Below, one piece after another: positions 1 through 39,896 of a DNA stretch of 39,896 nucleotides. The first letter of the stretch is position 1; every line of letters begins with the position of its first letter. The stretch spans positions 1 to 39,896 of the forward strand of contig MFVF01000034.1 of the NCBI GenBank assembly GCA_001785965.1, in the 5' to 3' direction. The notes under the pieces were generated by a model. That model worked only from the letters and a program-made list of their open reading frames with translations, ran no database searches and was not told the DNA's origin. The position numbers and the translations under genes were made by a program. This stretch comes from Candidatus Nomurabacteria bacterium RIFCSPLOWO2_01_FULL_42_20 (lineage in GTDB: Bacteria; Patescibacteriota; Minisyncoccia; Phycocordibacterales; CAZVEC01).

Positions 1-641
1 TCCAAAAAATCTTTTGAAAATCCATCTTTCTCGCCCAAAAGAATTCCGGAGAGGAAGGCGGACTGCGAGGAGTTGAACAATTTGCCGAACATTTCTTCCA
101 TTGCGTTTTTCAATCCATAAAGATTCCGCCAGAAAAAGTTTCCAACATTATGGAGCACTAGAGCTTCAGGATAAAACATTGTGCCCGCGATACGCTCTTT
201 GGCCAGGTAATTGCCATAAGAATCACGGGGCGGCAATTCAACTTTACCGGTCATGGCCACGAGGTCGCCGTAATGAAACTCCGGATATGGCGGAAGAGTT
301 GCTATAATTCTGATTCCTTGATCGGATTTTAATTTTACGCTTTGCTTAAATTCTCCCCGGCGCGGAGGGCTGACGATCATTCCCAGAAAAGAATCTGCTC
401 CGGCTAGCATATCGACCTTAGAGCGGTATCTAAAATCATCAAGACTGTAATAAATATTGCCAATCAAAAAGAAAATGGCGGCCATCAAAATTAAATATTT
501 TGGCAATTTGCGAAAAAATCCGAAAAATAAGAAAAAGACAACTAAAAGAACCAGGGAGGCAATCAGCGGAGAGCCGCCCAAACCTCCGAGAATCGCCCCT
601 AAAACAAAGGGAAGCGCCGTTAAAAATAAGCGGTTATGCAT
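1..641 (-). CDS. comEC: ComEC/Rec2 competence protein, N-terminal part (runs off window start)
   Basis: Not in the ORF track; translated by hand. ATG at 641, hydrophobic N-terminus (MHNRLFLTALPFVLGAILGG...), and ...LYGLKNAMEEMFGKLFNSSQSAFLSGILLGEKDGFSKDFL at the window edge, the segment that precedes the ComEC competence domain. Confidence 0.8.
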   Translation of the reverse strand, partial: MHNRLFLTALPFVLGAILGGLGGSPLIASLVLLVVFFLFFGFFRKLPKYLILMAAIFFLIGNIYYSLDDFRYRSKVDMLAGADSFLGMIVSPPRRGEFKQSVKLKSDQGIRIIATLPPYPEFHYGDLVAMTGKVELPPRDSYGNYLAKERIAGTMFYPEALVLHNVGNFFWRNLYGLKNAMEEMFGKLFNSSQSAFLSGILLGEKDGFSKDFL

Positions 642-670
642 TAAAAAAATTTTATGCTACAATTTTTGCA

Positions 671-841
671 ATGTCAAATTACAGCTTCAAAGAATTAATT
701 GAGAATATAAAAAAGCAAAAAAGCAATATTTTAATTTCACTCGTCATTATCGCTCTCGCCTTCCTCTCTTTCGGCTTGGGCCACCTTTCAGCCCAAAAAG
801 GCGACCGCACCCCCATTATTATCGAAAAAAATTCTAAATAA
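671..841 (+). CDS. Small single-pass membrane protein (56 aa)
   Basis: ATG at 671 is preferred over 500, which overlaps comEC. One TM helix (ILISLVIIALAFLSFGLG); TGcTACAAT lies 7 nt upstream. Confidence 0.7.
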   Translation: MSNYSFKELIENIKKQKSNILISLVIIALAFLSFGLGHLSAQKGDRTPIIIEKNSK

Positions 842-895
842 GCAAGAATTGTTCTTGCAAAAATAGCGGAAAGGTAATATATTATTATAATGAAA

Positions 896-951
896 CACCC
901 CAGCACCAGAAATCAATAACGAACGCTCTATTGATTTCGGTGCGGGGCAGG
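896..951. repeat. Palindromic REP-like element, ACCCC...GGGGCAGG family
   Basis: ccccagcaccagaaatcaata / tattgatttcggtgcgggg inverted arms with a cagg tail. Relatives at 5911, 10095, 10205 and 31319. Confidence 0.75.
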
Positions 952-1008
952 AAGTGGTTAATTTTATTAGTTGTAAGTTATTGATTATAAGTTGTAAAGT
1001 TAAAATAT

Positions 1009-1269
1009 ATGCCTACTATGAAACACTACATTTGCACGGGCGGCTGCGGCGGGGTCTCGGAAAGCCCCGGAGTCTGCCAAGCCAACGTTTGCGTTAAAAA
1101 AGGACATTCACTTATAGAGTGCGATTGCGCCGACGGCAAGCACGGCGGCAAGATTTCCGCTTGCGTACATTGCGGCAAGCTCTGCGGTCTCTCCGGCGGC
1201 TGCGATTTATCCCGAGTAGAATCGAGGGAAGTCGAACCACGTCCCGGTACTACAAATTCTAATTCGTAA
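1009..1269 (+). CDS. Small Cys-rich, probable metal-binding protein
   Basis: 10 Cys in the first 65 aa, including CxxC and CxC. The tail (LSRVESREVEPR) is encoded by repeat-like sequence. Confidence 0.6.
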   Translation: MPTMKHYICTGGCGGVSESPGVCQANVCVKKGHSLIECDCADGKHGGKISACVHCGKLCGLSGGCDLSRVESREVEPRPGTTNSNS

Positions 1270-1377
1270 TTCGCATGAGCGCATTCGTCCTTCGATCCCG
1301 CTCAGGACCCTGAGGAATTCGAAGGGTAGCGCGCATCATGATTTTTGAACTCAATGTTCAAAAATCATGACCTTAAC
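1269..1377. repeat. Intergenic structured repeat, copy 1, with a nested 37-bp palindromic insert
   Basis: Shares ttcgcatgagcgcattcgt..agcgcgcat[hairpin]ccttaac with 3874-3945. Insert at 1289-1325 is flanked by GT/GT. Confidence 0.85.
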
Positions 1378-1379
1378 TA

Positions 1380-2171
1380 ATGATTTCAACTATCGGACTT
1401 ATAATTCTCGGTCTGGTCACTGGAGTTATCACCGGTGTTACTGGCGCCTCCGGCGTGCTTGTGATCGTGCCGATTTTAGCAACCATCACGGACATGCCGC
1501 TTCATGCCGTGCTCGGCACGAGCCTCCTCGTTGACATACTCGCTTCGATTTTCGTCTCCTATACTTACGCGCGCAATAAGCACGTTGACATCAAGAAAGC
1601 TGTCTGGCTTTTGGTCGGCGCCCTGATTGGCGCTCAAGCGGGATCTTTTTTCGCGGTCGGCTTTTCAAAACTTTTTATAATTATCGCCATTGCCGCCGGC
1701 ATGCTTTTTTTTGGAATAAGCATGTGGCGAAGCGGGGTAACCCAAAGAACGCCGCGTTTTATCACGCTGGCGGAACACCACGCGGCGTATCTTCGGACGC
1801 CTGCCGTGATGGTTATTTTAGGCATCTTGATTGGCCTTGCGACCGGCATCTTCGGCGCCGGCGGCGGGCTCGCCATCTTTATAATTCTTTTTTCATTTCT
1901 GCGTCTGCCGATTAAAACCGCCGTGGGCACATCCACTTTTGTCATGCTCTTGACCGCTCTCTCCGGAGTTGCCGGCTACGTGCAATATAATAATCTCAAT
2001 CTTGAAACCGGCCTCATTATCGGCGCGGCCGCGGCGCTTGGCGGGACTTTTTCCGCGAGTATTGCCAATCGCATCAGGGACGACATCCTCGCCCGCCTCA
2101 TCGGCGCGTTCTTTGTCCTCTTGGCCCTTGCCATGCTCGCGCTCAAAGTAGCCATGCCACTCTTTATGTGA
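1380..2171 (+). CDS. Sulfite exporter TauE/SafE family membrane protein
   Basis: About 8 TM helices in two repeats with GxxGxGGG-type motifs (GIFGAGGG; AVGTSTF). Confidence 0.9.
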   Translation: MISTIGLIILGLVTGVITGVTGASGVLVIVPILATITDMPLHAVLGTSLLVDILASIFVSYTYARNKHVDIKKAVWLLVGALIGAQAGSFFAVGFSKLFIIIAIAAGMLFFGISMWRSGVTQRTPRFITLAEHHAAYLRTPAVMVILGILIGLATGIFGAGGGLAIFIILFSFLRLPIKTAVGTSTFVMLLTALSGVAGYVQYNNLNLETGLIIGAAAALGGTFSASIANRIRDDILARLIGAFFVLLALAMLALKVAMPLFM

Positions 2172-2183
2172 TATGATAAAGAT

Positions 2184-3137
2184 ATGTCAAATGAGGGGGA
2201 AAAAACACCTAGAACGCCGACTGCCGGTCCCGGGAGTATTGTTAAGTATGAAAAGGAAAGCAAGGAAAGCAAGGATTTAGATCTGAGTAATTTTTTGTTT
2301 CATTATCATGAGCTCGAGAAGATCGTAAAGAGTGTGGGCGGCGATTCAAAATGGCTGATGGAAGAAAAATATGATTCAGCAACTAAAAAAATTACAACAG
2401 AGCATAAAGATATCTTAGACGCCTTGGGGCTTGAGCTCAATACTGTCGCGCCTTCTAAAGAGGCGATGAGAGAAAGCGATAAACAAAAATTAAATTACCC
2501 CGAAATAAGAATAGACATAAACGACAGAAATAAATTTCTTCATTACCTAAAAGAATTACATCCCAGCTTTCTTTCGCCTCCGCAAGAAGATTTTTTAATC
2601 ACCGCCATTACGTCGCTTTATAAGCAAGCCAGAGATGAATATGATCCTCGAAATCCAGATGGTCGTTTTCTTGAATTTTTTAGAAGTTTAGGAGACATAA
2701 TTGAACGTTACAAACATTTTTATCTTCCGAAAGATCCTAGCACGAGCACGGGAGATAATACAGAAATTGAAAGTAAAATCATCCCGGAATTGGAAGACTA
2801 TCTCCATGCGTATAAAAGTGGTTCTTTAAAAGAACTGCTTTTAGCAGAAAGAGCGGGACTGCCCCTAGAGTTCGAGCTTCTTAATAAGCGTGACAGGGTT
2901 AATTCCTTTTTAGGAATGATTTATGACAAGGAAAAGAAACAGCTCGATTATGAATTTTTAGACGAGTGGGTTATGCTTTTGAAAGAAATGGGAAAAAATA
3001 AGAATGCGGAAAGTTTATATTCCGGATTACTTTTCAATATTCTGGGTTTGCTTGATGTCTTAATCAGCGACGCCCCCTCTGAAGAAGTTCTAAGGGAAAT
3101 TGATGATTACAAGAAAAGATTCAAGAATATTGCGTAA
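2184..3137 (+). CDS. Hypothetical protein
   Basis: 317-aa ORF; TGaTATGAT lies 6 nt upstream of the ATG. Confidence 0.75.
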   Translation: MSNEGEKTPRTPTAGPGSIVKYEKESKESKDLDLSNFLFHYHELEKIVKSVGGDSKWLMEEKYDSATKKITTEHKDILDALGLELNTVAPSKEAMRESDKQKLNYPEIRIDINDRNKFLHYLKELHPSFLSPPQEDFLITAITSLYKQARDEYDPRNPDGRFLEFFRSLGDIIERYKHFYLPKDPSTSTGDNTEIESKIIPELEDYLHAYKSGSLKELLLAERAGLPLEFELLNKRDRVNSFLGMIYDKEKKQLDYEFLDEWVMLLKEMGKNKNAESLYSGLLFNILGLLDVLISDAPSEEVLREIDDYKKRFKNIA

Positions 3138-3243
3138 TCTTGCCTGATTGCATGGATTTGTGATAGTCTTAAATTCGCTCGCCCTACGTCGCGAATAAAT
3201 CTAAGTACTAACGAGCTATATCGCTCCTTTAAATTTAAATATT

Positions 3244-3774
3244 ATGAAAAAAACATTTCTGATGTCCTTGTTTTTGGTCTTTGTGAGCGCTCAAACTCAA
3301 ACTTTTTTGAGCCCTGTTAACACAGATGAGCCGCTCATCCTTGATGCTTGCGACGGCAGTGAAACTATCGGCGATGCCAAGGATGTTTTCAAAGCCGGAA
3401 TTGATCCCAGCTTCAAAAGTTGGAATGCAAATGATTCAGGACCGGCAACAAAAGAAGAAGAGGTAAAAGCTCTTAACTTAGTTAAAAGCGGAACTTTTGT
3501 CCAAATGTTTGGTTATTTGAATCCGGATATTAGTAAATCTCGACTTACCCACGGGCAAGTCATTAATTATTGCAAAAAGTATGAAAAATATCTGGTAAAA
3601 AACGGTTGGACATTCTTTTTGTACAAGTCAGGCAAAAATTTCTTTGTTGCCAGAGTGGGTCTGCGCTCCGATGGACTGCTCGATGCATCTGTCTACAGGC
3701 TTGAAAATAATAAGGTTTGGGAAACCGAGCTTGGCTACCGCTTGGTTGTCCCGAAATTACCGCCCGGAAACTAA
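3244..3774 (+). CDS. Hypothetical secreted protein
   Basis: Signal peptide MKKTFLMSLFLVFVSA; followed by a hairpin and T-run. Confidence 0.75.
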   Translation: MKKTFLMSLFLVFVSAQTQTFLSPVNTDEPLILDACDGSETIGDAKDVFKAGIDPSFKSWNANDSGPATKEEEVKALNLVKSGTFVQMFGYLNPDISKSRLTHGQVINYCKKYEKYLVKNGWTFFLYKSGKNFFVARVGLRSDGLLDASVYRLENNKVWETELGYRLVVPKLPPGN

Positions 3775-3873
3775 TATTGTTCATTTGAAACGGAATCCTC
3801 ACCCTTTGGTTCTTTATGAATCGAAGGGATTTTTTGTTATGCGCCGAAGTAAGGAGCCTCTTTACTTTAGTAC

Positions 3874-3945
3874 ATTCGCATGAGCGCATTCGTAGCGCGC
3901 ATTGCCATTTCTGAAACTCGATGTTTCAGAAATGGCAACCTTAAC
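3874..3945. repeat. Intergenic structured repeat, copy 2 (no insert)
   Basis: Same flanks as 1269-1377; hairpin ttgccatttctgaaac-tcgat-gtttcagaaatggcaa. Confidence 0.85.
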
Positions 3946-4002
3946 AAAAAAATCCCCCCGACATGATCGGAGGGCTTATGTTGTGCTCTGCGTATTATTT
4001 TA

Positions 4003-4275
4003 TTACAGCAGATCGAGACGGGAACTATATGCCGTTATCGCCATGTCAGGCGTAACTCTCCCTAAGTTTTTTCCAAATCCCCGGACACAGCCGATGATCG
4101 TCCCGCTTTCTAATTTTTCTAAAGTGAGCTTAAGTTCATCATAGCCCTCTTTAGTCGTCTTTTTAGCAGAAGCGGTAATCAATCGCTGCCCATCTTTTTG
4201 GTACTTAATGTTTTTACTTTTGAGCATTTTTTCTAAGACACCCAAAGTAATCACTTTTGAATTTTTCTTTCCCAT
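4003..4275 (-). CDS. Hypothetical protein (likely start MGKKNSK)
   Basis: Part of ORF 4003..4359; the internal ATG is more plausible than the upstream start. Confidence 0.5.
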   Translation of the reverse strand: MGKKNSKVITLGVLEKMLKSKNIKYQKDGQRLITASAKKTTKEGYDELKLTLEKLESGTIIGCVRGFGKNLGRVTPDMAITAYSSRLDLL

Positions 4276-4414
4276 ACCGTAAGTTATTAAATTGTTTTTG
4301 TATACTTTGTATACAATATTTTCTGATTCCAGATTATCAAAAAATCTTTGACTTGTCAATGGTTTTGTGATAAGTTTATTATAAATTTATTATTGAACAT
4401 TTAAAATTTGAATT

Positions 4415-4774
4415 ATGGAAACAAAATCAAAAGAAATACCTCAAGAAGATCTTAACGATTACATTAAAGGCAATCTTGGTTATGGAATCGAAGGATTATT
4501 AGGAGAGAAAAAAGCACAAACTTTAAAAAATGAATTAAGTGCAGTAATATATGTCGTACCTGAATTTCACTATAAGGTTGAAGTACCAGTTGTACTTGAT
4601 GCTGGGACAGAAATTGTTATGGGAATCCCGGGTGAAAATATTGAAAATGATTTTCAATTTATTTTAAGAAGTAACTGCATCGAGTTTCAATTAAAAAATC
4701 TAACTTTTAAAGGAGTGCCTGGGAGCAGTCATTTTCGTGCTCGCTTGAGGGATGTTGTCGCTGCTTTGAAATAA
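4415..4774 (+). CDS. Hypothetical protein
   Basis: 119-aa ORF followed by a terminator hairpin. Confidence 0.65.
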   Translation: METKSKEIPQEDLNDYIKGNLGYGIEGLLGEKKAQTLKNELSAVIYVVPEFHYKVEVPVVLDAGTEIVMGIPGENIENDFQFILRSNCIEFQLKNLTFKGVPGSSHFRARLRDVVAALK

Positions 4775-4788
4775 AAATAAAACGAATA

Positions 4789-4823
4789 AAAGTCCTCACA
4801 GAAATGTGAGGCTTTTTTATTTT
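4789..4823 (+). terminator. Rho-independent terminator
   Basis: cctcaca-gaaa-tgtgagg followed by cttttttatttt. Confidence 0.75.
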
Positions 4824-4912
4824 CCTCTGCTACCTCGCCCCTCCTTTATCAAAGACTTCGGAGGAGCAAAGCAAGGCTTCGCAGTACAAGAAAAATCTGC
4901 TATATTGTTCCA

Positions 4913-5902
4913 ATGTCATTAAGTATCGGAATCGTGGGTCTTCCAAATGTAGGCAAGTCCACGCTCTTTAACGCGCTTACCAAAAAGTGTGTGCCGGCGG
5001 AGAATTATCCTTTTTGCACGATTGAGCCTTCAGTGGGCGTTGTGCCGGTGCCTGACCCTAGACTTGCTAAACTCTCCGAGTTTAGCAAGTCGGGCAAGAC
5101 GATTCCGGCCGCCGTTTACTTTGTGGATATCGCGGGACTCGTGGCTGGCGCGGCAGAAGGACAGGGCTTGGGCAACAAATTTCTTTCGCACATCCGGGAA
5201 GTTGACGCCATCGCGCATATAGTGAGAGTTTTTCAGGACCCTTCTATAATTCATGTGGCCAATAAAGTAGAACCCTTGGAGGATATCGGTGTCATCAATC
5301 TTGAACTTGTCTTGTCAGACATGGAGGTTGTAACCAAGAGATTGGCTAGTTTACAAAAAGAAACTAAACGAGGCGACAAAGAATCAGTAGCTGAAGAAAT
5401 AATTTTAAAAAAAATAGAAAAAGTTTTGGAAGGCGGCAAAATGGCAACGGAAACGAATTTGAATGAAGAAGAGAAATTTAAAATAAAATCCCTAAACTTG
5501 CTCACTTTGAAACCGATGCTGTATGTTTTAAATGTTTCCGAGGCCAGTGAAAATATTGAATTCAAAGCGCCAGGTATGATCGTGAAAATTGACCCTGTTT
5601 TTGAGCGTGGATTTGATGACCTGATTAAAAAAAGCTACGAACTGCTTGGTTTGGAAACTTTTTTCACGACCGGCGTTGATGAAACACGCGCCTGGACAAT
5701 AAAAAAAGGATCAACCGCGCCGGAAGCCGGCGCGGCCATCCACACCGACTTCCGCGACAAATTCATCCGCGCCGAAGTCATAAACTGGCAAGATCTGCTT
5801 GATAGTGGAAGTTATGCCACCGCCCGCGCCAAAGGCCTTGTCCGTACAGAGGGGAAAGACTATATTGTTAAGGATGGAGACGTGATTGAGTTTAAGATAT
5901 GA
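4913..5902 (+). CDS. ychF: Redox-regulated ATPase YchF (Obg family)
   Basis: [34 protein letters not shown], and a TGS C-terminus [12 protein letters not shown]. Confidence 0.98.
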
Positions 5903-5965
5903 TGGAGATGCCTGCCCCGTAGCGAGCTTTGCTCTGCTACTGGGGTGATTGAATTTAAGATTTAG
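5901..5965 (+). pseudogene. Second, synonymously diverged ychF 3' end interrupted by a 35-bp palindromic element
   Basis: GATGGAGATG[5911-5945]TGATTGAATTTAAGATTTAG re-encodes DGDVIEFKI* once the insert is removed. Confidence 0.85.
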
Positions 5966-5983
5966 CTCTATAATATATTTAAT

Positions 5984-6457
5984 ATGAAAAATTATATAAG
6001 GAATAGTTTTGAAAAAGCTCCTGTAGAAACAAAAACTTTGACACCACAAGAACTAGAAAAAATCATTCTAGAGGAGGACGGATATACGGTTAAAGATAAA
6101 CGCTTTCTTTCTAAAGAAGAAGGTGGGGTCTTTCATTATTTCAGGCCGGAAGACCTTAGAACTGAAAATTACTTTCCAATTGTTAAAGAAGGAGATCTAA
6201 TAACAGGAATTGCTGCACTCCAAAAAAGTCCATTCGCAGAAAAATTGTTTTGGATGAAGTCTATTTCCATAGATCCAAAATATCAAGGTAATCACTATGC
6301 AACTAAACTTGCTGAGGAAATCATTAGGTTTACTAAAGACCAAGGTTATCAATTAGAAGTCTCTGGATATTCTAATAGGGAAGCAAAGGATAAATTAGAA
6401 AGATTGTTCAATAAATTTGCAGAGAAATATGGAGTCACTTTGGTTTCTGAAAAATAA
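5984..6457 (+). CDS. GNAT family N-acetyltransferase
   Basis: Motif A-like SISIDPKYQGNHYATKL. Confidence 0.8.
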   Translation: MKNYIRNSFEKAPVETKTLTPQELEKIILEEDGYTVKDKRFLSKEEGGVFHYFRPEDLRTENYFPIVKEGDLITGIAALQKSPFAEKLFWMKSISIDPKYQGNHYATKLAEEIIRFTKDQGYQLEVSGYSNREAKDKLERLFNKFAEKYGVTLVSEK

Positions 6458-6623
6458 CTTGCTATACAAAAGTCTTTGTTTATAATGAAAAAAAGAATTT
6501 TGAGCCCAATACCTCCTCCTAATCATACTTACACTATTCGTATTAAGAAAGAAGATTTTAAATGATTTCGTTAGTTTATTCCATAATTCTGCAGAATTAT
6601 GGAATACATGATAAAATTTTAAT

Positions 6624-6908
6624 ATGAGCAAAAATAACAATTTAAATTATAGAAGAATAGAAAGAACCGTTAAGGGCTTTTCTAATCATCGGCGGATTCA
6701 AATTATGGATCTTCTTTTCAAAAAACCGGAATTATCAGTTGCAGAAATTTCTGACTTGCTGAAAATCAATTTCAAAACTGCCTCGCAGCACATTACTCGG
6801 CTGGCTTTTGCTGGTCTAATCATGAAGCGATCCGATGGAACAAGTATCCGGCATAAATTGACGCCACTAGGGGAGAGTGTTCTTAAATTCTGCAGAACAT
6901 TAGAATAG
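6624..6908 (+). CDS. ArsR-like winged helix-turn-helix regulator
   Basis: SNHRRIQIMDLL...LSVAEISDLLKINFKTASQHITRL. Confidence 0.85.
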   Translation: MSKNNNLNYRRIERTVKGFSNHRRIQIMDLLFKKPELSVAEISDLLKINFKTASQHITRLAFAGLIMKRSDGTSIRHKLTPLGESVLKFCRTLE

Positions 6909-6938
6909 TGATTCACCGTTTAATTTAAGATATAAATT

Positions 6939-7526
6939 ATGAAAGAGCTTTACGCATATGTTTCGATAATCAATAATTCTTTTAAGAAGGAGATTTTGTC
7001 TATTCAAGAAAAGATTAAGCAAATAACAGGCGAACTTGATTACTTTTTACAATGGCCTCCCCATTTTACTGTTTCTTATGGAAATTCTCTTAACGAGGAT
7101 GAACTTGCCGAAATTATAAAGACTTTCGAAAAAGTTGCCATAGAAACAAAACCTTTTCAAATTGATTTTGATAAAGATCCCGTGTTCTCAACAAAAATCT
7201 TAAATGGCACAAAGTTTTTTTCAATGAAATTAAAAATCATAAATAATCGAGATATTGGACGGCTTTCTGATCAACTTATTTCGATTGCAGATAGTTACGA
7301 ATGTCCTTTTAAAAATCTTTTTAAAAGAGATAAATTTCATTTGACTTTAGTTACGACATCACAAATCACTGACAAAGAATTTTTAATTTTAATGGAGGAA
7401 TCTAAAAAATGGCTTATCCCCAAGGGTGTTTTTGTTGATTCTTTTTCTATAATTAAGGGTGGCCCGGTTGTGAATGGATACCCAACGATGGATTCAGAAA
7501 TAAAAAAATTTTATTTACATGATTAA
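6939..7526 (+). CDS. 2H phosphoesterase (2'-5' RNA ligase superfamily)
   Basis: Two HxT motifs: PHFTV and FHLTL. Confidence 0.8.
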   Translation: MKELYAYVSIINNSFKKEILSIQEKIKQITGELDYFLQWPPHFTVSYGNSLNEDELAEIIKTFEKVAIETKPFQIDFDKDPVFSTKILNGTKFFSMKLKIINNRDIGRLSDQLISIADSYECPFKNLFKRDKFHLTLVTTSQITDKEFLILMEESKKWLIPKGVFVDSFSIIKGGPVVNGYPTMDSEIKKFYLHD

Positions 7527-7554
7527 TGTGATAGAATTTAAGATATAAAAAATT

Positions 7555-8421
7555 ATGGAATTATTTTCATCACTTTCTTGGTTTCCGTTTGCCTTAGCCA
7601 TTCCAATTTTGTTTGGTATTGCGATGGTCTTTTTTAAGTTGCCGTCACTTAGAGGCCACAGTAGTTATACGGCCATGTTTTGGGCCAATTTGTTTATGGC
7701 GATATTGGCAGTGGCTTTTTTCTTTAATTATGCTGCGGGTATTAATACAAAATTAATTCTTTTAGCTTTGGCTTGGGGTATAACTTTTTCTTCAATCTCA
7801 CTTTTGCAGATGTATGCTTTAAAATATGTTGATACTAATGCGCTTTTTCCTATTACTACAACTTTAAGTTTGATAGGTACAATCATTGTTGCCTTTATAT
7901 TTTTTAGCGCAAAGTTAACCCTCTTTCAATATTTAGGATTAATACTGGCTATTATTATTGTTTTCTTCTTTTTGTATAAAGGGAAAAAATTGCAATACTC
8001 AAAATGGATGATTTATATCGGTTCTCTCATTGTCGGCATTTCTATTTTAAATAAAATTTTTCAAAAAGTAGCAGCTGATTCCTTTGATATTAGAACTTTT
8101 ATGATTTATCAGTTTATTTTTGCCGCCATTTTTTCTTTGTTTGTTTTTTTCTTTAGCCACTGGAAAGATTATAAGAAGCACATTTTTTCTGAGGGCGTAT
8201 TCACCGGTCTTTTAATTGGTGTGCCTGCTTTCTTAGGAACTTATGTCATGTTTATAGCTCTTATCAGAGGTCCTTTTGCATTAATAACTTCAATGCACTC
8301 TCTTTATATTATTGTCACTGCCGTAATGGCCAGTATTTTATTCAAGGAACAGCTGACAAAGAGAAAAATTTTTCTCATGTTTTTAGCAATTCTGGCGATA
8401 TTCCTGATTCGTTTGGGATAG
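7555..8421 (+). CDS. EamA/DMT family transporter
   Basis: 288 aa with about 10 TM helices in two repeats. Confidence 0.85.
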   Translation: MELFSSLSWFPFALAIPILFGIAMVFFKLPSLRGHSSYTAMFWANLFMAILAVAFFFNYAAGINTKLILLALAWGITFSSISLLQMYALKYVDTNALFPITTTLSLIGTIIVAFIFFSAKLTLFQYLGLILAIIIVFFFLYKGKKLQYSKWMIYIGSLIVGISILNKIFQKVAADSFDIRTFMIYQFIFAAIFSLFVFFFSHWKDYKKHIFSEGVFTGLLIGVPAFLGTYVMFIALIRGPFALITSMHSLYIIVTAVMASILFKEQLTKRKIFLMFLAILAIFLIRLG

Positions 8422-8496
8422 CTAATTTTTTAATATTTAAAATAGTGACGATACCTTCATGCTTTCATGCACTAAAGCATGAAAGCATGAATAAAA

Positions 8497-8742
8497 ATGA
8501 CATTCAAAGAAAAAGTTTTGACGATGGTGAGGAAAATTCCGAAAGGAAAGACGATGACATACAAAGAAGTGGCAAAGATGGCCGGCTTGCCACGAGCTTG
8601 TCGAGTGGTGGGGAATATTTTGAGTAAAAACTATGACCCGAAAATTCCGTGCCATCGGGTAATTCGCTCGGACGGCAAATTAGGCGGCTACAATCGCGGC
8701 GTAGGCCTTAAGAAAAAACTGCTTAAAAAAGAAAATCTCTAA
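8497..8742 (+). CDS. MGMT family alkyl-DNA repair protein (Ogt-like C-terminal domain only)
   Basis: IPKGKTMTYKEVA and active-site IPCHRV. Confidence 0.9.
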   Translation: MTFKEKVLTMVRKIPKGKTMTYKEVAKMAGLPRACRVVGNILSKNYDPKIPCHRVIRSDGKLGGYNRGVGLKKKLLKKENL

Positions 8743-8807
8743 TTAGATTGATTCTTAAATTCTTAAGAATTTGAGAATAGAATTCATTGTGCTATAATTA
8801 AATCAAT

Positions 8808-9077
8808 ATGAAAAAACCAAGAGAAATAGAAAGAATTATAAAGGGTGCCGCCAATCATCGAAGAATTCAAATTCTAGATGCACTGGAAAGGGAACCGGAA
8901 TTATCTTTGATGGAAATTGCTGACAAGTTTAAAATAAATATTAAAACAGCATCAGAGCATGTTAGAAGAATGGCGATTGCCGGTTTGGTTTTGAAAAGAA
9001 ATGAAGGTAATTTAGTACGGCATGCTTTGTCGCCGCGAGGTAAATCTATTCTCAAATTCTTAAGAATATTGGAATAG
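8808..9077 (+). CDS. ArsR-like winged helix-turn-helix regulator (paralog of 6624..6908)
   Basis: ANHRRIQILDAL...KTASEHVRRM; clearly alignable with 6624..6908. Confidence 0.85.
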   Translation: MKKPREIERIIKGAANHRRIQILDALEREPELSLMEIADKFKINIKTASEHVRRMAIAGLVLKRNEGNLVRHALSPRGKSILKFLRILE

Positions 9078-9091
9078 ATTTAGAGCAGAAA

Positions 9092-9634
9092 ATGAAGGAT
9101 AAAAAGATTGTGGAAATTTTAAGACGAGGGGGAATAACAGTGATACCAACTGATACAATTTATGGCCTAGTCGGCTCTGCTTTTTCAAAGAAGGCGATAG
9201 AGAGAATTTATAAAATCAAGGGGCGGAAGAAGACCAAACCTTTTATCATTCTCATCTCATCTTTTAATGATTTAAAAAGATTTAACATCAAACCTTCAGT
9301 TAAAGAACTCAAAATATTGAAAAAAATCTGGCCAGCGCCGGTAAGCATCATTCTTCCTTGCCCAAGCAAAAAATTTAGTTATCTTCATCGCGGCACAAAA
9401 AACTTAGCCTTCAGATTACCAAAGAAAAAATCTTTAATCGCTATTTTAAAAAAATCAGGGCCCTTAGTCGCGCCCTCTGCAAATCCTGAAGGATGTAAAC
9501 CCGCTCAAACTGTCAAAGAGGCTAAGAAATACTTTGGTGATAAGATTGATTTCTATGTAAACAGTGGTCATCTTGCTGGTAGGCCATCAAAACTTGTTTC
9601 AATTGAAAGCGGAATAATTAAATTGTTACGCTGA
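9092..9634 (+). CDS. tsaC: Threonylcarbamoyl-AMP synthase (TsaC/YrdC/Sua5 family)
   Basis: PTDTIYGL, KIKGRKKTKP, APSANPEG motifs. Confidence 0.92.
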   Translation: MKDKKIVEILRRGGITVIPTDTIYGLVGSAFSKKAIERIYKIKGRKKTKPFIILISSFNDLKRFNIKPSVKELKILKKIWPAPVSIILPCPSKKFSYLHRGTKNLAFRLPKKKSLIAILKKSGPLVAPSANPEGCKPAQTVKEAKKYFGDKIDFYVNSGHLAGRPSKLVSIESGIIKLLR

Positions 9635-9657
9635 CCAAAGAAATAGAATAATTTAGA

Positions 9658-9984
9658 TTAATTATTGGACTCGAGTTCTTCGGGGATGAATTCTTTGGGA
9701 GTCAGATCTTTTTTAGTTTTAAATTCGTAGAAGATCGTGCCCTTTTTGGGCCCCTTGATTGTAACCATGGCGCCGCGTGGGGTTGCGCCAACCAATGGTT
9801 CCTCGGGATAGCCGAGCTCTTCTTTGACAGCGTCGCTGATTTTTTTCAAAGAAGTTACCTCTTTGCAAATTCTATCGCAAATTTCTTTGAGTGACTTTCG
9901 GATTTCTTCTTCAGTCATTGTTTCGTAAGATTTCAGTCCCTCTAATGGTTTAGGCTGATGTGCAAATATGTTTAAAAGTGCCAT
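9658..9984 (-). CDS. Hypothetical protein
   Basis: 108-aa ORF with an ATG start and no competing gene. Confidence 0.6.
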   Translation of the reverse strand: MALLNIFAHQPKPLEGLKSYETMTEEEIRKSLKEICDRICKEVTSLKKISDAVKEELGYPEEPLVGATPRGAMVTIKGPKKGTIFYEFKTKKDLTPKEFIPEELESNN

Positions 9985-10037
9985 AAAATGTATTGATTAT
10001 TTAATAATTAATGCAGGTGATGCCTCATTATATCATA

Positions 10038-10269
10038 AAGTGGTTAAATTACTAGATACTTTTTCTGCGTATGTTCCGCATCTGCTAGTTATCCACCCCG
10101 TAAAATCCTCCTAATCGTCGGATCACGGGGCGCGAAGTGCCAAAATATAATTCAGTATGAAATATTGACCTTTTCTGCGTATGTTCCGCATCTGCTAGTT
10201 TTCCACCCCATACCAGATCCTCGCGCCGAATGCGCGCTCGGCTCGGTACGGGGCGCGAAGTGGTTAAAT
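10038..10269. repeat. Tandem pair of composite repeat units bounded by a 12-bp direct repeat
   Basis: 39-bp repeat at 10061-10099 and 10171-10209 (1 mismatch); acggggcgcgaagtg twice; aagtggttaaat at 10038 and 10258. Confidence 0.85.
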
Positions 10270-10339
10270 AGGACAAGTATTACAAGATAGACTTAGTCTT
10301 TGTAATAACTGTGGTAAAAAAGTTTTCCACACCTTAGGC

Positions 10340-10387
10340 TTGCTTATCGATCTCGCTATTATTATAATGTACTAGTACGCTGATACA
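10340..10387 (+). promoter_or_regulatory. Sigma70 promoter with an adjacent TrpR-box-like operator
   Basis: TTGCTT-17 bp-TATAAT (10340-10368), then TGTACTAGTACGCTGATACA (10368-10387) just before the TrpR-like gene. Confidence 0.6.
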
Positions 10388-10391
10388 ACAT

Positions 10392-10694
10392 ATGAAGCCG
10401 AACAACAAACCTAAAGACGAGTTTTTGAGTATTTTGATTGGAATTTCTTCAGACAAAAAATTACTGGACGGATTTTTCAAAGCTATTCTCTCCCCGAGAG
10501 AATATGAGGAAATTATTCACCGTCTGCAAGTCTTCAAAATGTCTTTCAAAGGATTCCCTCAAAGGCAGATAGCCAGTAAATTAAAAGTGGGATTGGCCAC
10601 CGCGAGCCGCGGCGCGCGAGAAGTAAAAAAGCAGGAAAAAATATTTAAAAAAATATTTCAACATGCTAAAAAAACTTCAAAAAATAAAGACTAG
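10392..10694 (+). CDS. Trp repressor-like (TrpR/YerC/YecD) regulator
   Basis: ILSPREYEEIIHRLQV...PQRQIASKLKVGLATASRGA matches the TrpR HTH pattern. Confidence 0.85.
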   Translation: MKPNNKPKDEFLSILIGISSDKKLLDGFFKAILSPREYEEIIHRLQVFKMSFKGFPQRQIASKLKVGLATASRGAREVKKQEKIFKKIFQHAKKTSKNKD

Positions 10695-12411
10695 GAATTT
10701 TATTTTCACTCTTTTAGTTTTTTTTATTTTTCCATTTTACCCCCACACCTTCCTGCAGGAAGGTGTGGGGGTTTATTTTGTTTTTGCTCAAACTGAAAGT
10801 ACCGGGAGTATCGTTATAACAGAAATCATGTATGATCTTTCCGGATCCGACACTGGTCGGGAATGGATTGAGGTTAAAAATAATAATTCGGCTGATGTTG
10901 ATCTCTCCACTTACAAATTTTTTGAAGACGATACCAATCATAAATTAGAGAGCTTTCAAGGCGAACCCATTTTAGATTCTGGTAGTTTTGCCATCATCGC
11001 CGATGATCCATCAAAATTTTTAATTGATTGGCCGAATTTCTCCGGCGCTATTTTTGACAGCAGTTTCTCATTATCAAATACCGGCGAAGCTCTGACTCTG
11101 AAAGATGAAAACTCAAATATTGTTGACGAGGTAAATTATGTTTCTCTTTGGGGAGCTTCCGGCAACGGCAAATCTCTTCAGCGTAAAATTGATAGCAGTT
11201 TCATTGAAGAATTACCGACTCCCGGCGCGGAATTAGCTGAAGAAATTATACCAGAGGAAGTAATTACAGAAGAAATTATCCCAGAAGAAGTTATTCCGGA
11301 AGAAATTATTACAGAAGAGATTATTTCAGAAGAGGTAGTTACAGAAGAAGTTATCCCGGAGGAGATTATTACGGAAGATTCTTTGGAAAATAATGAAATT
11401 ACGGAGAATATAGAAGTCATATTAGAAAATTTGACAGGCGAAGAGTTTATAGAAGATACAGAATCAGAAAGCACAGAATCTAATGAAAATGCCGAAGAAA
11501 ATGTTGATCAGTCAGAGGAGCAAACAAAAGAAGATCCTGAAAATCCTGAAGAAGCTGAAATAATCAGCACGGAAACGCCTAAGGTTTTTATAAACGAAAT
11601 TAATTGGATGGGCAGCGCGGGTAATGCATATGGCGAATGGATAGAACTTTACTGCAATTGCGCTAGTGATATGGATTTAGCTGATTTTGGAATTTATGAC
11701 GGTGATGAAAAATTGATTATAAAATTAACTAAAAAAATATCAGCTCACGGCTATTATCTCATAGCAAGAACAACACCAAGTCATAAAAATGAATTGGAAG
11801 AATATGCTGATGAAATCGGCCAATTTGGCGGTAGCGGTTTATCAAATGAAGCCGAAATGCTTGTCTTAAAAGACGGCGGCGGCAATATTGTAGAGAGTCT
11901 TGATTTTAGGAGCGGCTGGCCGGCGGGAGATAATAGCACAAAAGAAACAATGCAGTGGGACGGGGCAGGGGAAAATTGGTTCACCAGTCCGGCCACGCCT
12001 CGGGCGGAGAATAAAAAAATAATAACTGAAAACAGTACAACTAATTCAAACGCATCTAATACGGATTTTTCTGCAAGCGAGAGCGCAAATGTAGCGCCAA
12101 TTGTTAATGTCCAAGAAAAAAAACAAGAGAAAAAAATTATTACTTCGAAGGATCTAAAAATTTACTTCAACCAAAATGATTTTTCCATAAAATTCAAAAA
12201 TACTACAAAAAAAGAAATTAATTTATCAAATTTAAAATTGCAAAGCGGAAGCAAAACATTTACAATTCCTAAAAACACATTTTTGCTTGGCGGCAGTGAA
12301 ATTATTGGGTCATCTAAAATTACCGGTTTTAACCAAAAAGACGATTTAATTCTGATTGGTGAAGATAATAAAATAATCACTGACGCTTCATTCATGAACC
12401 CTCGACTTTAA
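10663..12411 (+). CDS. Secreted lamin-tail-domain (LTD) protein with an acidic repeat linker
   Basis: Two LTD-like units (IVITEIMYD..EWIEV; VFINEINW..EWIELY) and an N-terminal hydrophobic segment. Confidence 0.85.
   Translation: MLKKLQKIKTRNFIFTLLVFFIFPFYPHTFLQEGVGVYFVFAQTESTGSIVITEIMYDLSGSDTGREWIEVKNNNSADVDLSTYKFFEDDTNHKLESFQGEPILDSGSFAIIADDPSKFLIDWPNFSGAIFDSSFSLSNTGEALTLKDENSNIVDEVNYVSLWGASGNGKSLQRKIDSSFIEELPTPGAELAEEIIPEEVITEEIIPEEVIPEEIITEEIISEEVVTEEVIPEEIITEDSLENNEITENIEVILENLTGEEFIEDTESESTESNENAEENVDQSEEQTKEDPENPEEAEIISTETPKVFINEINWMGSAGNAYGEWIELYCNCASDMDLADFGIYDGDEKLIIKLTKKISAHGYYLIARTTPSHKNELEEYADEIGQFGGSGLSNEAEMLVLKDGGGNIVESLDFRSGWPAGDNSTKETMQWDGAGENWFTSPATPRAENKKIITENSTTNSNASNTDFSASESANVAPIVNVQEKKQEKKIITSKDLKIYFNQNDFSIKFKNTTKKEINLSNLKLQSGSKTFTIPKNTFLLGGSEIIGSSKITGFNQKDDLILIGEDNKIITDASFMNPRL
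11239..11376 (+). repeat. 15-bp (EE[IV][IV][PTS]) tandem coding repeat, about 9 units
   Basis: EEIIP EEVIT EEIIP EEVIP EEIIT EEIIS EEVVT EEVIP EEIIT. Confidence 0.9.
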
Positions 12412-12435
12412 ATCAAAATTGAATATAATGTATTC

Positions 12436-13479
12436 ATGCCTAAAACAAAATTAAGTCCTAAGTATTTCTTTTTATCACTAGGTGTTTTGGTTACTTTAAT
12501 CGCTTCAGTCGTTTCTTTTCTGAACCTTGTTTTTGAGACCCTAAACAAGAGATTTCCTGATGTTTTGAACGCCACTTATCAGTACGGCTATAATACTTTT
12601 GATTATGAAAATATGCGGTCGGCTCTAGCCACCCTGATTATTATTTTTCCGGTGTTTTTAATAATCTCGTATTTCTGGTGCCGGCAGTCGGAGAAAGGAA
12701 TCGGAGCGGTTGATGATATTATCAGGCGCTGGGTGCTTTATCTTATTCTTTTTCTTTCAAGCATTGTCATCATCGTTGATTTAGTCACTTTAGTGAAATA
12801 TTTTGTAGCTGGCGAAATTACCACTCGTTTTATTTTGAAAGTGGCTATCGCCTTAATTGTTGCTTTGTTAGTCGGGCTTTACTATATTCTTGAGTTAAGA
12901 TTTAAGGATCAAGGATCAAGGATTAAGGATAAAGCTTTTATAATTGGCGCCATATTTGCGGGAGTTGGCGGTGTGCTTGTTTTAGCCGCGATCATATTTA
13001 GTTTTATGATCATGGGCAGTCCGGCCAAACAGCGGCAACTTAGATTGGACGACAGGCGGATAAGCGATTTGCAAAACATTCAGTGGCAAGTAATAAATTA
13101 TTGGCAGCAGAAAGAAAAATTGCCGGAATCGCTGAAAGATTTGAAAGATCCGCTTTCAGGTTTTTCACTTCCAGTAGATCCAGATTTTGAGAAAGGAATT
13201 AATTATGAATACGCTAAAAAGGAGAAGCTGAAATTTGAACTTTGCGCGACTTTTTCTCTACCGATGCCTAAGGGCTGGCGGGAGAATAATTATTATGGTG
13301 GGCCAGTGCCGCTTTATGAAAAAGGCATGATGGGCGGGGGTGATATGGCCATGGAAATGATATACCCTTATCCCGGTCCGGATGGCATGAACGAATCGTG
13401 GGATCATGAGGCGGGCAGGACTTGTTTTGAGAGGACGATAGATCCGGAGATTTATCTTCCGTTTAGAAAATTGCAATGA
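12436..13479 (+). CDS. DUF5671-like membrane protein
   Basis: 5 TM helices, then GSPAKQRQLRLDDRRISDLQNI (pilin-like helix) and FELCATF. Confidence 0.75.
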   Translation: MPKTKLSPKYFFLSLGVLVTLIASVVSFLNLVFETLNKRFPDVLNATYQYGYNTFDYENMRSALATLIIIFPVFLIISYFWCRQSEKGIGAVDDIIRRWVLYLILFLSSIVIIVDLVTLVKYFVAGEITTRFILKVAIALIVALLVGLYYILELRFKDQGSRIKDKAFIIGAIFAGVGGVLVLAAIIFSFMIMGSPAKQRQLRLDDRRISDLQNIQWQVINYWQQKEKLPESLKDLKDPLSGFSLPVDPDFEKGINYEYAKKEKLKFELCATFSLPMPKGWRENNYYGGPVPLYEKGMMGGGDMAMEMIYPYPGPDGMNESWDHEAGRTCFERTIDPEIYLPFRKLQ

Positions 13480-13570
13480 TTTATCAACATCGTCGCTTGT
13501 ATAAAATGTAGATATTGTGGGATAATAAAGTAGGTCGATATTATATAAATTAAGCGCTTAATTTAAATAA

Positions 13571-13939
13571 ATGGAACCAACAAAAAAATTTAATTGGGGT
13601 ACCCTTATTTTGGGTCTTATCATCGGCGCGGCAGTTGTCGGCATCATTGTGGCGGCTTCCAAGCCAGCGGTGACGGGGGGACAGGCTGAAGAAAAATCCT
13701 TTGCATGTAAGGTTGTAACTACACTATCTGAAGGAAGAACACCAGGAGGCCAACCACTGAATCTTTCTGGGGATGTTCTGAAAAAACTTAGTCTCGTGGC
13801 AGAGGACCTTTGTCTCCAAGATGGCGGCGGTAGCGGCCGTTGTAGCGAAGGTTTTGTTTGTAACACATCGGGCGTTCTTTGCAACGTAGATGATACGTGT
13901 ACTTCAGGAGGTCTTACTGGTTGCTGTGTTCTGGAATAA
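13571..13939 (+). CDS. Membrane-anchored protein with a Cys-rich C-terminus
   Basis: N-terminal TM helix, 8 Cys, terminator hairpin at about 13971-14003. Confidence 0.7.
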   Translation: MEPTKKFNWGTLILGLIIGAAVVGIIVAASKPAVTGGQAEEKSFACKVVTTLSEGRTPGGQPLNLSGDVLKKLSLVAEDLCLQDGGGSGRCSEGFVCNTSGVLCNVDDTCTSGGLTGCCVLE

Positions 13940-14051
13940 GGGTTCAGGTACCTTTTTCTGATTTACAGCCAAAAGCCACTCCGACAAAATTGGAGTGGTT
14001 TTTGATTTTCTCCTAAGTTCTGCGGCGAAGCCGGGGATTGACGTAGATGTA

Positions 14052-14108
14052 ACCTGGTTAACCCTTTGGTTTAACTAGACGTTTAACCCAAAGGGTTAAC
14101 CAAAGGTT
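14052..14108. repeat. Long imperfect palindrome
   Basis: tggttaaccctttgg ... ccaaagggttaacca inverted arms. Confidence 0.8.
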
Positions 14109-14201
14109 TTAGGTCAAGATTTCCTGATTTTTTATTAAATTTCAAAATTCGCGATCTCTAACGGGATTGATGAAAGGCTATAAATTTGGTATATTTTAGG
14201 T

Positions 14202-15119
14202 GTGAAGAAAAATAAAACAAACAAAATCGCTTTGTTTGAAGGGCAGAAAATCCGACGGCATTGGGATGAAGACAAAGAATTGTGGTATTTTTCTATTGTA
14301 GATGTTATTGCGGTGTTAACGAATAGCGATAACCCGCAGGTTTATTGGCGCGTGCTTAAGAAAAGGCTTATAGACGAAGGTTCAAATGAAACCGTTACAA
14401 AATGTAACGCTTTGAAAATGTTGGCTCCCGACAACAAAATGCGGCTTACTGACGTCGCTGATACAGAAACAATACTTCGCCTCATTCAATCTATTCCTTC
14501 ACCGAACGCCGAACCATTTAAGCTCTGGCTGGCGCGCGTGGGCTACGAGCGTTTGGAAGAAACAGCTGATCCGGAACTAGCTATTAATCGGGCGCTCAAG
14601 ACATATTTGCAAAAAGGATACAGCAAAGATTGGATAAATCAGCGCCTTAAGAGTATTGAAATTAGAAAAGCATTGACAGATGAATGGGAAAATCGCGGAG
14701 TGAAAGAGGGGCTTGAATTTGCTATTTTGACCAATTAAATTACAGAGGCCTGGACCGGGCTCTCGACTAGTACAGTATAAAAATTTGAAGGGTCTCAAGA
14801 AAGAAAATTTGCGCGATAACATGACCAATCTGGAATTAGTTTTGAATATGCTGGCCGAAACTGCGACAACTGAAATTTCCCAAAAACGCGAACCGAAAGA
14901 TTTTGCGCAAAATAAAGAGTACTTTGATTCGACTTCGCTTTGACGCTGTGTGCGAGAGTACTCGCCCACGCGCTCCTCGCTCGTCGAAATAAAAAAGTTG
15001 CTCGCGAAGGCGGAAATATTGCCGGCCATGCGCGAAAGCAAATTGAGGGAAAAACAGGAAAGAAAGTCATCAGTAAGATCAGTTTTAAAAAAATTAAAGA
15101 GCAAAAGAAATTAGGATGA
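14202..15119 (+). pseudogene. Bro-N / phage-antirepressor-like protein, inactivated
   Basis: Bro-N motifs (WYFSIVDVIAVLT, LRLIQSIPSPNAEPFKLWLA). Premature TAA at 14736-14738, a frameshift near 14770, and a 70-bp insert at 14917-14986. The expected C-terminus (ENLRDNMTNLELVLNMLAE...VAREGGNIAG...KKLG*) continues in other frames. Confidence 0.85.
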
Positions 15120-15199
15120 AACAATACGACCACAAAAAAATTGAGCGAAAGTGGCCCTCCTTCGCCAAGGCTTCAGATGGGCAAGCAAAAGGAATATGA
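15116..15199 (+). pseudogene. Dead duplicate of the leuS N-terminus interrupted by a 31-bp palindromic element (reads as a 27-aa ORF)
   Basis: MKQYDHKKIERKW[insert]QKE versus the functional MKQYNHSKIEKYWQKE. Confidence 0.85.
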
Positions 15200-18100
15200 A
15201 ACAATATAATCATAGTAAAATCGAAAAATACTGGCAAAAGGAGTGGGCCAAGAAAAAGATTTACAAAACCCTTTCTTCGCAAGAAGCTAGACGCAAGACC
15301 CTTCGTCGCCAAGGCTATGCAGGGCGAGAGCTAAAGCCTTTCTATGTTCTTGACATGTTTCCGTATCCGTCGGGAGCGGGACTGCATGTGGGGCATCCGA
15401 GAGGATACATCGGTTCGGACGTTTGCGCTCGCATGAAAAGAATGCAGGGCTACAACGTGCTTCATCCGATGGGCTATGACGCTTTCGGTTTGCCGGCCGA
15501 GCAATACGCCATTGAACACAAAGTCCATCCGCGTGAGGCGGTCAAAAGAAATGTGGCGACATTTGAAAAACAATTATCCATGATTGGCCTTTCTTATGAT
15601 TGGTCGCGCAAAATCAATACCAGCGATCCTGATTATTACAAATGGACCCAGTGGATTTTTTTGAAGCTGCACAATCATTATTATGATGAGAAATTACAAA
15701 AAGCCAGATCAATTTCGGAACTAATTAAAAAATTTGAAAAAGAAAATAAAGAATGGGAAAAGCTCTCGCCTCTTGAAAAACAAGATCACTTGATGAAATA
15801 TCGTCTTGCTTACGAAGGCGAAGCGGAAGTGAATTGGTGTCCGGGGCTAGGAACAGTTCTTGCCAACGATGAAGTTAAAGAAGGCCAGGACGGACACTTG
15901 ATTTCCGAACGCGGCGGTTTTCCGGTTGAAAAAATAAAAATTAAGCAATGGTTTTTGCGTATTACGGCTTACGCGGACAGATTACTTTCAGGGCTGGAGG
16001 AGTTGAAATGGTCACTGCATTTGAAAGAGATACAGAAAAATTGGATTGGGCGCTCCGAAGGGGCGGAAATAGAATTTAAGCTAGTCGCTAGGAGCCAGCC
16101 GCTAGGAGCTATTAAAGTTTTTACCACGCGGGCGGATACGCTTTTTGGCGCGACTTATCTGGTACTCTCGCCGGAGCATGCCATCATTCCCAAATTAAAA
16201 ATTGAAAATATAAAAGAGGTTGAAAATTACATCAATCAAGCAAAGCACAAAACTGCTGAAGAAAGAACTCGGGTGGAAAAAGACCCTTCGACGGGCTCAG
16301 GGCAAGCAAAGACAGGCGTTGAGCTGAAAGGTGTGAAGGCGATAAACCCGGGGAATGGTGAGGAAATTCCGATTTGGATTTCCGATTATGTTTTAGCTGA
16401 TTACGGGACTGGTGCCATCATGGCCGTGCCGGCGCATGATGAGCGGGATTTTGCGTTTGCGAAGAAATATAATCTGCCGATTAGAGAGGTTATTGTAAAC
16501 TATGACATAGACGGAATGGGCTGGGCGCCAAAGGCAGGCAAAAAGTTTAGCACATACAGAGGAGTAAGTGCGGTGATTTTCAATAAAAAAAATGATACTG
16601 TTCTATGTTTGAGATGGGCTCCGCAAGGTTGGGGCACTTTTGTTACCGGAAAACTTGATCCCAATGAGAATAATTTTAAAGAAGTTGCTCGGCGCGAGAT
16701 CTACGAAGAGACTGGTTATAAGAACTTAAAATTGATTTACGAACAAAAAAATCCATACTTCACGACTTATTATCATGACGGCAAAGATGAAAATCGTTTT
16801 ACGGAAATGCACCGTCTATTTTTTGAGCTTATGGATGAAGAGAAGGATGAAATTTCTGATGAGGAAAAATCCAAGCATGAAATTGTCTGGGTTGCGCGAA
16901 AGGATATTCAAAAGTTTATAACCGCGAGTTACGATCAGGAAATTGTGGAAAAAGTAATAAATGGAACTTTTATGGAGAAATCTTGCTTTGCATGCCATGG
17001 TATATTAGTTGACTCAAAACAATTCACAGGCATGACTTCTGAAGAAGCGCGTAAAAAAATCACTGACTTTGTCGGCGGCCAGATCGTCACCAAATACAAA
17101 ATGCGGGATGCCGTTTTTGCCCGGCAAAGATATTGGGGCGAGCCGATTCCGCTTTGGCGCGATAAAGAGGGAATAATCCATGAAGTAAAAAAGTTGCCGC
17201 TTAAATTGCCTAATGTAAAATCATACGAACCGACAGGGAAGGCGGAAGGGCCTTTGGCTGGAGTGAAATCTTGGGTGGCGAAAGGCTACGAAACTAATAC
17301 CATGCCCGGCTGGGCGGGAAGCTCTTGGTATTATCTGCGCTACATGGATCCGAAAAATAAAAAAGAACTTGCGGGGAAGAAAGAAATTGAATACTGGCAA
17401 CAAGTTGATATATATGTGGGCGGGACAGAACATGCTACAGGGCATCTTCTTTATGCGCGTTTTTGGAACAAATTTCTGCATGATCTTGAAATTACGCCGA
17501 CCGAGGAGCCGTTTAAGGAACTGCACAATCAGGGGATGATCATAGCTTCAGATGGAAGAAGGATGTCTAAACGATGGGGCAACGTCGTTAACCCAGACGA
17601 TATTGTCAAAACTTATGGCGCCGATACGCTTCGGGTTTATGAGATGTTCATGGGGCCGTTTACCGATTCGATCGCTTGGTCAACCGAGAGCATCATCGGC
17701 CCGAGAAGATTTTTAGAAAAAGTTTGGCGTGTCGCACAGCGACTACAGATTAACACTGATAAAAAACTGATCAACACTGATAAAATCGGTGAAAATCAGT
17801 CTAGAAATCAGAGTAAATCAGTAGATTTTTCTGTAGAAAAATTATTACACAAAACAATCAAAAAAGTCACCGAAGATATTGAAGCGATGCGTTTCAATAC
17901 TGCCATATCTAGCATGATGATTTTCGTCAACGCTCTAGATGCGGAACATACGCGGAAGGATGCGCAAATAGATATTGGAAACTGGGTACTATTTTTAAAA
18001 CTACTTGCGCCTTTTGCTCCGCATATTGCTGAAGAACTTTACAACGAACAACTTATAACTAACAACAAAAAAAGTCTGCGTAAGTCTGCGGCGAGTATTC

Positions 18101-18333
18101 ACGAGCAAGAGTGGCCGAAGTGGAATCCAAAATTGATTATTGACGAAACAGTTAAAATCGCCGTGCAGGTGAACGGAAAAGTCCGGGCTGAAATTGAAAT
18201 TCTGGCTGACATTAATGAAGGCGAGGTCCGAGAGATTGCCTTAGCCAATGAAAATATCAAAAAGTGGGTAGAGGACAAAGAGGTCAAAAAGTTTATTTAT
18301 GTGAAAAACAAGCTTGTTAACATTGTAATATAA
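15196..18333 (+). CDS. leuS: Leucine--tRNA ligase with an inserted Nudix domain
   Basis: LDMFPYPSGAGLHVGH, FTTRADT editing motif, GAIMAVPAHDERD, RMSKR. The true start is ATG 15196, not GTG 15151. Confidence 0.97.
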   Translation: MKQYNHSKIEKYWQKEWAKKKIYKTLSSQEARRKTLRRQGYAGRELKPFYVLDMFPYPSGAGLHVGHPRGYIGSDVCARMKRMQGYNVLHPMGYDAFGLPAEQYAIEHKVHPREAVKRNVATFEKQLSMIGLSYDWSRKINTSDPDYYKWTQWIFLKLHNHYYDEKLQKARSISELIKKFEKENKEWEKLSPLEKQDHLMKYRLAYEGEAEVNWCPGLGTVLANDEVKEGQDGHLISERGGFPVEKIKIKQWFLRITAYADRLLSGLEELKWSLHLKEIQKNWIGRSEGAEIEFKLVARSQPLGAIKVFTTRADTLFGATYLVLSPEHAIIPKLKIENIKEVENYINQAKHKTAEERTRVEKDPSTGSGQAKTGVELKGVKAINPGNGEEIPIWISDYVLADYGTGAIMAVPAHDERDFAFAKKYNLPIREVIVNYDIDGMGWAPKAGKKFSTYRGVSAVIFNKKNDTVLCLRWAPQGWGTFVTGKLDPNENNFKEVARREIYEETGYKNLKLIYEQKNPYFTTYYHDGKDENRFTEMHRLFFELMDEEKDEISDEEKSKHEIVWVARKDIQKFITASYDQEIVEKVINGTFMEKSCFACHGILVDSKQFTGMTSEEARKKITDFVGGQIVTKYKMRDAVFARQRYWGEPIPLWRDKEGIIHEVKKLPLKLPNVKSYEPTGKAEGPLAGVKSWVAKGYETNTMPGWAGSSWYYLRYMDPKNKKELAGKKEIEYWQQVDIYVGGTEHATGHLLYARFWNKFLHDLEITPTEEPFKELHNQGMIIASDGRRMSKRWGNVVNPDDIVKTYGADTLRVYEMFMGPFTDSIAWSTESIIGPRRFLEKVWRVAQRLQINTDKKLINTDKIGENQSRNQSKSVDFSVEKLLHKTIKKVTEDIEAMRFNTAISSMMIFVNALDAEHTRKDAQIDIGNWVLFLKLLAPFAPHIAEELYNEQLITNNKKSLRKSAASIHEQEWPKWNPKLIIDETVKIAVQVNGKVRAEIEILADINEGEVREIALANENIKKWVEDKEVKKFIYVKNKLVNIVI

Positions 18334-18349
18334 GATATAATACTGGGAT

Positions 18350-20305
18350 ATGAAGAACCAAGGCGTCATTGACAAAATCTCTTATTATTCTTTTTTGGTG
18401 ACAATTTTTCTTCTGCCTTTTTTCTTCTTGCCGGCCTTCCAATTTTCTCTTGGCGTCAGCAAGGGTTTTCTTTTTTCCATCGGCATCCTGCTTTCTCTTT
18501 TCTTTTGGCTCTTGGCCCGCATAATAGAGGGCAAGATCTCTGTTCCCAAAAGCGGAATTCTTTTGTCCAGTCTTGTCTTAGCCGCCGTCTACTTGCTGGC
18601 TTCTCTCCTTTCTCCGGCCAAAACTATTTCTCTGTGGGGTCAGGGTTTTGAGGTTGACACTTTTGTTTCCATACTCACTTTTGTCTTGGCCATGTTTTTA
18701 GCTTCTGTCTTTTTTTCCGCCGAAAAGAAGCGGATTTTTGACCTGCAAATTCTCTTGGTGCTTTCTTTCGCCTTGCTTTCGGTTTTCTGGATTTTAGATA
18801 TGATTTTCGGTTTTTCAGCGTCTTGGCCGGCATTTTTCGGCAATTCGGGCAGCGGCAATTTATTCGGCAGTTTTAATGACTTGGCCATATTTGCCGGCCT
18901 GGTGGCGATTATTTCTCTTATTGCCCTGGAATCTCTCCTCTTGACTAAATATTCCCGACTCACTGCGGGGCTTGTTCTTCTTTTATCTTTATTTACGGCG
19001 GCGGCGATCGGTTTCCAGGCAGTTTGGCTTGCCATAGGCGTTCTTGCTCTAATTTTTTTTATTTATCGAATGTCAAATGTCTCCGCCGGGAGGCCCATTA
19101 TTTCTCTCTTAGTGTTTTTGATTTCCGTTTTCTTTTTTTCAATAAACTCTAATTTTTTAGCAAACTATTTAGATATAAAAAATGTTGATGTTCGCCCCTC
19201 GGTCTCTTCGACCCTCACGGTTATAAACGGCGCCTTGAAAGAAAATCCGATACTGGGAATCGGCCCGAATCGATTTTCCGCCGCTTGGTCTATGCATAAG
19301 CCTACAGCGATCAACCAAACTATTTTTTGGGACGCCAATTTTAATTTTGGCTTCGGCTTAATTCCTTCTCTTTTGGCCACGACTGGAATTTTAGGGATTT
19401 TATCTTGGCTCCTTCTGGCCGTATTTATTTTGCTTTCCATATTAAAGGCGGCGGCAAATGCCATAAAGATAAAAAACACCGCCTTAAATTATCTTCTCTT
19501 AAGCTCTGCCGCCGCCGCGGCATACCTTTTGATTTTTAATTTCGTCTATGTGCCGAGTTTGGCTCCTCTGGCTCTTTTCTTTGTTTTAATCGGCGTCCTA
19601 GTCGGCTCGCAGGCGCTCGCCAAGCTTATTAAAACCCCAATCTTTTCTTTCTTGAACGATCCAAGACTTTCTTTCTTTTCCATTCTTTTGATTATTGCCG
19701 TAATGGTCCTGACCGGATTTCTCGGCTATAAATCTGTCAAGAAATTCACCTCCATTGTTTTCTATGAAAGAGCCGTGACGGCCGAGACTTTGGATAGGGC
19801 GGAGGAGAAGATTATCAAGGCTCTTTCCTTAAATAAGAGCGATTTGTATTTTAGGTCTCTTTCAGATGTTTATCTGCTGAAGATGAATAATCTGCTCCAA
19901 GAGGGGCAGCTGGGGGAAGCCGATAAAAAAATACTGCAAGATATCATAAGCCGAGCGGAAGCGTCTGCCGAGCTTGGAGTGGAATTCGACAAAACTAATT
20001 ATCAAAATTGGCTCTCTCTCGGTGCGGTTTATGAGAATGTTTTGCCGCTTTCCGTCGAGGGGGCTTACGAGGCGGCGGGAAAAGCTCTGTTTGAAGCGGG
20101 GCGTCTCGCCCCGAATAATCCTGTTGTAGATTTAAGGCTTGGCCTATTGGAAGCCGCAGGGGACAATTTTGACGGCGCTAAAAAATATTTTGAACAAGCT
20201 TTGGCAAAAAAGCCCGATTACGCCGAAGCGAGCCGATACATTCAATATATTGAGGGCTTAGGAAAAGACAACAATGGCCAAGAGAATACTACGATTAATC
20301 AATAA
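18350..20305 (+). CDS. O-antigen ligase-like polytopic membrane protein with C-terminal TPR
   Basis: About 12 or more TM helices, ENPILGIGPNRF loop motif, TPR-like C-terminus (AKKYFEQALAKKPDY). Confidence 0.75.
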   Translation: MKNQGVIDKISYYSFLVTIFLLPFFFLPAFQFSLGVSKGFLFSIGILLSLFFWLLARIIEGKISVPKSGILLSSLVLAAVYLLASLLSPAKTISLWGQGFEVDTFVSILTFVLAMFLASVFFSAEKKRIFDLQILLVLSFALLSVFWILDMIFGFSASWPAFFGNSGSGNLFGSFNDLAIFAGLVAIISLIALESLLLTKYSRLTAGLVLLLSLFTAAAIGFQAVWLAIGVLALIFFIYRMSNVSAGRPIISLLVFLISVFFFSINSNFLANYLDIKNVDVRPSVSSTLTVINGALKENPILGIGPNRFSAAWSMHKPTAINQTIFWDANFNFGFGLIPSLLATTGILGILSWLLLAVFILLSILKAAANAIKIKNTALNYLLLSSAAAAAYLLIFNFVYVPSLAPLALFFVLIGVLVGSQALAKLIKTPIFSFLNDPRLSFFSILLIIAVMVLTGFLGYKSVKKFTSIVFYERAVTAETLDRAEEKIIKALSLNKSDLYFRSLSDVYLLKMNNLLQEGQLGEADKKILQDIISRAEASAELGVEFDKTNYQNWLSLGAVYENVLPLSVEGAYEAAGKALFEAGRLAPNNPVVDLRLGLLEAAGDNFDGAKKYFEQALAKKPDYAEASRYIQYIEGLGKDNNGQENTTINQ

Positions 20306-22010
20306 AGAAATTGGCAGTATAAATCAAGCCGCTTTTTTGCTCGGCCTTTTTGCCCTACTGGCCCAATTCTTAGGTCTTATTCGCGACCGCTTGCTTGTTC
20401 ATTTCCTTGGGCCGGGCCTTGAGCTTGATATTTATTATGCCGCCTTCCGCGTGCCTGATCTCATCTTTGTCTCTATTGCTTCGCTTTTTGCGATAACGGC
20501 CCTTCTGCCTTCTCTTAATCTCAAAATCGGCCGCGATACAAACGGAGAGTTGAATACCGACGCGCCCAAAAATGCCCAAAAATTTTTCTCTGATGTTTTT
20601 ACAGTTTTTCTTGTGACAATTATTTTAATTTGCGCCCTAGCTTTTCTTTTGATGCCATTTTTAACCAAGTTGATTGCGCCGGGTTTTGACGGAGAGGCGC
20701 TGGAGCAAGTTACTTATCTTTCGAGAATCATGCTTTTGTCTCCTATTCTTTTAGGCTTTTCCAATCTATTCGGCTCCATCACCCAGCTTTTTCGAAAATT
20801 TTTTGTTTTTGCCCTAAGTCCTTTCTTTTACAATCTTGGCATCATCATCGGCATTATCCTGCTTTATCCGTTTATTGGCATACCCGGACTTGCTCTGGGC
20901 GTTGTTCTGGGAGCCCTTCTTCATTTCGGCGTAAATATTCCGGTGGTAATCCGCCATCGATTTTTGCCCTATTTCTCCCGCGCAATCGATTGGCAGGGAA
21001 TCAAAAACTTAGTTAAATTATCACTGCCTAGAACTCTCGGTCTTGCCTTATACAGCATTGCTTTCCTCGTCATTGTGGCCATTGCTTCAACGATGGGGGA
21101 AGGATCTGTTTCAATTTTGAATTTATCATTCAATATCCATGCCGTTCCCATAACAATCATCGGCCTTTCTTACTCGGTGGCCGCTTTTCCAAGTCTTGCC
21201 CGATATTTCTCTGTCCAAGATATTGAAAGTTACATAAGGCAAATTGGTCTTGCTGCTAAACAAATTATTTTTTGGTCTTTGCCCGTCACTTTTCTCTTTA
21301 TTGTTCTGCGGGCGCAAATTATCCGCGTGATTTTGGGAACGAGCAATTTTTCATGGGAAAACACGCGCCTGGCCGCCGCAATGTTTGCTTTATTTTCAAT
21401 TTCCGTTGTTGCTCAAAGCCTGAATACTCTTTTTGTCCGGGCTTTTTATGCCGGCGGCAAGACGCGTCGGCCGCTCTTAGTCAATATTTTTTCCCTCTTT
21501 TTAATCGTCGGCCTTTCCTTCATTTTTCTCTATGTATTTAAGGCCGTGCCGGAAATAAAAACTTTTTTTGAGTCCCTTCTGCGGGTCAAAGGTCTGCCGG
21601 GGACAGAGTTGATGGCGATTGGTTTGGGTTACTCAATCGGCATTATATGCAATTTTTTTCTGCTTTGGCGTTTTTTTAGAAGGGATTTTACTTTAGCGAA
21701 AAATTTGGATTTTTTGGGTCGGGTTTTTTGGCAGAGCCTGCTCGGAGCTTTGACAATTGCCGCGGTGGCCTATGGCCTTTTGGGAGTATTTGATAATATT
21801 TTCGACATTAATACGTTTTACGGCATTTTTATGCAGGGGTTTTTGGCGGGCATTCTTGGTATTGCCGGCGGCGTCGTAGTTCTTCATCTGCTAAAAAATC
21901 AAGAGCTTTTAGATGTTTGGCAAACTGTCAGATCAAAGTTTTGGAAAATCAAAGCCATAAGTCCTGAGCAAAGTCGAAGGATGGTGGCGCCTCCGCAGGA
22001 AAAGTTGTAA
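20274..22010 (+). CDS. murJ: Lipid II flippase MurJ/MviN
   Basis: LGLIRDRLL, DIYYAAFRVPDLIF, RAFYA motifs. Confidence 0.92.
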   Translation: MAKRILRLINKEIGSINQAAFLLGLFALLAQFLGLIRDRLLVHFLGPGLELDIYYAAFRVPDLIFVSIASLFAITALLPSLNLKIGRDTNGELNTDAPKNAQKFFSDVFTVFLVTIILICALAFLLMPFLTKLIAPGFDGEALEQVTYLSRIMLLSPILLGFSNLFGSITQLFRKFFVFALSPFFYNLGIIIGIILLYPFIGIPGLALGVVLGALLHFGVNIPVVIRHRFLPYFSRAIDWQGIKNLVKLSLPRTLGLALYSIAFLVIVAIASTMGEGSVSILNLSFNIHAVPITIIGLSYSVAAFPSLARYFSVQDIESYIRQIGLAAKQIIFWSLPVTFLFIVLRAQIIRVILGTSNFSWENTRLAAAMFALFSISVVAQSLNTLFVRAFYAGGKTRRPLLVNIFSLFLIVGLSFIFLYVFKAVPEIKTFFESLLRVKGLPGTELMAIGLGYSIGIICNFFLLWRFFRRDFTLAKNLDFLGRVFWQSLLGALTIAAVAYGLLGVFDNIFDINTFYGIFMQGFLAGILGIAGGVVVLHLLKNQELLDVWQTVRSKFWKIKAISPEQSRRMVAPPQEKL

Positions 22011-22013
22011 GAA

Positions 22014-22101
22014 ACAAGTAAATCAAGTAAAGTAAGCGAGATAAGCAAGATAAGCAAGATAAGCGAGACAAGCTTAATTTACTTAATTTACTTGATTTAC
22101 T
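22014..22101. repeat. Degenerate 9-mer tandem array with inverted arms (AAGTAAATC family)
   Basis: aagtaaatc/aagcaagat units followed by their complements (ttaatttac). Confidence 0.85.
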
Positions 22102-22105
22102 ATTT

Positions 22106-23929
22106 ATGGACCTAAAACATATTCGTAATTTTTCTATCATCGCTCACATTGATCACGGCAAGTCGACTTTGGCTGACCGGATGCTTGAAATAACGCACAC
22201 TATTGAAGCGCGGAAAATGCGCGATCAGGTGCTTGATCAGATGGAGCTTGAGCGCGAGCGAGGCATCACTATCAAAATGACGCCTGTTCGCATGAACTAC
22301 AGCTTAAATCTTACATCTTACATCTTAAATCTCATTGACACTCCTGGCCACATTGATTTTTCGTATGAAGTCTCGCGGGCTATCAAAGCCGTTGAAGGAA
22401 CAATTTTGCTCGTTGACTCTACGCAAGGGATTCAAGCCCAAACTTTGAGCGTTCTTGAGATGGCCCAAGATGCCGGCCTTAAAATTATTCCTGTTCTTTC
22501 TAAAATTGATTCGCCTTTGGCTCGGATTGAAGAAGTTCGCGGGGAAATCGTTAACTTGCTTGGTTGCATCCCTGAAGAAGTTTTGGAAGTCTCTGGTAAA
22601 ACCGGGCAAGGAGTCAATCAATTACTAGAAGCGATAATAGAAAAAATTCCGTCCCCGACCCCCTCCTTCCTCCCCCTTAATAAGGGGGAGGTGCCGCCGG
22701 CGGAGGGGGTGCAAGCCTTGGTATTTGATTTCAAGTATTCCAACCATAAAGGGGTTATTGTTTATGTCAGAATGTTCGGCGGCGAGGTCAGACGGGGTGA
22801 GCAGCTTCTCTTTGCTCAAGCCGTAGAAAAATTTATTGCACTCGAAGTCGGCGTGTTTACGCCGGCCGAGACGCCGAAAGATTATCTTGCTTCAGGCGAG
22901 ATCGGCTATATCGTCACCGGCATCAAACAGCCGGGCATTGCCTCGGTTGGCGACACCGTCACTTCATTTAAAAAGCCGGCTTCAGCGCTTTCGGGCTATA
23001 TGTCGCCCCTGCCAGTTGTTTGGGCCTCCGTCTATCCGGAGTCCGGAGACGATTTCCCAATTTTAAAAAGCGCGCTTTCCCGGCTCAAATTATCCGACTC
23101 GGCCTTTACTTATGAGGAAGAAAGTTCCGGGGCGCTCGGCCGGGGATTTCGGTGCGGATTTTTGGGCATGCTTCACTTGGAAATTATTACCGAGCGGCTC
23201 AAAAGAGAATTTAATTTGAAATTAATTATCACCACACCCTCAATCACTTACAAAATTGTTTACAAGAATGATAAAGAAGAGATTATTTATTCGCCCCATA
23301 AGTTTCCGGATCACGGAAGTTATGAAAAGGTTCTGGAGCCGTGGGTTTTTGTTAAAATTATTCTGCCGACTGAATATCTTAGCCAAATTATGCAGCTTTT
23401 ACATGACCACGAAGCCGAGATCGGCGAGACGGAGAGCATGGGCCTCGGTCGTGCGGCCCTCAATATTAAAATGCCGCTTCGGGAGATGATGAGAAACTTT
23501 TTTGACGAATTAAAAAGCGCTTCTTCTGGTTATGCTTCGATTTCATACAAAATTGGTGATTTTCGCGAAGCGGACGTTGTGCGTTTGGATATACTGGTCG
23601 GGGGCGAGATCGCGGCGGCTTTCTCCAGAATAGTTTCTCGCCAGAAAATGGAAACGGAAGCTGAAAAAACAGTTGAAAAATTATATAATATTCTGCCGAG
23701 GCAGATGTTCGTAACCAAGATTCAAGGCCAAGCGGCCGGGCGGATTATCTCCTCGCGGACTCTCTCGGCTCTCAAAAAAGACGTTACTCAACACATGTAT
23801 GGCGGGGATATTACGCGCAAAATGAAACTGCGAGAAAAGCAGAAAAAAGGCAAGAAAAAAATGGCCGAGCGCGGCCGAGTCAATATTCCCCAAGACGTCT
23901 TTATGAAGATGATGCGTTCAGGAGAGTAA
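22106..23929 (+). CDS. lepA: Elongation factor 4 (LepA)
   Basis: IRNFSIIAHIDHGKSTLADR, DTPGH, GFRCGFLGMLH, YGGDITRKMKL. Confidence 0.98.
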   Translation: MDLKHIRNFSIIAHIDHGKSTLADRMLEITHTIEARKMRDQVLDQMELERERGITIKMTPVRMNYSLNLTSYILNLIDTPGHIDFSYEVSRAIKAVEGTILLVDSTQGIQAQTLSVLEMAQDAGLKIIPVLSKIDSPLARIEEVRGEIVNLLGCIPEEVLEVSGKTGQGVNQLLEAIIEKIPSPTPSFLPLNKGEVPPAEGVQALVFDFKYSNHKGVIVYVRMFGGEVRRGEQLLFAQAVEKFIALEVGVFTPAETPKDYLASGEIGYIVTGIKQPGIASVGDTVTSFKKPASALSGYMSPLPVVWASVYPESGDDFPILKSALSRLKLSDSAFTYEEESSGALGRGFRCGFLGMLHLEIITERLKREFNLKLIITTPSITYKIVYKNDKEEIIYSPHKFPDHGSYEKVLEPWVFVKIILPTEYLSQIMQLLHDHEAEIGETESMGLGRAALNIKMPLREMMRNFFDELKSASSGYASISYKIGDFREADVVRLDILVGGEIAAAFSRIVSRQKMETEAEKTVEKLYNILPRQMFVTKIQGQAAGRIISSRTLSALKKDVTQHMYGGDITRKMKLREKQKKGKKKMAERGRVNIPQDVFMKMMRSGE

Positions 23930-24000
23930 ATCAAGTAAATTAAGTAAAGCAAGTAAATCAAGCTTGCCTCGCTTGATTCGCTTGCCTTGCTTGATTTACT
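23925..24000. repeat. Degenerate 9-mer tandem array with inverted arms
   Basis: agtaaatcaagtaaattaagtaaagcaagtaaatcaag / cttgcctcgcttgattcgcttgccttgcttgatttact; overlaps the lepA stop. Confidence 0.85.
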
Positions 24001-24005
24001 GTTAT

Positions 24006-24110
24006 CTAAAAGATCGGAGTATAGAGCATGATCATACTGATGATGATGAGTATGACTAGCACGCCCCAGATAATTTTGATCTTTTTGCGATGTTTGGGAT
24101 TAAATAGCAT
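24006..24110 (-). CDS. Small membrane protein (34 aa) below the ORF-track cutoff
   Basis: MLFNPKHRKKIKIIWGVLVILIIISMIMLYTPIF*: basic N-terminus plus one TM helix; TATACT 6 nt upstream. Confidence 0.7.
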   Translation of the reverse strand: MLFNPKHRKKIKIIWGVLVILIIISMIMLYTPIF

Positions 24111-24128
24111 GGGTATAGTATAATATGG

Positions 24129-24219
24129 ATAGCTTCTAGCGTCTAGCGCCTAGCTCCTAGCTTGAATTAATTGTAGCTTGAATTAATTGCTAGATGCTAG
24201 TAGCTAGGGGCTAGAAGCT
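24129..24219. repeat. 7-mer (CTAG-core) tandem array with inverted arms
   Basis: agcttctagcgtctagcgcctagctcctagc ... gctagatgctagtagctaggggctagaagct, with an internal duplicated tagcttgaattaattg. Confidence 0.85.
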
Positions 24220-24226
24220 TAAAAAC

Positions 24227-24619
24227 ATGCTAGATTATCAAAAAAAGAAAAAAATATCGCGCTTTCTTTACTCAAAAACAATGATTTTTATCATAGCTCT
24301 TGCGGTTGCTTTTCTTATTTATAGCACGGCAGGAATTTTTCCAAAGATGAAAGAGGCGGCGGAAAATAAAAAAAATATTTTGGAAGAACTTGGAAAACTG
24401 AAAGCCAGAGAAGATAATTTGACCGCTCAAGTTGAGAAACTTAGCACGCCGGAGGGTATTGAAGAGAGCATCCGGGAAAAATTTCGGGTTGTCAAAGAGG
24501 GGGAGGGCTTGATCGTGATTGTGAATGACAAAACCGATTTGGATCAAGATAAAGGCGCAACCTCCGGCCAAAAAATCAAGAATTTTTTGAAGCGAATCTT
24601 TCCGCGGAAAGTCCGTTAG
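24227..24619 (+). CDS. Septum formation initiator (FtsB/DivIC family)
   Basis: TM helix, coiled coil, and LSTPEGIEESIREKFRVVKEGE. Confidence 0.85.
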   Translation: MLDYQKKKKISRFLYSKTMIFIIALAVAFLIYSTAGIFPKMKEAAENKKNILEELGKLKAREDNLTAQVEKLSTPEGIEESIREKFRVVKEGEGLIVIVNDKTDLDQDKGATSGQKIKNFLKRIFPRKVR

Positions 24620-24698
24620 TAAATTCTTGATCTTTAACGGCCATTCAGGCGGACCCGCCCAAATGCGTAGCTTTTGGCGGGAAGGAAATTGAAAATAG

Positions 24699-24769
24699 GC
24701 GAGATTAGTTTAGTGGTAGAATGTCTGCTTCCCAAGCAGAGGACACCAGTTCGATTCTGGTATCTCGCA
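24699..24769 (+). tRNA. tRNA-Gly(CCC), CCA not encoded
   Basis: GCGAGAT/ATCTCGC acceptor stem, TCTGC-TTCCCAA-GCAGA anticodon arm, ACCAG-TTCGATT-CTGGT T arm. Confidence 0.95.
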
Positions 24770-24856
24770 CATCGAAGACCTTCCTCCGCCGTCCGCCACA
24801 ACTTCGCAGATGTTGGCGGACAGGCGGACCCGCCTGCATGCGAAGCTTGCGGCGGG

Positions 24857-24896
24857 CAAGCAGAGGACACGGGTCCGATTCCCGTCACTCGCACCA
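24857..24896 (+). pseudogene. 3' half of a second, diverged tRNA-Gly allele preceded by nested palindromes
   Basis: CAAGCAGAGGAC-ACGGG-TCCGATT-CCCGT-CACTCGC-ACCA. Confidence 0.85.
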
Positions 24897-24920
24897 TAAA
24901 AAAAGCCCCCTATTTGAGGG

Positions 24921-25517
24921 CTATCGGAAGATTTTCCTATTTGTTCGTCTTTCGACAAAAAATATGAACGAGCAAAAAATACAGAGCAGACGAATCCATA
25001 GATTTTTTGGATTTTTAGCGGCGCCAATGTAAAATTTGTTTTTTAGAGAATCCCCAAATCTTCTCTTAAGGTGGAGAAGATTACTAAGATTACTGTTATC
25101 GGCAAGCTGTATTTGCCAATCATTTTCATCTTGGAAAAATTCTATGAACTCGTACTGATTTGCGGCATGAGATGTCAATATACTCATACTTTTTTCTAAT
25201 TTCCTGCTGTCTTTATACCGTAGGGCAAAAGCCGCCATTTCTGTCGGAGTGAGGAATCGATCTTTCTTAAGATAATTTTCCCTTAGCTCTTTTTTGGAAT
25301 AAAGACAATCAAAAGATATGAGCTCCGCGATAACGATTCTTCTTCTGACTTGGGAAACAAAGAAGATGTCTTTGCCTATTTTGCCTTCCTCCAGGAGGCT
25401 AGCTATGTTTTCGGAAGTTTGCTCTCCGACCATGATGGGGAACTGCATCGTCTTAGACCATAGCATTAACACGGTTACAAAGTAAAAAAGAATTCCCAAT
25501 AAAACAATTACTGTCAT
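24921..25517 (-). CDS. Hypothetical protein with an N-terminal TM helix
   Basis: 198-aa ORF; the C-terminus runs through a hairpin. Confidence 0.6.
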   Translation of the reverse strand: MTVIVLLGILFYFVTVLMLWSKTMQFPIMVGEQTSENIASLLEEGKIGKDIFFVSQVRRRIVIAELISFDCLYSKKELRENYLKKDRFLTPTEMAAFALRYKDSRKLEKSMSILTSHAANQYEFIEFFQDENDWQIQLADNSNLSNLLHLKRRFGDSLKNKFYIGAAKNPKNLWIRLLCIFCSFIFFVERRTNRKIFR

Positions 25518-25710
25518 TGTATTTAATTTTTTAAGTAATTTTTAAAAGAATTGATTAAATACACTATGCACTTCTTTGCCCCCGATGTCAACCTGAATTA
25601 ACTGATAACGAATAACGAATAACTGATAACAAACATGGCTTCTTTACTATTTTTGATTTTTGACGTAGTATTAAAGTAGTTGAACTTAACTTAATTTTTA
25701 ATAGTAAAAA

Positions 25711-28700
25711 ATGTTAAAACATATGTCAAAAAAAATTTTATTGCGTTTTTTAATTATCAGCCTACTTTTTTCAAGCGGATTTTTCGTATTTCCTCAAAAT
25801 ACAGAGGCTCAAGAAGCGCCAGCAGGACAGCACTGGGAAAGACAATGGGTCTTGAGCGACTCATCGAGTAACGGGCAGTATCAATCATACAGGATGGAGC
25901 TAGTACTGGTAGCCGACGATGCATGCTTTCCGGCGGGAACAAAAATAACAATGGCTGATGGCGCCGAAAAGAATATTGAAGATGTAGAAATAGGCGATTT
26001 CGTTCTTGCATATGACGAAGAGAGTGGTGAGAAGAAATCTGCAAAAGTGCTTGAAATTGAGTCACCAATGGCAGAAGGATATTACGCACTTAATGATGAC
26101 TTACTCCGAGTTACGGATGAACACCCAATATACACGCGTAAAAAAGATGGTACTGTGGGATGGGGTTCTATTTTACCAGAAAAAACAAAGGAACTTTTAA
26201 GGTGGCGGTCAATACTTTCACTTGAAGCTGGAGATTCTGTATTTACTCAAGATAATGAATGGGTGGAGCTTACGTCAATAGAATATATTGAAGGTGAAAT
26301 ACAGACATATAATCTAAAAGTGGTAGAGCCATACCAAACATTCTTTGCTGATGGTGTGTTAGTTCATAATAAGCCTCCGGAAAAGGAAGAAGTGGGAGGT
26401 GGGAATAGTGAGACGAATAGTTATACTTTTGGTACAGAGCAATCTGGTCTGGCCATTGAGGTGACGAGTAAGAGTAAAGTAATAGCAAAGCCATTTGCGG
26501 TTTGCATACCATTACCAGAGATACCGGGCGCGGTCAGTTATGAATGGAGGATTTTTGCAGACGGACAAGAAGTTCCACGATTTCAATTCCCCAGCACTCC
26601 ATTTTCCCAGAATACAGATGAACCAATTGGTTGTATAACGATAGGCTATGGAGCTGGCGGGGCGATAGAGCTGGGGAAACCTTGGAGCCACACACTCTAT
26701 AATAATACAACTTTTTCTTATGATATAAGGCCGCTTAATGTTGATGGTGCACCTCTATTCCCATTTTATAATAATGGATGGCTGCCGCGTGAGATTACAT
26801 CAATTCCCCCACACGCACTGCCATTAACGCTAAAAAGATTAGACTGGAGCGGCGTTTTCACAGCTCCTCCGAGTACTGTAGAGTATGCCTTAGTGATAAG
26901 AGAAAATCTAAATGACATAATATCTTTTAATCCCTCCACTGCTTACACTTTTAGAAATATCCTAGCAAATGAGACAAGCGCAAAAGTCTGGGAAGAAAAA
27001 GAGGGGTGGTATTATTGGGGATTAGACGCCCTTGATGCCTATGGCGACGTTCTTGGTGTGCCCGCTCCTTCTACAACATACGCCTCTGGCCTCACCTGGA
27101 ATTTTGGTCCCCCCACCAGTATCAATGGTCATTTTTTCTATATTCCTCCTGAACCGGGTCAAGAACCAGGTTATAGAGCAAGTGGAGCTGGAAGTGAAAC
27201 TCAGAGGACTCCTTATTTACAATGGAATAGAATTCCTGGCGCAGTGAAATATCAGCTCCAAATCCTTAATGAGGAATACTGGACGGAATATCCGGGGGTA
27301 GCAGGTTACGCGGGAAATTTTACTTATATTGATTTTAACCCTGATACCTCTCCTACTGCTAATGAAAAGTTTATAACTCTTCCCGATCAGGCTTATAATA
27401 ACGATCCCTATTATGGTTATGGTACTTGGGCTAGCGGGACTCTTATACGCTATGCCCCGCCTCAATATCAAATACCAGTAAAATACCCACAAGCGTCACG
27501 AGCTTACTATTGGCGAGTGAGAGGGATTGATGGGGATGGGAATGTCGTTGGAACGAGGCCAATGTCATATAATGGAGGAAGTGTTTATTTTGAACAGCCG
27601 GTTTTTGAGTATAAGAATGTGGGAGTACTCTGGAATAGAGATCCAAATGCCAAATATGATATCGTAGATTTAGTCCAAAATCCAGCTGATTTTGATCTTC
27701 TGCCGACGGCCCCGGGAGATCCTATTCTTCCTGGAAAAGGAACAAAAGATCAGCAAATATTAATGAATGAAAAGAAAAAATCATTCTTCGGTTCTCTCTT
27801 AGCAAAAATTTCCCAAATTGCTCATGCCCAAGGTGGCGGTGGTAATGATGGTGACATGCCATTTCTAATTAGGAAAGTTATTGTCGGCACACCAACGAGC
27901 GAAGAAGTAGTTGCCAAAAATCTAGCAAAACTTATGAGGGATGCTGTAATAAATTATGGCCATTTGATGTTTTTCGATATTGTTATAGACGGTGGAAAAG
28001 AACTCCATCAATTCTTTATTGATTATTGTGATAATGATCCTAACGTAGTTGGCGAATTTGAATATGATACGCTTTGCCATCCAGATGGTGTTTATGGTTG
28101 GGCTATAAAAGTATGTGAAATGGACTATCCTGGCGTTTCGCAATGGAGAGAATTTGAGAATTGTTTATGGCCAAAGGTGATAAATGGGCAGATAATCGTA
28201 ACCGGAAATGTGATTACTGTAAATCACCCTAGCAGCTCGTTTAATGTCATAGACGCAAGCACTGGCTCTGCCAATATCGTTATAAACGAGCTAAATAGCA
28301 CTACAACCACCCTTACGTTAACAGGGAATCAAGGTCAGTTTATACTGGAATTTCCCTCACTAGCTGATTTCAAAATTATATCTCCGTCTGTTGATTTAGG
28401 CGGTCAGATATATTATGAATTTGAAAATCTTTTACCTGATACAAAATATTACTGGCGAGTAAAATCGGCAGGTGAAGGCCCTCCAACAAATGGTGGTGGA
28501 AATTTGATAACAAGCCATTGGACTGCGATTGCTTCTTTTACAACCCCACCCACTAACCCAATTTTCTTTGAAGAACCCGAGCTTGAGTTGGTTGCACCGG
28601 TGAGTTTGAAAGGGAAAGAACCATTTTTTAAAGAAAGTGGATTTAGCAATTTTATTGGTAGAATTAAATTTAGGCTGGATACTTTATTTCAAGGGAAAAC

Positions 28701-28806
28701 TGAAGCTCAAGAAAAAGAAAAAAGGAGAAAGGAGGAAAAAAAAGTTGACATGGTTATGAGAAAAATGGATGAGCTAAGAAAAGAAATGCGAGAAAACGTT
28801 AGATAG
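25711..28806 (+). CDS. Large secreted protein with an N-proximal Hint (intein-like) domain and FN3-like modules
   Basis: Signal peptide ending TEA-Q. Hint domain from CFPAGTKITMADG (25924) to TYNLKV..FFADGVLVHN (26370). FN3-type strands YYWRVRG and LLPDTKYYWRVKS. Confidence 0.9.
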   Translation: MLKHMSKKILLRFLIISLLFSSGFFVFPQNTEAQEAPAGQHWERQWVLSDSSSNGQYQSYRMELVLVADDACFPAGTKITMADGAEKNIEDVEIGDFVLAYDEESGEKKSAKVLEIESPMAEGYYALNDDLLRVTDEHPIYTRKKDGTVGWGSILPEKTKELLRWRSILSLEAGDSVFTQDNEWVELTSIEYIEGEIQTYNLKVVEPYQTFFADGVLVHNKPPEKEEVGGGNSETNSYTFGTEQSGLAIEVTSKSKVIAKPFAVCIPLPEIPGAVSYEWRIFADGQEVPRFQFPSTPFSQNTDEPIGCITIGYGAGGAIELGKPWSHTLYNNTTFSYDIRPLNVDGAPLFPFYNNGWLPREITSIPPHALPLTLKRLDWSGVFTAPPSTVEYALVIRENLNDIISFNPSTAYTFRNILANETSAKVWEEKEGWYYWGLDALDAYGDVLGVPAPSTTYASGLTWNFGPPTSINGHFFYIPPEPGQEPGYRASGAGSETQRTPYLQWNRIPGAVKYQLQILNEEYWTEYPGVAGYAGNFTYIDFNPDTSPTANEKFITLPDQAYNNDPYYGYGTWASGTLIRYAPPQYQIPVKYPQASRAYYWRVRGIDGDGNVVGTRPMSYNGGSVYFEQPVFEYKNVGVLWNRDPNAKYDIVDLVQNPADFDLLPTAPGDPILPGKGTKDQQILMNEKKKSFFGSLLAKISQIAHAQGGGGNDGDMPFLIRKVIVGTPTSEEVVAKNLAKLMRDAVINYGHLMFFDIVIDGGKELHQFFIDYCDNDPNVVGEFEYDTLCHPDGVYGWAIKVCEMDYPGVSQWREFENCLWPKVINGQIIVTGNVITVNHPSSSFNVIDASTGSANIVINELNSTTTTLTLTGNQGQFILEFPSLADFKIISPSVDLGGQIYYEFENLLPDTKYYWRVKSAGEGPPTNGGGNLITSHWTAIASFTTPPTNPIFFEEPELELVAPVSLKGKEPFFKESGFSNFIGRIKFRLDTLFQGKTEAQEKEKRRKEEKKVDMVMRKMDELRKEMRENVR

Positions 28807-28878
28807 ATAAAAGAGCAGAGATAGTAAACTATCTGAATAGTAAAAAAGAACTGAAGATAAGCATAAATCCTCCAAAAT

Positions 28879-28914
28879 AAAAAGGCGGTTCGACAATTAT
28901 TGAACCGCCTTTTG
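28879..28914. terminator. Bidirectional terminator
   Basis: aaaaggcggttc...gaaccgcctttt between convergent genes. Confidence 0.8.
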
Positions 28915-28932
28915 GCTTTGTATTTTTTATAT

Positions 28933-29568
28933 TCATTCCGGACTGAATAATTTACCATTAGCACTGTCGGCAAATTGAATGGCAAAAATTTTTTCATACT
29001 TATTTACTATAGAATATCCTCTTTCATTATTTAATAATTTTTGAACAGATATTCTTTCGCGCTCATTGTTACTATTGTAAATAAGTTCATTAGTGATTGA
29101 ATTATATCCGACAAGTAATATAAAATGATCCGCTGTCCACTCCGGGTGCTCATCCGGATAAATTTTCACCCCCAGCAAAACAGGATTATTGTTTAAGATT
29201 GCTGGTATAATTACTTTATTCAAATATTCTGAATATCTTCGAGTAATTATTGAGATGTCTTTGTATGTAATATCATTTTTCTCAAGGGCTTTTATTATTT
29301 CATTCCCATGTAATCCTCTGCCCGGGTTTCTCACGGATTCATTTATTTCCTTTTGAGACATAGCTTTCTCTTGCATTCTGAAAACCGTAGATAAGCAATC
29401 CTCCCCGCAACCTCCTTCTTTAATGTCAAGAGAGCTTTCTGGCGGATCGGCATTTGGTATTATATAATCATGGTTTAAGTTTTCAGAATTTCTATTGTGA
29501 GGTTCAATCTGTCCGAATAAATTCAAACTAACTAATACGATGCTGTAAATAATGAGTATTTTTTTCAT
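28933..29568 (-). CDS. Secreted C39-like (papain-fold) cysteine peptidase
   Basis: Signal peptide; GGCGEDC, DHFILLVGY and LIYNSN give a putative Cys-His-Asn triad; GGAGG Shine-Dalgarno upstream. Confidence 0.7.
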   Translation of the reverse strand: MKKILIIYSIVLVSLNLFGQIEPHNRNSENLNHDYIIPNADPPESSLDIKEGGCGEDCLSTVFRMQEKAMSQKEINESVRNPGRGLHGNEIIKALEKNDITYKDISIITRRYSEYLNKVIIPAILNNNPVLLGVKIYPDEHPEWTADHFILLVGYNSITNELIYNSNNERERISVQKLLNNERGYSIVNKYEKIFAIQFADSANGKLFSPE

Positions 29569-29772
29569 TTTGCCTCCTATTTTAATTTCAAAAATCTACA
29601 TTTAATTGTTTTAACTATACATTAATCGCTGAAAATGTCAAATTTTTCCTATGGCACTCTCAAGTTTCAATCGCACCACTTAAGCAATATCATGAAAATA
29701 TATGAAACATTTGAATAGGGCAGAAGATCCTTGTGAGGCGGGGCGAGAGAACGAAGCAGACAAGCAAGAACG

Positions 29773-30009
29773 GCCAGAGCTAGACCGGGTCTAGCTCTGG
29801 CTCGAATTGGCCGGGAAACCCCTGTTGAAACCTGGTTTCAACAGTTCTTCAAAAATTAAAGATTTTGTCGAATATTTTCTAGAAAACACCCCCGTCAAGG
29901 AGCCTCCTTGACGGGGGTGGACTTTTAGTAAATTATTAGAAAGTGATAACTGAAGTCAGACCTCAGCAAACCCTTTATTGACGGCCCTTTACTGAGGTCT
30001 GAATTCAGT
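29773..30009. repeat. Cluster of four unrelated palindromes
   Basis: Perfect arms at 29773-29801, 29822-29844 and 29887-29919; 18-bp near-perfect arms at 29949-30009. Confidence 0.9.
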
Positions 30010-30152
30010 CTATGGAAAAAGGGGTCTGCCAAAGGGGAGTCCTTTGGTTTGATGATTTTCCCGTTGGCTATTATGAAAAAAGCGACAATGAATTTACCGC
30101 TTTAACACAAAAAAAAGCCCGCGAGAGGGCTTTTGTTGTATCTTTCGGTTTT

Positions 30153-30374
30153 TTAATCATCACTCGCAAGACCAAAACCGTCAGCAAGACGGTTTCCCAA
30201 TCTTTTTTTACTGCTGTAATCCGAACAATCCAGGGTTTGGTTATTTTTTATCACCTCGCCGCTTGGGTTTTGCTCCTCTTGACTTGTGGGGGATTTTTGA
30301 TTTAACCCTTCAAAAAACTCTTTTTTGGCTTTTTTTAGCCTTGAATAAAAAGAACGTTTCTTTACTTTTGCCAT
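30153..30374 (-). CDS. Small hypothetical protein (MAKVKKRSFYSR...)
   Basis: ATG at 30374; terminator-like hairpin at about 30111-30134 downstream. Confidence 0.45.
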   Translation of the reverse strand: MAKVKKRSFYSRLKKAKKEFFEGLNQKSPTSQEEQNPSGEVIKNNQTLDCSDYSSKKRLGNRLADGFGLASDD

Positions 30375-30476
30375 TATTTTTGATTTTGAAAATGAAAAAA
30401 TGAACGAAAACTGCACTTATGGTAACATATTAAAATTAAAAGTCAAATCCTCAATGCCAAAATGCCCATATGGGCC

Positions 30477-30512
30477 ATACCTACACCTGGTGTCGACACC
30501 AGGTGTAGGTAT
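30477..30512. repeat. Perfect 36-bp palindrome
   Basis: atacctacacctggtgtc|gacaccaggtgtaggtat. Confidence 0.95.
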
Positions 30513-30588
30513 TTTGACGGTAACCTTTTTAATGAGCTAGAACGAAATATGGTATAATAAGTAAATTATTAGTAATTTTTTAAAATTT

Positions 30589-31293
30589 ATGATTAAAAAA
30601 ATATCTATTGGTTTTGTGATAATGGCTTTGCTTTTTGCCTTTTCGGTGACTGCGGTCAGGGCGCAAGAGGCGAGCATTGACGTTAAGGCCGAACTGGGTA
30701 TTGAAAATGTTGGCCGATTGCCGGGGAGCCCCTGGTATTTCTTGAAAGAACTGCGCCGAGGCATAAGCAAGCTGTTTGCTTTTGGTTCGGTCAGAAAGGC
30801 CGAAGTAGAACTTGAGATTGCTAACGAGAAAGCGGCGGAAGTCGTGGTCCTGGAAGAGAAAGAACCCCTTAATACGGCGGCTATCAAACAGGCCATGGCT
30901 AATTATGGCGAGTCCAAAGAAAGGCTGGCCGAAAGAGTCAAGAGACTGGAAGCGGAATCTGATAATCCGAATGTTGAAAAACTGCTCATCAAGATTGAAG
31001 AGCAGTCTGCCAAACACGCGGAAGTTTTCAGTAAATTAGAAGCTAGGTTTAAAGTTGAGCCAGTTGAGTTGGAGTCTGGTCTGGATATGGATTTTGAGGT
31101 AGAGACAAAGGTAGAAGTAGAGGGAGCGGCAAAGGCGACAATGCCTTCAACTTCAATCAGCGAAGAGGTTGAGCCGGTAGCAAGTCCGGCAACAAGTCCG
31201 ACAACAAGTTTAGAAACAAGCATTGAACAAGATTTAGAAGCAATACAATTACCAGAATTAGAGGATCTTAATTTAGGAGACTTTAACTACTAA
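30589..31293 (+). CDS. DUF5667-like secreted helical protein
   Basis: Signal peptide; GRLPGSPWYFLKE motif; acidic low-complexity tail. Confidence 0.75.
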   Translation: MIKKISIGFVIMALLFAFSVTAVRAQEASIDVKAELGIENVGRLPGSPWYFLKELRRGISKLFAFGSVRKAEVELEIANEKAAEVVVLEEKEPLNTAAIKQAMANYGESKERLAERVKRLEAESDNPNVEKLLIKIEEQSAKHAEVFSKLEARFKVEPVELESGLDMDFEVETKVEVEGAAKATMPSTSISEEVEPVASPATSPTTSLETSIEQDLEAIQLPELEDLNLGDFNY

Positions 31294-31300
31294 ATAAACT

Positions 31301-31381
31301 ATGACTAAAAAAATCACAACCCCAGTAGCAGATCCTCGCACCGAATGCGCGCTCGGCTCGCTACGGGGCGAGAAGCGGTAA
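31301..31381 (+). pseudogene. Dead duplicate of the glutaredoxin 5' end cut by a palindromic element
   Basis: ATGACTAAAAAAATCACAA versus ATGACTAAAAAAATTACAA at 31428; element at 31319-31372. Confidence 0.8.
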
Positions 31382-31427
31382 AACAAACTTTATAACATTA
31401 TAGACTTTATAACTTTATAACTAACTT

Positions 31428-31688
31428 ATGACTAAAAAAATTACAATTTACTCAACACCGAGCTGTCATTTTTGCCACGCGGCTAAGGATTTTTTCAAGG
31501 AAAATAAAATTAAATTTACCGATTATGATGTCTCAACCGATATGGAGAGGCGCAAAGAGATGATTGATCTGACAGGCCAGATGGGCGTGCCGGTCATTGT
31601 CATTGGTGATCCCTCGGATCCATCGGGGCAAGCAGAAACTCTTATTGGTTTTGACAAGCGCAAAATCAAAGAATTGCTCGGGCTTTAA
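31428..31688 (+). CDS. Glutaredoxin-like protein (NrdH/YruB type)
   Basis: IYSTPSCHFC, TGQMGVPVIVI, IGFD; an extra PSDPSGQA peptide. Confidence 0.92.
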   Translation: MTKKITIYSTPSCHFCHAAKDFFKENKIKFTDYDVSTDMERRKEMIDLTGQMGVPVIVIGDPSDPSGQAETLIGFDKRKIKELLGL

Positions 31689-31693
31689 TTGTG

Positions 31694-31839
31694 GTCAGGA
31701 ATAATTTTTTTGTCGTCACAAAAAAATTTTCACGACCCTGGCTCGGTAATTTTTTCTGCTGAAAAAATTATACCTGCGCCGGGCACAAAACGCAGAAAAG
31801 TTCCGCGGGGAACTTTTCTTGAAATTGCGTTTTGTGCCC
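31694..31839. repeat. Multi-hairpin structured element downstream of tRNA-Arg
   Basis: aatttttttgt/acaaaaaaatt, taattttttc/gaaaaaatta, and gggcacaaaacgca/tgcgttttgtgccc enclosing gaaaagttcc/ggaacttttc. Confidence 0.75.
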
Positions 31840-31906
31840 CCGGCCAGAATTGAACTGACATCAGACCCTTAGGACGGGCCTGTTCTATCCGTTGAACTAC
31901 GGGGGC
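31835..31906 (-). tRNA. tRNA-Arg(CCT), CCA not encoded
   Basis: GCCCCCG/CGGGGGC acceptor stem, GGCCC-GTCCTAA-GGGTC anticodon arm, GTCAG-TTCAATT-CTGGC T arm. Confidence 0.9.
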
Positions 31907-31953
31907 ATTGAATCCCGACGCTTTCCCCGACTTTACGTCGGGGCTACGGGGGC
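31907..31953 (-). pseudogene. Duplicate tRNA-Arg 5' end interrupted by nested palindromes
   Basis: Minus strand reads GCCCCCGTAG[ccccgacgtaaagtcggggaaagcgtcggga]TTCAAT, then the intact GCCCCCGTAGTTCAAC. Confidence 0.75.
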
Positions 31954-31987
31954 CTTGAAATATAAAAATTTGTGCTAATATATTAAC

Positions 31988-32260
31988 ATGGAAAATGAGG
32001 AAATAAAAACATTACTTGAGGCGAATTTAAAGCTTTCTAAAGAGAATAATAAGCTCCTGCACAAAGTCCGCGGGGTTCAAAAAAAGCATTATTTTTTTCT
32101 GGGTTTAAGATGGCTTGTTATAATAGCCCTTCTTTTCGGCGCCTATTATTACATTCAGCCTTATTTAAAGCAGATCGTCGAGGTTTATAATTCGATTCCG
32201 AATTTAGGCAAGATTGATATTGGAAACATTGAAGGTTTGATAGAAGGCCTAAGGCCATAA
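31988..32260 (+). CDS. Hypothetical single-pass membrane protein
   Basis: Coiled-coil N-terminus and one TM helix. Confidence 0.75.
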   Translation: MENEEIKTLLEANLKLSKENNKLLHKVRGVQKKHYFFLGLRWLVIIALLFGAYYYIQPYLKQIVEVYNSIPNLGKIDIGNIEGLIEGLRP

Positions 32261-32264
32261 ACAA

Positions 32265-32339
32265 GCCGCGGTAGCTCAGTGGCAGAGCGCTGCCCTGAAG
32301 AGGCAGGCGTCGGGTGTTCGATTCACCCCCGCGGCACCA
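32265..32339 (+). tRNA. tRNA-Phe(GAA) with encoded CCA
   Basis: GCCGCGG/CCGCGGC acceptor stem, CTGCC-CTGAAGA-GGCAG anticodon arm, GGGTG-TTCGATT-CACCC T arm. Confidence 0.96.
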
Positions 32340-32348
32340 GAAATTTAT

Positions 32349-32618
32349 ATGGAAAATATTGATGAGACAAAAAATAATAAAAGTGAAAATATAATTCTAA
32401 TGGAAAGACAGGGTTTAACTGCGCATCTTCGTAATGCATTAGGACCTTTTAAGAGTCACATTACGATGATGGAAATGATAGATAAGGGCGAAGTTCCAGC
32501 CGATAAGATTGAAGATTTTAAAAAAATTCAAAAGGAAAATATTAAAATACTGAAAGAGAATCTTGATAACATTATGGAGGTCATTGTGTATCTTGAAAAA
32601 AATAACAAGAATATATAA
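32349..32618 (+). CDS. Hypothetical protein with weak similarity to a histidine kinase dimerisation (HisKA) hairpin
   Basis: LTAHLRNALGP resembles the H-box (SHELRTPL); 89 aa, helical. Confidence 0.5.
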   Translation: MENIDETKNNKSENIILMERQGLTAHLRNALGPFKSHITMMEMIDKGEVPADKIEDFKKIQKENIKILKENLDNIMEVIVYLEKNNKNI

Positions 32619-32621
32619 AAC

Positions 32622-32647
32622 AAAAATCCGCTCTAGGGCGGATTTTT
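32622..32647. terminator. Bidirectional terminator
   Basis: aaaaatccgc-tctagg-gcggattttt between convergent genes. Confidence 0.8.
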
Positions 32648-32660
32648 GTTTTTCTATTTT

Positions 32661-33119
32661 TTAGAGAGACTTGACTTTGAGATTTGCTTTTTTAGTTTTA
32701 TCAATCTTGGGCAGCTTGATGATAAGGAGGCCGTGTTTTTCAACCGCTTCAGCTTCCTCCGGCTCTACTTCTTGGGGCAGGAGAATAGTTCTAGAAAATG
32801 CGCCCCAATAAAGTTCTTGAATAAAATAATTGTCTTCGCTGATGGTTTTGTTTTCCTCACGACGGCCTTTGATAGTGATCATGTCCCGGCCGATTTCAAT
32901 CTGCATGTCCTCGGGTTTCACGCCGGCGGCCATAGTTTGGACAATAATATCTGTCGGTGTCTGGTAAACATCGACAGTCAATTGAGCCTCTTCGGCCTCT
33001 TCTTCCATCCAATTATCTTTTGGAGGCATTTTACCCATTCTATCGTATTCACTGCCCGCTTCATCTTCTTCTAATCTAACCCCGCCCGTAAGCCTGTCAA
33101 AAAAAGATCTTTTTTTCAT
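32661..33119 (-). CDS. Hsp20/alpha-crystallin family protein
   Basis: VDVYQT, ITIKGRRE, ELYWGAFSRTILLP, HGLLIIKLPK. Confidence 0.93.
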   Translation of the reverse strand: MKKRSFFDRLTGGVRLEEDEAGSEYDRMGKMPPKDNWMEEEAEEAQLTVDVYQTPTDIIVQTMAAGVKPEDMQIEIGRDMITIKGRREENKTISEDNYFIQELYWGAFSRTILLPQEVEPEEAEAVEKHGLLIIKLPKIDKTKKANLKVKSL

Positions 33120-33212
33120 GATTGATTTTGTTGACGAACGAAGTGAGGATTACAAAATTTTACAAAAATATAGTCGTTCACTCCGTTCACTTCTTATTTT
33201 TTTAATAATTTT

Positions 33213-33932
33213 TTAAACTTGACCTTGAATTTGTTTGAAGGCGGTTGAAGCGCCCATTCTTCGAAGCTTCTCCAAAATTAGAATTATGATTATAGTCACC
33301 ACCCACAGAAAAGCGAAGATTCGGAGAAAGTTCTCGCCCCCGTCCCTAATTATATAAAAGTTAAAGGCAGTATGCAAGGCAATGGCGAAAATCAAGCCGC
33401 CCAAAAGGTACAATCCCTTAACAGCGGCTTTTTTAAAGAAGGCCAGACCCAAGGCTACGCCTACAAAAGCGCTTGAGGTGGCATGAAGAAGCGTGGCTCC
33501 AAGGAAGCGAAGATTGCCCGTAAGCAGGCTGACGGTCGTTTCTTGCAATGAAATTGGCTGGATTAAGAAAAGGATGTTTTCAAAGGCGGCAAAACCCAAG
33601 GCCGCGGTAATCATATAAATGGCCGGATCGATCGGCTCGTCATTGAACTTGCTTTTAAGAGCCAAAACGGCCGCCGCCAGGTATTTTATAACCTCCTCCA
33701 TGAAACTTAAGGCAAGGACGAGCGAAATCTTGCCGCCGGTAATGTAGATGCTGGCGACTTTCTCAAGCGGCAGGACAAGAATGACGGAAATCATGCCTAA
33801 AATAAAAGTAAGAAGGATCAGGCCTTTGGGTTCGGGATTTTCTTTGTCTTCCCGAAGCCAGAACCACAGCCAAATCAAGGCCGGAATGACGCCGATCAGA
33901 ACTGCTATTAAAAGTGTTTTTGGATCAGTCAT
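33213..33932 (-). CDS. PrsW family intramembrane metalloprotease
   Basis: EDKENPEP, EEVIK, ALGFAAFENILF, LLHA and ALHTAFN motifs. Confidence 0.92.
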   Translation of the reverse strand: MTDPKTLLIAVLIGVIPALIWLWFWLREDKENPEPKGLILLTFILGMISVILVLPLEKVASIYITGGKISLVLALSFMEEVIKYLAAAVLALKSKFNDEPIDPAIYMITAALGFAAFENILFLIQPISLQETTVSLLTGNLRFLGATLLHATSSAFVGVALGLAFFKKAAVKGLYLLGGLIFAIALHTAFNFYIIRDGGENFLRIFAFLWVVTIIIILILEKLRRMGASTAFKQIQGQV

Positions 33933-33936
33933 AGAA

Positions 33937-34050
33937 TAAGTGAATCAAGTAAGGCAAGTGAATCAAGTAAAGCAAGTAAAGCAAGTGAATCAAGTAAGGC
34001 AAGTGAATCAAGTTAAATAATATATCAGCTTGCCTCGCTTACCTTGCTTG
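33937..34050. repeat. Degenerate 9-mer tandem array (AAGTGAATC/AAGTAAGGC) with an inverted arm overlapping the valS stop
   Basis: Eight consecutive 9-mers, then cttgcctcgcttaccttgcttg. Confidence 0.9.
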
Positions 34051-36357
34051 TTCGGGCCATTTTTCTACCATTAATAAATTTGTTTTTCCCATCAGTTGCC
34101 AGATCTCTTCAGTCACGAACGGCATAAAAGGATGGAGGATTTTCAATGAATCTTCCAAGATTTTAAACAAAGCCCATTTTCTCGAATTTTGTTCGGCGGC
34201 AGATCCTTTGGCAAAAATTCCCTTGCTCTCTTCCAGTATTATATCAGCAAATCGGTGCCAGACATAGTGGTAGATTTTTTCGCCAGCCAGATAAAAACGA
34301 AATTCCTCAATATCTTTAGTAATATCTTTTGCCAAACTACTGAATTCGTCAAGCAGTGTTTTGTCTTCTTCCGTCAAAATTATCTCATCATTCCGCGTAT
34401 GTTCCGCGTTCTTCTGCAATAGAACAAACCGGCTAATGTTCCAAATCTTATTGGCGAAATGCCTATAGGCTTTTATTTTATTTTCATCAACCTTGCTGTC
34501 CGTGCCCGGCGCCGTACCGACCACCAGCGACATCCGGACAGCATCCGTGCCGTATTTGGCAGTCATGTCTAGGGGATCAATCGCGTTGCCGAGCGACTTG
34601 GACATTTTTTTGCCCTTGCTGTCGCGGATGGTGCCATGGAGGTAAACTGTCCGAAAGGGAATTTCGCCCAAGAAAAAACCGGACATCATAATCATCCGAG
34701 CAACCCAGAAGAAAAGAATCTCATAGCCGGTTTCAAGCACTGAGGTGGGGTGGAAAGTTTCTAGATCTTTTGTTTTTTCTGGATAACCAAGAGTCGAAAA
34801 AGTCCAAAGGGCCGAAGAAAACCAAGTATCCAGAGTGTCTGGATCTTGTTCTAATTCATTTCCGCAATCAGGACATTTTTTTATTGGCTCTATTGAAATA
34901 ATAGGTTGACACTCTAATTTTTCCGCCGAAGGCGGATCCGCCTCTGGCGGAAAATTTTTAATTTTTAATTTTTGATTTTGTTTGGAAATTGGAAATTGGA
35001 AATTGGAAATTCCTGCCTGTTTACAGTAGTAAACAGGCAGGCGGTGGCCATACCAAATTTGGCGGGAAATGCACCAGTCGCGAAGGTTGTCTATCCAGTG
35101 AAAATAAGTTTTTTTGAAGTGGTCGGGAATAATTTCAATTTCGCTGTTTTCCACTGGTTCGCGCATCAAATCCTTCAAAGTTTTATTTTTTCGTTCCTTT
35201 ATGGGCTTATTTACGTTAACAAACCACTGGAGCTTGGGTAAGGGTTCTACAACGCCGCCGGTTCTTTCGGCTAAAGCAATATTGTGGATTATTTCTTCTT
35301 CTTTCTCCAGAAGGCCTTCTTTTCTAAGAGTCTCAACAATAATTTCTCGAGCCTCCGACACTTTTTTGTCTTTCAGCAGAGGATTGGGAACCATCATTCT
35401 GGCATATTCGTTTATAACTTGAATCATCGGCAGGTTGTGCCTTTGGGCAATTTCCGAATCTATGACGCTGTGGGCGGGAGTGACGCCCAAGGCGCCGGTG
35501 CCGAATTCCGGATCAACTGATTGGTCAGCAATAATTTTTATGTGCAATTTCACGCCGACAAAATCAACATCATATTCTTGACCGATATATTTTTTATATC
35601 TTTGGTCATTGGGGTTGACCGCCACTGCCGTGTCGCCCAATTTAGTTTCCGGCCTAGTGGTGGCGATGGAAATAGGGAAGTCTTTTGAGTAGCGAAAAGT
35701 GTAAAATTTTGTTTTTCTTTCTTCGTAGACAATTTCATCGTCGGAAATTGTTGTCTGGCCTTTAGGATCCCAGTTGATCACTCTCTGCCCGCGGTAGATT
35801 AGTCCTTGGTCATACATTTTTTTGAAAGCGGTGCGCACAGCCAAACTTCTTTTCTCATCTAAAGTAAAAGCTTCTCTTGACCAATCCAAAGACGCTCCCA
35901 TTTTTTTTGTTTGATTAACGATTGTGTCGTGGCTTTGTTTGGCAAATTCTTCTATCCTTCGAAGAAGTTCTTCCCGTCCCAAATCCTGCCGGCGCTTGCC
36001 TTCTTTTTTATAAATTTCTGTTTCCACTCTCGATTGGGTGGCGATGGCGGCGTGATCTGTGCCGGGAATCCAGAGAGTTTTATATCCTCTCATTCGGTGA
36101 AAGCGAACCATGATGTCTTCAATGGCGATAGTAAGCGCGTGGCCCATGTGAAGGACGCCGGTAACATTCGGCGGCGGCAGGACCATCGAGAAGGTTTTAT
36201 CTTTGTTCGGATTATCCGTCCAAGGCGGGTGCGCCTCTGGCGCAAAAAAGCCCGACTCTTCCCAGAGCTTGTAAATTCTGTCTTCAGTTTCGGCAGAGTT
36301 GTAGGGCTTTAGCAGTTTTCTTGCCCCGTTAGAATTTTTTTCTGAATTAATATTCAT
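34039..36357 (-). CDS. valS: Valine--tRNA ligase (short form, no C-terminal coiled-coil arm)
   Basis: PPPNVTGVLHMGHA, DWCISRQIWYGH, DTWFSS, KMSKS; ends just after HPFMPFVTEEIW...WP. Confidence 0.97.
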   Translation of the reverse strand: MNINSEKNSNGARKLLKPYNSAETEDRIYKLWEESGFFAPEAHPPWTDNPNKDKTFSMVLPPPNVTGVLHMGHALTIAIEDIMVRFHRMRGYKTLWIPGTDHAAIATQSRVETEIYKKEGKRRQDLGREELLRRIEEFAKQSHDTIVNQTKKMGASLDWSREAFTLDEKRSLAVRTAFKKMYDQGLIYRGQRVINWDPKGQTTISDDEIVYEERKTKFYTFRYSKDFPISIATTRPETKLGDTAVAVNPNDQRYKKYIGQEYDVDFVGVKLHIKIIADQSVDPEFGTGALGVTPAHSVIDSEIAQRHNLPMIQVINEYARMMVPNPLLKDKKVSEAREIIVETLRKEGLLEKEEEIIHNIALAERTGGVVEPLPKLQWFVNVNKPIKERKNKTLKDLMREPVENSEIEIIPDHFKKTYFHWIDNLRDWCISRQIWYGHRLPVYYCKQAGISNFQFPISKQNQKLKIKNFPPEADPPSAEKLECQPIISIEPIKKCPDCGNELEQDPDTLDTWFSSALWTFSTLGYPEKTKDLETFHPTSVLETGYEILFFWVARMIMMSGFFLGEIPFRTVYLHGTIRDSKGKKMSKSLGNAIDPLDMTAKYGTDAVRMSLVVGTAPGTDSKVDENKIKAYRHFANKIWNISRFVLLQKNAEHTRNDEIILTEEDKTLLDEFSSLAKDITKDIEEFRFYLAGEKIYHYVWHRFADIILEESKGIFAKGSAAEQNSRKWALFKILEDSLKILHPFMPFVTEEIWQLMGKTNLLMVEKWPEQAR

Positions 36358-36470
36358 AATTAAAATATATTAGCAAAATAATCATTTAATTAACCACCAA
36401 ATTAGAATTTTAAAAATTTCTAATGGGGTCGGGGAGGGCCATGAATTAAATAATACCGTAATTTTTCAGA

Positions 36471-37625
36471 TTATTCCAATCGTAGACCGCCACAGGCGGC
36501 GATGGAGTGGGATTTGGACGGCGCGCTTTTGGTGATGTAGCGAAAATAGCCGGCCAGAGCGATCATGATGGAATTATCAACGGAAAGCTCTTTAGTGGGG
36601 AAGTAAATCGGAATGTTAAGTTTTTCCACTTCTTTTTGCAAAGTTTTTCTAATTTGATCATTGGCAATTACGCCGCCGCCAGTAATAATTGTTTTTACTT
36701 TGAATTCTTTGGCCGACCGCATTGTTTTTGAAACCAAAACATCAGTCACCGCGTCTTGAAATTCTTTGGCGATTGCCATTTTCCAGCCCGAGGCTGGTCC
36801 GCCTTGGGCGGATATTTTGAATTTATATTTTTTTTCTAAATCTCTCACTAGATATAATACGGCGGTTTTGAGTCCCGAAAAGGAAAAATCGAAATCACCG
36901 CTGTTAATCATAGGGCGGGGGAGGGAAATTTGAATTTTCCCTCTCCTTACTAAGGAGAGGGCAGGGTGAGGTGGATTTAATTTCGCCAATTTTGAAATTT
37001 CCGGCCCGCCGGGATAGGGAAGGCCAAGAAGCCGCGCCACTTTGTCAAAAGCTTCGCCGGCCGCGTCATCTCTTGTCTCGCCCAGAATTTTATAGTTCAT
37101 AAATTTTTTTACTAAAACCAACTCGGTATGTCCGCCGGAAATAAGCAAAGCCAAGGCCGGAAATCCCACTTTCCTTAGTGTTTCAAATTCTTTTAACTTT
37201 AAACTTTTAACTTTCAACTGGTCATATTTTTTCTTCTCTTTAAGAAGAGAAGAAAAAATATGACCTTCCATGTGATTAACCGGTATTAATTTCTTTTTCA
37301 ATTTTTTGGCAAGGGCCTTGGCGAATTCAAGGCCGGTCCATAAAGCCGGCTCTAATCCTGGTCCATAGGTGACAGCGACAATATCAATTTTTTTCTCGCT
37401 TAGACCTGCCTCTTTCAGCGTTTTTTTAAAAAGAATAGGCAGATTTTTGAGATGTTCGCGTTTGGCAAGCATCGGATAAACTCCGCCGTATTTCCGGTGA
37501 ATTTTTATTTGGCTGGCGACATTGTTGGCCAAAATCCTAAAACGCGCGCTTTTTATACCGCCCCTCGCCTCAACTATACTTATCGCTGTTTCGTCGCAGG
37601 ATGTTTCGATGGAAAGTATGATCAT
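36471..37625 (-). CDS. tsaD: tRNA N6-threonylcarbamoyltransferase TsaD
   Basis: IETSCDET, VNHMEGH, SGGHT, DDAAGEAFDK, FSFSGLKTA, DNSIMIA. Confidence 0.97.
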   Translation of the reverse strand: MIILSIETSCDETAISIVEARGGIKSARFRILANNVASQIKIHRKYGGVYPMLAKREHLKNLPILFKKTLKEAGLSEKKIDIVAVTYGPGLEPALWTGLEFAKALAKKLKKKLIPVNHMEGHIFSSLLKEKKKYDQLKVKSLKLKEFETLRKVGFPALALLISGGHTELVLVKKFMNYKILGETRDDAAGEAFDKVARLLGLPYPGGPEISKLAKLNPPHPALSLVRRGKIQISLPRPMINSGDFDFSFSGLKTAVLYLVRDLEKKYKFKISAQGGPASGWKMAIAKEFQDAVTDVLVSKTMRSAKEFKVKTIITGGGVIANDQIRKTLQKEVEKLNIPIYFPTKELSVDNSIMIALAGYFRYITKSAPSKSHSIAACGGLRLE

Positions 37626-37743
37626 AACTTTTATACACTAGCATATTAAAAATCAAAAATATATAATAAACATGTGGGTATTCGCGAAACTTAGTCGACT
37701 TTCGCAAATCCAGGTGTTAGCGGTAATAATAAAAACGAACTCC

Positions 37744-38223
37744 ATGACACAAGTTAGATTAATGACAGAATCCGATTCTTTGGAACTTTCACAAGTTATT
37801 AAAGAAGTAATTCAAGATATTCCATACTACAACGACCTTGCAAAATCTAACGAGATTAAAAAATTTTCTGCTTCGGCTCTTGCTGACAAAATTCGTGAGG
37901 ACAAATACTCTGCAATAGTTGCTACCGAAAACAAAAAAATAATTGGCTTTTGTTTAAGCCGTTTTGACGATTATTTAATTTGGCTTGAATGGTTTGGAAT
38001 ACTTAAAAACCAACGGGGCAAAAGAATTTCAAAATTATTATTAGAAGAATTAGAAAAGACAACTCATTTAAGGGGATGTCATAAAATATGGTGCGACTGC
38101 CGAACAACTAACGAAGCGTCAAAACATATCCTTTCTGCTTTTGGCTACCAGCAAATTGCAACTGTATCAAATCACTGGTATGGACAAGATTTTATTTTGT
38201 GGCAAAAACTACTTGCTAAATGA
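37744..38223 (+). CDS. GNAT family N-acetyltransferase
   Basis: IIGFC, QRGKRISKLLL, NEASKHILSAFGY; start set at the second Met of the ORF. Confidence 0.8.
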   Translation: MTQVRLMTESDSLELSQVIKEVIQDIPYYNDLAKSNEIKKFSASALADKIREDKYSAIVATENKKIIGFCLSRFDDYLIWLEWFGILKNQRGKRISKLLLEELEKTTHLRGCHKIWCDCRTTNEASKHILSAFGYQQIATVSNHWYGQDFILWQKLLAK

Positions 38224-38288
38224 TTTATTACTGGGAATATTTTAAACAAAGCTCTAGCATTATACCTAGATTTTGCTAAAATTAAAGT

Positions 38289-38699
38289 ATGTCTGCCTTA
38301 TCTTTAATTTTCACATTGGCGGCGATTGGCATAAGCGAGACTGTTTATTTGATTAGAATGAGAATTGTTGCCCAAAAGCCAATTTGTCCCATCGGCGGCG
38401 ATTGCCAAATTGTTCTAACTAGCAAGTGGAGCCATATTTTCGGCGTGCCAAATGATATTTTGGGACTTTTAAACTATATCGGTGTTGCTTTTCTTTCCGC
38501 ATTTCTTGTAATCGGATTTGGGCCGGCAAGTCTCTGGCTTCTTCTTTTGAAAATCAGCATTGCTCTTACTTCATTGCTTTCGCTATTTTTAATTTATTTA
38601 CAGTGGAAGGTAATCAAGGCGTGGTGTTTTTGGTGCGTCATGTCGGCTTGCACATTTTGGCTGATGGGGATTATAATGATAGTAAACAGTTTCGTTTAA
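38289..38699 (+). CDS. Vitamin K epoxide reductase (VKOR) family protein
   Basis: CPIGGDC..VLTSKWSHIFGVP and WCFWC. Confidence 0.92.
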   Translation: MSALSLIFTLAAIGISETVYLIRMRIVAQKPICPIGGDCQIVLTSKWSHIFGVPNDILGLLNYIGVAFLSAFLVIGFGPASLWLLLLKISIALTSLLSLFLIYLQWKVIKAWCFWCVMSACTFWLMGIIMIVNSFV

Positions 38700-38705
38700 T
38701 TTAAT

Positions 38706-39362
38706 ATGAAGAAAAACTTTCTCATTACAACTTTTATTTTTGTTTTCGGTTTCGTCTTACTCCCCAGCTTTTCTTTTGCTCAAGGAATGATGGAAAATAC
38801 CGCGGTAGTGTCAGATGGCCATACCGCCCGCGAAGAAGCCGAGGGTAAAATTATTTTGGAAAAACTCCAAGCCAAACAAGCCGCCTGTGCGGATTTGTCC
38901 GATGATGACTTTGAAAAATTAGGTGAATACTTTATGGGTACTATGATGGGCGCGTCTCATGAGGCAATGAATATTATGATGGTTGGAATGATGGGGAAAG
39001 ATGGTGAAGAACAAATGCATATAGCGATAGGTAAACGAATGAGCAATTGCGAGCCTGACGCGTCAATCCCACAAAATATAATGAACATGATGATGGGCGG
39101 CGGCATGATGGGAGGAAGCGGCAATTCTATGATGAATTTTGGTACTTTTGGTTTATTCGGCTGGATATTTGTGGTTCTTTTATGGGTTTTAGTTATCGTT
39201 AGCATTGTTGCTCTTATTAAATGGCTCATGGCGCAACCCCGCGGCTCACACGATCATGCACGCGACCACGAGAATCCTCCGCTTGAAATTCTAAAAGAAC
39301 GCTATGCCCGCAGCGAGATTGATAGAAAAGAATTTGAGGAAAAGAAAAAGGCTTTAGACTAG
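38706..39362 (+). CDS. Met-rich membrane protein with a C-terminal SHOCT domain
   Basis: Signal peptide, Met/Gly-rich linker, TM helix, LEILKERYARSEIDRKEFEEKK. Confidence 0.8.
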   Translation: MKKNFLITTFIFVFGFVLLPSFSFAQGMMENTAVVSDGHTAREEAEGKIILEKLQAKQAACADLSDDDFEKLGEYFMGTMMGASHEAMNIMMVGMMGKDGEEQMHIAIGKRMSNCEPDASIPQNIMNMMMGGGMMGGSGNSMMNFGTFGLFGWIFVVLLWVLVIVSIVALIKWLMAQPRGSHDHARDHENPPLEILKERYARSEIDRKEFEEKKKALD

Positions 39363-39380
39363 ATAAATTTATCAAAGAGC

Positions 39381-39779
39381 ATGAAAAAAACTTCGTTCCA
39401 TATTTTAAGAGTCGGATTAGCTATCACTTTCCTTTGGATTGCTGTTTTGATATTCAAAGAGCCGGAAGCTTGGGGCGCGATGTTACAGCCTTGGGCGGCC
39501 GGCCTTCTGCCGATTCCGATTGAAACTGCCATGATCGGCACGGCTGTTTTGGATTTGCTGATCGGCTTTCTGCTTTTGCTTGATGTTTGGGTTTTACTTG
39601 CCGCCATTTTGGGAAGTATTCATTTACTTATCATCATTATCACCGTCGGCATCAATCCGATTACCGTCCGCGATGTCGGTCTTCTGGCGGGAACTCTGGC
39701 ATTGCTTATTGATTCACTGCCGGCGGATATTATTAAAAAATTAAGATTAAACAACCAACAAAACCAAAATGCTAATTGA
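39381..39779 (+). CDS. DoxX family membrane protein
   Basis: LRVGLAITFLW ... VRDVGLL; 4 TM helices. Confidence 0.75.
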   Translation: MKKTSFHILRVGLAITFLWIAVLIFKEPEAWGAMLQPWAAGLLPIPIETAMIGTAVLDLLIGFLLLLDVWVLLAAILGSIHLLIIIITVGINPITVRDVGLLAGTLALLIDSLPADIIKKLRLNNQQNQNAN

Positions 39780-39896
39780 ATTTTACGGTAAAGAATGCCC
39801 TCATTGCGCCAAAATGGCGCTGGTCGTCGATAAACTTGAAAAAGAAGAGGGAATTAAGATTGAAAAATATGAAGTCTGGCACGACGACAAAAATCT
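39769..39896 (+). CDS. Thioredoxin-like protein (runs off window end)
   Basis: Translated by hand: MLIEFYGKECPHCAKMALVVDKLEKEEGIKIEKYEVWHDDK, with CPHC. Confidence 0.85.
   Translation, partial: MLIEFYGKECPHCAKMALVVDKLEKEEGIKIEKYEVWHDDKN

What the first reader, a model, noticed from the sequence alone, without database searches (positions are those of the whole stretch)
5873..31953. Recurrent 'disrupted terminus + intact replacement' scars at five conserved genes: candidate insertion-and-rescue system
Seen: ychF (3'), leuS (5'), tRNA-Gly (3'), glutaredoxin (5') and tRNA-Arg (5') each have a second copy of the gene terminus on the outside of the working gene. In every case a GC-rich palindromic element interrupts or truncates the outer copy. 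In ychF and leuS the insert is frameshifting (35 and 31 bp) and 10 bp of gene sequence remain on its gene-proximal side; tRNA-Arg keeps 5-6 bp. The copies differ by synonymous, conservative or base-pair-compensatory changes, so they look like different functional alleles rather than simple target-site duplications. Some outer copies keep ancestral context (leuS ATGA overlap with the upstream gene; tRNA-Gly CCA plus terminator). Inference: an element hits an important gene near its end and the gene is restored from a foreign allele, for example DNA taken up via ComEC, by homologous recombination inside the gene and an illegitimate junction next to the hairpin. Alternatively the elements colonised redundant ends left by earlier allele replacement, or the hairpins are the recombination or nicking sites. 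I know of no description of this pattern but cannot search the literature.
Basis: partly seen in the sequence, partly recalled or inferred. Interest (0 to 1): 0.88.

Follow-up and report, generated by a model that had tools for sequence, protein, structure and literature searches.

The report
Hairpin elements that duplicate gene ends
Small hairpin-forming mobile elements sit just inside the ends of essential genes and tRNAs in this tiny bacterium and its relatives. Each leaves a displaced stub of the old gene end outside an intact, differently spelled working end, so the gene survives.

Summary
Genome-wide, 35 of 1407 gene or tRNA termini have a second copy in their own flank, against about 4 expected. 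The stretch between the copies is unusually structured.

The main element, which I call PAL-A, has a CCCC-A-GTA…TAC-GGGG hairpin followed by CGAGAAGTGGT. It has about 32 copies in this genome. In 18 of these 32 a repeat abuts the hairpin foot. In 15 of those 18 the copy on the other side runs on into the working gene.

The same element in the same arrangement occurs in many Patescibacteria classes, repeatedly at uvrB, tsaD, clpP and lepA.

Outer and inner copies differ mostly at third codon positions (9/5/44 by position; 38 synonymous against 10 nonsynonymous codon changes). They are therefore two functional alleles, not a decaying duplicate. A congener has empty sites at leuS and ychF.

The two-step "hit, then rescue" order is not shown. 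No enzyme is linked and the mechanism is inferred. One correction: the leuS insert is a repeat but not a palindrome. No published description was found.

The parts
890..898 (+). Outer stub of the start of the small ORF at 1009/1018-1269 (ATGAAACAC). The repeat may extend over 876-898.
   Evidence: (family D15).
899..1017 (+). PAL-A-type element (hairpin 899-948, conserved GGAAGTGGT to 959) plus an AT-rich spacer. The inner copy is at 1018-1026.
4913..5902 (+). Working ychF. Its last 30 nt (5873-5902) are the inner copy.
   Evidence: Pfam YchF-GTPase_C and MMR_HSR1. Sequence.
5901..5909 (+). Gene-proximal piece of the displaced ychF end (GATGGAGAT, sharing GA with the working stop codon).
   Evidence: It differs from the inner GATGGAGAC by one synonymous base.
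5910..5944 (-). Short PAL-A hairpin without tail (CCCCAGTAGC…GCTACGGGG on the minus strand). It interrupts the displaced ychF end, and its foot faces 5945-5965.
   Evidence: DNA fold z = -3.9.
5945..5965 (+). Displaced ychF terminus (V I E F K I, stop TAG).
   Evidence: It shows 4 differences in 30 from congener G001, against 7 in 30 for the inner copy (counted by hand).
10058..10340 (+). Tandem array of repeat + PAL-A + spacer, then repeat + PAL-A + spacer, then a partial repeat. It lies upstream of a Trp-repressor-like gene and holds no coding terminus.
   Evidence: (D5, D8, D12).
14202..15119 (+). Decayed Bro-N/DinD-like upstream gene. It has a nonsense codon at 14736-14738 and a roughly 77-nt repeat element at about 14925-15000. 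Its end overlaps the outer leuS ATG.
   Evidence: Pfam Bro-N. Comparison with the intact G001 gene. The element has many copies in this genome and in relatives.
15116..15154 (+). Displaced leuS start (MKQYDHKKIERKW) in the ancestral context.
   Evidence: It matches 10 of 13 residues of G001, against 8 of 13 for the inner copy.
15155..15185 (+). 31-nt GC-rich repeat (my label PAL-B). It causes a frameshift and is not a significant hairpin.
   Evidence: The 11-nt core of the family was found 12 times in the genome. Fold z = +1.2.
15186..15195 (+). 8 nt of leuS sequence (CAAAAGGA) plus AT. The stub reading frame ends in a TGA that overlaps the working ATG.
   Evidence: read by hand.
15196..18333 (+). 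Working leuS. It holds an in-frame 30-nt PAL-B-like insert at about 15298-15327 and a NUDIX domain.
   Evidence: Pfam. G001 lacks the 10 extra codons.
24646..24681 (+). A further copy of the GC-rich hairpin unit, upstream of tRNA-Gly.
   Evidence: family D3.
24699..24770 (+). Working tRNA-Gly (CCC).
24771..24856 (+). Two GC-rich hairpin units between the two copies of the tRNA-Gly 3' half.
   Evidence: Fold z = -5.8, with 0 of 200 shuffles as good.
24857..24896 (+). Displaced tRNA-Gly 3' half (anticodon loop to CCA), followed by a terminator-like hairpin. Its T-stem changes are compensatory.
   Evidence: (D7). It pairs poorly with the present 5' acceptor strand (2 mismatches, by hand). A contiguous tRNA that uses this half exists in run X1.
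31301..31319 (+). Displaced glutaredoxin start (MTKKIT).
   Evidence: (D9).
31320..31427 (+). Full PAL-A: hairpin 31320-31368, conserved CGAGAAGCGGT to 31379, then an AT-rich spacer with TTTATAACT repeats.
31428..31688 (+). Working glutaredoxin gene.
   Evidence: Pfam Glutaredoxin.
31834..31906 (-). Working tRNA-Arg (CCT). It is inverted relative to congener G001.
31907..31943 (-). 5 nt of tRNA sequence (TTCAA, 31908-31912) followed by a 30-nt hairpin (31914-31943).
   Evidence: Fold z = -2.5.
31944..31953 (-). Displaced first 10 nt of tRNA-Arg (GCCCCCGTAG).
   Evidence: The match is short and only credible alongside the other sites.

Best explanation
Several families of small, non-coding, GC-rich repeat elements live at the ends of genes and tRNAs. 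Most are hairpins. The main one, PAL-A, is found across the Patescibacteria. They sit in a 'terminus-duplicating' arrangement: displaced old gene end, then hairpin with its foot against the stub, then spacer, then a complete working gene.

Shown:
- This arrangement and its excess over chance.
- The fixed orientation of the element.
- The element's conserved structure.
- Its spread across classes, and its recurrence at the same sites.
- That stub and working end are two alleles that both evolved under protein or tRNA constraint.
- That the stub sits in the ancestral context.

Inferred: the working end, probably with part of the gene body, was brought in by recombination with DNA of another lineage, and the element marks the non-homologous junction. 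I think the unit 'element + spacer + gene terminus' most likely behaves as a self-rescuing homing cassette. The gene body gives a long homology arm, and the junction at the hairpin foot is made either by a short arm (the stub) or by a trans-acting single-strand nickase/joining enzyme. The RAYT-like HUH proteins encoded in this genome are candidates. Because the cassette carries a full terminus, insertion into an essential gene is harmless, so it can spread by DNA uptake. The near-identical element may also anchor later allele replacement.
For: - Excess of terminal duplicates: 35 observed against 4.1 expected at score 15 or more, among 1407 termini.
- Structured gaps: 21 of 35 against 40 of 200 controls.
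- In this genome, 18 of 32 PAL-A copies have a repeat abutting the hairpin foot. In 15 of those 18 the spacer-side copy runs on into a gene or tRNA.
- Codon-position bias of 9/5/44, with 38 synonymous against 10 nonsynonymous changes, in 17 pairs. p = 3.5e-6 against a decay model. Some synonymous changes switch codon family (Ser TCA/AGT in rplB; Leu and Arg in C35).
- Empty sites in relatives for leuS (G001) and ychF (G001 and G003).
- A contiguous tRNA-Gly that uses the outer-type 3' half exists in the same community.
- The hairpin is kept by covariation. All 43 of 43 distinct copies pair at the foot, 39 of 43 have z below -2, and there are 41 different inner stems.
- The strict pattern is patchy, in 4 of 201 genomes of the order. 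Yet the 18-nt motif occurs in 43 loci of Patescibacteria-type or untitled records, and 27 of the 41 matches evaluated there carry the duplication, against 0 of 15 matches without the hairpin.
- The same sites recur in different classes: uvrB in 6 loci, tsaD in 5, clpP in 3.
- Serial insertions give three alleles of one C-terminus, each with its own spacer and stop codon (L020; L039).
Against: - No enzyme is linked. The RAYT-like genes of this genome are flanked by other hairpins.
- That protein family is in 116 of 201 genomes, so it is not specific to PAL-A carriers.
- No RAYT-like or GIY-YIG motif lies within the 43 loci, about 322 kb. The regexes found only 3 of 4 and 3 of 5 known copies here, so sensitivity is limited.
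- Three of 17 pairs are identical, and sub-families of near-identical elements sit at different genes in one genome. This points to transposition within the genome that creates the duplication on the spot, which a pure homing model does not explain.
- In ychF, leuS, tRNA-Arg and two other loci, 5-10 nt of gene sequence lie between the element and the working terminus. That fits 'element inside the old allele' better than 'element leads the incoming DNA'.
- A 20-45-nt stub is short for RecA-type recombination.
- The closest relatives held are only 65-80% identical, so recombination tracts could not be mapped. The leuS mosaic signal is ambiguous.
Confidence: 0.45

Rival explanations
1. Transposition with a long, variable target duplication, followed later by allele replacement. 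The element transposes within the genome. Its insertion chemistry duplicates 10-67 nt of target, and only insertions whose duplicate contains a gene end survive. Later, ordinary recombination with other lineages, anchored in the conserved element, swaps the working allele and leaves the old stub behind.
For: - Identical or nearly identical pairs: 3 of 17 are identical and 6 of 17 differ at 1 base. Six tRNA pairs are exact over 15-19 nt.
- Sub-families of near-identical elements lie at unrelated genes in one genome.
- The repeat can extend beyond the stop codon (about 49 and 38 aligned nt at C17 and C3).
- The base before the hairpin foot is mostly A (read by eye).
- The tRNA-associated family always cuts in the T-loop.
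Against: - At 5' sites the repeat starts within about 0-13 nt of the start codon in many cases. Random staggered cuts would not give this.
- I recall no known bacterial transposition chemistry that gives 10-67-nt variable duplications.
- The model needs a second process for most pairs.
Confidence: 0.22
2. An element disrupts the end of a conserved gene. The cell is then rescued by a foreign allele, through homologous recombination inside the gene and an illegitimate junction a few bases from the element.
For: - At ychF, leuS, tRNA-Arg, C16:27861 and C10:10884 the element lies inside the outer allele, with 5-10 nt of gene sequence on the gene-proximal side.
- The same repeat families also occur as in-frame inserts inside genes (leuS at 15298-15327). 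Insertion into coding sequence therefore does happen.
Against: - A frameshift in leuS or the loss of a single-copy tRNA end is lethal, so there is no time to wait for rescue unless cells hold several chromosome copies.
- The junction lies 0-2 nt from the working terminus in 5 of 5 such cases. Random illegitimate joining would not give this.
- In the commonest class the element, spacer and working end are contiguous, with no gene sequence on the proximal side.
Confidence: 0.18
3. Scars of classical integrase-type integration. Integrative elements that carry a replacement gene end integrated at these genes, as phage 21 does at icd or P4-like elements do at tRNAs (both recalled). They were then almost wholly deleted, leaving attL and attR close together.
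For: - The arrangement (replacement end, element, native end) is that of integrase att sites.
- The tRNA sites use the anticodon loop or the T-loop, as recalled for integrase sub-families.
- The genome encodes one tyrosine recombinase.
Against: - The remnants are conserved multi-copy elements of 30-160 nt with a selected hairpin. They are not random deletion leftovers.
- About 30 or more sites in a 0.7-Mb genome, with a single Xer-like recombinase.
- The same 45-61-nt element lies at dozens of different genes.
Confidence: 0.07
4. Assembly artefact: strain-chimeric contigs stitched together at repeats.
For: - The genome is a scaffolded metagenome bin of 35 contigs with N runs.
- Logan contigs break at the repeats.
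Against: - The same oriented arrangement occurs at 18 or more sites here. It also occurs in 27 of the 41 evaluated matches in records from many projects, including a 694-kb single-contig record (L069).
- An independent run's contig spans the tRNA-Gly site with no difference.
- 20 runs from 17 studies hold 57-99% of the sampled words of window 12000-21999.
Confidence: 0.03

Closest known systems
Fungal mitochondrial mobile-ORF 'gene hybrids' (Allomyces atp6; Glomus atp6, atp9, cox2, nad3)
   Same: A foreign C-terminal piece completes the gene, and the native C-terminal piece lies displaced downstream. The native piece resembles close relatives, while the inserted one is divergent in DNA but similar in protein. 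This rests on passages read in PMC3630166.
   Different: In the fungal cases a LAGLIDADG or GIY-YIG endonuclease ORF of about 0.5-1 kb lies between the copies and drives mobility. Here the insert is 30-160 nt with no ORF. It occurs at both 5' and 3' ends and in tRNAs, in bacteria, and at dozens of sites per 0.7-Mb genome.
Integrase-mediated integration that carries a replacement gene end (phage 21/e14 at icd, P4-type elements at tRNA 3' ends, dusA-specific islands). All recalled, not read here.
   Same: Direct repeats containing the gene terminus flank the element. The element-borne copy keeps the gene intact. Synonymous differences separate the copies. Serial integrations leave arrays of terminal fragments.
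   Different: There is no integrase or cargo. The elements are tiny conserved hairpins, and one element family uses many different genes.
REP / RAYT (REPIN) systems and IS200/IS605-derived palindrome-associated elements
   Same: Short GC-rich imperfect palindromes in many copies, with a GTA(G/C) motif at the stem base. HUH Y1 (RAYT-like) genes are present in the genome, each flanked by hairpins of its own.
   Different: REPs are extragenic and make no duplication (recalled; the abstract of PMC2817692 was seen). PAL-A does not flank any RAYT-like gene seen here. The NCBIfam score is 29-46 bits against a cut-off of 80.
Rickettsia palindromic elements and other small repeats fused into genes
   Same: Small repeats lie inside or at the ends of coding sequences and extend the 5' or 3' ends of genes (passages of PMC3184786). 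In-frame copies occur here too (leuS).
   Different: The passages found in that review describe fusions and extensions. They do not describe a duplicated terminus that preserves the original protein end.

Membership tests
REP/RAYT (REPIN) system | Short GC-rich imperfect palindromes present in many copies | tested here: met
   35 regex hits, 32 of them taken as elements. All 43 of 43 distinct copies fold with the foot paired, and 39 of 43 have z below -2.
REP/RAYT (REPIN) system | Conserved GTAG at the 5' base of the hairpin (feature recalled) | tested here: inconclusive
   GTA(G/C) follows CCCC-A in most copies, but GAA or ATA occurs in others, and the motif lies inside the stem.
REP/RAYT (REPIN) system | A cognate RAYT gene flanked by the same palindromes | tested here: not met
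   The three RAYT-like genes found are flanked by other hairpins. A fourth copy was not inspected. No RAYT-like motif hit occurs in the 43 PAL-A loci (the regex finds 3 of 4 known copies).
REP/RAYT (REPIN) system | Extragenic location without target duplication | tested here: not met
   18 of 32 copies are flanked by repeats that contain gene termini.
Integrative element with att duplication (tyrosine integrase) | Direct repeats containing the gene terminus flank the element, and the gene is completed by the element-side copy | tested here: met
Integrative element with att duplication (tyrosine integrase) | An integrase gene within the element | tested here: not met
   The inserts are 30-160 nt. 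One Phage_integrase match was found in the whole genome, at C10:9644-10159. No resolvase match was found.
MITE | Terminal inverted repeats with a short target-site duplication of fixed length | tested here: not met
   The flanking repeats vary from 10 to 67 nt.
Mitochondrial-type mobile ORF / free-standing homing endonuclease element | An endonuclease ORF between the inserted and the native terminus | tested here: not met
   There is no ORF in the inserts. Small GIY-YIG ORFs exist in the genome. None was found by motif in the 43 PAL-A loci (the regex finds 3 of 5 known copies).
IS200/IS605-type element with TnpB | TnpA and/or TnpB encoded, insertion 3' of a fixed tetra- or pentanucleotide, no duplication | tested here: not met
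   No TnpB zinc-ribbon match was found. Only a weak preference for A before the foot was seen (by eye). Duplications are present.
Retroelement (target-primed reverse transcription, which gives variable duplications) | A reverse transcriptase in the genome | tested here: not met
   No RVT_1 match was found in a genome estimated 94.6% complete.
Known structured RNA family (Rfam 15) | A match to a covariance model | tested here: not met
   Only three tRNAs and weak chance hits were found in the window at E up to 1.

The most novel reading that the evidence does not exclude
PAL-A and its companions are a new class of non-autonomous bacterial homing element. A roughly 45-61-nt hairpin leads a strand of incoming or sister DNA. 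A single-strand nickase/transferase joins the hairpin foot to the resident strand a few dozen bases inside a conserved gene, and the rest is resolved by homology. Each event thus replaces an essential gene's end, and part of its body, with a foreign allele and leaves a stub. This would make the elements both selfish and a main vehicle of core-gene exchange between divergent Patescibacteria.
Probability: 0.25. Interest if true: 0.9.

Novelty: new variant of a known kind. Interest (0 to 1): 0.8.

Why it matters
Patescibacteria have tiny genomes with almost no spare DNA. It has been unclear how mobile DNA persists there, or how core genes are exchanged between lineages.

These elements show one solution. 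An insertion brings its own copy of the gene end, so it can sit inside uvrB, tsaD, clpP, lepA, ribosomal protein genes, leuS and tRNAs without harm.

Practical consequences:
- The stubs are dated fossils of replaced alleles. They give a direct record of horizontal replacement of essential genes.
- They will mislead gene callers through false starts, upstream mini-ORFs and extra tRNA fragments.
- They break assemblies.

If a dedicated enzyme makes the junction, it would be a compact tool-like activity that joins a hairpin-led strand to a chosen site.

Tried and rejected
- **Rfam**: no family matches the hairpins.
- **GIY-YIG lead:** two of three small GIY-YIG ORFs in this genome lie near element sites. 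No such ORF was found by motif in the 43 other PAL-A loci, so I dropped the lead.
- **RAYT lead:** the protein family is in 116 of 201 genomes of the order, against 4 of 201 for PAL-A. That is not a specific association. There were no motif hits beside PAL-A elsewhere.
- **Other enzymes:** no reverse transcriptase, IS110, resolvase or TnpB match in the genome.
- **Microhomology at junctions:** none was consistent at the hairpin foot (by eye).
- **leuS mosaic test**: the 5' half of leuS is closer to G003 (0.68-0.83 nucleotide identity) than to congener G001 (0.60-0.69). The 3' half is equally close to both. This fits a recombination tract running in from the junction, but equally fits a change in G001. 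The G001 frame was also incomplete in the locus, so I make no claim.
- **Reads**: only assembled Logan contigs were available, and they break at the repeats. The table of pieces was cut (2002 not shown). Bridging of the leuS, glutaredoxin and tRNA-Arg junctions could not be seen, and ychF lay outside the stretch laid.
- **Literature:** searches found no description of this arrangement in bacteria. For PMC3184786 and PMC3630166 I read only passages. For the other papers I saw only listings and abstract starts. Supplements were not opened. Phage 21/icd, P4, the dusA islands, IS608 chemistry, TnpB homing and tRNA sub-location preferences are recalled and come from no call.
- **Rows dropped before the count:** of the 50 termini with score 14 or more I kept 17 protein-gene pairs that I had inspected as element-associated. 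I dropped all tRNA rows, neighbouring-tRNA matches, low-complexity matches and pairs with no element between the copies.
- **Grouping:** the '15 without hairpin' group was set by record title. It holds 14 records that name other phyla and one Saccharibacteria-family record (L071) that I had misplaced there. Seven of the 43 other loci carry no phylum in their title.

Full report
**What the window is.** The window is contig C34 of a 697-kb, 35-contig metagenome bin. The bin is estimated 94.6% complete, with about 40% G+C. Its content is typical of Patescibacteria: YchF, a LeuS carrying a NUDIX domain, MurJ, LepA, TsaD, a second class I tRNA synthetase, DUF5671 and DUF5667. The records that share the element are titled Paceibacterota, Saccharibacteria and similar.

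**The five sites.** I read all five directly.

Three sites share one layout: stub, insert, 5-10 nt of gene sequence, complete gene. This amounts to a tandem duplication of 15-49 nt with the insert inside the outer copy.
- At ychF the small gene-proximal piece differs from the working copy by one synonymous base, so it belongs to the outer allele.
- At leuS the stub reading frame runs through the insert and ends in a TGA that overlaps the working ATG.
- tRNA-Arg has the same layout on a smaller scale.

The glutaredoxin site is of another class. There the stub abuts the foot of a 49-nt hairpin. A conserved 11-nt motif follows, then a 48-nt AT-rich spacer, then the working start codon.

At tRNA-Gly a double hairpin separates the tRNA from a second 3' half. 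That half has compensatory T-stem changes, a CCA and a terminator.

Folding as DNA supports a hairpin at ychF (z = -3.9), tRNA-Gly (z = -5.8) and tRNA-Arg (z = -2.5). It does not support one at leuS (z = +1.2). The leuS insert is a member of a GC-rich repeat family but not a palindrome.

- Features: 690 crude ORFs and 40 tRNAs, giving 1407 termini with an N-free 220-nt flank.
- Score: the best ungapped match of the terminal 60 nt against the terminus's own flank.
- Null: the same termini against the flanks of other genes (2075 comparisons).
- Result: a score of 15 or more was reached 35 times against 4.1 expected. A score of 17 or more was reached 21 times against 0.7, and 19 or more 16 times against 0.7.

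Some of the 35 are neighbouring tRNAs or low-complexity matches. The DNA between the copies is more structured than control flanks. MFE per nt was -0.25 or lower in 21 of 35 against 40 of 200 (Mann-Whitney p = 1.5e-5). A 24-nt window of at least 67% G+C occurred in 13 of 35 against 24 of 200.

**The main element.** One family, my label PAL-A, dominates. A regex for its conserved 3' motif gives 35 hits in the genome. Three are chance matches inside genes, which leaves 32.

Its anatomy is CCCC, a bulged A, GTA(G/C), a variable stem-loop, (C/G)TAC, GGGG, then CGAGAAGTGGT. I examined 43 distinct copies from this and other genomes:
- All 43 fold with the foot paired.
- 39 have z below -2.
- There are 41 different inner stems.

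The hairpin is thus kept by compensatory change. Rfam has no match.

By script, 18 of the 32 copies have a direct repeat ending within 6 nt of the hairpin foot. In 15 of those 18 the copy on the spacer side runs on into a gene or tRNA. In the two cases where a feature runs on from the foot side, that feature is the neighbouring upstream gene.

So the hairpin foot always faces the displaced stub and the spacer faces the working gene. This holds at 5' ends (rpmH, rpsL, rplB, clpP, glutaredoxin, a tRNA-Arg) and, in inverted orientation, at 3' ends. Repeat lengths range from 10 to 67 nt. At some 3' sites they extend beyond the stop codon.

**Other families with the same arrangement.**
- A 75-160-nt element lies at the T-loop of six tRNAs, flanked by exact 15-19-nt repeats.
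- The leuS family is also found at C16:27861.
- Two tRNA-Ile genes are nested whole inside the anticodon loop of an older copy.

**Two functional alleles.** In 17 protein-gene pairs the 58 mismatches fall 9, 5 and 44 on codon positions 1, 2 and 3. There are 38 synonymous and 10 nonsynonymous codon changes, and no premature stop in any stub.

Suppose instead that the stub decays neutrally while the working copy takes only synonymous changes. About 46% of mismatches should then be at third positions. The observed 44 of 58 has p = 3.5e-6 against that model, and p = 4e-11 against equal thirds.

Some changes switch codon family without changing the residue: Ser TCA/AGT in rplB, and Leu and Arg in C35. 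The same pattern holds in other genomes. At tsaD in L021 one V/I change accompanies five synonymous changes. At uvrB in L026 the two N-termini differ in length but both keep FKIK..PP.GD.

For most of their divergence, both copies must therefore have been parts of working genes in different lineages.

**Which copy is native?** The only relatives held are distant (65-80% identity), but congener G001 is syntenic.
- leuS: G001 has a single leuS start overlapping the stop of the same upstream Bro-N/DinD-like gene, with no insert. In the window that upstream gene is decayed, and it is the stub that overlaps it.
- ychF: G001 and G003 each have a single ychF end. The stub is closer to G001 than the working end is (4 against 7 differences in 30, by hand).
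- tRNA-Gly: G001 also has a displaced 3' remnant. The two genomes' remnants share ACTCGCAC, while their working copies differ.
- Reads: in run X1 a low-depth contig joins a tRNA-Gly 5' part directly to the outer-type 3' half.

The stub is therefore the resident end, and the working end is the newcomer.

**Spread beyond this genome.** The strict PAL-A pattern is present in 4 of 201 genomes sampled from the order, and not in the congener.

An 18-nt motif scan of 185,579 species genomes gave 58 stretches.
- Fifteen matches lack the hairpin. Fourteen are in other phyla, roughly what chance predicts, and one is in a Saccharibacteria-family record.
- The other 43 loci are titled Saccharibacteria, Paceibacterota, Nomura-, Wolfe-, Zambryski- or Tagabacteria and the like (36), or carry no phylum in the title (7).
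- Of 41 matches that could be evaluated there, 27 have a repeat ending within 4 nt of the foot, against 0 of the 15. A reversed-flank control reached the score threshold in 5 of 56.

The same codons are used again and again in different classes:
- uvrB before the DQP motif, in 6 loci;
- tsaD after IETSCD, in 5 loci;
- clpP after MLIPTV, in 3 loci;
- lepA, rpsS, response regulators and an epimerase.

Two loci show serial insertion, with three alleles of one C-terminus, each with its own spacer and stop codon. This breadth, including a 694-kb single-contig record (L069), together with the contig from an independent run that spans the tRNA-Gly site, makes an assembly artefact very unlikely.

**Mechanism.**

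Shown:
- The elements are mobile and conserved.
- They are fixed in orientation.
- They lie at the junction between a resident stub and an imported working end.

Inferred: how the junction is made. I favour a self-rescuing cassette of element, spacer and terminus that enters by recombination. The gene body serves as the long arm. The second joint is made at the hairpin foot, either through the short stub homology or by a single-strand nickase/transferase.

The genome encodes four RAYT-like HUH proteins and one tyrosine recombinase. None is tied to PAL-A.

Against a pure homing model:
- Some pairs are identical (3 of 17).
- Element sub-families are shared between unrelated genes within one genome. 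This implies transposition within the genome that creates the duplicate on the spot.

**Comparison with what is known.**
- The arrangement is that of integrase att sites which carry a replacement gene end (recalled).
- It most closely matches the fungal mitochondrial 'gene hybrids', where a foreign C-terminal piece and a homing-endonuclease ORF displace the native C-terminal piece (PMC3630166, passages read).
- The elements themselves look like REP or IS200-type palindromes.
- What differs is the combination: ORF-less inserts of 30-160 nt, acting at both ends of protein genes and in tRNAs, at dozens of sites in a 0.7-Mb genome and across a whole bacterial radiation.

I found no description of this in seven literature searches, nor in the passages found (by term search) in a review of small bacterial repeats.

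I file it as a new variant of a known kind. It would be categorically new if a dedicated hairpin-led joining reaction is shown.

Noticed in passing
G000 C2:5722-6250 and C30:150-620: Two tRNA-Ile genes each sit whole inside the anticodon loop of an older tRNA-Ile. The old 5' and 3' halves flank the new gene, with AT-rich fillers that share inverted ends (TCGATTACGATAT…). No GC hairpin is involved.
   Followed up: partly
G000 C1:1313-1540, C9, C12:21179, C16:40987-41165, C7:11919: A 75-160-nt GC-rich element lies in the T-loop of six tRNAs, flanked by exact 15-19-nt repeats (T-loop to 3' end). The element holds an inverted copy of the T-arm (GGAATCGAAC). At tRNA-Trp two copies are nested and a third, different tRNA end follows.
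   Followed up: partly
window 15298-15327; L002 and L003 (RAYT-like genes): GC-rich repeats sit in frame inside coding sequences. There are 10 extra codons in leuS relative to G001. Hairpin repeats also lie inside two of the RAYT-like genes themselves.
   Followed up: partly
window 10739-10772, 22658-22710, 29773-29801, 29887-29919, 35012-35041, 36939-36961: Perfect GC-rich palindromes of 23-53 nt, several lying inside long ORFs (LTD protein, LepA, the class I synthetase, TsaD). The ACCCCCACACCTT arm is the commonest GC-rich 10-mer family in the genome, with 48 arm copies. Whether they are in-frame inserts was not checked.
   Followed up: no
window 15196-18333: LeuS carries a NUDIX domain (residues 455-583) between the editing domain and the catalytic core.
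   Followed up: no
window 14202-15119: The Bro-N/DinD-like gene upstream of leuS is a pseudogene here. It has a nonsense codon at 14736 and a roughly 77-nt repeat insert. The gene is intact in congener G001.
   Followed up: partly
window 31834-31906 against G001:C2:5564-5637: tRNA-Arg(CCT) is 97% identical to G001's copy but inverted relative to the flanking genes.
   Followed up: no
window 23906-23966 and 33938-34016: Tandem 9-nt repeats (AAGTRAATC-like) lie after lepA and after the PrsW-like gene. Similar stretches have many copies in G001.
   Followed up: no
G000 C25:917-1216, C30:7093-7299, C16:41262-41474: Three free-standing GIY-YIG ORFs of about 85-100 aa. Two lie within about 250 nt of an element site. 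There was no such association in the other PAL-A loci.
   Followed up: yes
window 25711-28806: A 1031-aa secreted protein with weak Hint/intein-like matches near its N-terminus, all below the Pfam cut-offs.
   Followed up: no
G001: The congener has 13 matches to the RAYT-like profile, against 4 in this genome. G042 and G112 have 13 and 12. Copy number of this HUH family varies widely within the order.
   Followed up: no

Follow-up and report, generated by a model that had tools for sequence, protein, structure and literature searches.

Short, mostly palindromic repeats lie in frame in loop-coding parts of conserved genes of a very small groundwater bacterium

Conserved proteins encoded in the window (the whole 39,896-nt stretch of DNA analyzed here) contain short repeated, mostly palindromic DNA in frame in their loops, as ortholog alignments confirm. 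The peptides listed below are, for the most part, probably translated copies of tiny dispersed REP/REPIN-like repeats (18–80 nt) that entered the loop-coding parts of genes. The window belongs to the 697-kb, 35-contig genome (G000) of a "very small" groundwater bacterium, which harbors dozens of repeat families with units of 20–80 bases; most of the listed inserts are members of such dispersed families. An initial annotation of the window had named 13 stretches, and its coordinates and peptides were correct for all of them. These stretches and related features are as follows.

10739..10772, + strand: LTD protein, perfect 34-bp palindrome in the N-terminal hydrophobic region, YPHTFLQEGVGV; ACCCCCACACC family
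15298..15330, + strand: LeuRS insert 1, TLRRQGYAGRE; dispersed family with core TTCGCCAAGGCTAYGCAGGGCGAG
16284..16307, + strand: LeuRS insert 2, PSTGSGQA; 24 nt, weakly palindromic repeat-family member
17743..17824, + strand: LeuRS insert 3, LQINTD...KSVD; hairpin in which tandem ACTGAT-type units precede their own inverse
17938..17958, + strand: LeuRS insert 4, DAEHTRK; core GCGGAACATACGCGGAA
21960..21981, + strand: MurJ tail, SPEQSRR; 18-nt repeat core CCTGAGCAAAGTCGAAGG
22658..22710, + strand: LepA linker, nested hairpin; outer stem ACCCCCTCC/GGAGGGGGT enclosing the CCTCCCCCTTAATAAGGGGGAGG hairpin
29887..29919, no strand assigned: intergenic hairpin CCCCGTCAAGGAG...CTCCTTGACGGGG, same family as the hairpins flanking the RAYT-like gene of contig C20
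31611..31634, + strand: glutaredoxin, PSDPSGQA; 8-aa block between the VPVI strand and the following strand
34391..34411, - strand: ValRS, NAEHTRN; repeat-family sequence in a loop, shared with LeuRS 17941–17962
34919..34954, - strand: ValRS, PPEADPPSAE; 30-nt double-hairpin copy plus T/A flanks, reads FPPEADPPSAEK
34982..35011, - strand: ValRS, tandem AATTTCC heptamers read as GISNFQFPIS; same insert of ~30 aa as 34919–34954
35012..35041, - strand: ValRS, perfect 13-bp palindrome with the conserved GHR(L/I)PV(Y/W)Y codons as one arm
36215..36244, - strand: ValRS, APEAHPPWTD; decayed 30-nt member of the double-hairpin family, linked to other copies by Blast
36781..36812, - strand: TsaD, SAQGGPASGW; 30-nt double-hairpin family with compensatory arm changes CAGCC/GGCTG
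36939..36971, - strand: TsaD, PHPALSLVRRG; hairpin CCCTCTCCTTACTAAGGAGAGGG
37220..37265, - strand: TsaD, perfect 21-bp palindrome; left arm is the GHIFSSLL codons, right arm their reverse complement, read as KEKKKYDQ

Ortholog alignments with up to 30 relatives covered every listed site except the LTD palindrome. The expectation that these peptides are additions held for three clean lineage-specific insertions and six lengthened variable loops, but not for ValRS NAEHTRN or MurJ SPEQSRR. LeuRS TLRRQGYAGRE aligns to a gap in 21 of the 22 orthologs that span the site, and PSTGSGQA in all 26; the glutaredoxin block is absent from the five orthologs compared (at most 2 residues versus 8). Clean inserts measure 24, 30, or 33 nt. 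MurJ orthologs have xPEQxE at the position of SPEQSRR, which was therefore rejected as a clear insert. At ValRS NAEHTRN, the loop is equally long in 27 of 28 orthologs, so there is no net gain. Elsewhere, loops exceed the ortholog median in LeuRS insert 3 (27 aa versus 8), LeuRS DAEHTRK (7 versus 3), the LepA linker (18 versus 10, with no insert in the same-genus relative), TsaD PHPALSLVRRG (11 versus 5, the nearest relative being 11 aa shorter), and TsaD loop 125–154 (19 versus 7). In the TsaD SAQGGPASGW loop, G000 has ~11 residues more than either of its two nearest relatives. ValRS APEAHPPWTD interrupts a conserved FF|NP(D/N) motif (here FF|NPN), in a loop that is equally long in 18 of 28 orthologs; a ValRS of the distant Saccharibacteria lineage (L156) has an intact 30-nt copy at the same site, in a different frame. 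None of the G000 inserts recurs at the corresponding position of the same-genus relative, where other hairpins occupy two of those loops, including a different 111-nt hairpin (-51.1 kcal/mol) at LeuRS loop 3.

The call for mapping onto predicted structures was borne out in TsaD, where the model (mean pLDDT, 90.1) dips at the three inserts only: to 77 at residues 271–280 (SAQGGPASGW), to 61–79 at residues 211–230 (PHPALSLVRRG), and below 50 at residues 133–140 (the 37220–37265 palindrome). The prediction thus supports placing the TsaD inserts in loops of an otherwise confident model.

Hairpins had been proposed at all the named sites. They are strong at six, and the palindrome is weak or absent in the named core at four (LeuRS 16284–16307 and 17938–17958, MurJ 21960–21981, and ValRS 34391–34411). 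Predicted folding energies are -41.1 kcal/mol for the LepA linker, -29.2 for LeuRS 17743–17824, -24.9 for ValRS 34921–34952, -24.4 for TsaD 36781–36812, and -17.3 for TsaD 36939–36971; the perfect 34-bp LTD palindrome was also confirmed (17-bp perfect stem, -31.4 kcal/mol).

The families behind these sites are dispersed, and copies between genes were found for several, as had been noted. LeuRS insert 1 has at least six further G000 copies, mostly within ORFs, and relatives of PSTGSGQA occur at C18:29747, C12:5733, and C24:4015. The GCGGAACATACGCGGAA core recurs at ValRS 34386–34407, at one more ORF position (C28:7028), and three times between genes. ORFs hold 13 of the 24 members of the LepA inner hairpin family CCTCCCCCTTAATAAGGGGGAGG, all five copies of the MurJ core CCTGAGCAAAGTCGAAGG, five of six perfect-stem members of the ACCCCCACACC family, and all four PHPALSLVRRG-related copies elsewhere in G000. 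The CCTCCCCCTT..AAGGGGGAGG group has 24 dispersed copies.

The best-defined family is the 30-nt double hairpin, TCCGCC-nnn-GGCGGA twice, which contains zero stop codons across its six frames. G000 has 23 copies, 16 of them in ORFs. The notion that the families are confined to this genome fails here: across species genomes of many phyla the element occurs in no fewer than 126 places, frequently in frame within conserved domains, and such in-frame cases extend from Patescibacteria to Ignavibacteria and Chloroflexota. Among 31 relatives its presence is patchy: that count gave 19 copies in G000, 6 in the congener, and 0 in 23 genomes, with 0 matches for a reversed-pattern control. Copies share a flank consensus (TTT|element|AAA) and otherwise have unrelated flanks; the element often occupies a loop belonging to a small native hairpin. 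At ValRS 34919–34954, the edges coincide with the points where more than 200 unrelated community contigs cease matching. Many community contigs match as far as 35011 and diverge beyond it. Heptamer flanks were seen at 34982–35011 and at loci L161 and L162. Fourteen ORF fragments with the element gave Pfam matches above cut-off that span it, and in three of these the fragment exceeds the matched part of the profile by exactly 10 residues. Reading frames are used 48:13:19 in favor of the Ser/Ala/Gly reading, a bias that may be due in part to a TTT|AAA target being impossible in the ORF phase xTT TAA.

Genome-wide, perfect stems of at least 10 bp with loops of up to 8 number 333, versus ~13.3 expected from three dinucleotide shuffles, and 114 of them lie wholly inside long ORFs. 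Such stems touch 88 of 690 ORFs (67 of the 387 with at least 200 aa). Using a length-based ORF set as a proxy for called genes, hairpin density is 0.19 per kb in coding and 1.88 per kb in non-coding DNA. This roughly ten-fold depletion fits the purging of harmful hits. The idea that frameshifting hits persist through terminus-replacement scars was not borne out; MurJ, the one testable tail, retains the ancestral motif.

Candidate movers are present. G000 encodes three RAYT-like Y1 transposases (PF01797/NF047646-like), which score 33.6–38.5 bits against PF01797 (cut-off, 23) and 29, 43.3, and 45.6 bits against NCBIfam NF047646, all below its curated cut-off of 80. Two of the genes have their own hairpin family on both sides and the third on one side, where a hairpin was seen; this REPtron layout recurs in ~18 of 23 relatives' loci with a located ORF. 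The stem-base tag GTAG or CGTC occurs in the families that flank the RAYT-like genes and in those related to them (CCCCGTCAAGG..., GTAGCAAGG...) and is absent from the 30-nt, GGGGGAGG, and CCCCCACACC families. The families resident in the window's genes flank none of the three genes, for which a role in moving them is a candidate one.

We suggest that REP/REPIN-like elements enter loop-coding gene segments and that the ribosome reads through them. Surviving copies would be those with a length in multiples of three, a stop-free frame, and a tolerant surface loop, others being purged. Spread may well proceed by single-strand "peel and paste" catalyzed in trans by HUH Y1 transposases, given the three RAYT-like genes and the classical REPtron layout in the genome. 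A minority of hairpins would be made on the spot by template switching, through inverted copying of adjacent coding sequence. A bolder proposal, which we advance only tentatively, is that the 30-nt element, a multiple of three in length and free of stops, is a frame-neutral micro-transposon that targets TTT|AAA-like sites in the loops of small hairpins, can therefore colonize essential genes in gene-dense genomes, has spread horizontally across at least ten phylum-level groups (mostly uncultured), and is mobilized in trans by RAYT-like Y1 enzymes; the other G000 families would belong to the same guild, with founders that may come from template-switch palindromes.

Template switching during replication (snap-back copying) could instead account for the hairpins generally, each being made in place and immobile, with families reflecting recurrent creation from similar seeds. 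Perfect hairpins that arise in this way have been described in another setting in a preprint (10.1101/2023.04.19.537475). An ancestral arm joined to its exact reverse complement, with no other genomic copy, was found at 37220–37265 and 35012–35041 only. In the former, codons with the invariant G121 and H122 among them are copied in perfect inverted form over 21 bp; in the latter, one arm lies within the conserved GHRxPVxY motif and the other encodes KQAG in place of the nearest relative's QACG. Neither palindrome has a second copy in G000. Both are local, non-transposed products of the gene's own conserved codons, which corrects the assumption that all of the palindromes are inserted elements. 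As a general explanation, template switching is unlikely: it gives no account of 23 G000 copies of the 30-nt element and at least 126 places in other phyla with unrelated flanks, nor of the other multi-copy families. Also rather improbable is that the repeats are maintained for a DNA or RNA structural function, such as a role in pausing or in mRNA stability, the binding of proteins, or signaling for recombination or uptake, with the peptide as a by-product. Stems preserved by compensatory changes (CAGCC/GGCTG and CCTCC/GGAGG), identical 30-nt stems across phyla, and the presence within 8 of 23 RAYT-like ORFs, in frame and at a similar position, of the hairpin that flanks them would suit such a role. 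However, hairpin recognition by a transposase predicts stem conservation equally, and patchy presence, the lack of any site shared with the congener, the number of mutually unrelated families, and the scarcity in ORFs speak against it.

Inserts might also remain untranslated, like the "byp" elements of a yeast mitochondrion, which are removed from RNA or skipped by the ribosome; such processes use stable hairpins as the kind of signal seen here. This is very improbable, since all in-gene copies examined preserve the frame and are stop-free in the frame used, clean inserts have the lengths given above, and frame use is skewed toward the mildest peptide, features for which removal of the stretch would leave no need. 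From the same open frames, multiple-of-three lengths, and frame bias, we infer ribosomal read-through of the inserts. An assembly or sequencing artifact is scarcely conceivable: several hairpins do coincide with short-read contig breaks, but the LepA, LeuRS, and TsaD inserts are bridged unchanged by independent contigs from three runs of different studies, reading frames are preserved, and unrelated assemblies carry the 30-nt family within contigs of Mb size. On the other side, the community contigs, the only sequences compared for this purpose, showed no allele free of an insert, and movement within this population is putative. The preferred reading remains in-frame insertion of dispersed repeats.

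If so, the core enzymes of ultra-small bacteria, including tRNA synthetases, TsaD, and LepA, steadily gain in-frame loop insertions from tiny mobile palindromes. This would bear on the length drift of core proteins and on the alignment and annotation of such genomes, in which repeats create common "motifs" in unrelated proteins. For mobile DNA, the interest lies in one 30-base element that spans phyla in frame within conserved domains. The locally made palindromes provide an uncommon glimpse of coding sequence newly formed when a gene's own codons are copied in inverse.

Several known systems resemble this one in part. Rickettsia palindromic elements (RPE) are likewise palindromic repeats that a bacterium with a small genome carries in frame within conserved genes, and their host proteins are presumably functional. 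RPE-1 measures roughly 100–150 bp and is not known outside Rickettsia. The analogy drawn in the initial annotation is valid for the mode of working, with in-frame insertion into conserved proteins and absence from orthologs; G000 units, at 18–80 nt, are smaller than the size given for RPE-1 and fall into many families. Cyanobacterial small dispersed repeats, which Elhai and co-workers are said to have described in 2008, are reportedly mobile palindromes of ~20–30 nt that occur in genes, inside other hairpins, and next to tandem heptamers. By that account they match G000 in size, nesting, and heptamers, in another phylum and with other sequences. Template-switch (quasipalindrome) mutations produce the same perfect inverted copy of neighboring sequence as at 37220–37265 and 35012–35041 and cover these unique palindromes only, not the dispersed families. 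The REP/REPIN-RAYT system shares short GC-rich palindromes, often in inverted pairs, many dispersed copies (here of 20–40-nt imperfect palindromes), Y1 HUH transposase genes with their own flanking hairpins (REPtrons), and CGTC or GTAG at the stem base in some G000 families. It differs in that REPs are classed as extragenic, whereas the ORF-resident share here is 114 of 333 perfect hairpins and, for the 30-nt element, 16 of 23 copies; dozens of families share one 0.7-Mb genome; one family is common to many phyla; the window's gene-resident families lack both the tag and a flanked RAYT, three other G000 families being those that flank a Y1 gene; and the RAYT-like proteins are ~220–290 aa and below the NCBIfam cut-off. 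The degree of novelty initially implied must be lowered, because Di Nocera et al. 2013 (PMC3733652) already describe REPs within ORFs, tRNA synthetase genes among them, that encode 20–30 aa, and name the Rickettsia elements. The same authors also report CGTC REPs without a dedicated transposase (PMC3733652), in contrast to the C20 RAYT-like gene, flanked by CGTC-bearing hairpins, which is of interest for mobile DNA in its own right. We read the G000 case as a dense, multi-family, cross-phylum form of the known intragenic REP/RPE phenomenon.

Perfect hairpin stems are far more abundant than expected in this small genome (697,429 bases in 35 contigs, about 42% G+C, 94.6% complete). We counted 333 stems of at least 10 bp with loops of at most 8 nt, against approximately 13.3 expected from three dinucleotide-preserving shuffles. 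With ORFs defined by a length-based proxy (690 ORFs spanning 85.8% of bases), 114 stems fall wholly within ORFs and 187 between them, with the other 32 at ORF edges. By the same proxy, stems are tenfold rarer in ORFs than outside them (0.19 versus 1.88 per kb), and they occur in 88 of the 690 ORFs, including 67 of the 387 that encode at least 200 amino acids. At the gathering score, Rfam recovered three tRNAs in the window and no match at the inserts. The window is contig C34, and its genes considered here are as follows.

10663-12411, lamin-tail-domain protein (LTD)
15151-18333, LeuRS, 1060 aa
20274-22010, MurJ
22106-23929, LepA
31428-31688, glutaredoxin
34039-36357, minus strand, ValRS
36471-37625, minus strand, TsaD

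Two further in-ORF hairpins, beyond the range given in the initial annotation, lie in the ORF at 4913-5902 (5061-5091 and 5715-5735), with stems of 14 bp and of 9 bp, the latter 100% G+C. Weak Hint and intein-splicing matches, all below Pfam cut-offs, were seen near the N-terminus of a 1031-aa secreted-looking protein (25711-28806).

The initial annotation had listed 13 sites in these proteins as extra peptides encoded by hairpin DNA. All 13 stretches are present and read as the peptides listed. The hairpin is clear at LTD, LepA, ValRS 34921-34952, both TsaD sites, and LeuRS 17743-17824; the named core holds little or none at LeuRS 16284-16307, the two GCGGAACATACGCGG sites, and MurJ. For LeuRS, MurJ, LepA, glutaredoxin, ValRS, and TsaD, alignment with orthologous loci of 30 relatives (one congener and 29 from the same order) gave three clean insertions and six lengthened loops. 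The LeuRS peptide TLRRQGYAGRE has no counterpart in 21 of the 22 orthologs that cover the site, PSTGSGQA in LeuRS has none in 26 of 26, and PSDPSGQA in glutaredoxin is a clean insertion relative to all five orthologs. Loops exceed the ortholog median at LeuRS 17743-17824 (27 residues versus 8), LeuRS DAEHTRK (7 versus 3), TsaD PHPALSLVRRG (11 versus 5), the TsaD loop following HMEGH (19 versus 7), and the LepA linker (18 versus 10); for TsaD SAQGGPASGW, the two nearest relatives have loops shorter by ~11 residues. Two listed peptides are not clear net insertions: the ValRS NAEHTRN loop is identical in length in 27 of 28 orthologs, and MurJ SPEQSRR aligns with the xPEQxE of orthologs, so a terminus replacement in MurJ was considered and dropped. 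ValRS APEAHPPWTD agrees only in part, its loop length being matched by 18 of 28 orthologs, yet the peptide splits a conserved FF|NP(D/N) motif.

The same-genus relative lacks all of these inserts and has different hairpins in two of the loops concerned, one in LeuRS (111 nt, -51.1 kcal/mol) and one in TsaD (87 nt, -44.9 kcal/mol). Examples of sequence across an insert junction are ...EKDPSTGSGQAKTG... in LeuRS and ...ISAQGGPASGWK... in TsaD. A search of community contigs, limited to contigs, returned no insert-free allele; apparent skips, which had short sides and undefined content, were set aside. None of the 21 runs listed was from RNA. A NUDIX domain (PF00293, E 4.7e-15; residues 470-598) is inserted in LeuRS after the editing domain and ahead of the second catalytic-core half; the alignment is unbroken there in the relatives G012, G006, G009, G016, and G024, and the domain is absent from G003 and others. 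The ValRS of relative G014 (locus L068, a 933-aa open frame) has well over 100 inserted residues at the position of the 30-nt-element insert described below.

TsaD was modeled with AlphaFold2 from a 30-sequence alignment (A1), giving a mean pLDDT of 90.1. Mapping inserts onto predicted structures had been proposed at the outset, and in this model the only dips coincide with the three inserts: residues 131-150 (48-73) with insert 129-150, residues 211-230 (79, 61) with insert 219-229, and residues 271-280 (77) with insert 272-281. The predicted structure is consistent with an intact fold to which loops have been added, although it does not itself demonstrate translation.

Genome-wide sequence comparison places most inserts in dispersed families. 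Single-linkage clustering on 9-mers merged 185 GC-rich hairpins in one chain; we therefore regrouped them by stem arms, after which the largest group is still partly chained. The families found in genes are given below.

TCCGCC-nnn-GGCGGA-TCCGCC-nnn-GGCGGA (30-nt double hairpin), 23 copies at ≤3 mismatches, 16 in ORFs; in the window at ValRS 34919-34954, TsaD 36781-36812, and ValRS 36215-36244 (decayed)
CCTCCCCCTT-nnn-AAGGGGGAGG and kin, 24 members, 13 in ORFs; LepA and TsaD 36939-36971
ACCCCCACACC..., 6 members, 5 in ORFs; LTD
GCGGAACATACGCGGAA, in LeuRS, in ValRS, in one more ORF (C28:7028), and at three sites between genes
CCTGAGCAAAGTCGAAGG, 5 copies, all in ORFs
CCCCCACACC, named as a family of this genome beside the 30-nt and GGGGGAGG families

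The LepA insert consists of one hairpin nested in the loop of another. Of 201 genomes sampled from the phylum, 8 have the GGGGGAGG hairpin. The commonest 11-mers of the genome, AGTAAATCAAG (66 copies) and AGTAAATTAAG (57 copies), form tandem 8-9-nt arrays, after which comes an array built from a related unit in inverse orientation, for example 3' of LepA (23925-24000). Relative G004 carries one and the same tandem heptamer (CACTACT-like, read PTHYSL...) in loops of two conserved proteins, TsaD (L102) and ValRS (L088). Three palindromes recur purely between genes, TGTGAATGTGATTACACATTCACA (7 copies), TTGATATATGGATTACCATATATCAA (5), and CAAAAATTTATCGAATGCATAAATTTTTG (5), as at C5:9637, C8:12517, C11:4989, C23:7211, and C30:27999; they look more like operator sites than mobile repeats.

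The 30-nt family extends well beyond this genome. Per-genome counts across 31 relatives are patchy (19 in the source genome and 6 in its congener, with six further genomes at 1-3 and 23 lacking the family), and a reversed-pattern control gave no matches in the same set. Scanning one genome per species for the exact pattern retrieved at least 126 stretches, and the following details rest on the 80 loci among the matches listed. As labeled in the records, these span many Patescibacteria lineages together with Omnitrophota, Kiritimatiellae, Verrucomicrobiota, Lentisphaerae, Planctomycetales, Ignavibacteria, Bacteroidota, uncultured Gammaproteobacteria, one Deltaproteobacteria MAG, Firmicutes MAGs, Chloroflexota/Dehalococcoidia, and Firestonebacteria, and some copies lie on contigs longer than 1 Mb. 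Flanks are unrelated outside TTT|...|AAA. An ORF stays open across all 330 bases in 34 of the 80 loci, and the longest ORF through the element reads SAxGGSAxGG in 48, PPxADPPxAE in 19, and FRxRRIRxRR in 13 (chi-square p ~2e-6). Because a TTT|AAA target is impossible in phase xTT TAA within a gene, target phase and selection are confounded in this frame use. Among ORF fragments of at least 85 aa from the matches listed, 19 of 54 have a Pfam match at E ≤1e-3, and for 14 the score passes the cut-off set by Pfam itself. Class I and II tRNA synthetases, AdoHcy hydrolase, ribulose-phosphate epimerase, peptidase S41, MraY-type transferase, HsdR, and T9SS sorting domains are among the families matched. 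In 13 of these 14 fragments, the aligned part of the protein exceeds that of the profile in length, by exactly 10 residues in three. In a Desulfotomaculaceae MAG (L160), ACCCCCACACCTTCC, which belongs to the family of the LTD palindrome, lies within a few bases after the 30-nt element, and a second family is therefore also found outside the phylum.

In ValRS, community-contig depth rises several-hundred-fold at 34918-34954, and the edges of this element are set by the more than 200 contigs that diverge on either side. At 36215-36244, a Saccharibacteria ValRS (L156) reads ...SGYF|SAEGGSASGG|NPD... where ours reads ...SGFF|APEAHPPWTD|NPN...; each has 30 extra bases at the same place, in different frames, which led us to reclassify our copy as a decayed insertion. 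Uninterrupted orthologs here carry GGnTTTTTYAAYCC, a small hairpin whose loop is rich in T, and the shared site suggests a target preference, judging from these sequences.

Phage carriage finds no support, as viral contigs held only two stretches of the 30-nt pattern and one GGGGGAGG hairpin. Transposase-borne movement has candidates in three PF01797 (Y1_Tnp) genes of ~240 aa, which in NCBIfam score highest against the REP-associated tyrosine transposase (RAYT) model (29-46 bits, short of the curated cut-off of 80). Hairpin CCCCGTCAAGGAGGCTCCTTGACGGGG flanks the gene on contig C20 on both sides, AATTAAGCAGGTTCAACCTGCTTAATT likewise flanks that on C32, and a GGCCAGAGGAGGACC... hairpin was seen on a single side of that on C12; this is the REPtron layout, a RAYT gene flanked by its own hairpins. 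The C20-type hairpin also occurs in the window (29887-29919). PF01797 genes are present in 20 of 31 related genomes, with 12 in the congener. Of 31 loci inspected, a motif filter recovered the ORF in 23; among these, ~18 have an identical hairpin on both sides, and eight carry an in-frame extra copy of it that precedes the HUH motif within the ORF (C20:2199-2227, C32:26061-26093, L255, L267, L268, L271, L275, and L276), which could reflect self-regulation or an insertion hot spot. The families in the window's genes flank none of the three Y1 genes of this genome, and no TnpB-type nuclease (PF07282) was matched in the genome, at 94.6% completeness. Two palindromes point to a different origin. 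At 37220-37265 in TsaD, one arm of a perfect 21-bp inverted repeat comprises the codons of GHIFSSLL, including invariant G121 and H122, and the other, its exact reverse complement, reads KEKKKYDQ. At 35012-35041, one arm lies within conserved GHRxPVxY codons; the other is read as KQAG, at a position occupied by QACG in the nearest relative. Each is the only copy in the genome, and both fit template switching rather than transposition.

Rickettsia palindromic elements (RPEs) are the classical in-frame case, and very small repeats of cyanobacteria were reportedly treated by Elhai et al. in 2008. In the literature covered, which was without most subscription journals, we found no in-frame palindromic repeats in CPR/Patescibacteria. 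The survey of Di Nocera et al. 2013 (PMC3733652) describes GTAG- and CGTC-tagged REPs and REPtrons, places REPs inside ORFs that include tRNA synthetase genes, reports that CGTC REPs have no dedicated transposase, and names the RPEs. The pattern in the initial annotation is real and largely as described, and its kind is already known. New relative to the literature found are the dense occurrence and large number of families for a genome this small, a stop-free 30-nt family common to different phyla and located within conserved domains, a RAYT-like gene flanked by CGTC-bearing hairpins, and palindromes of local origin.
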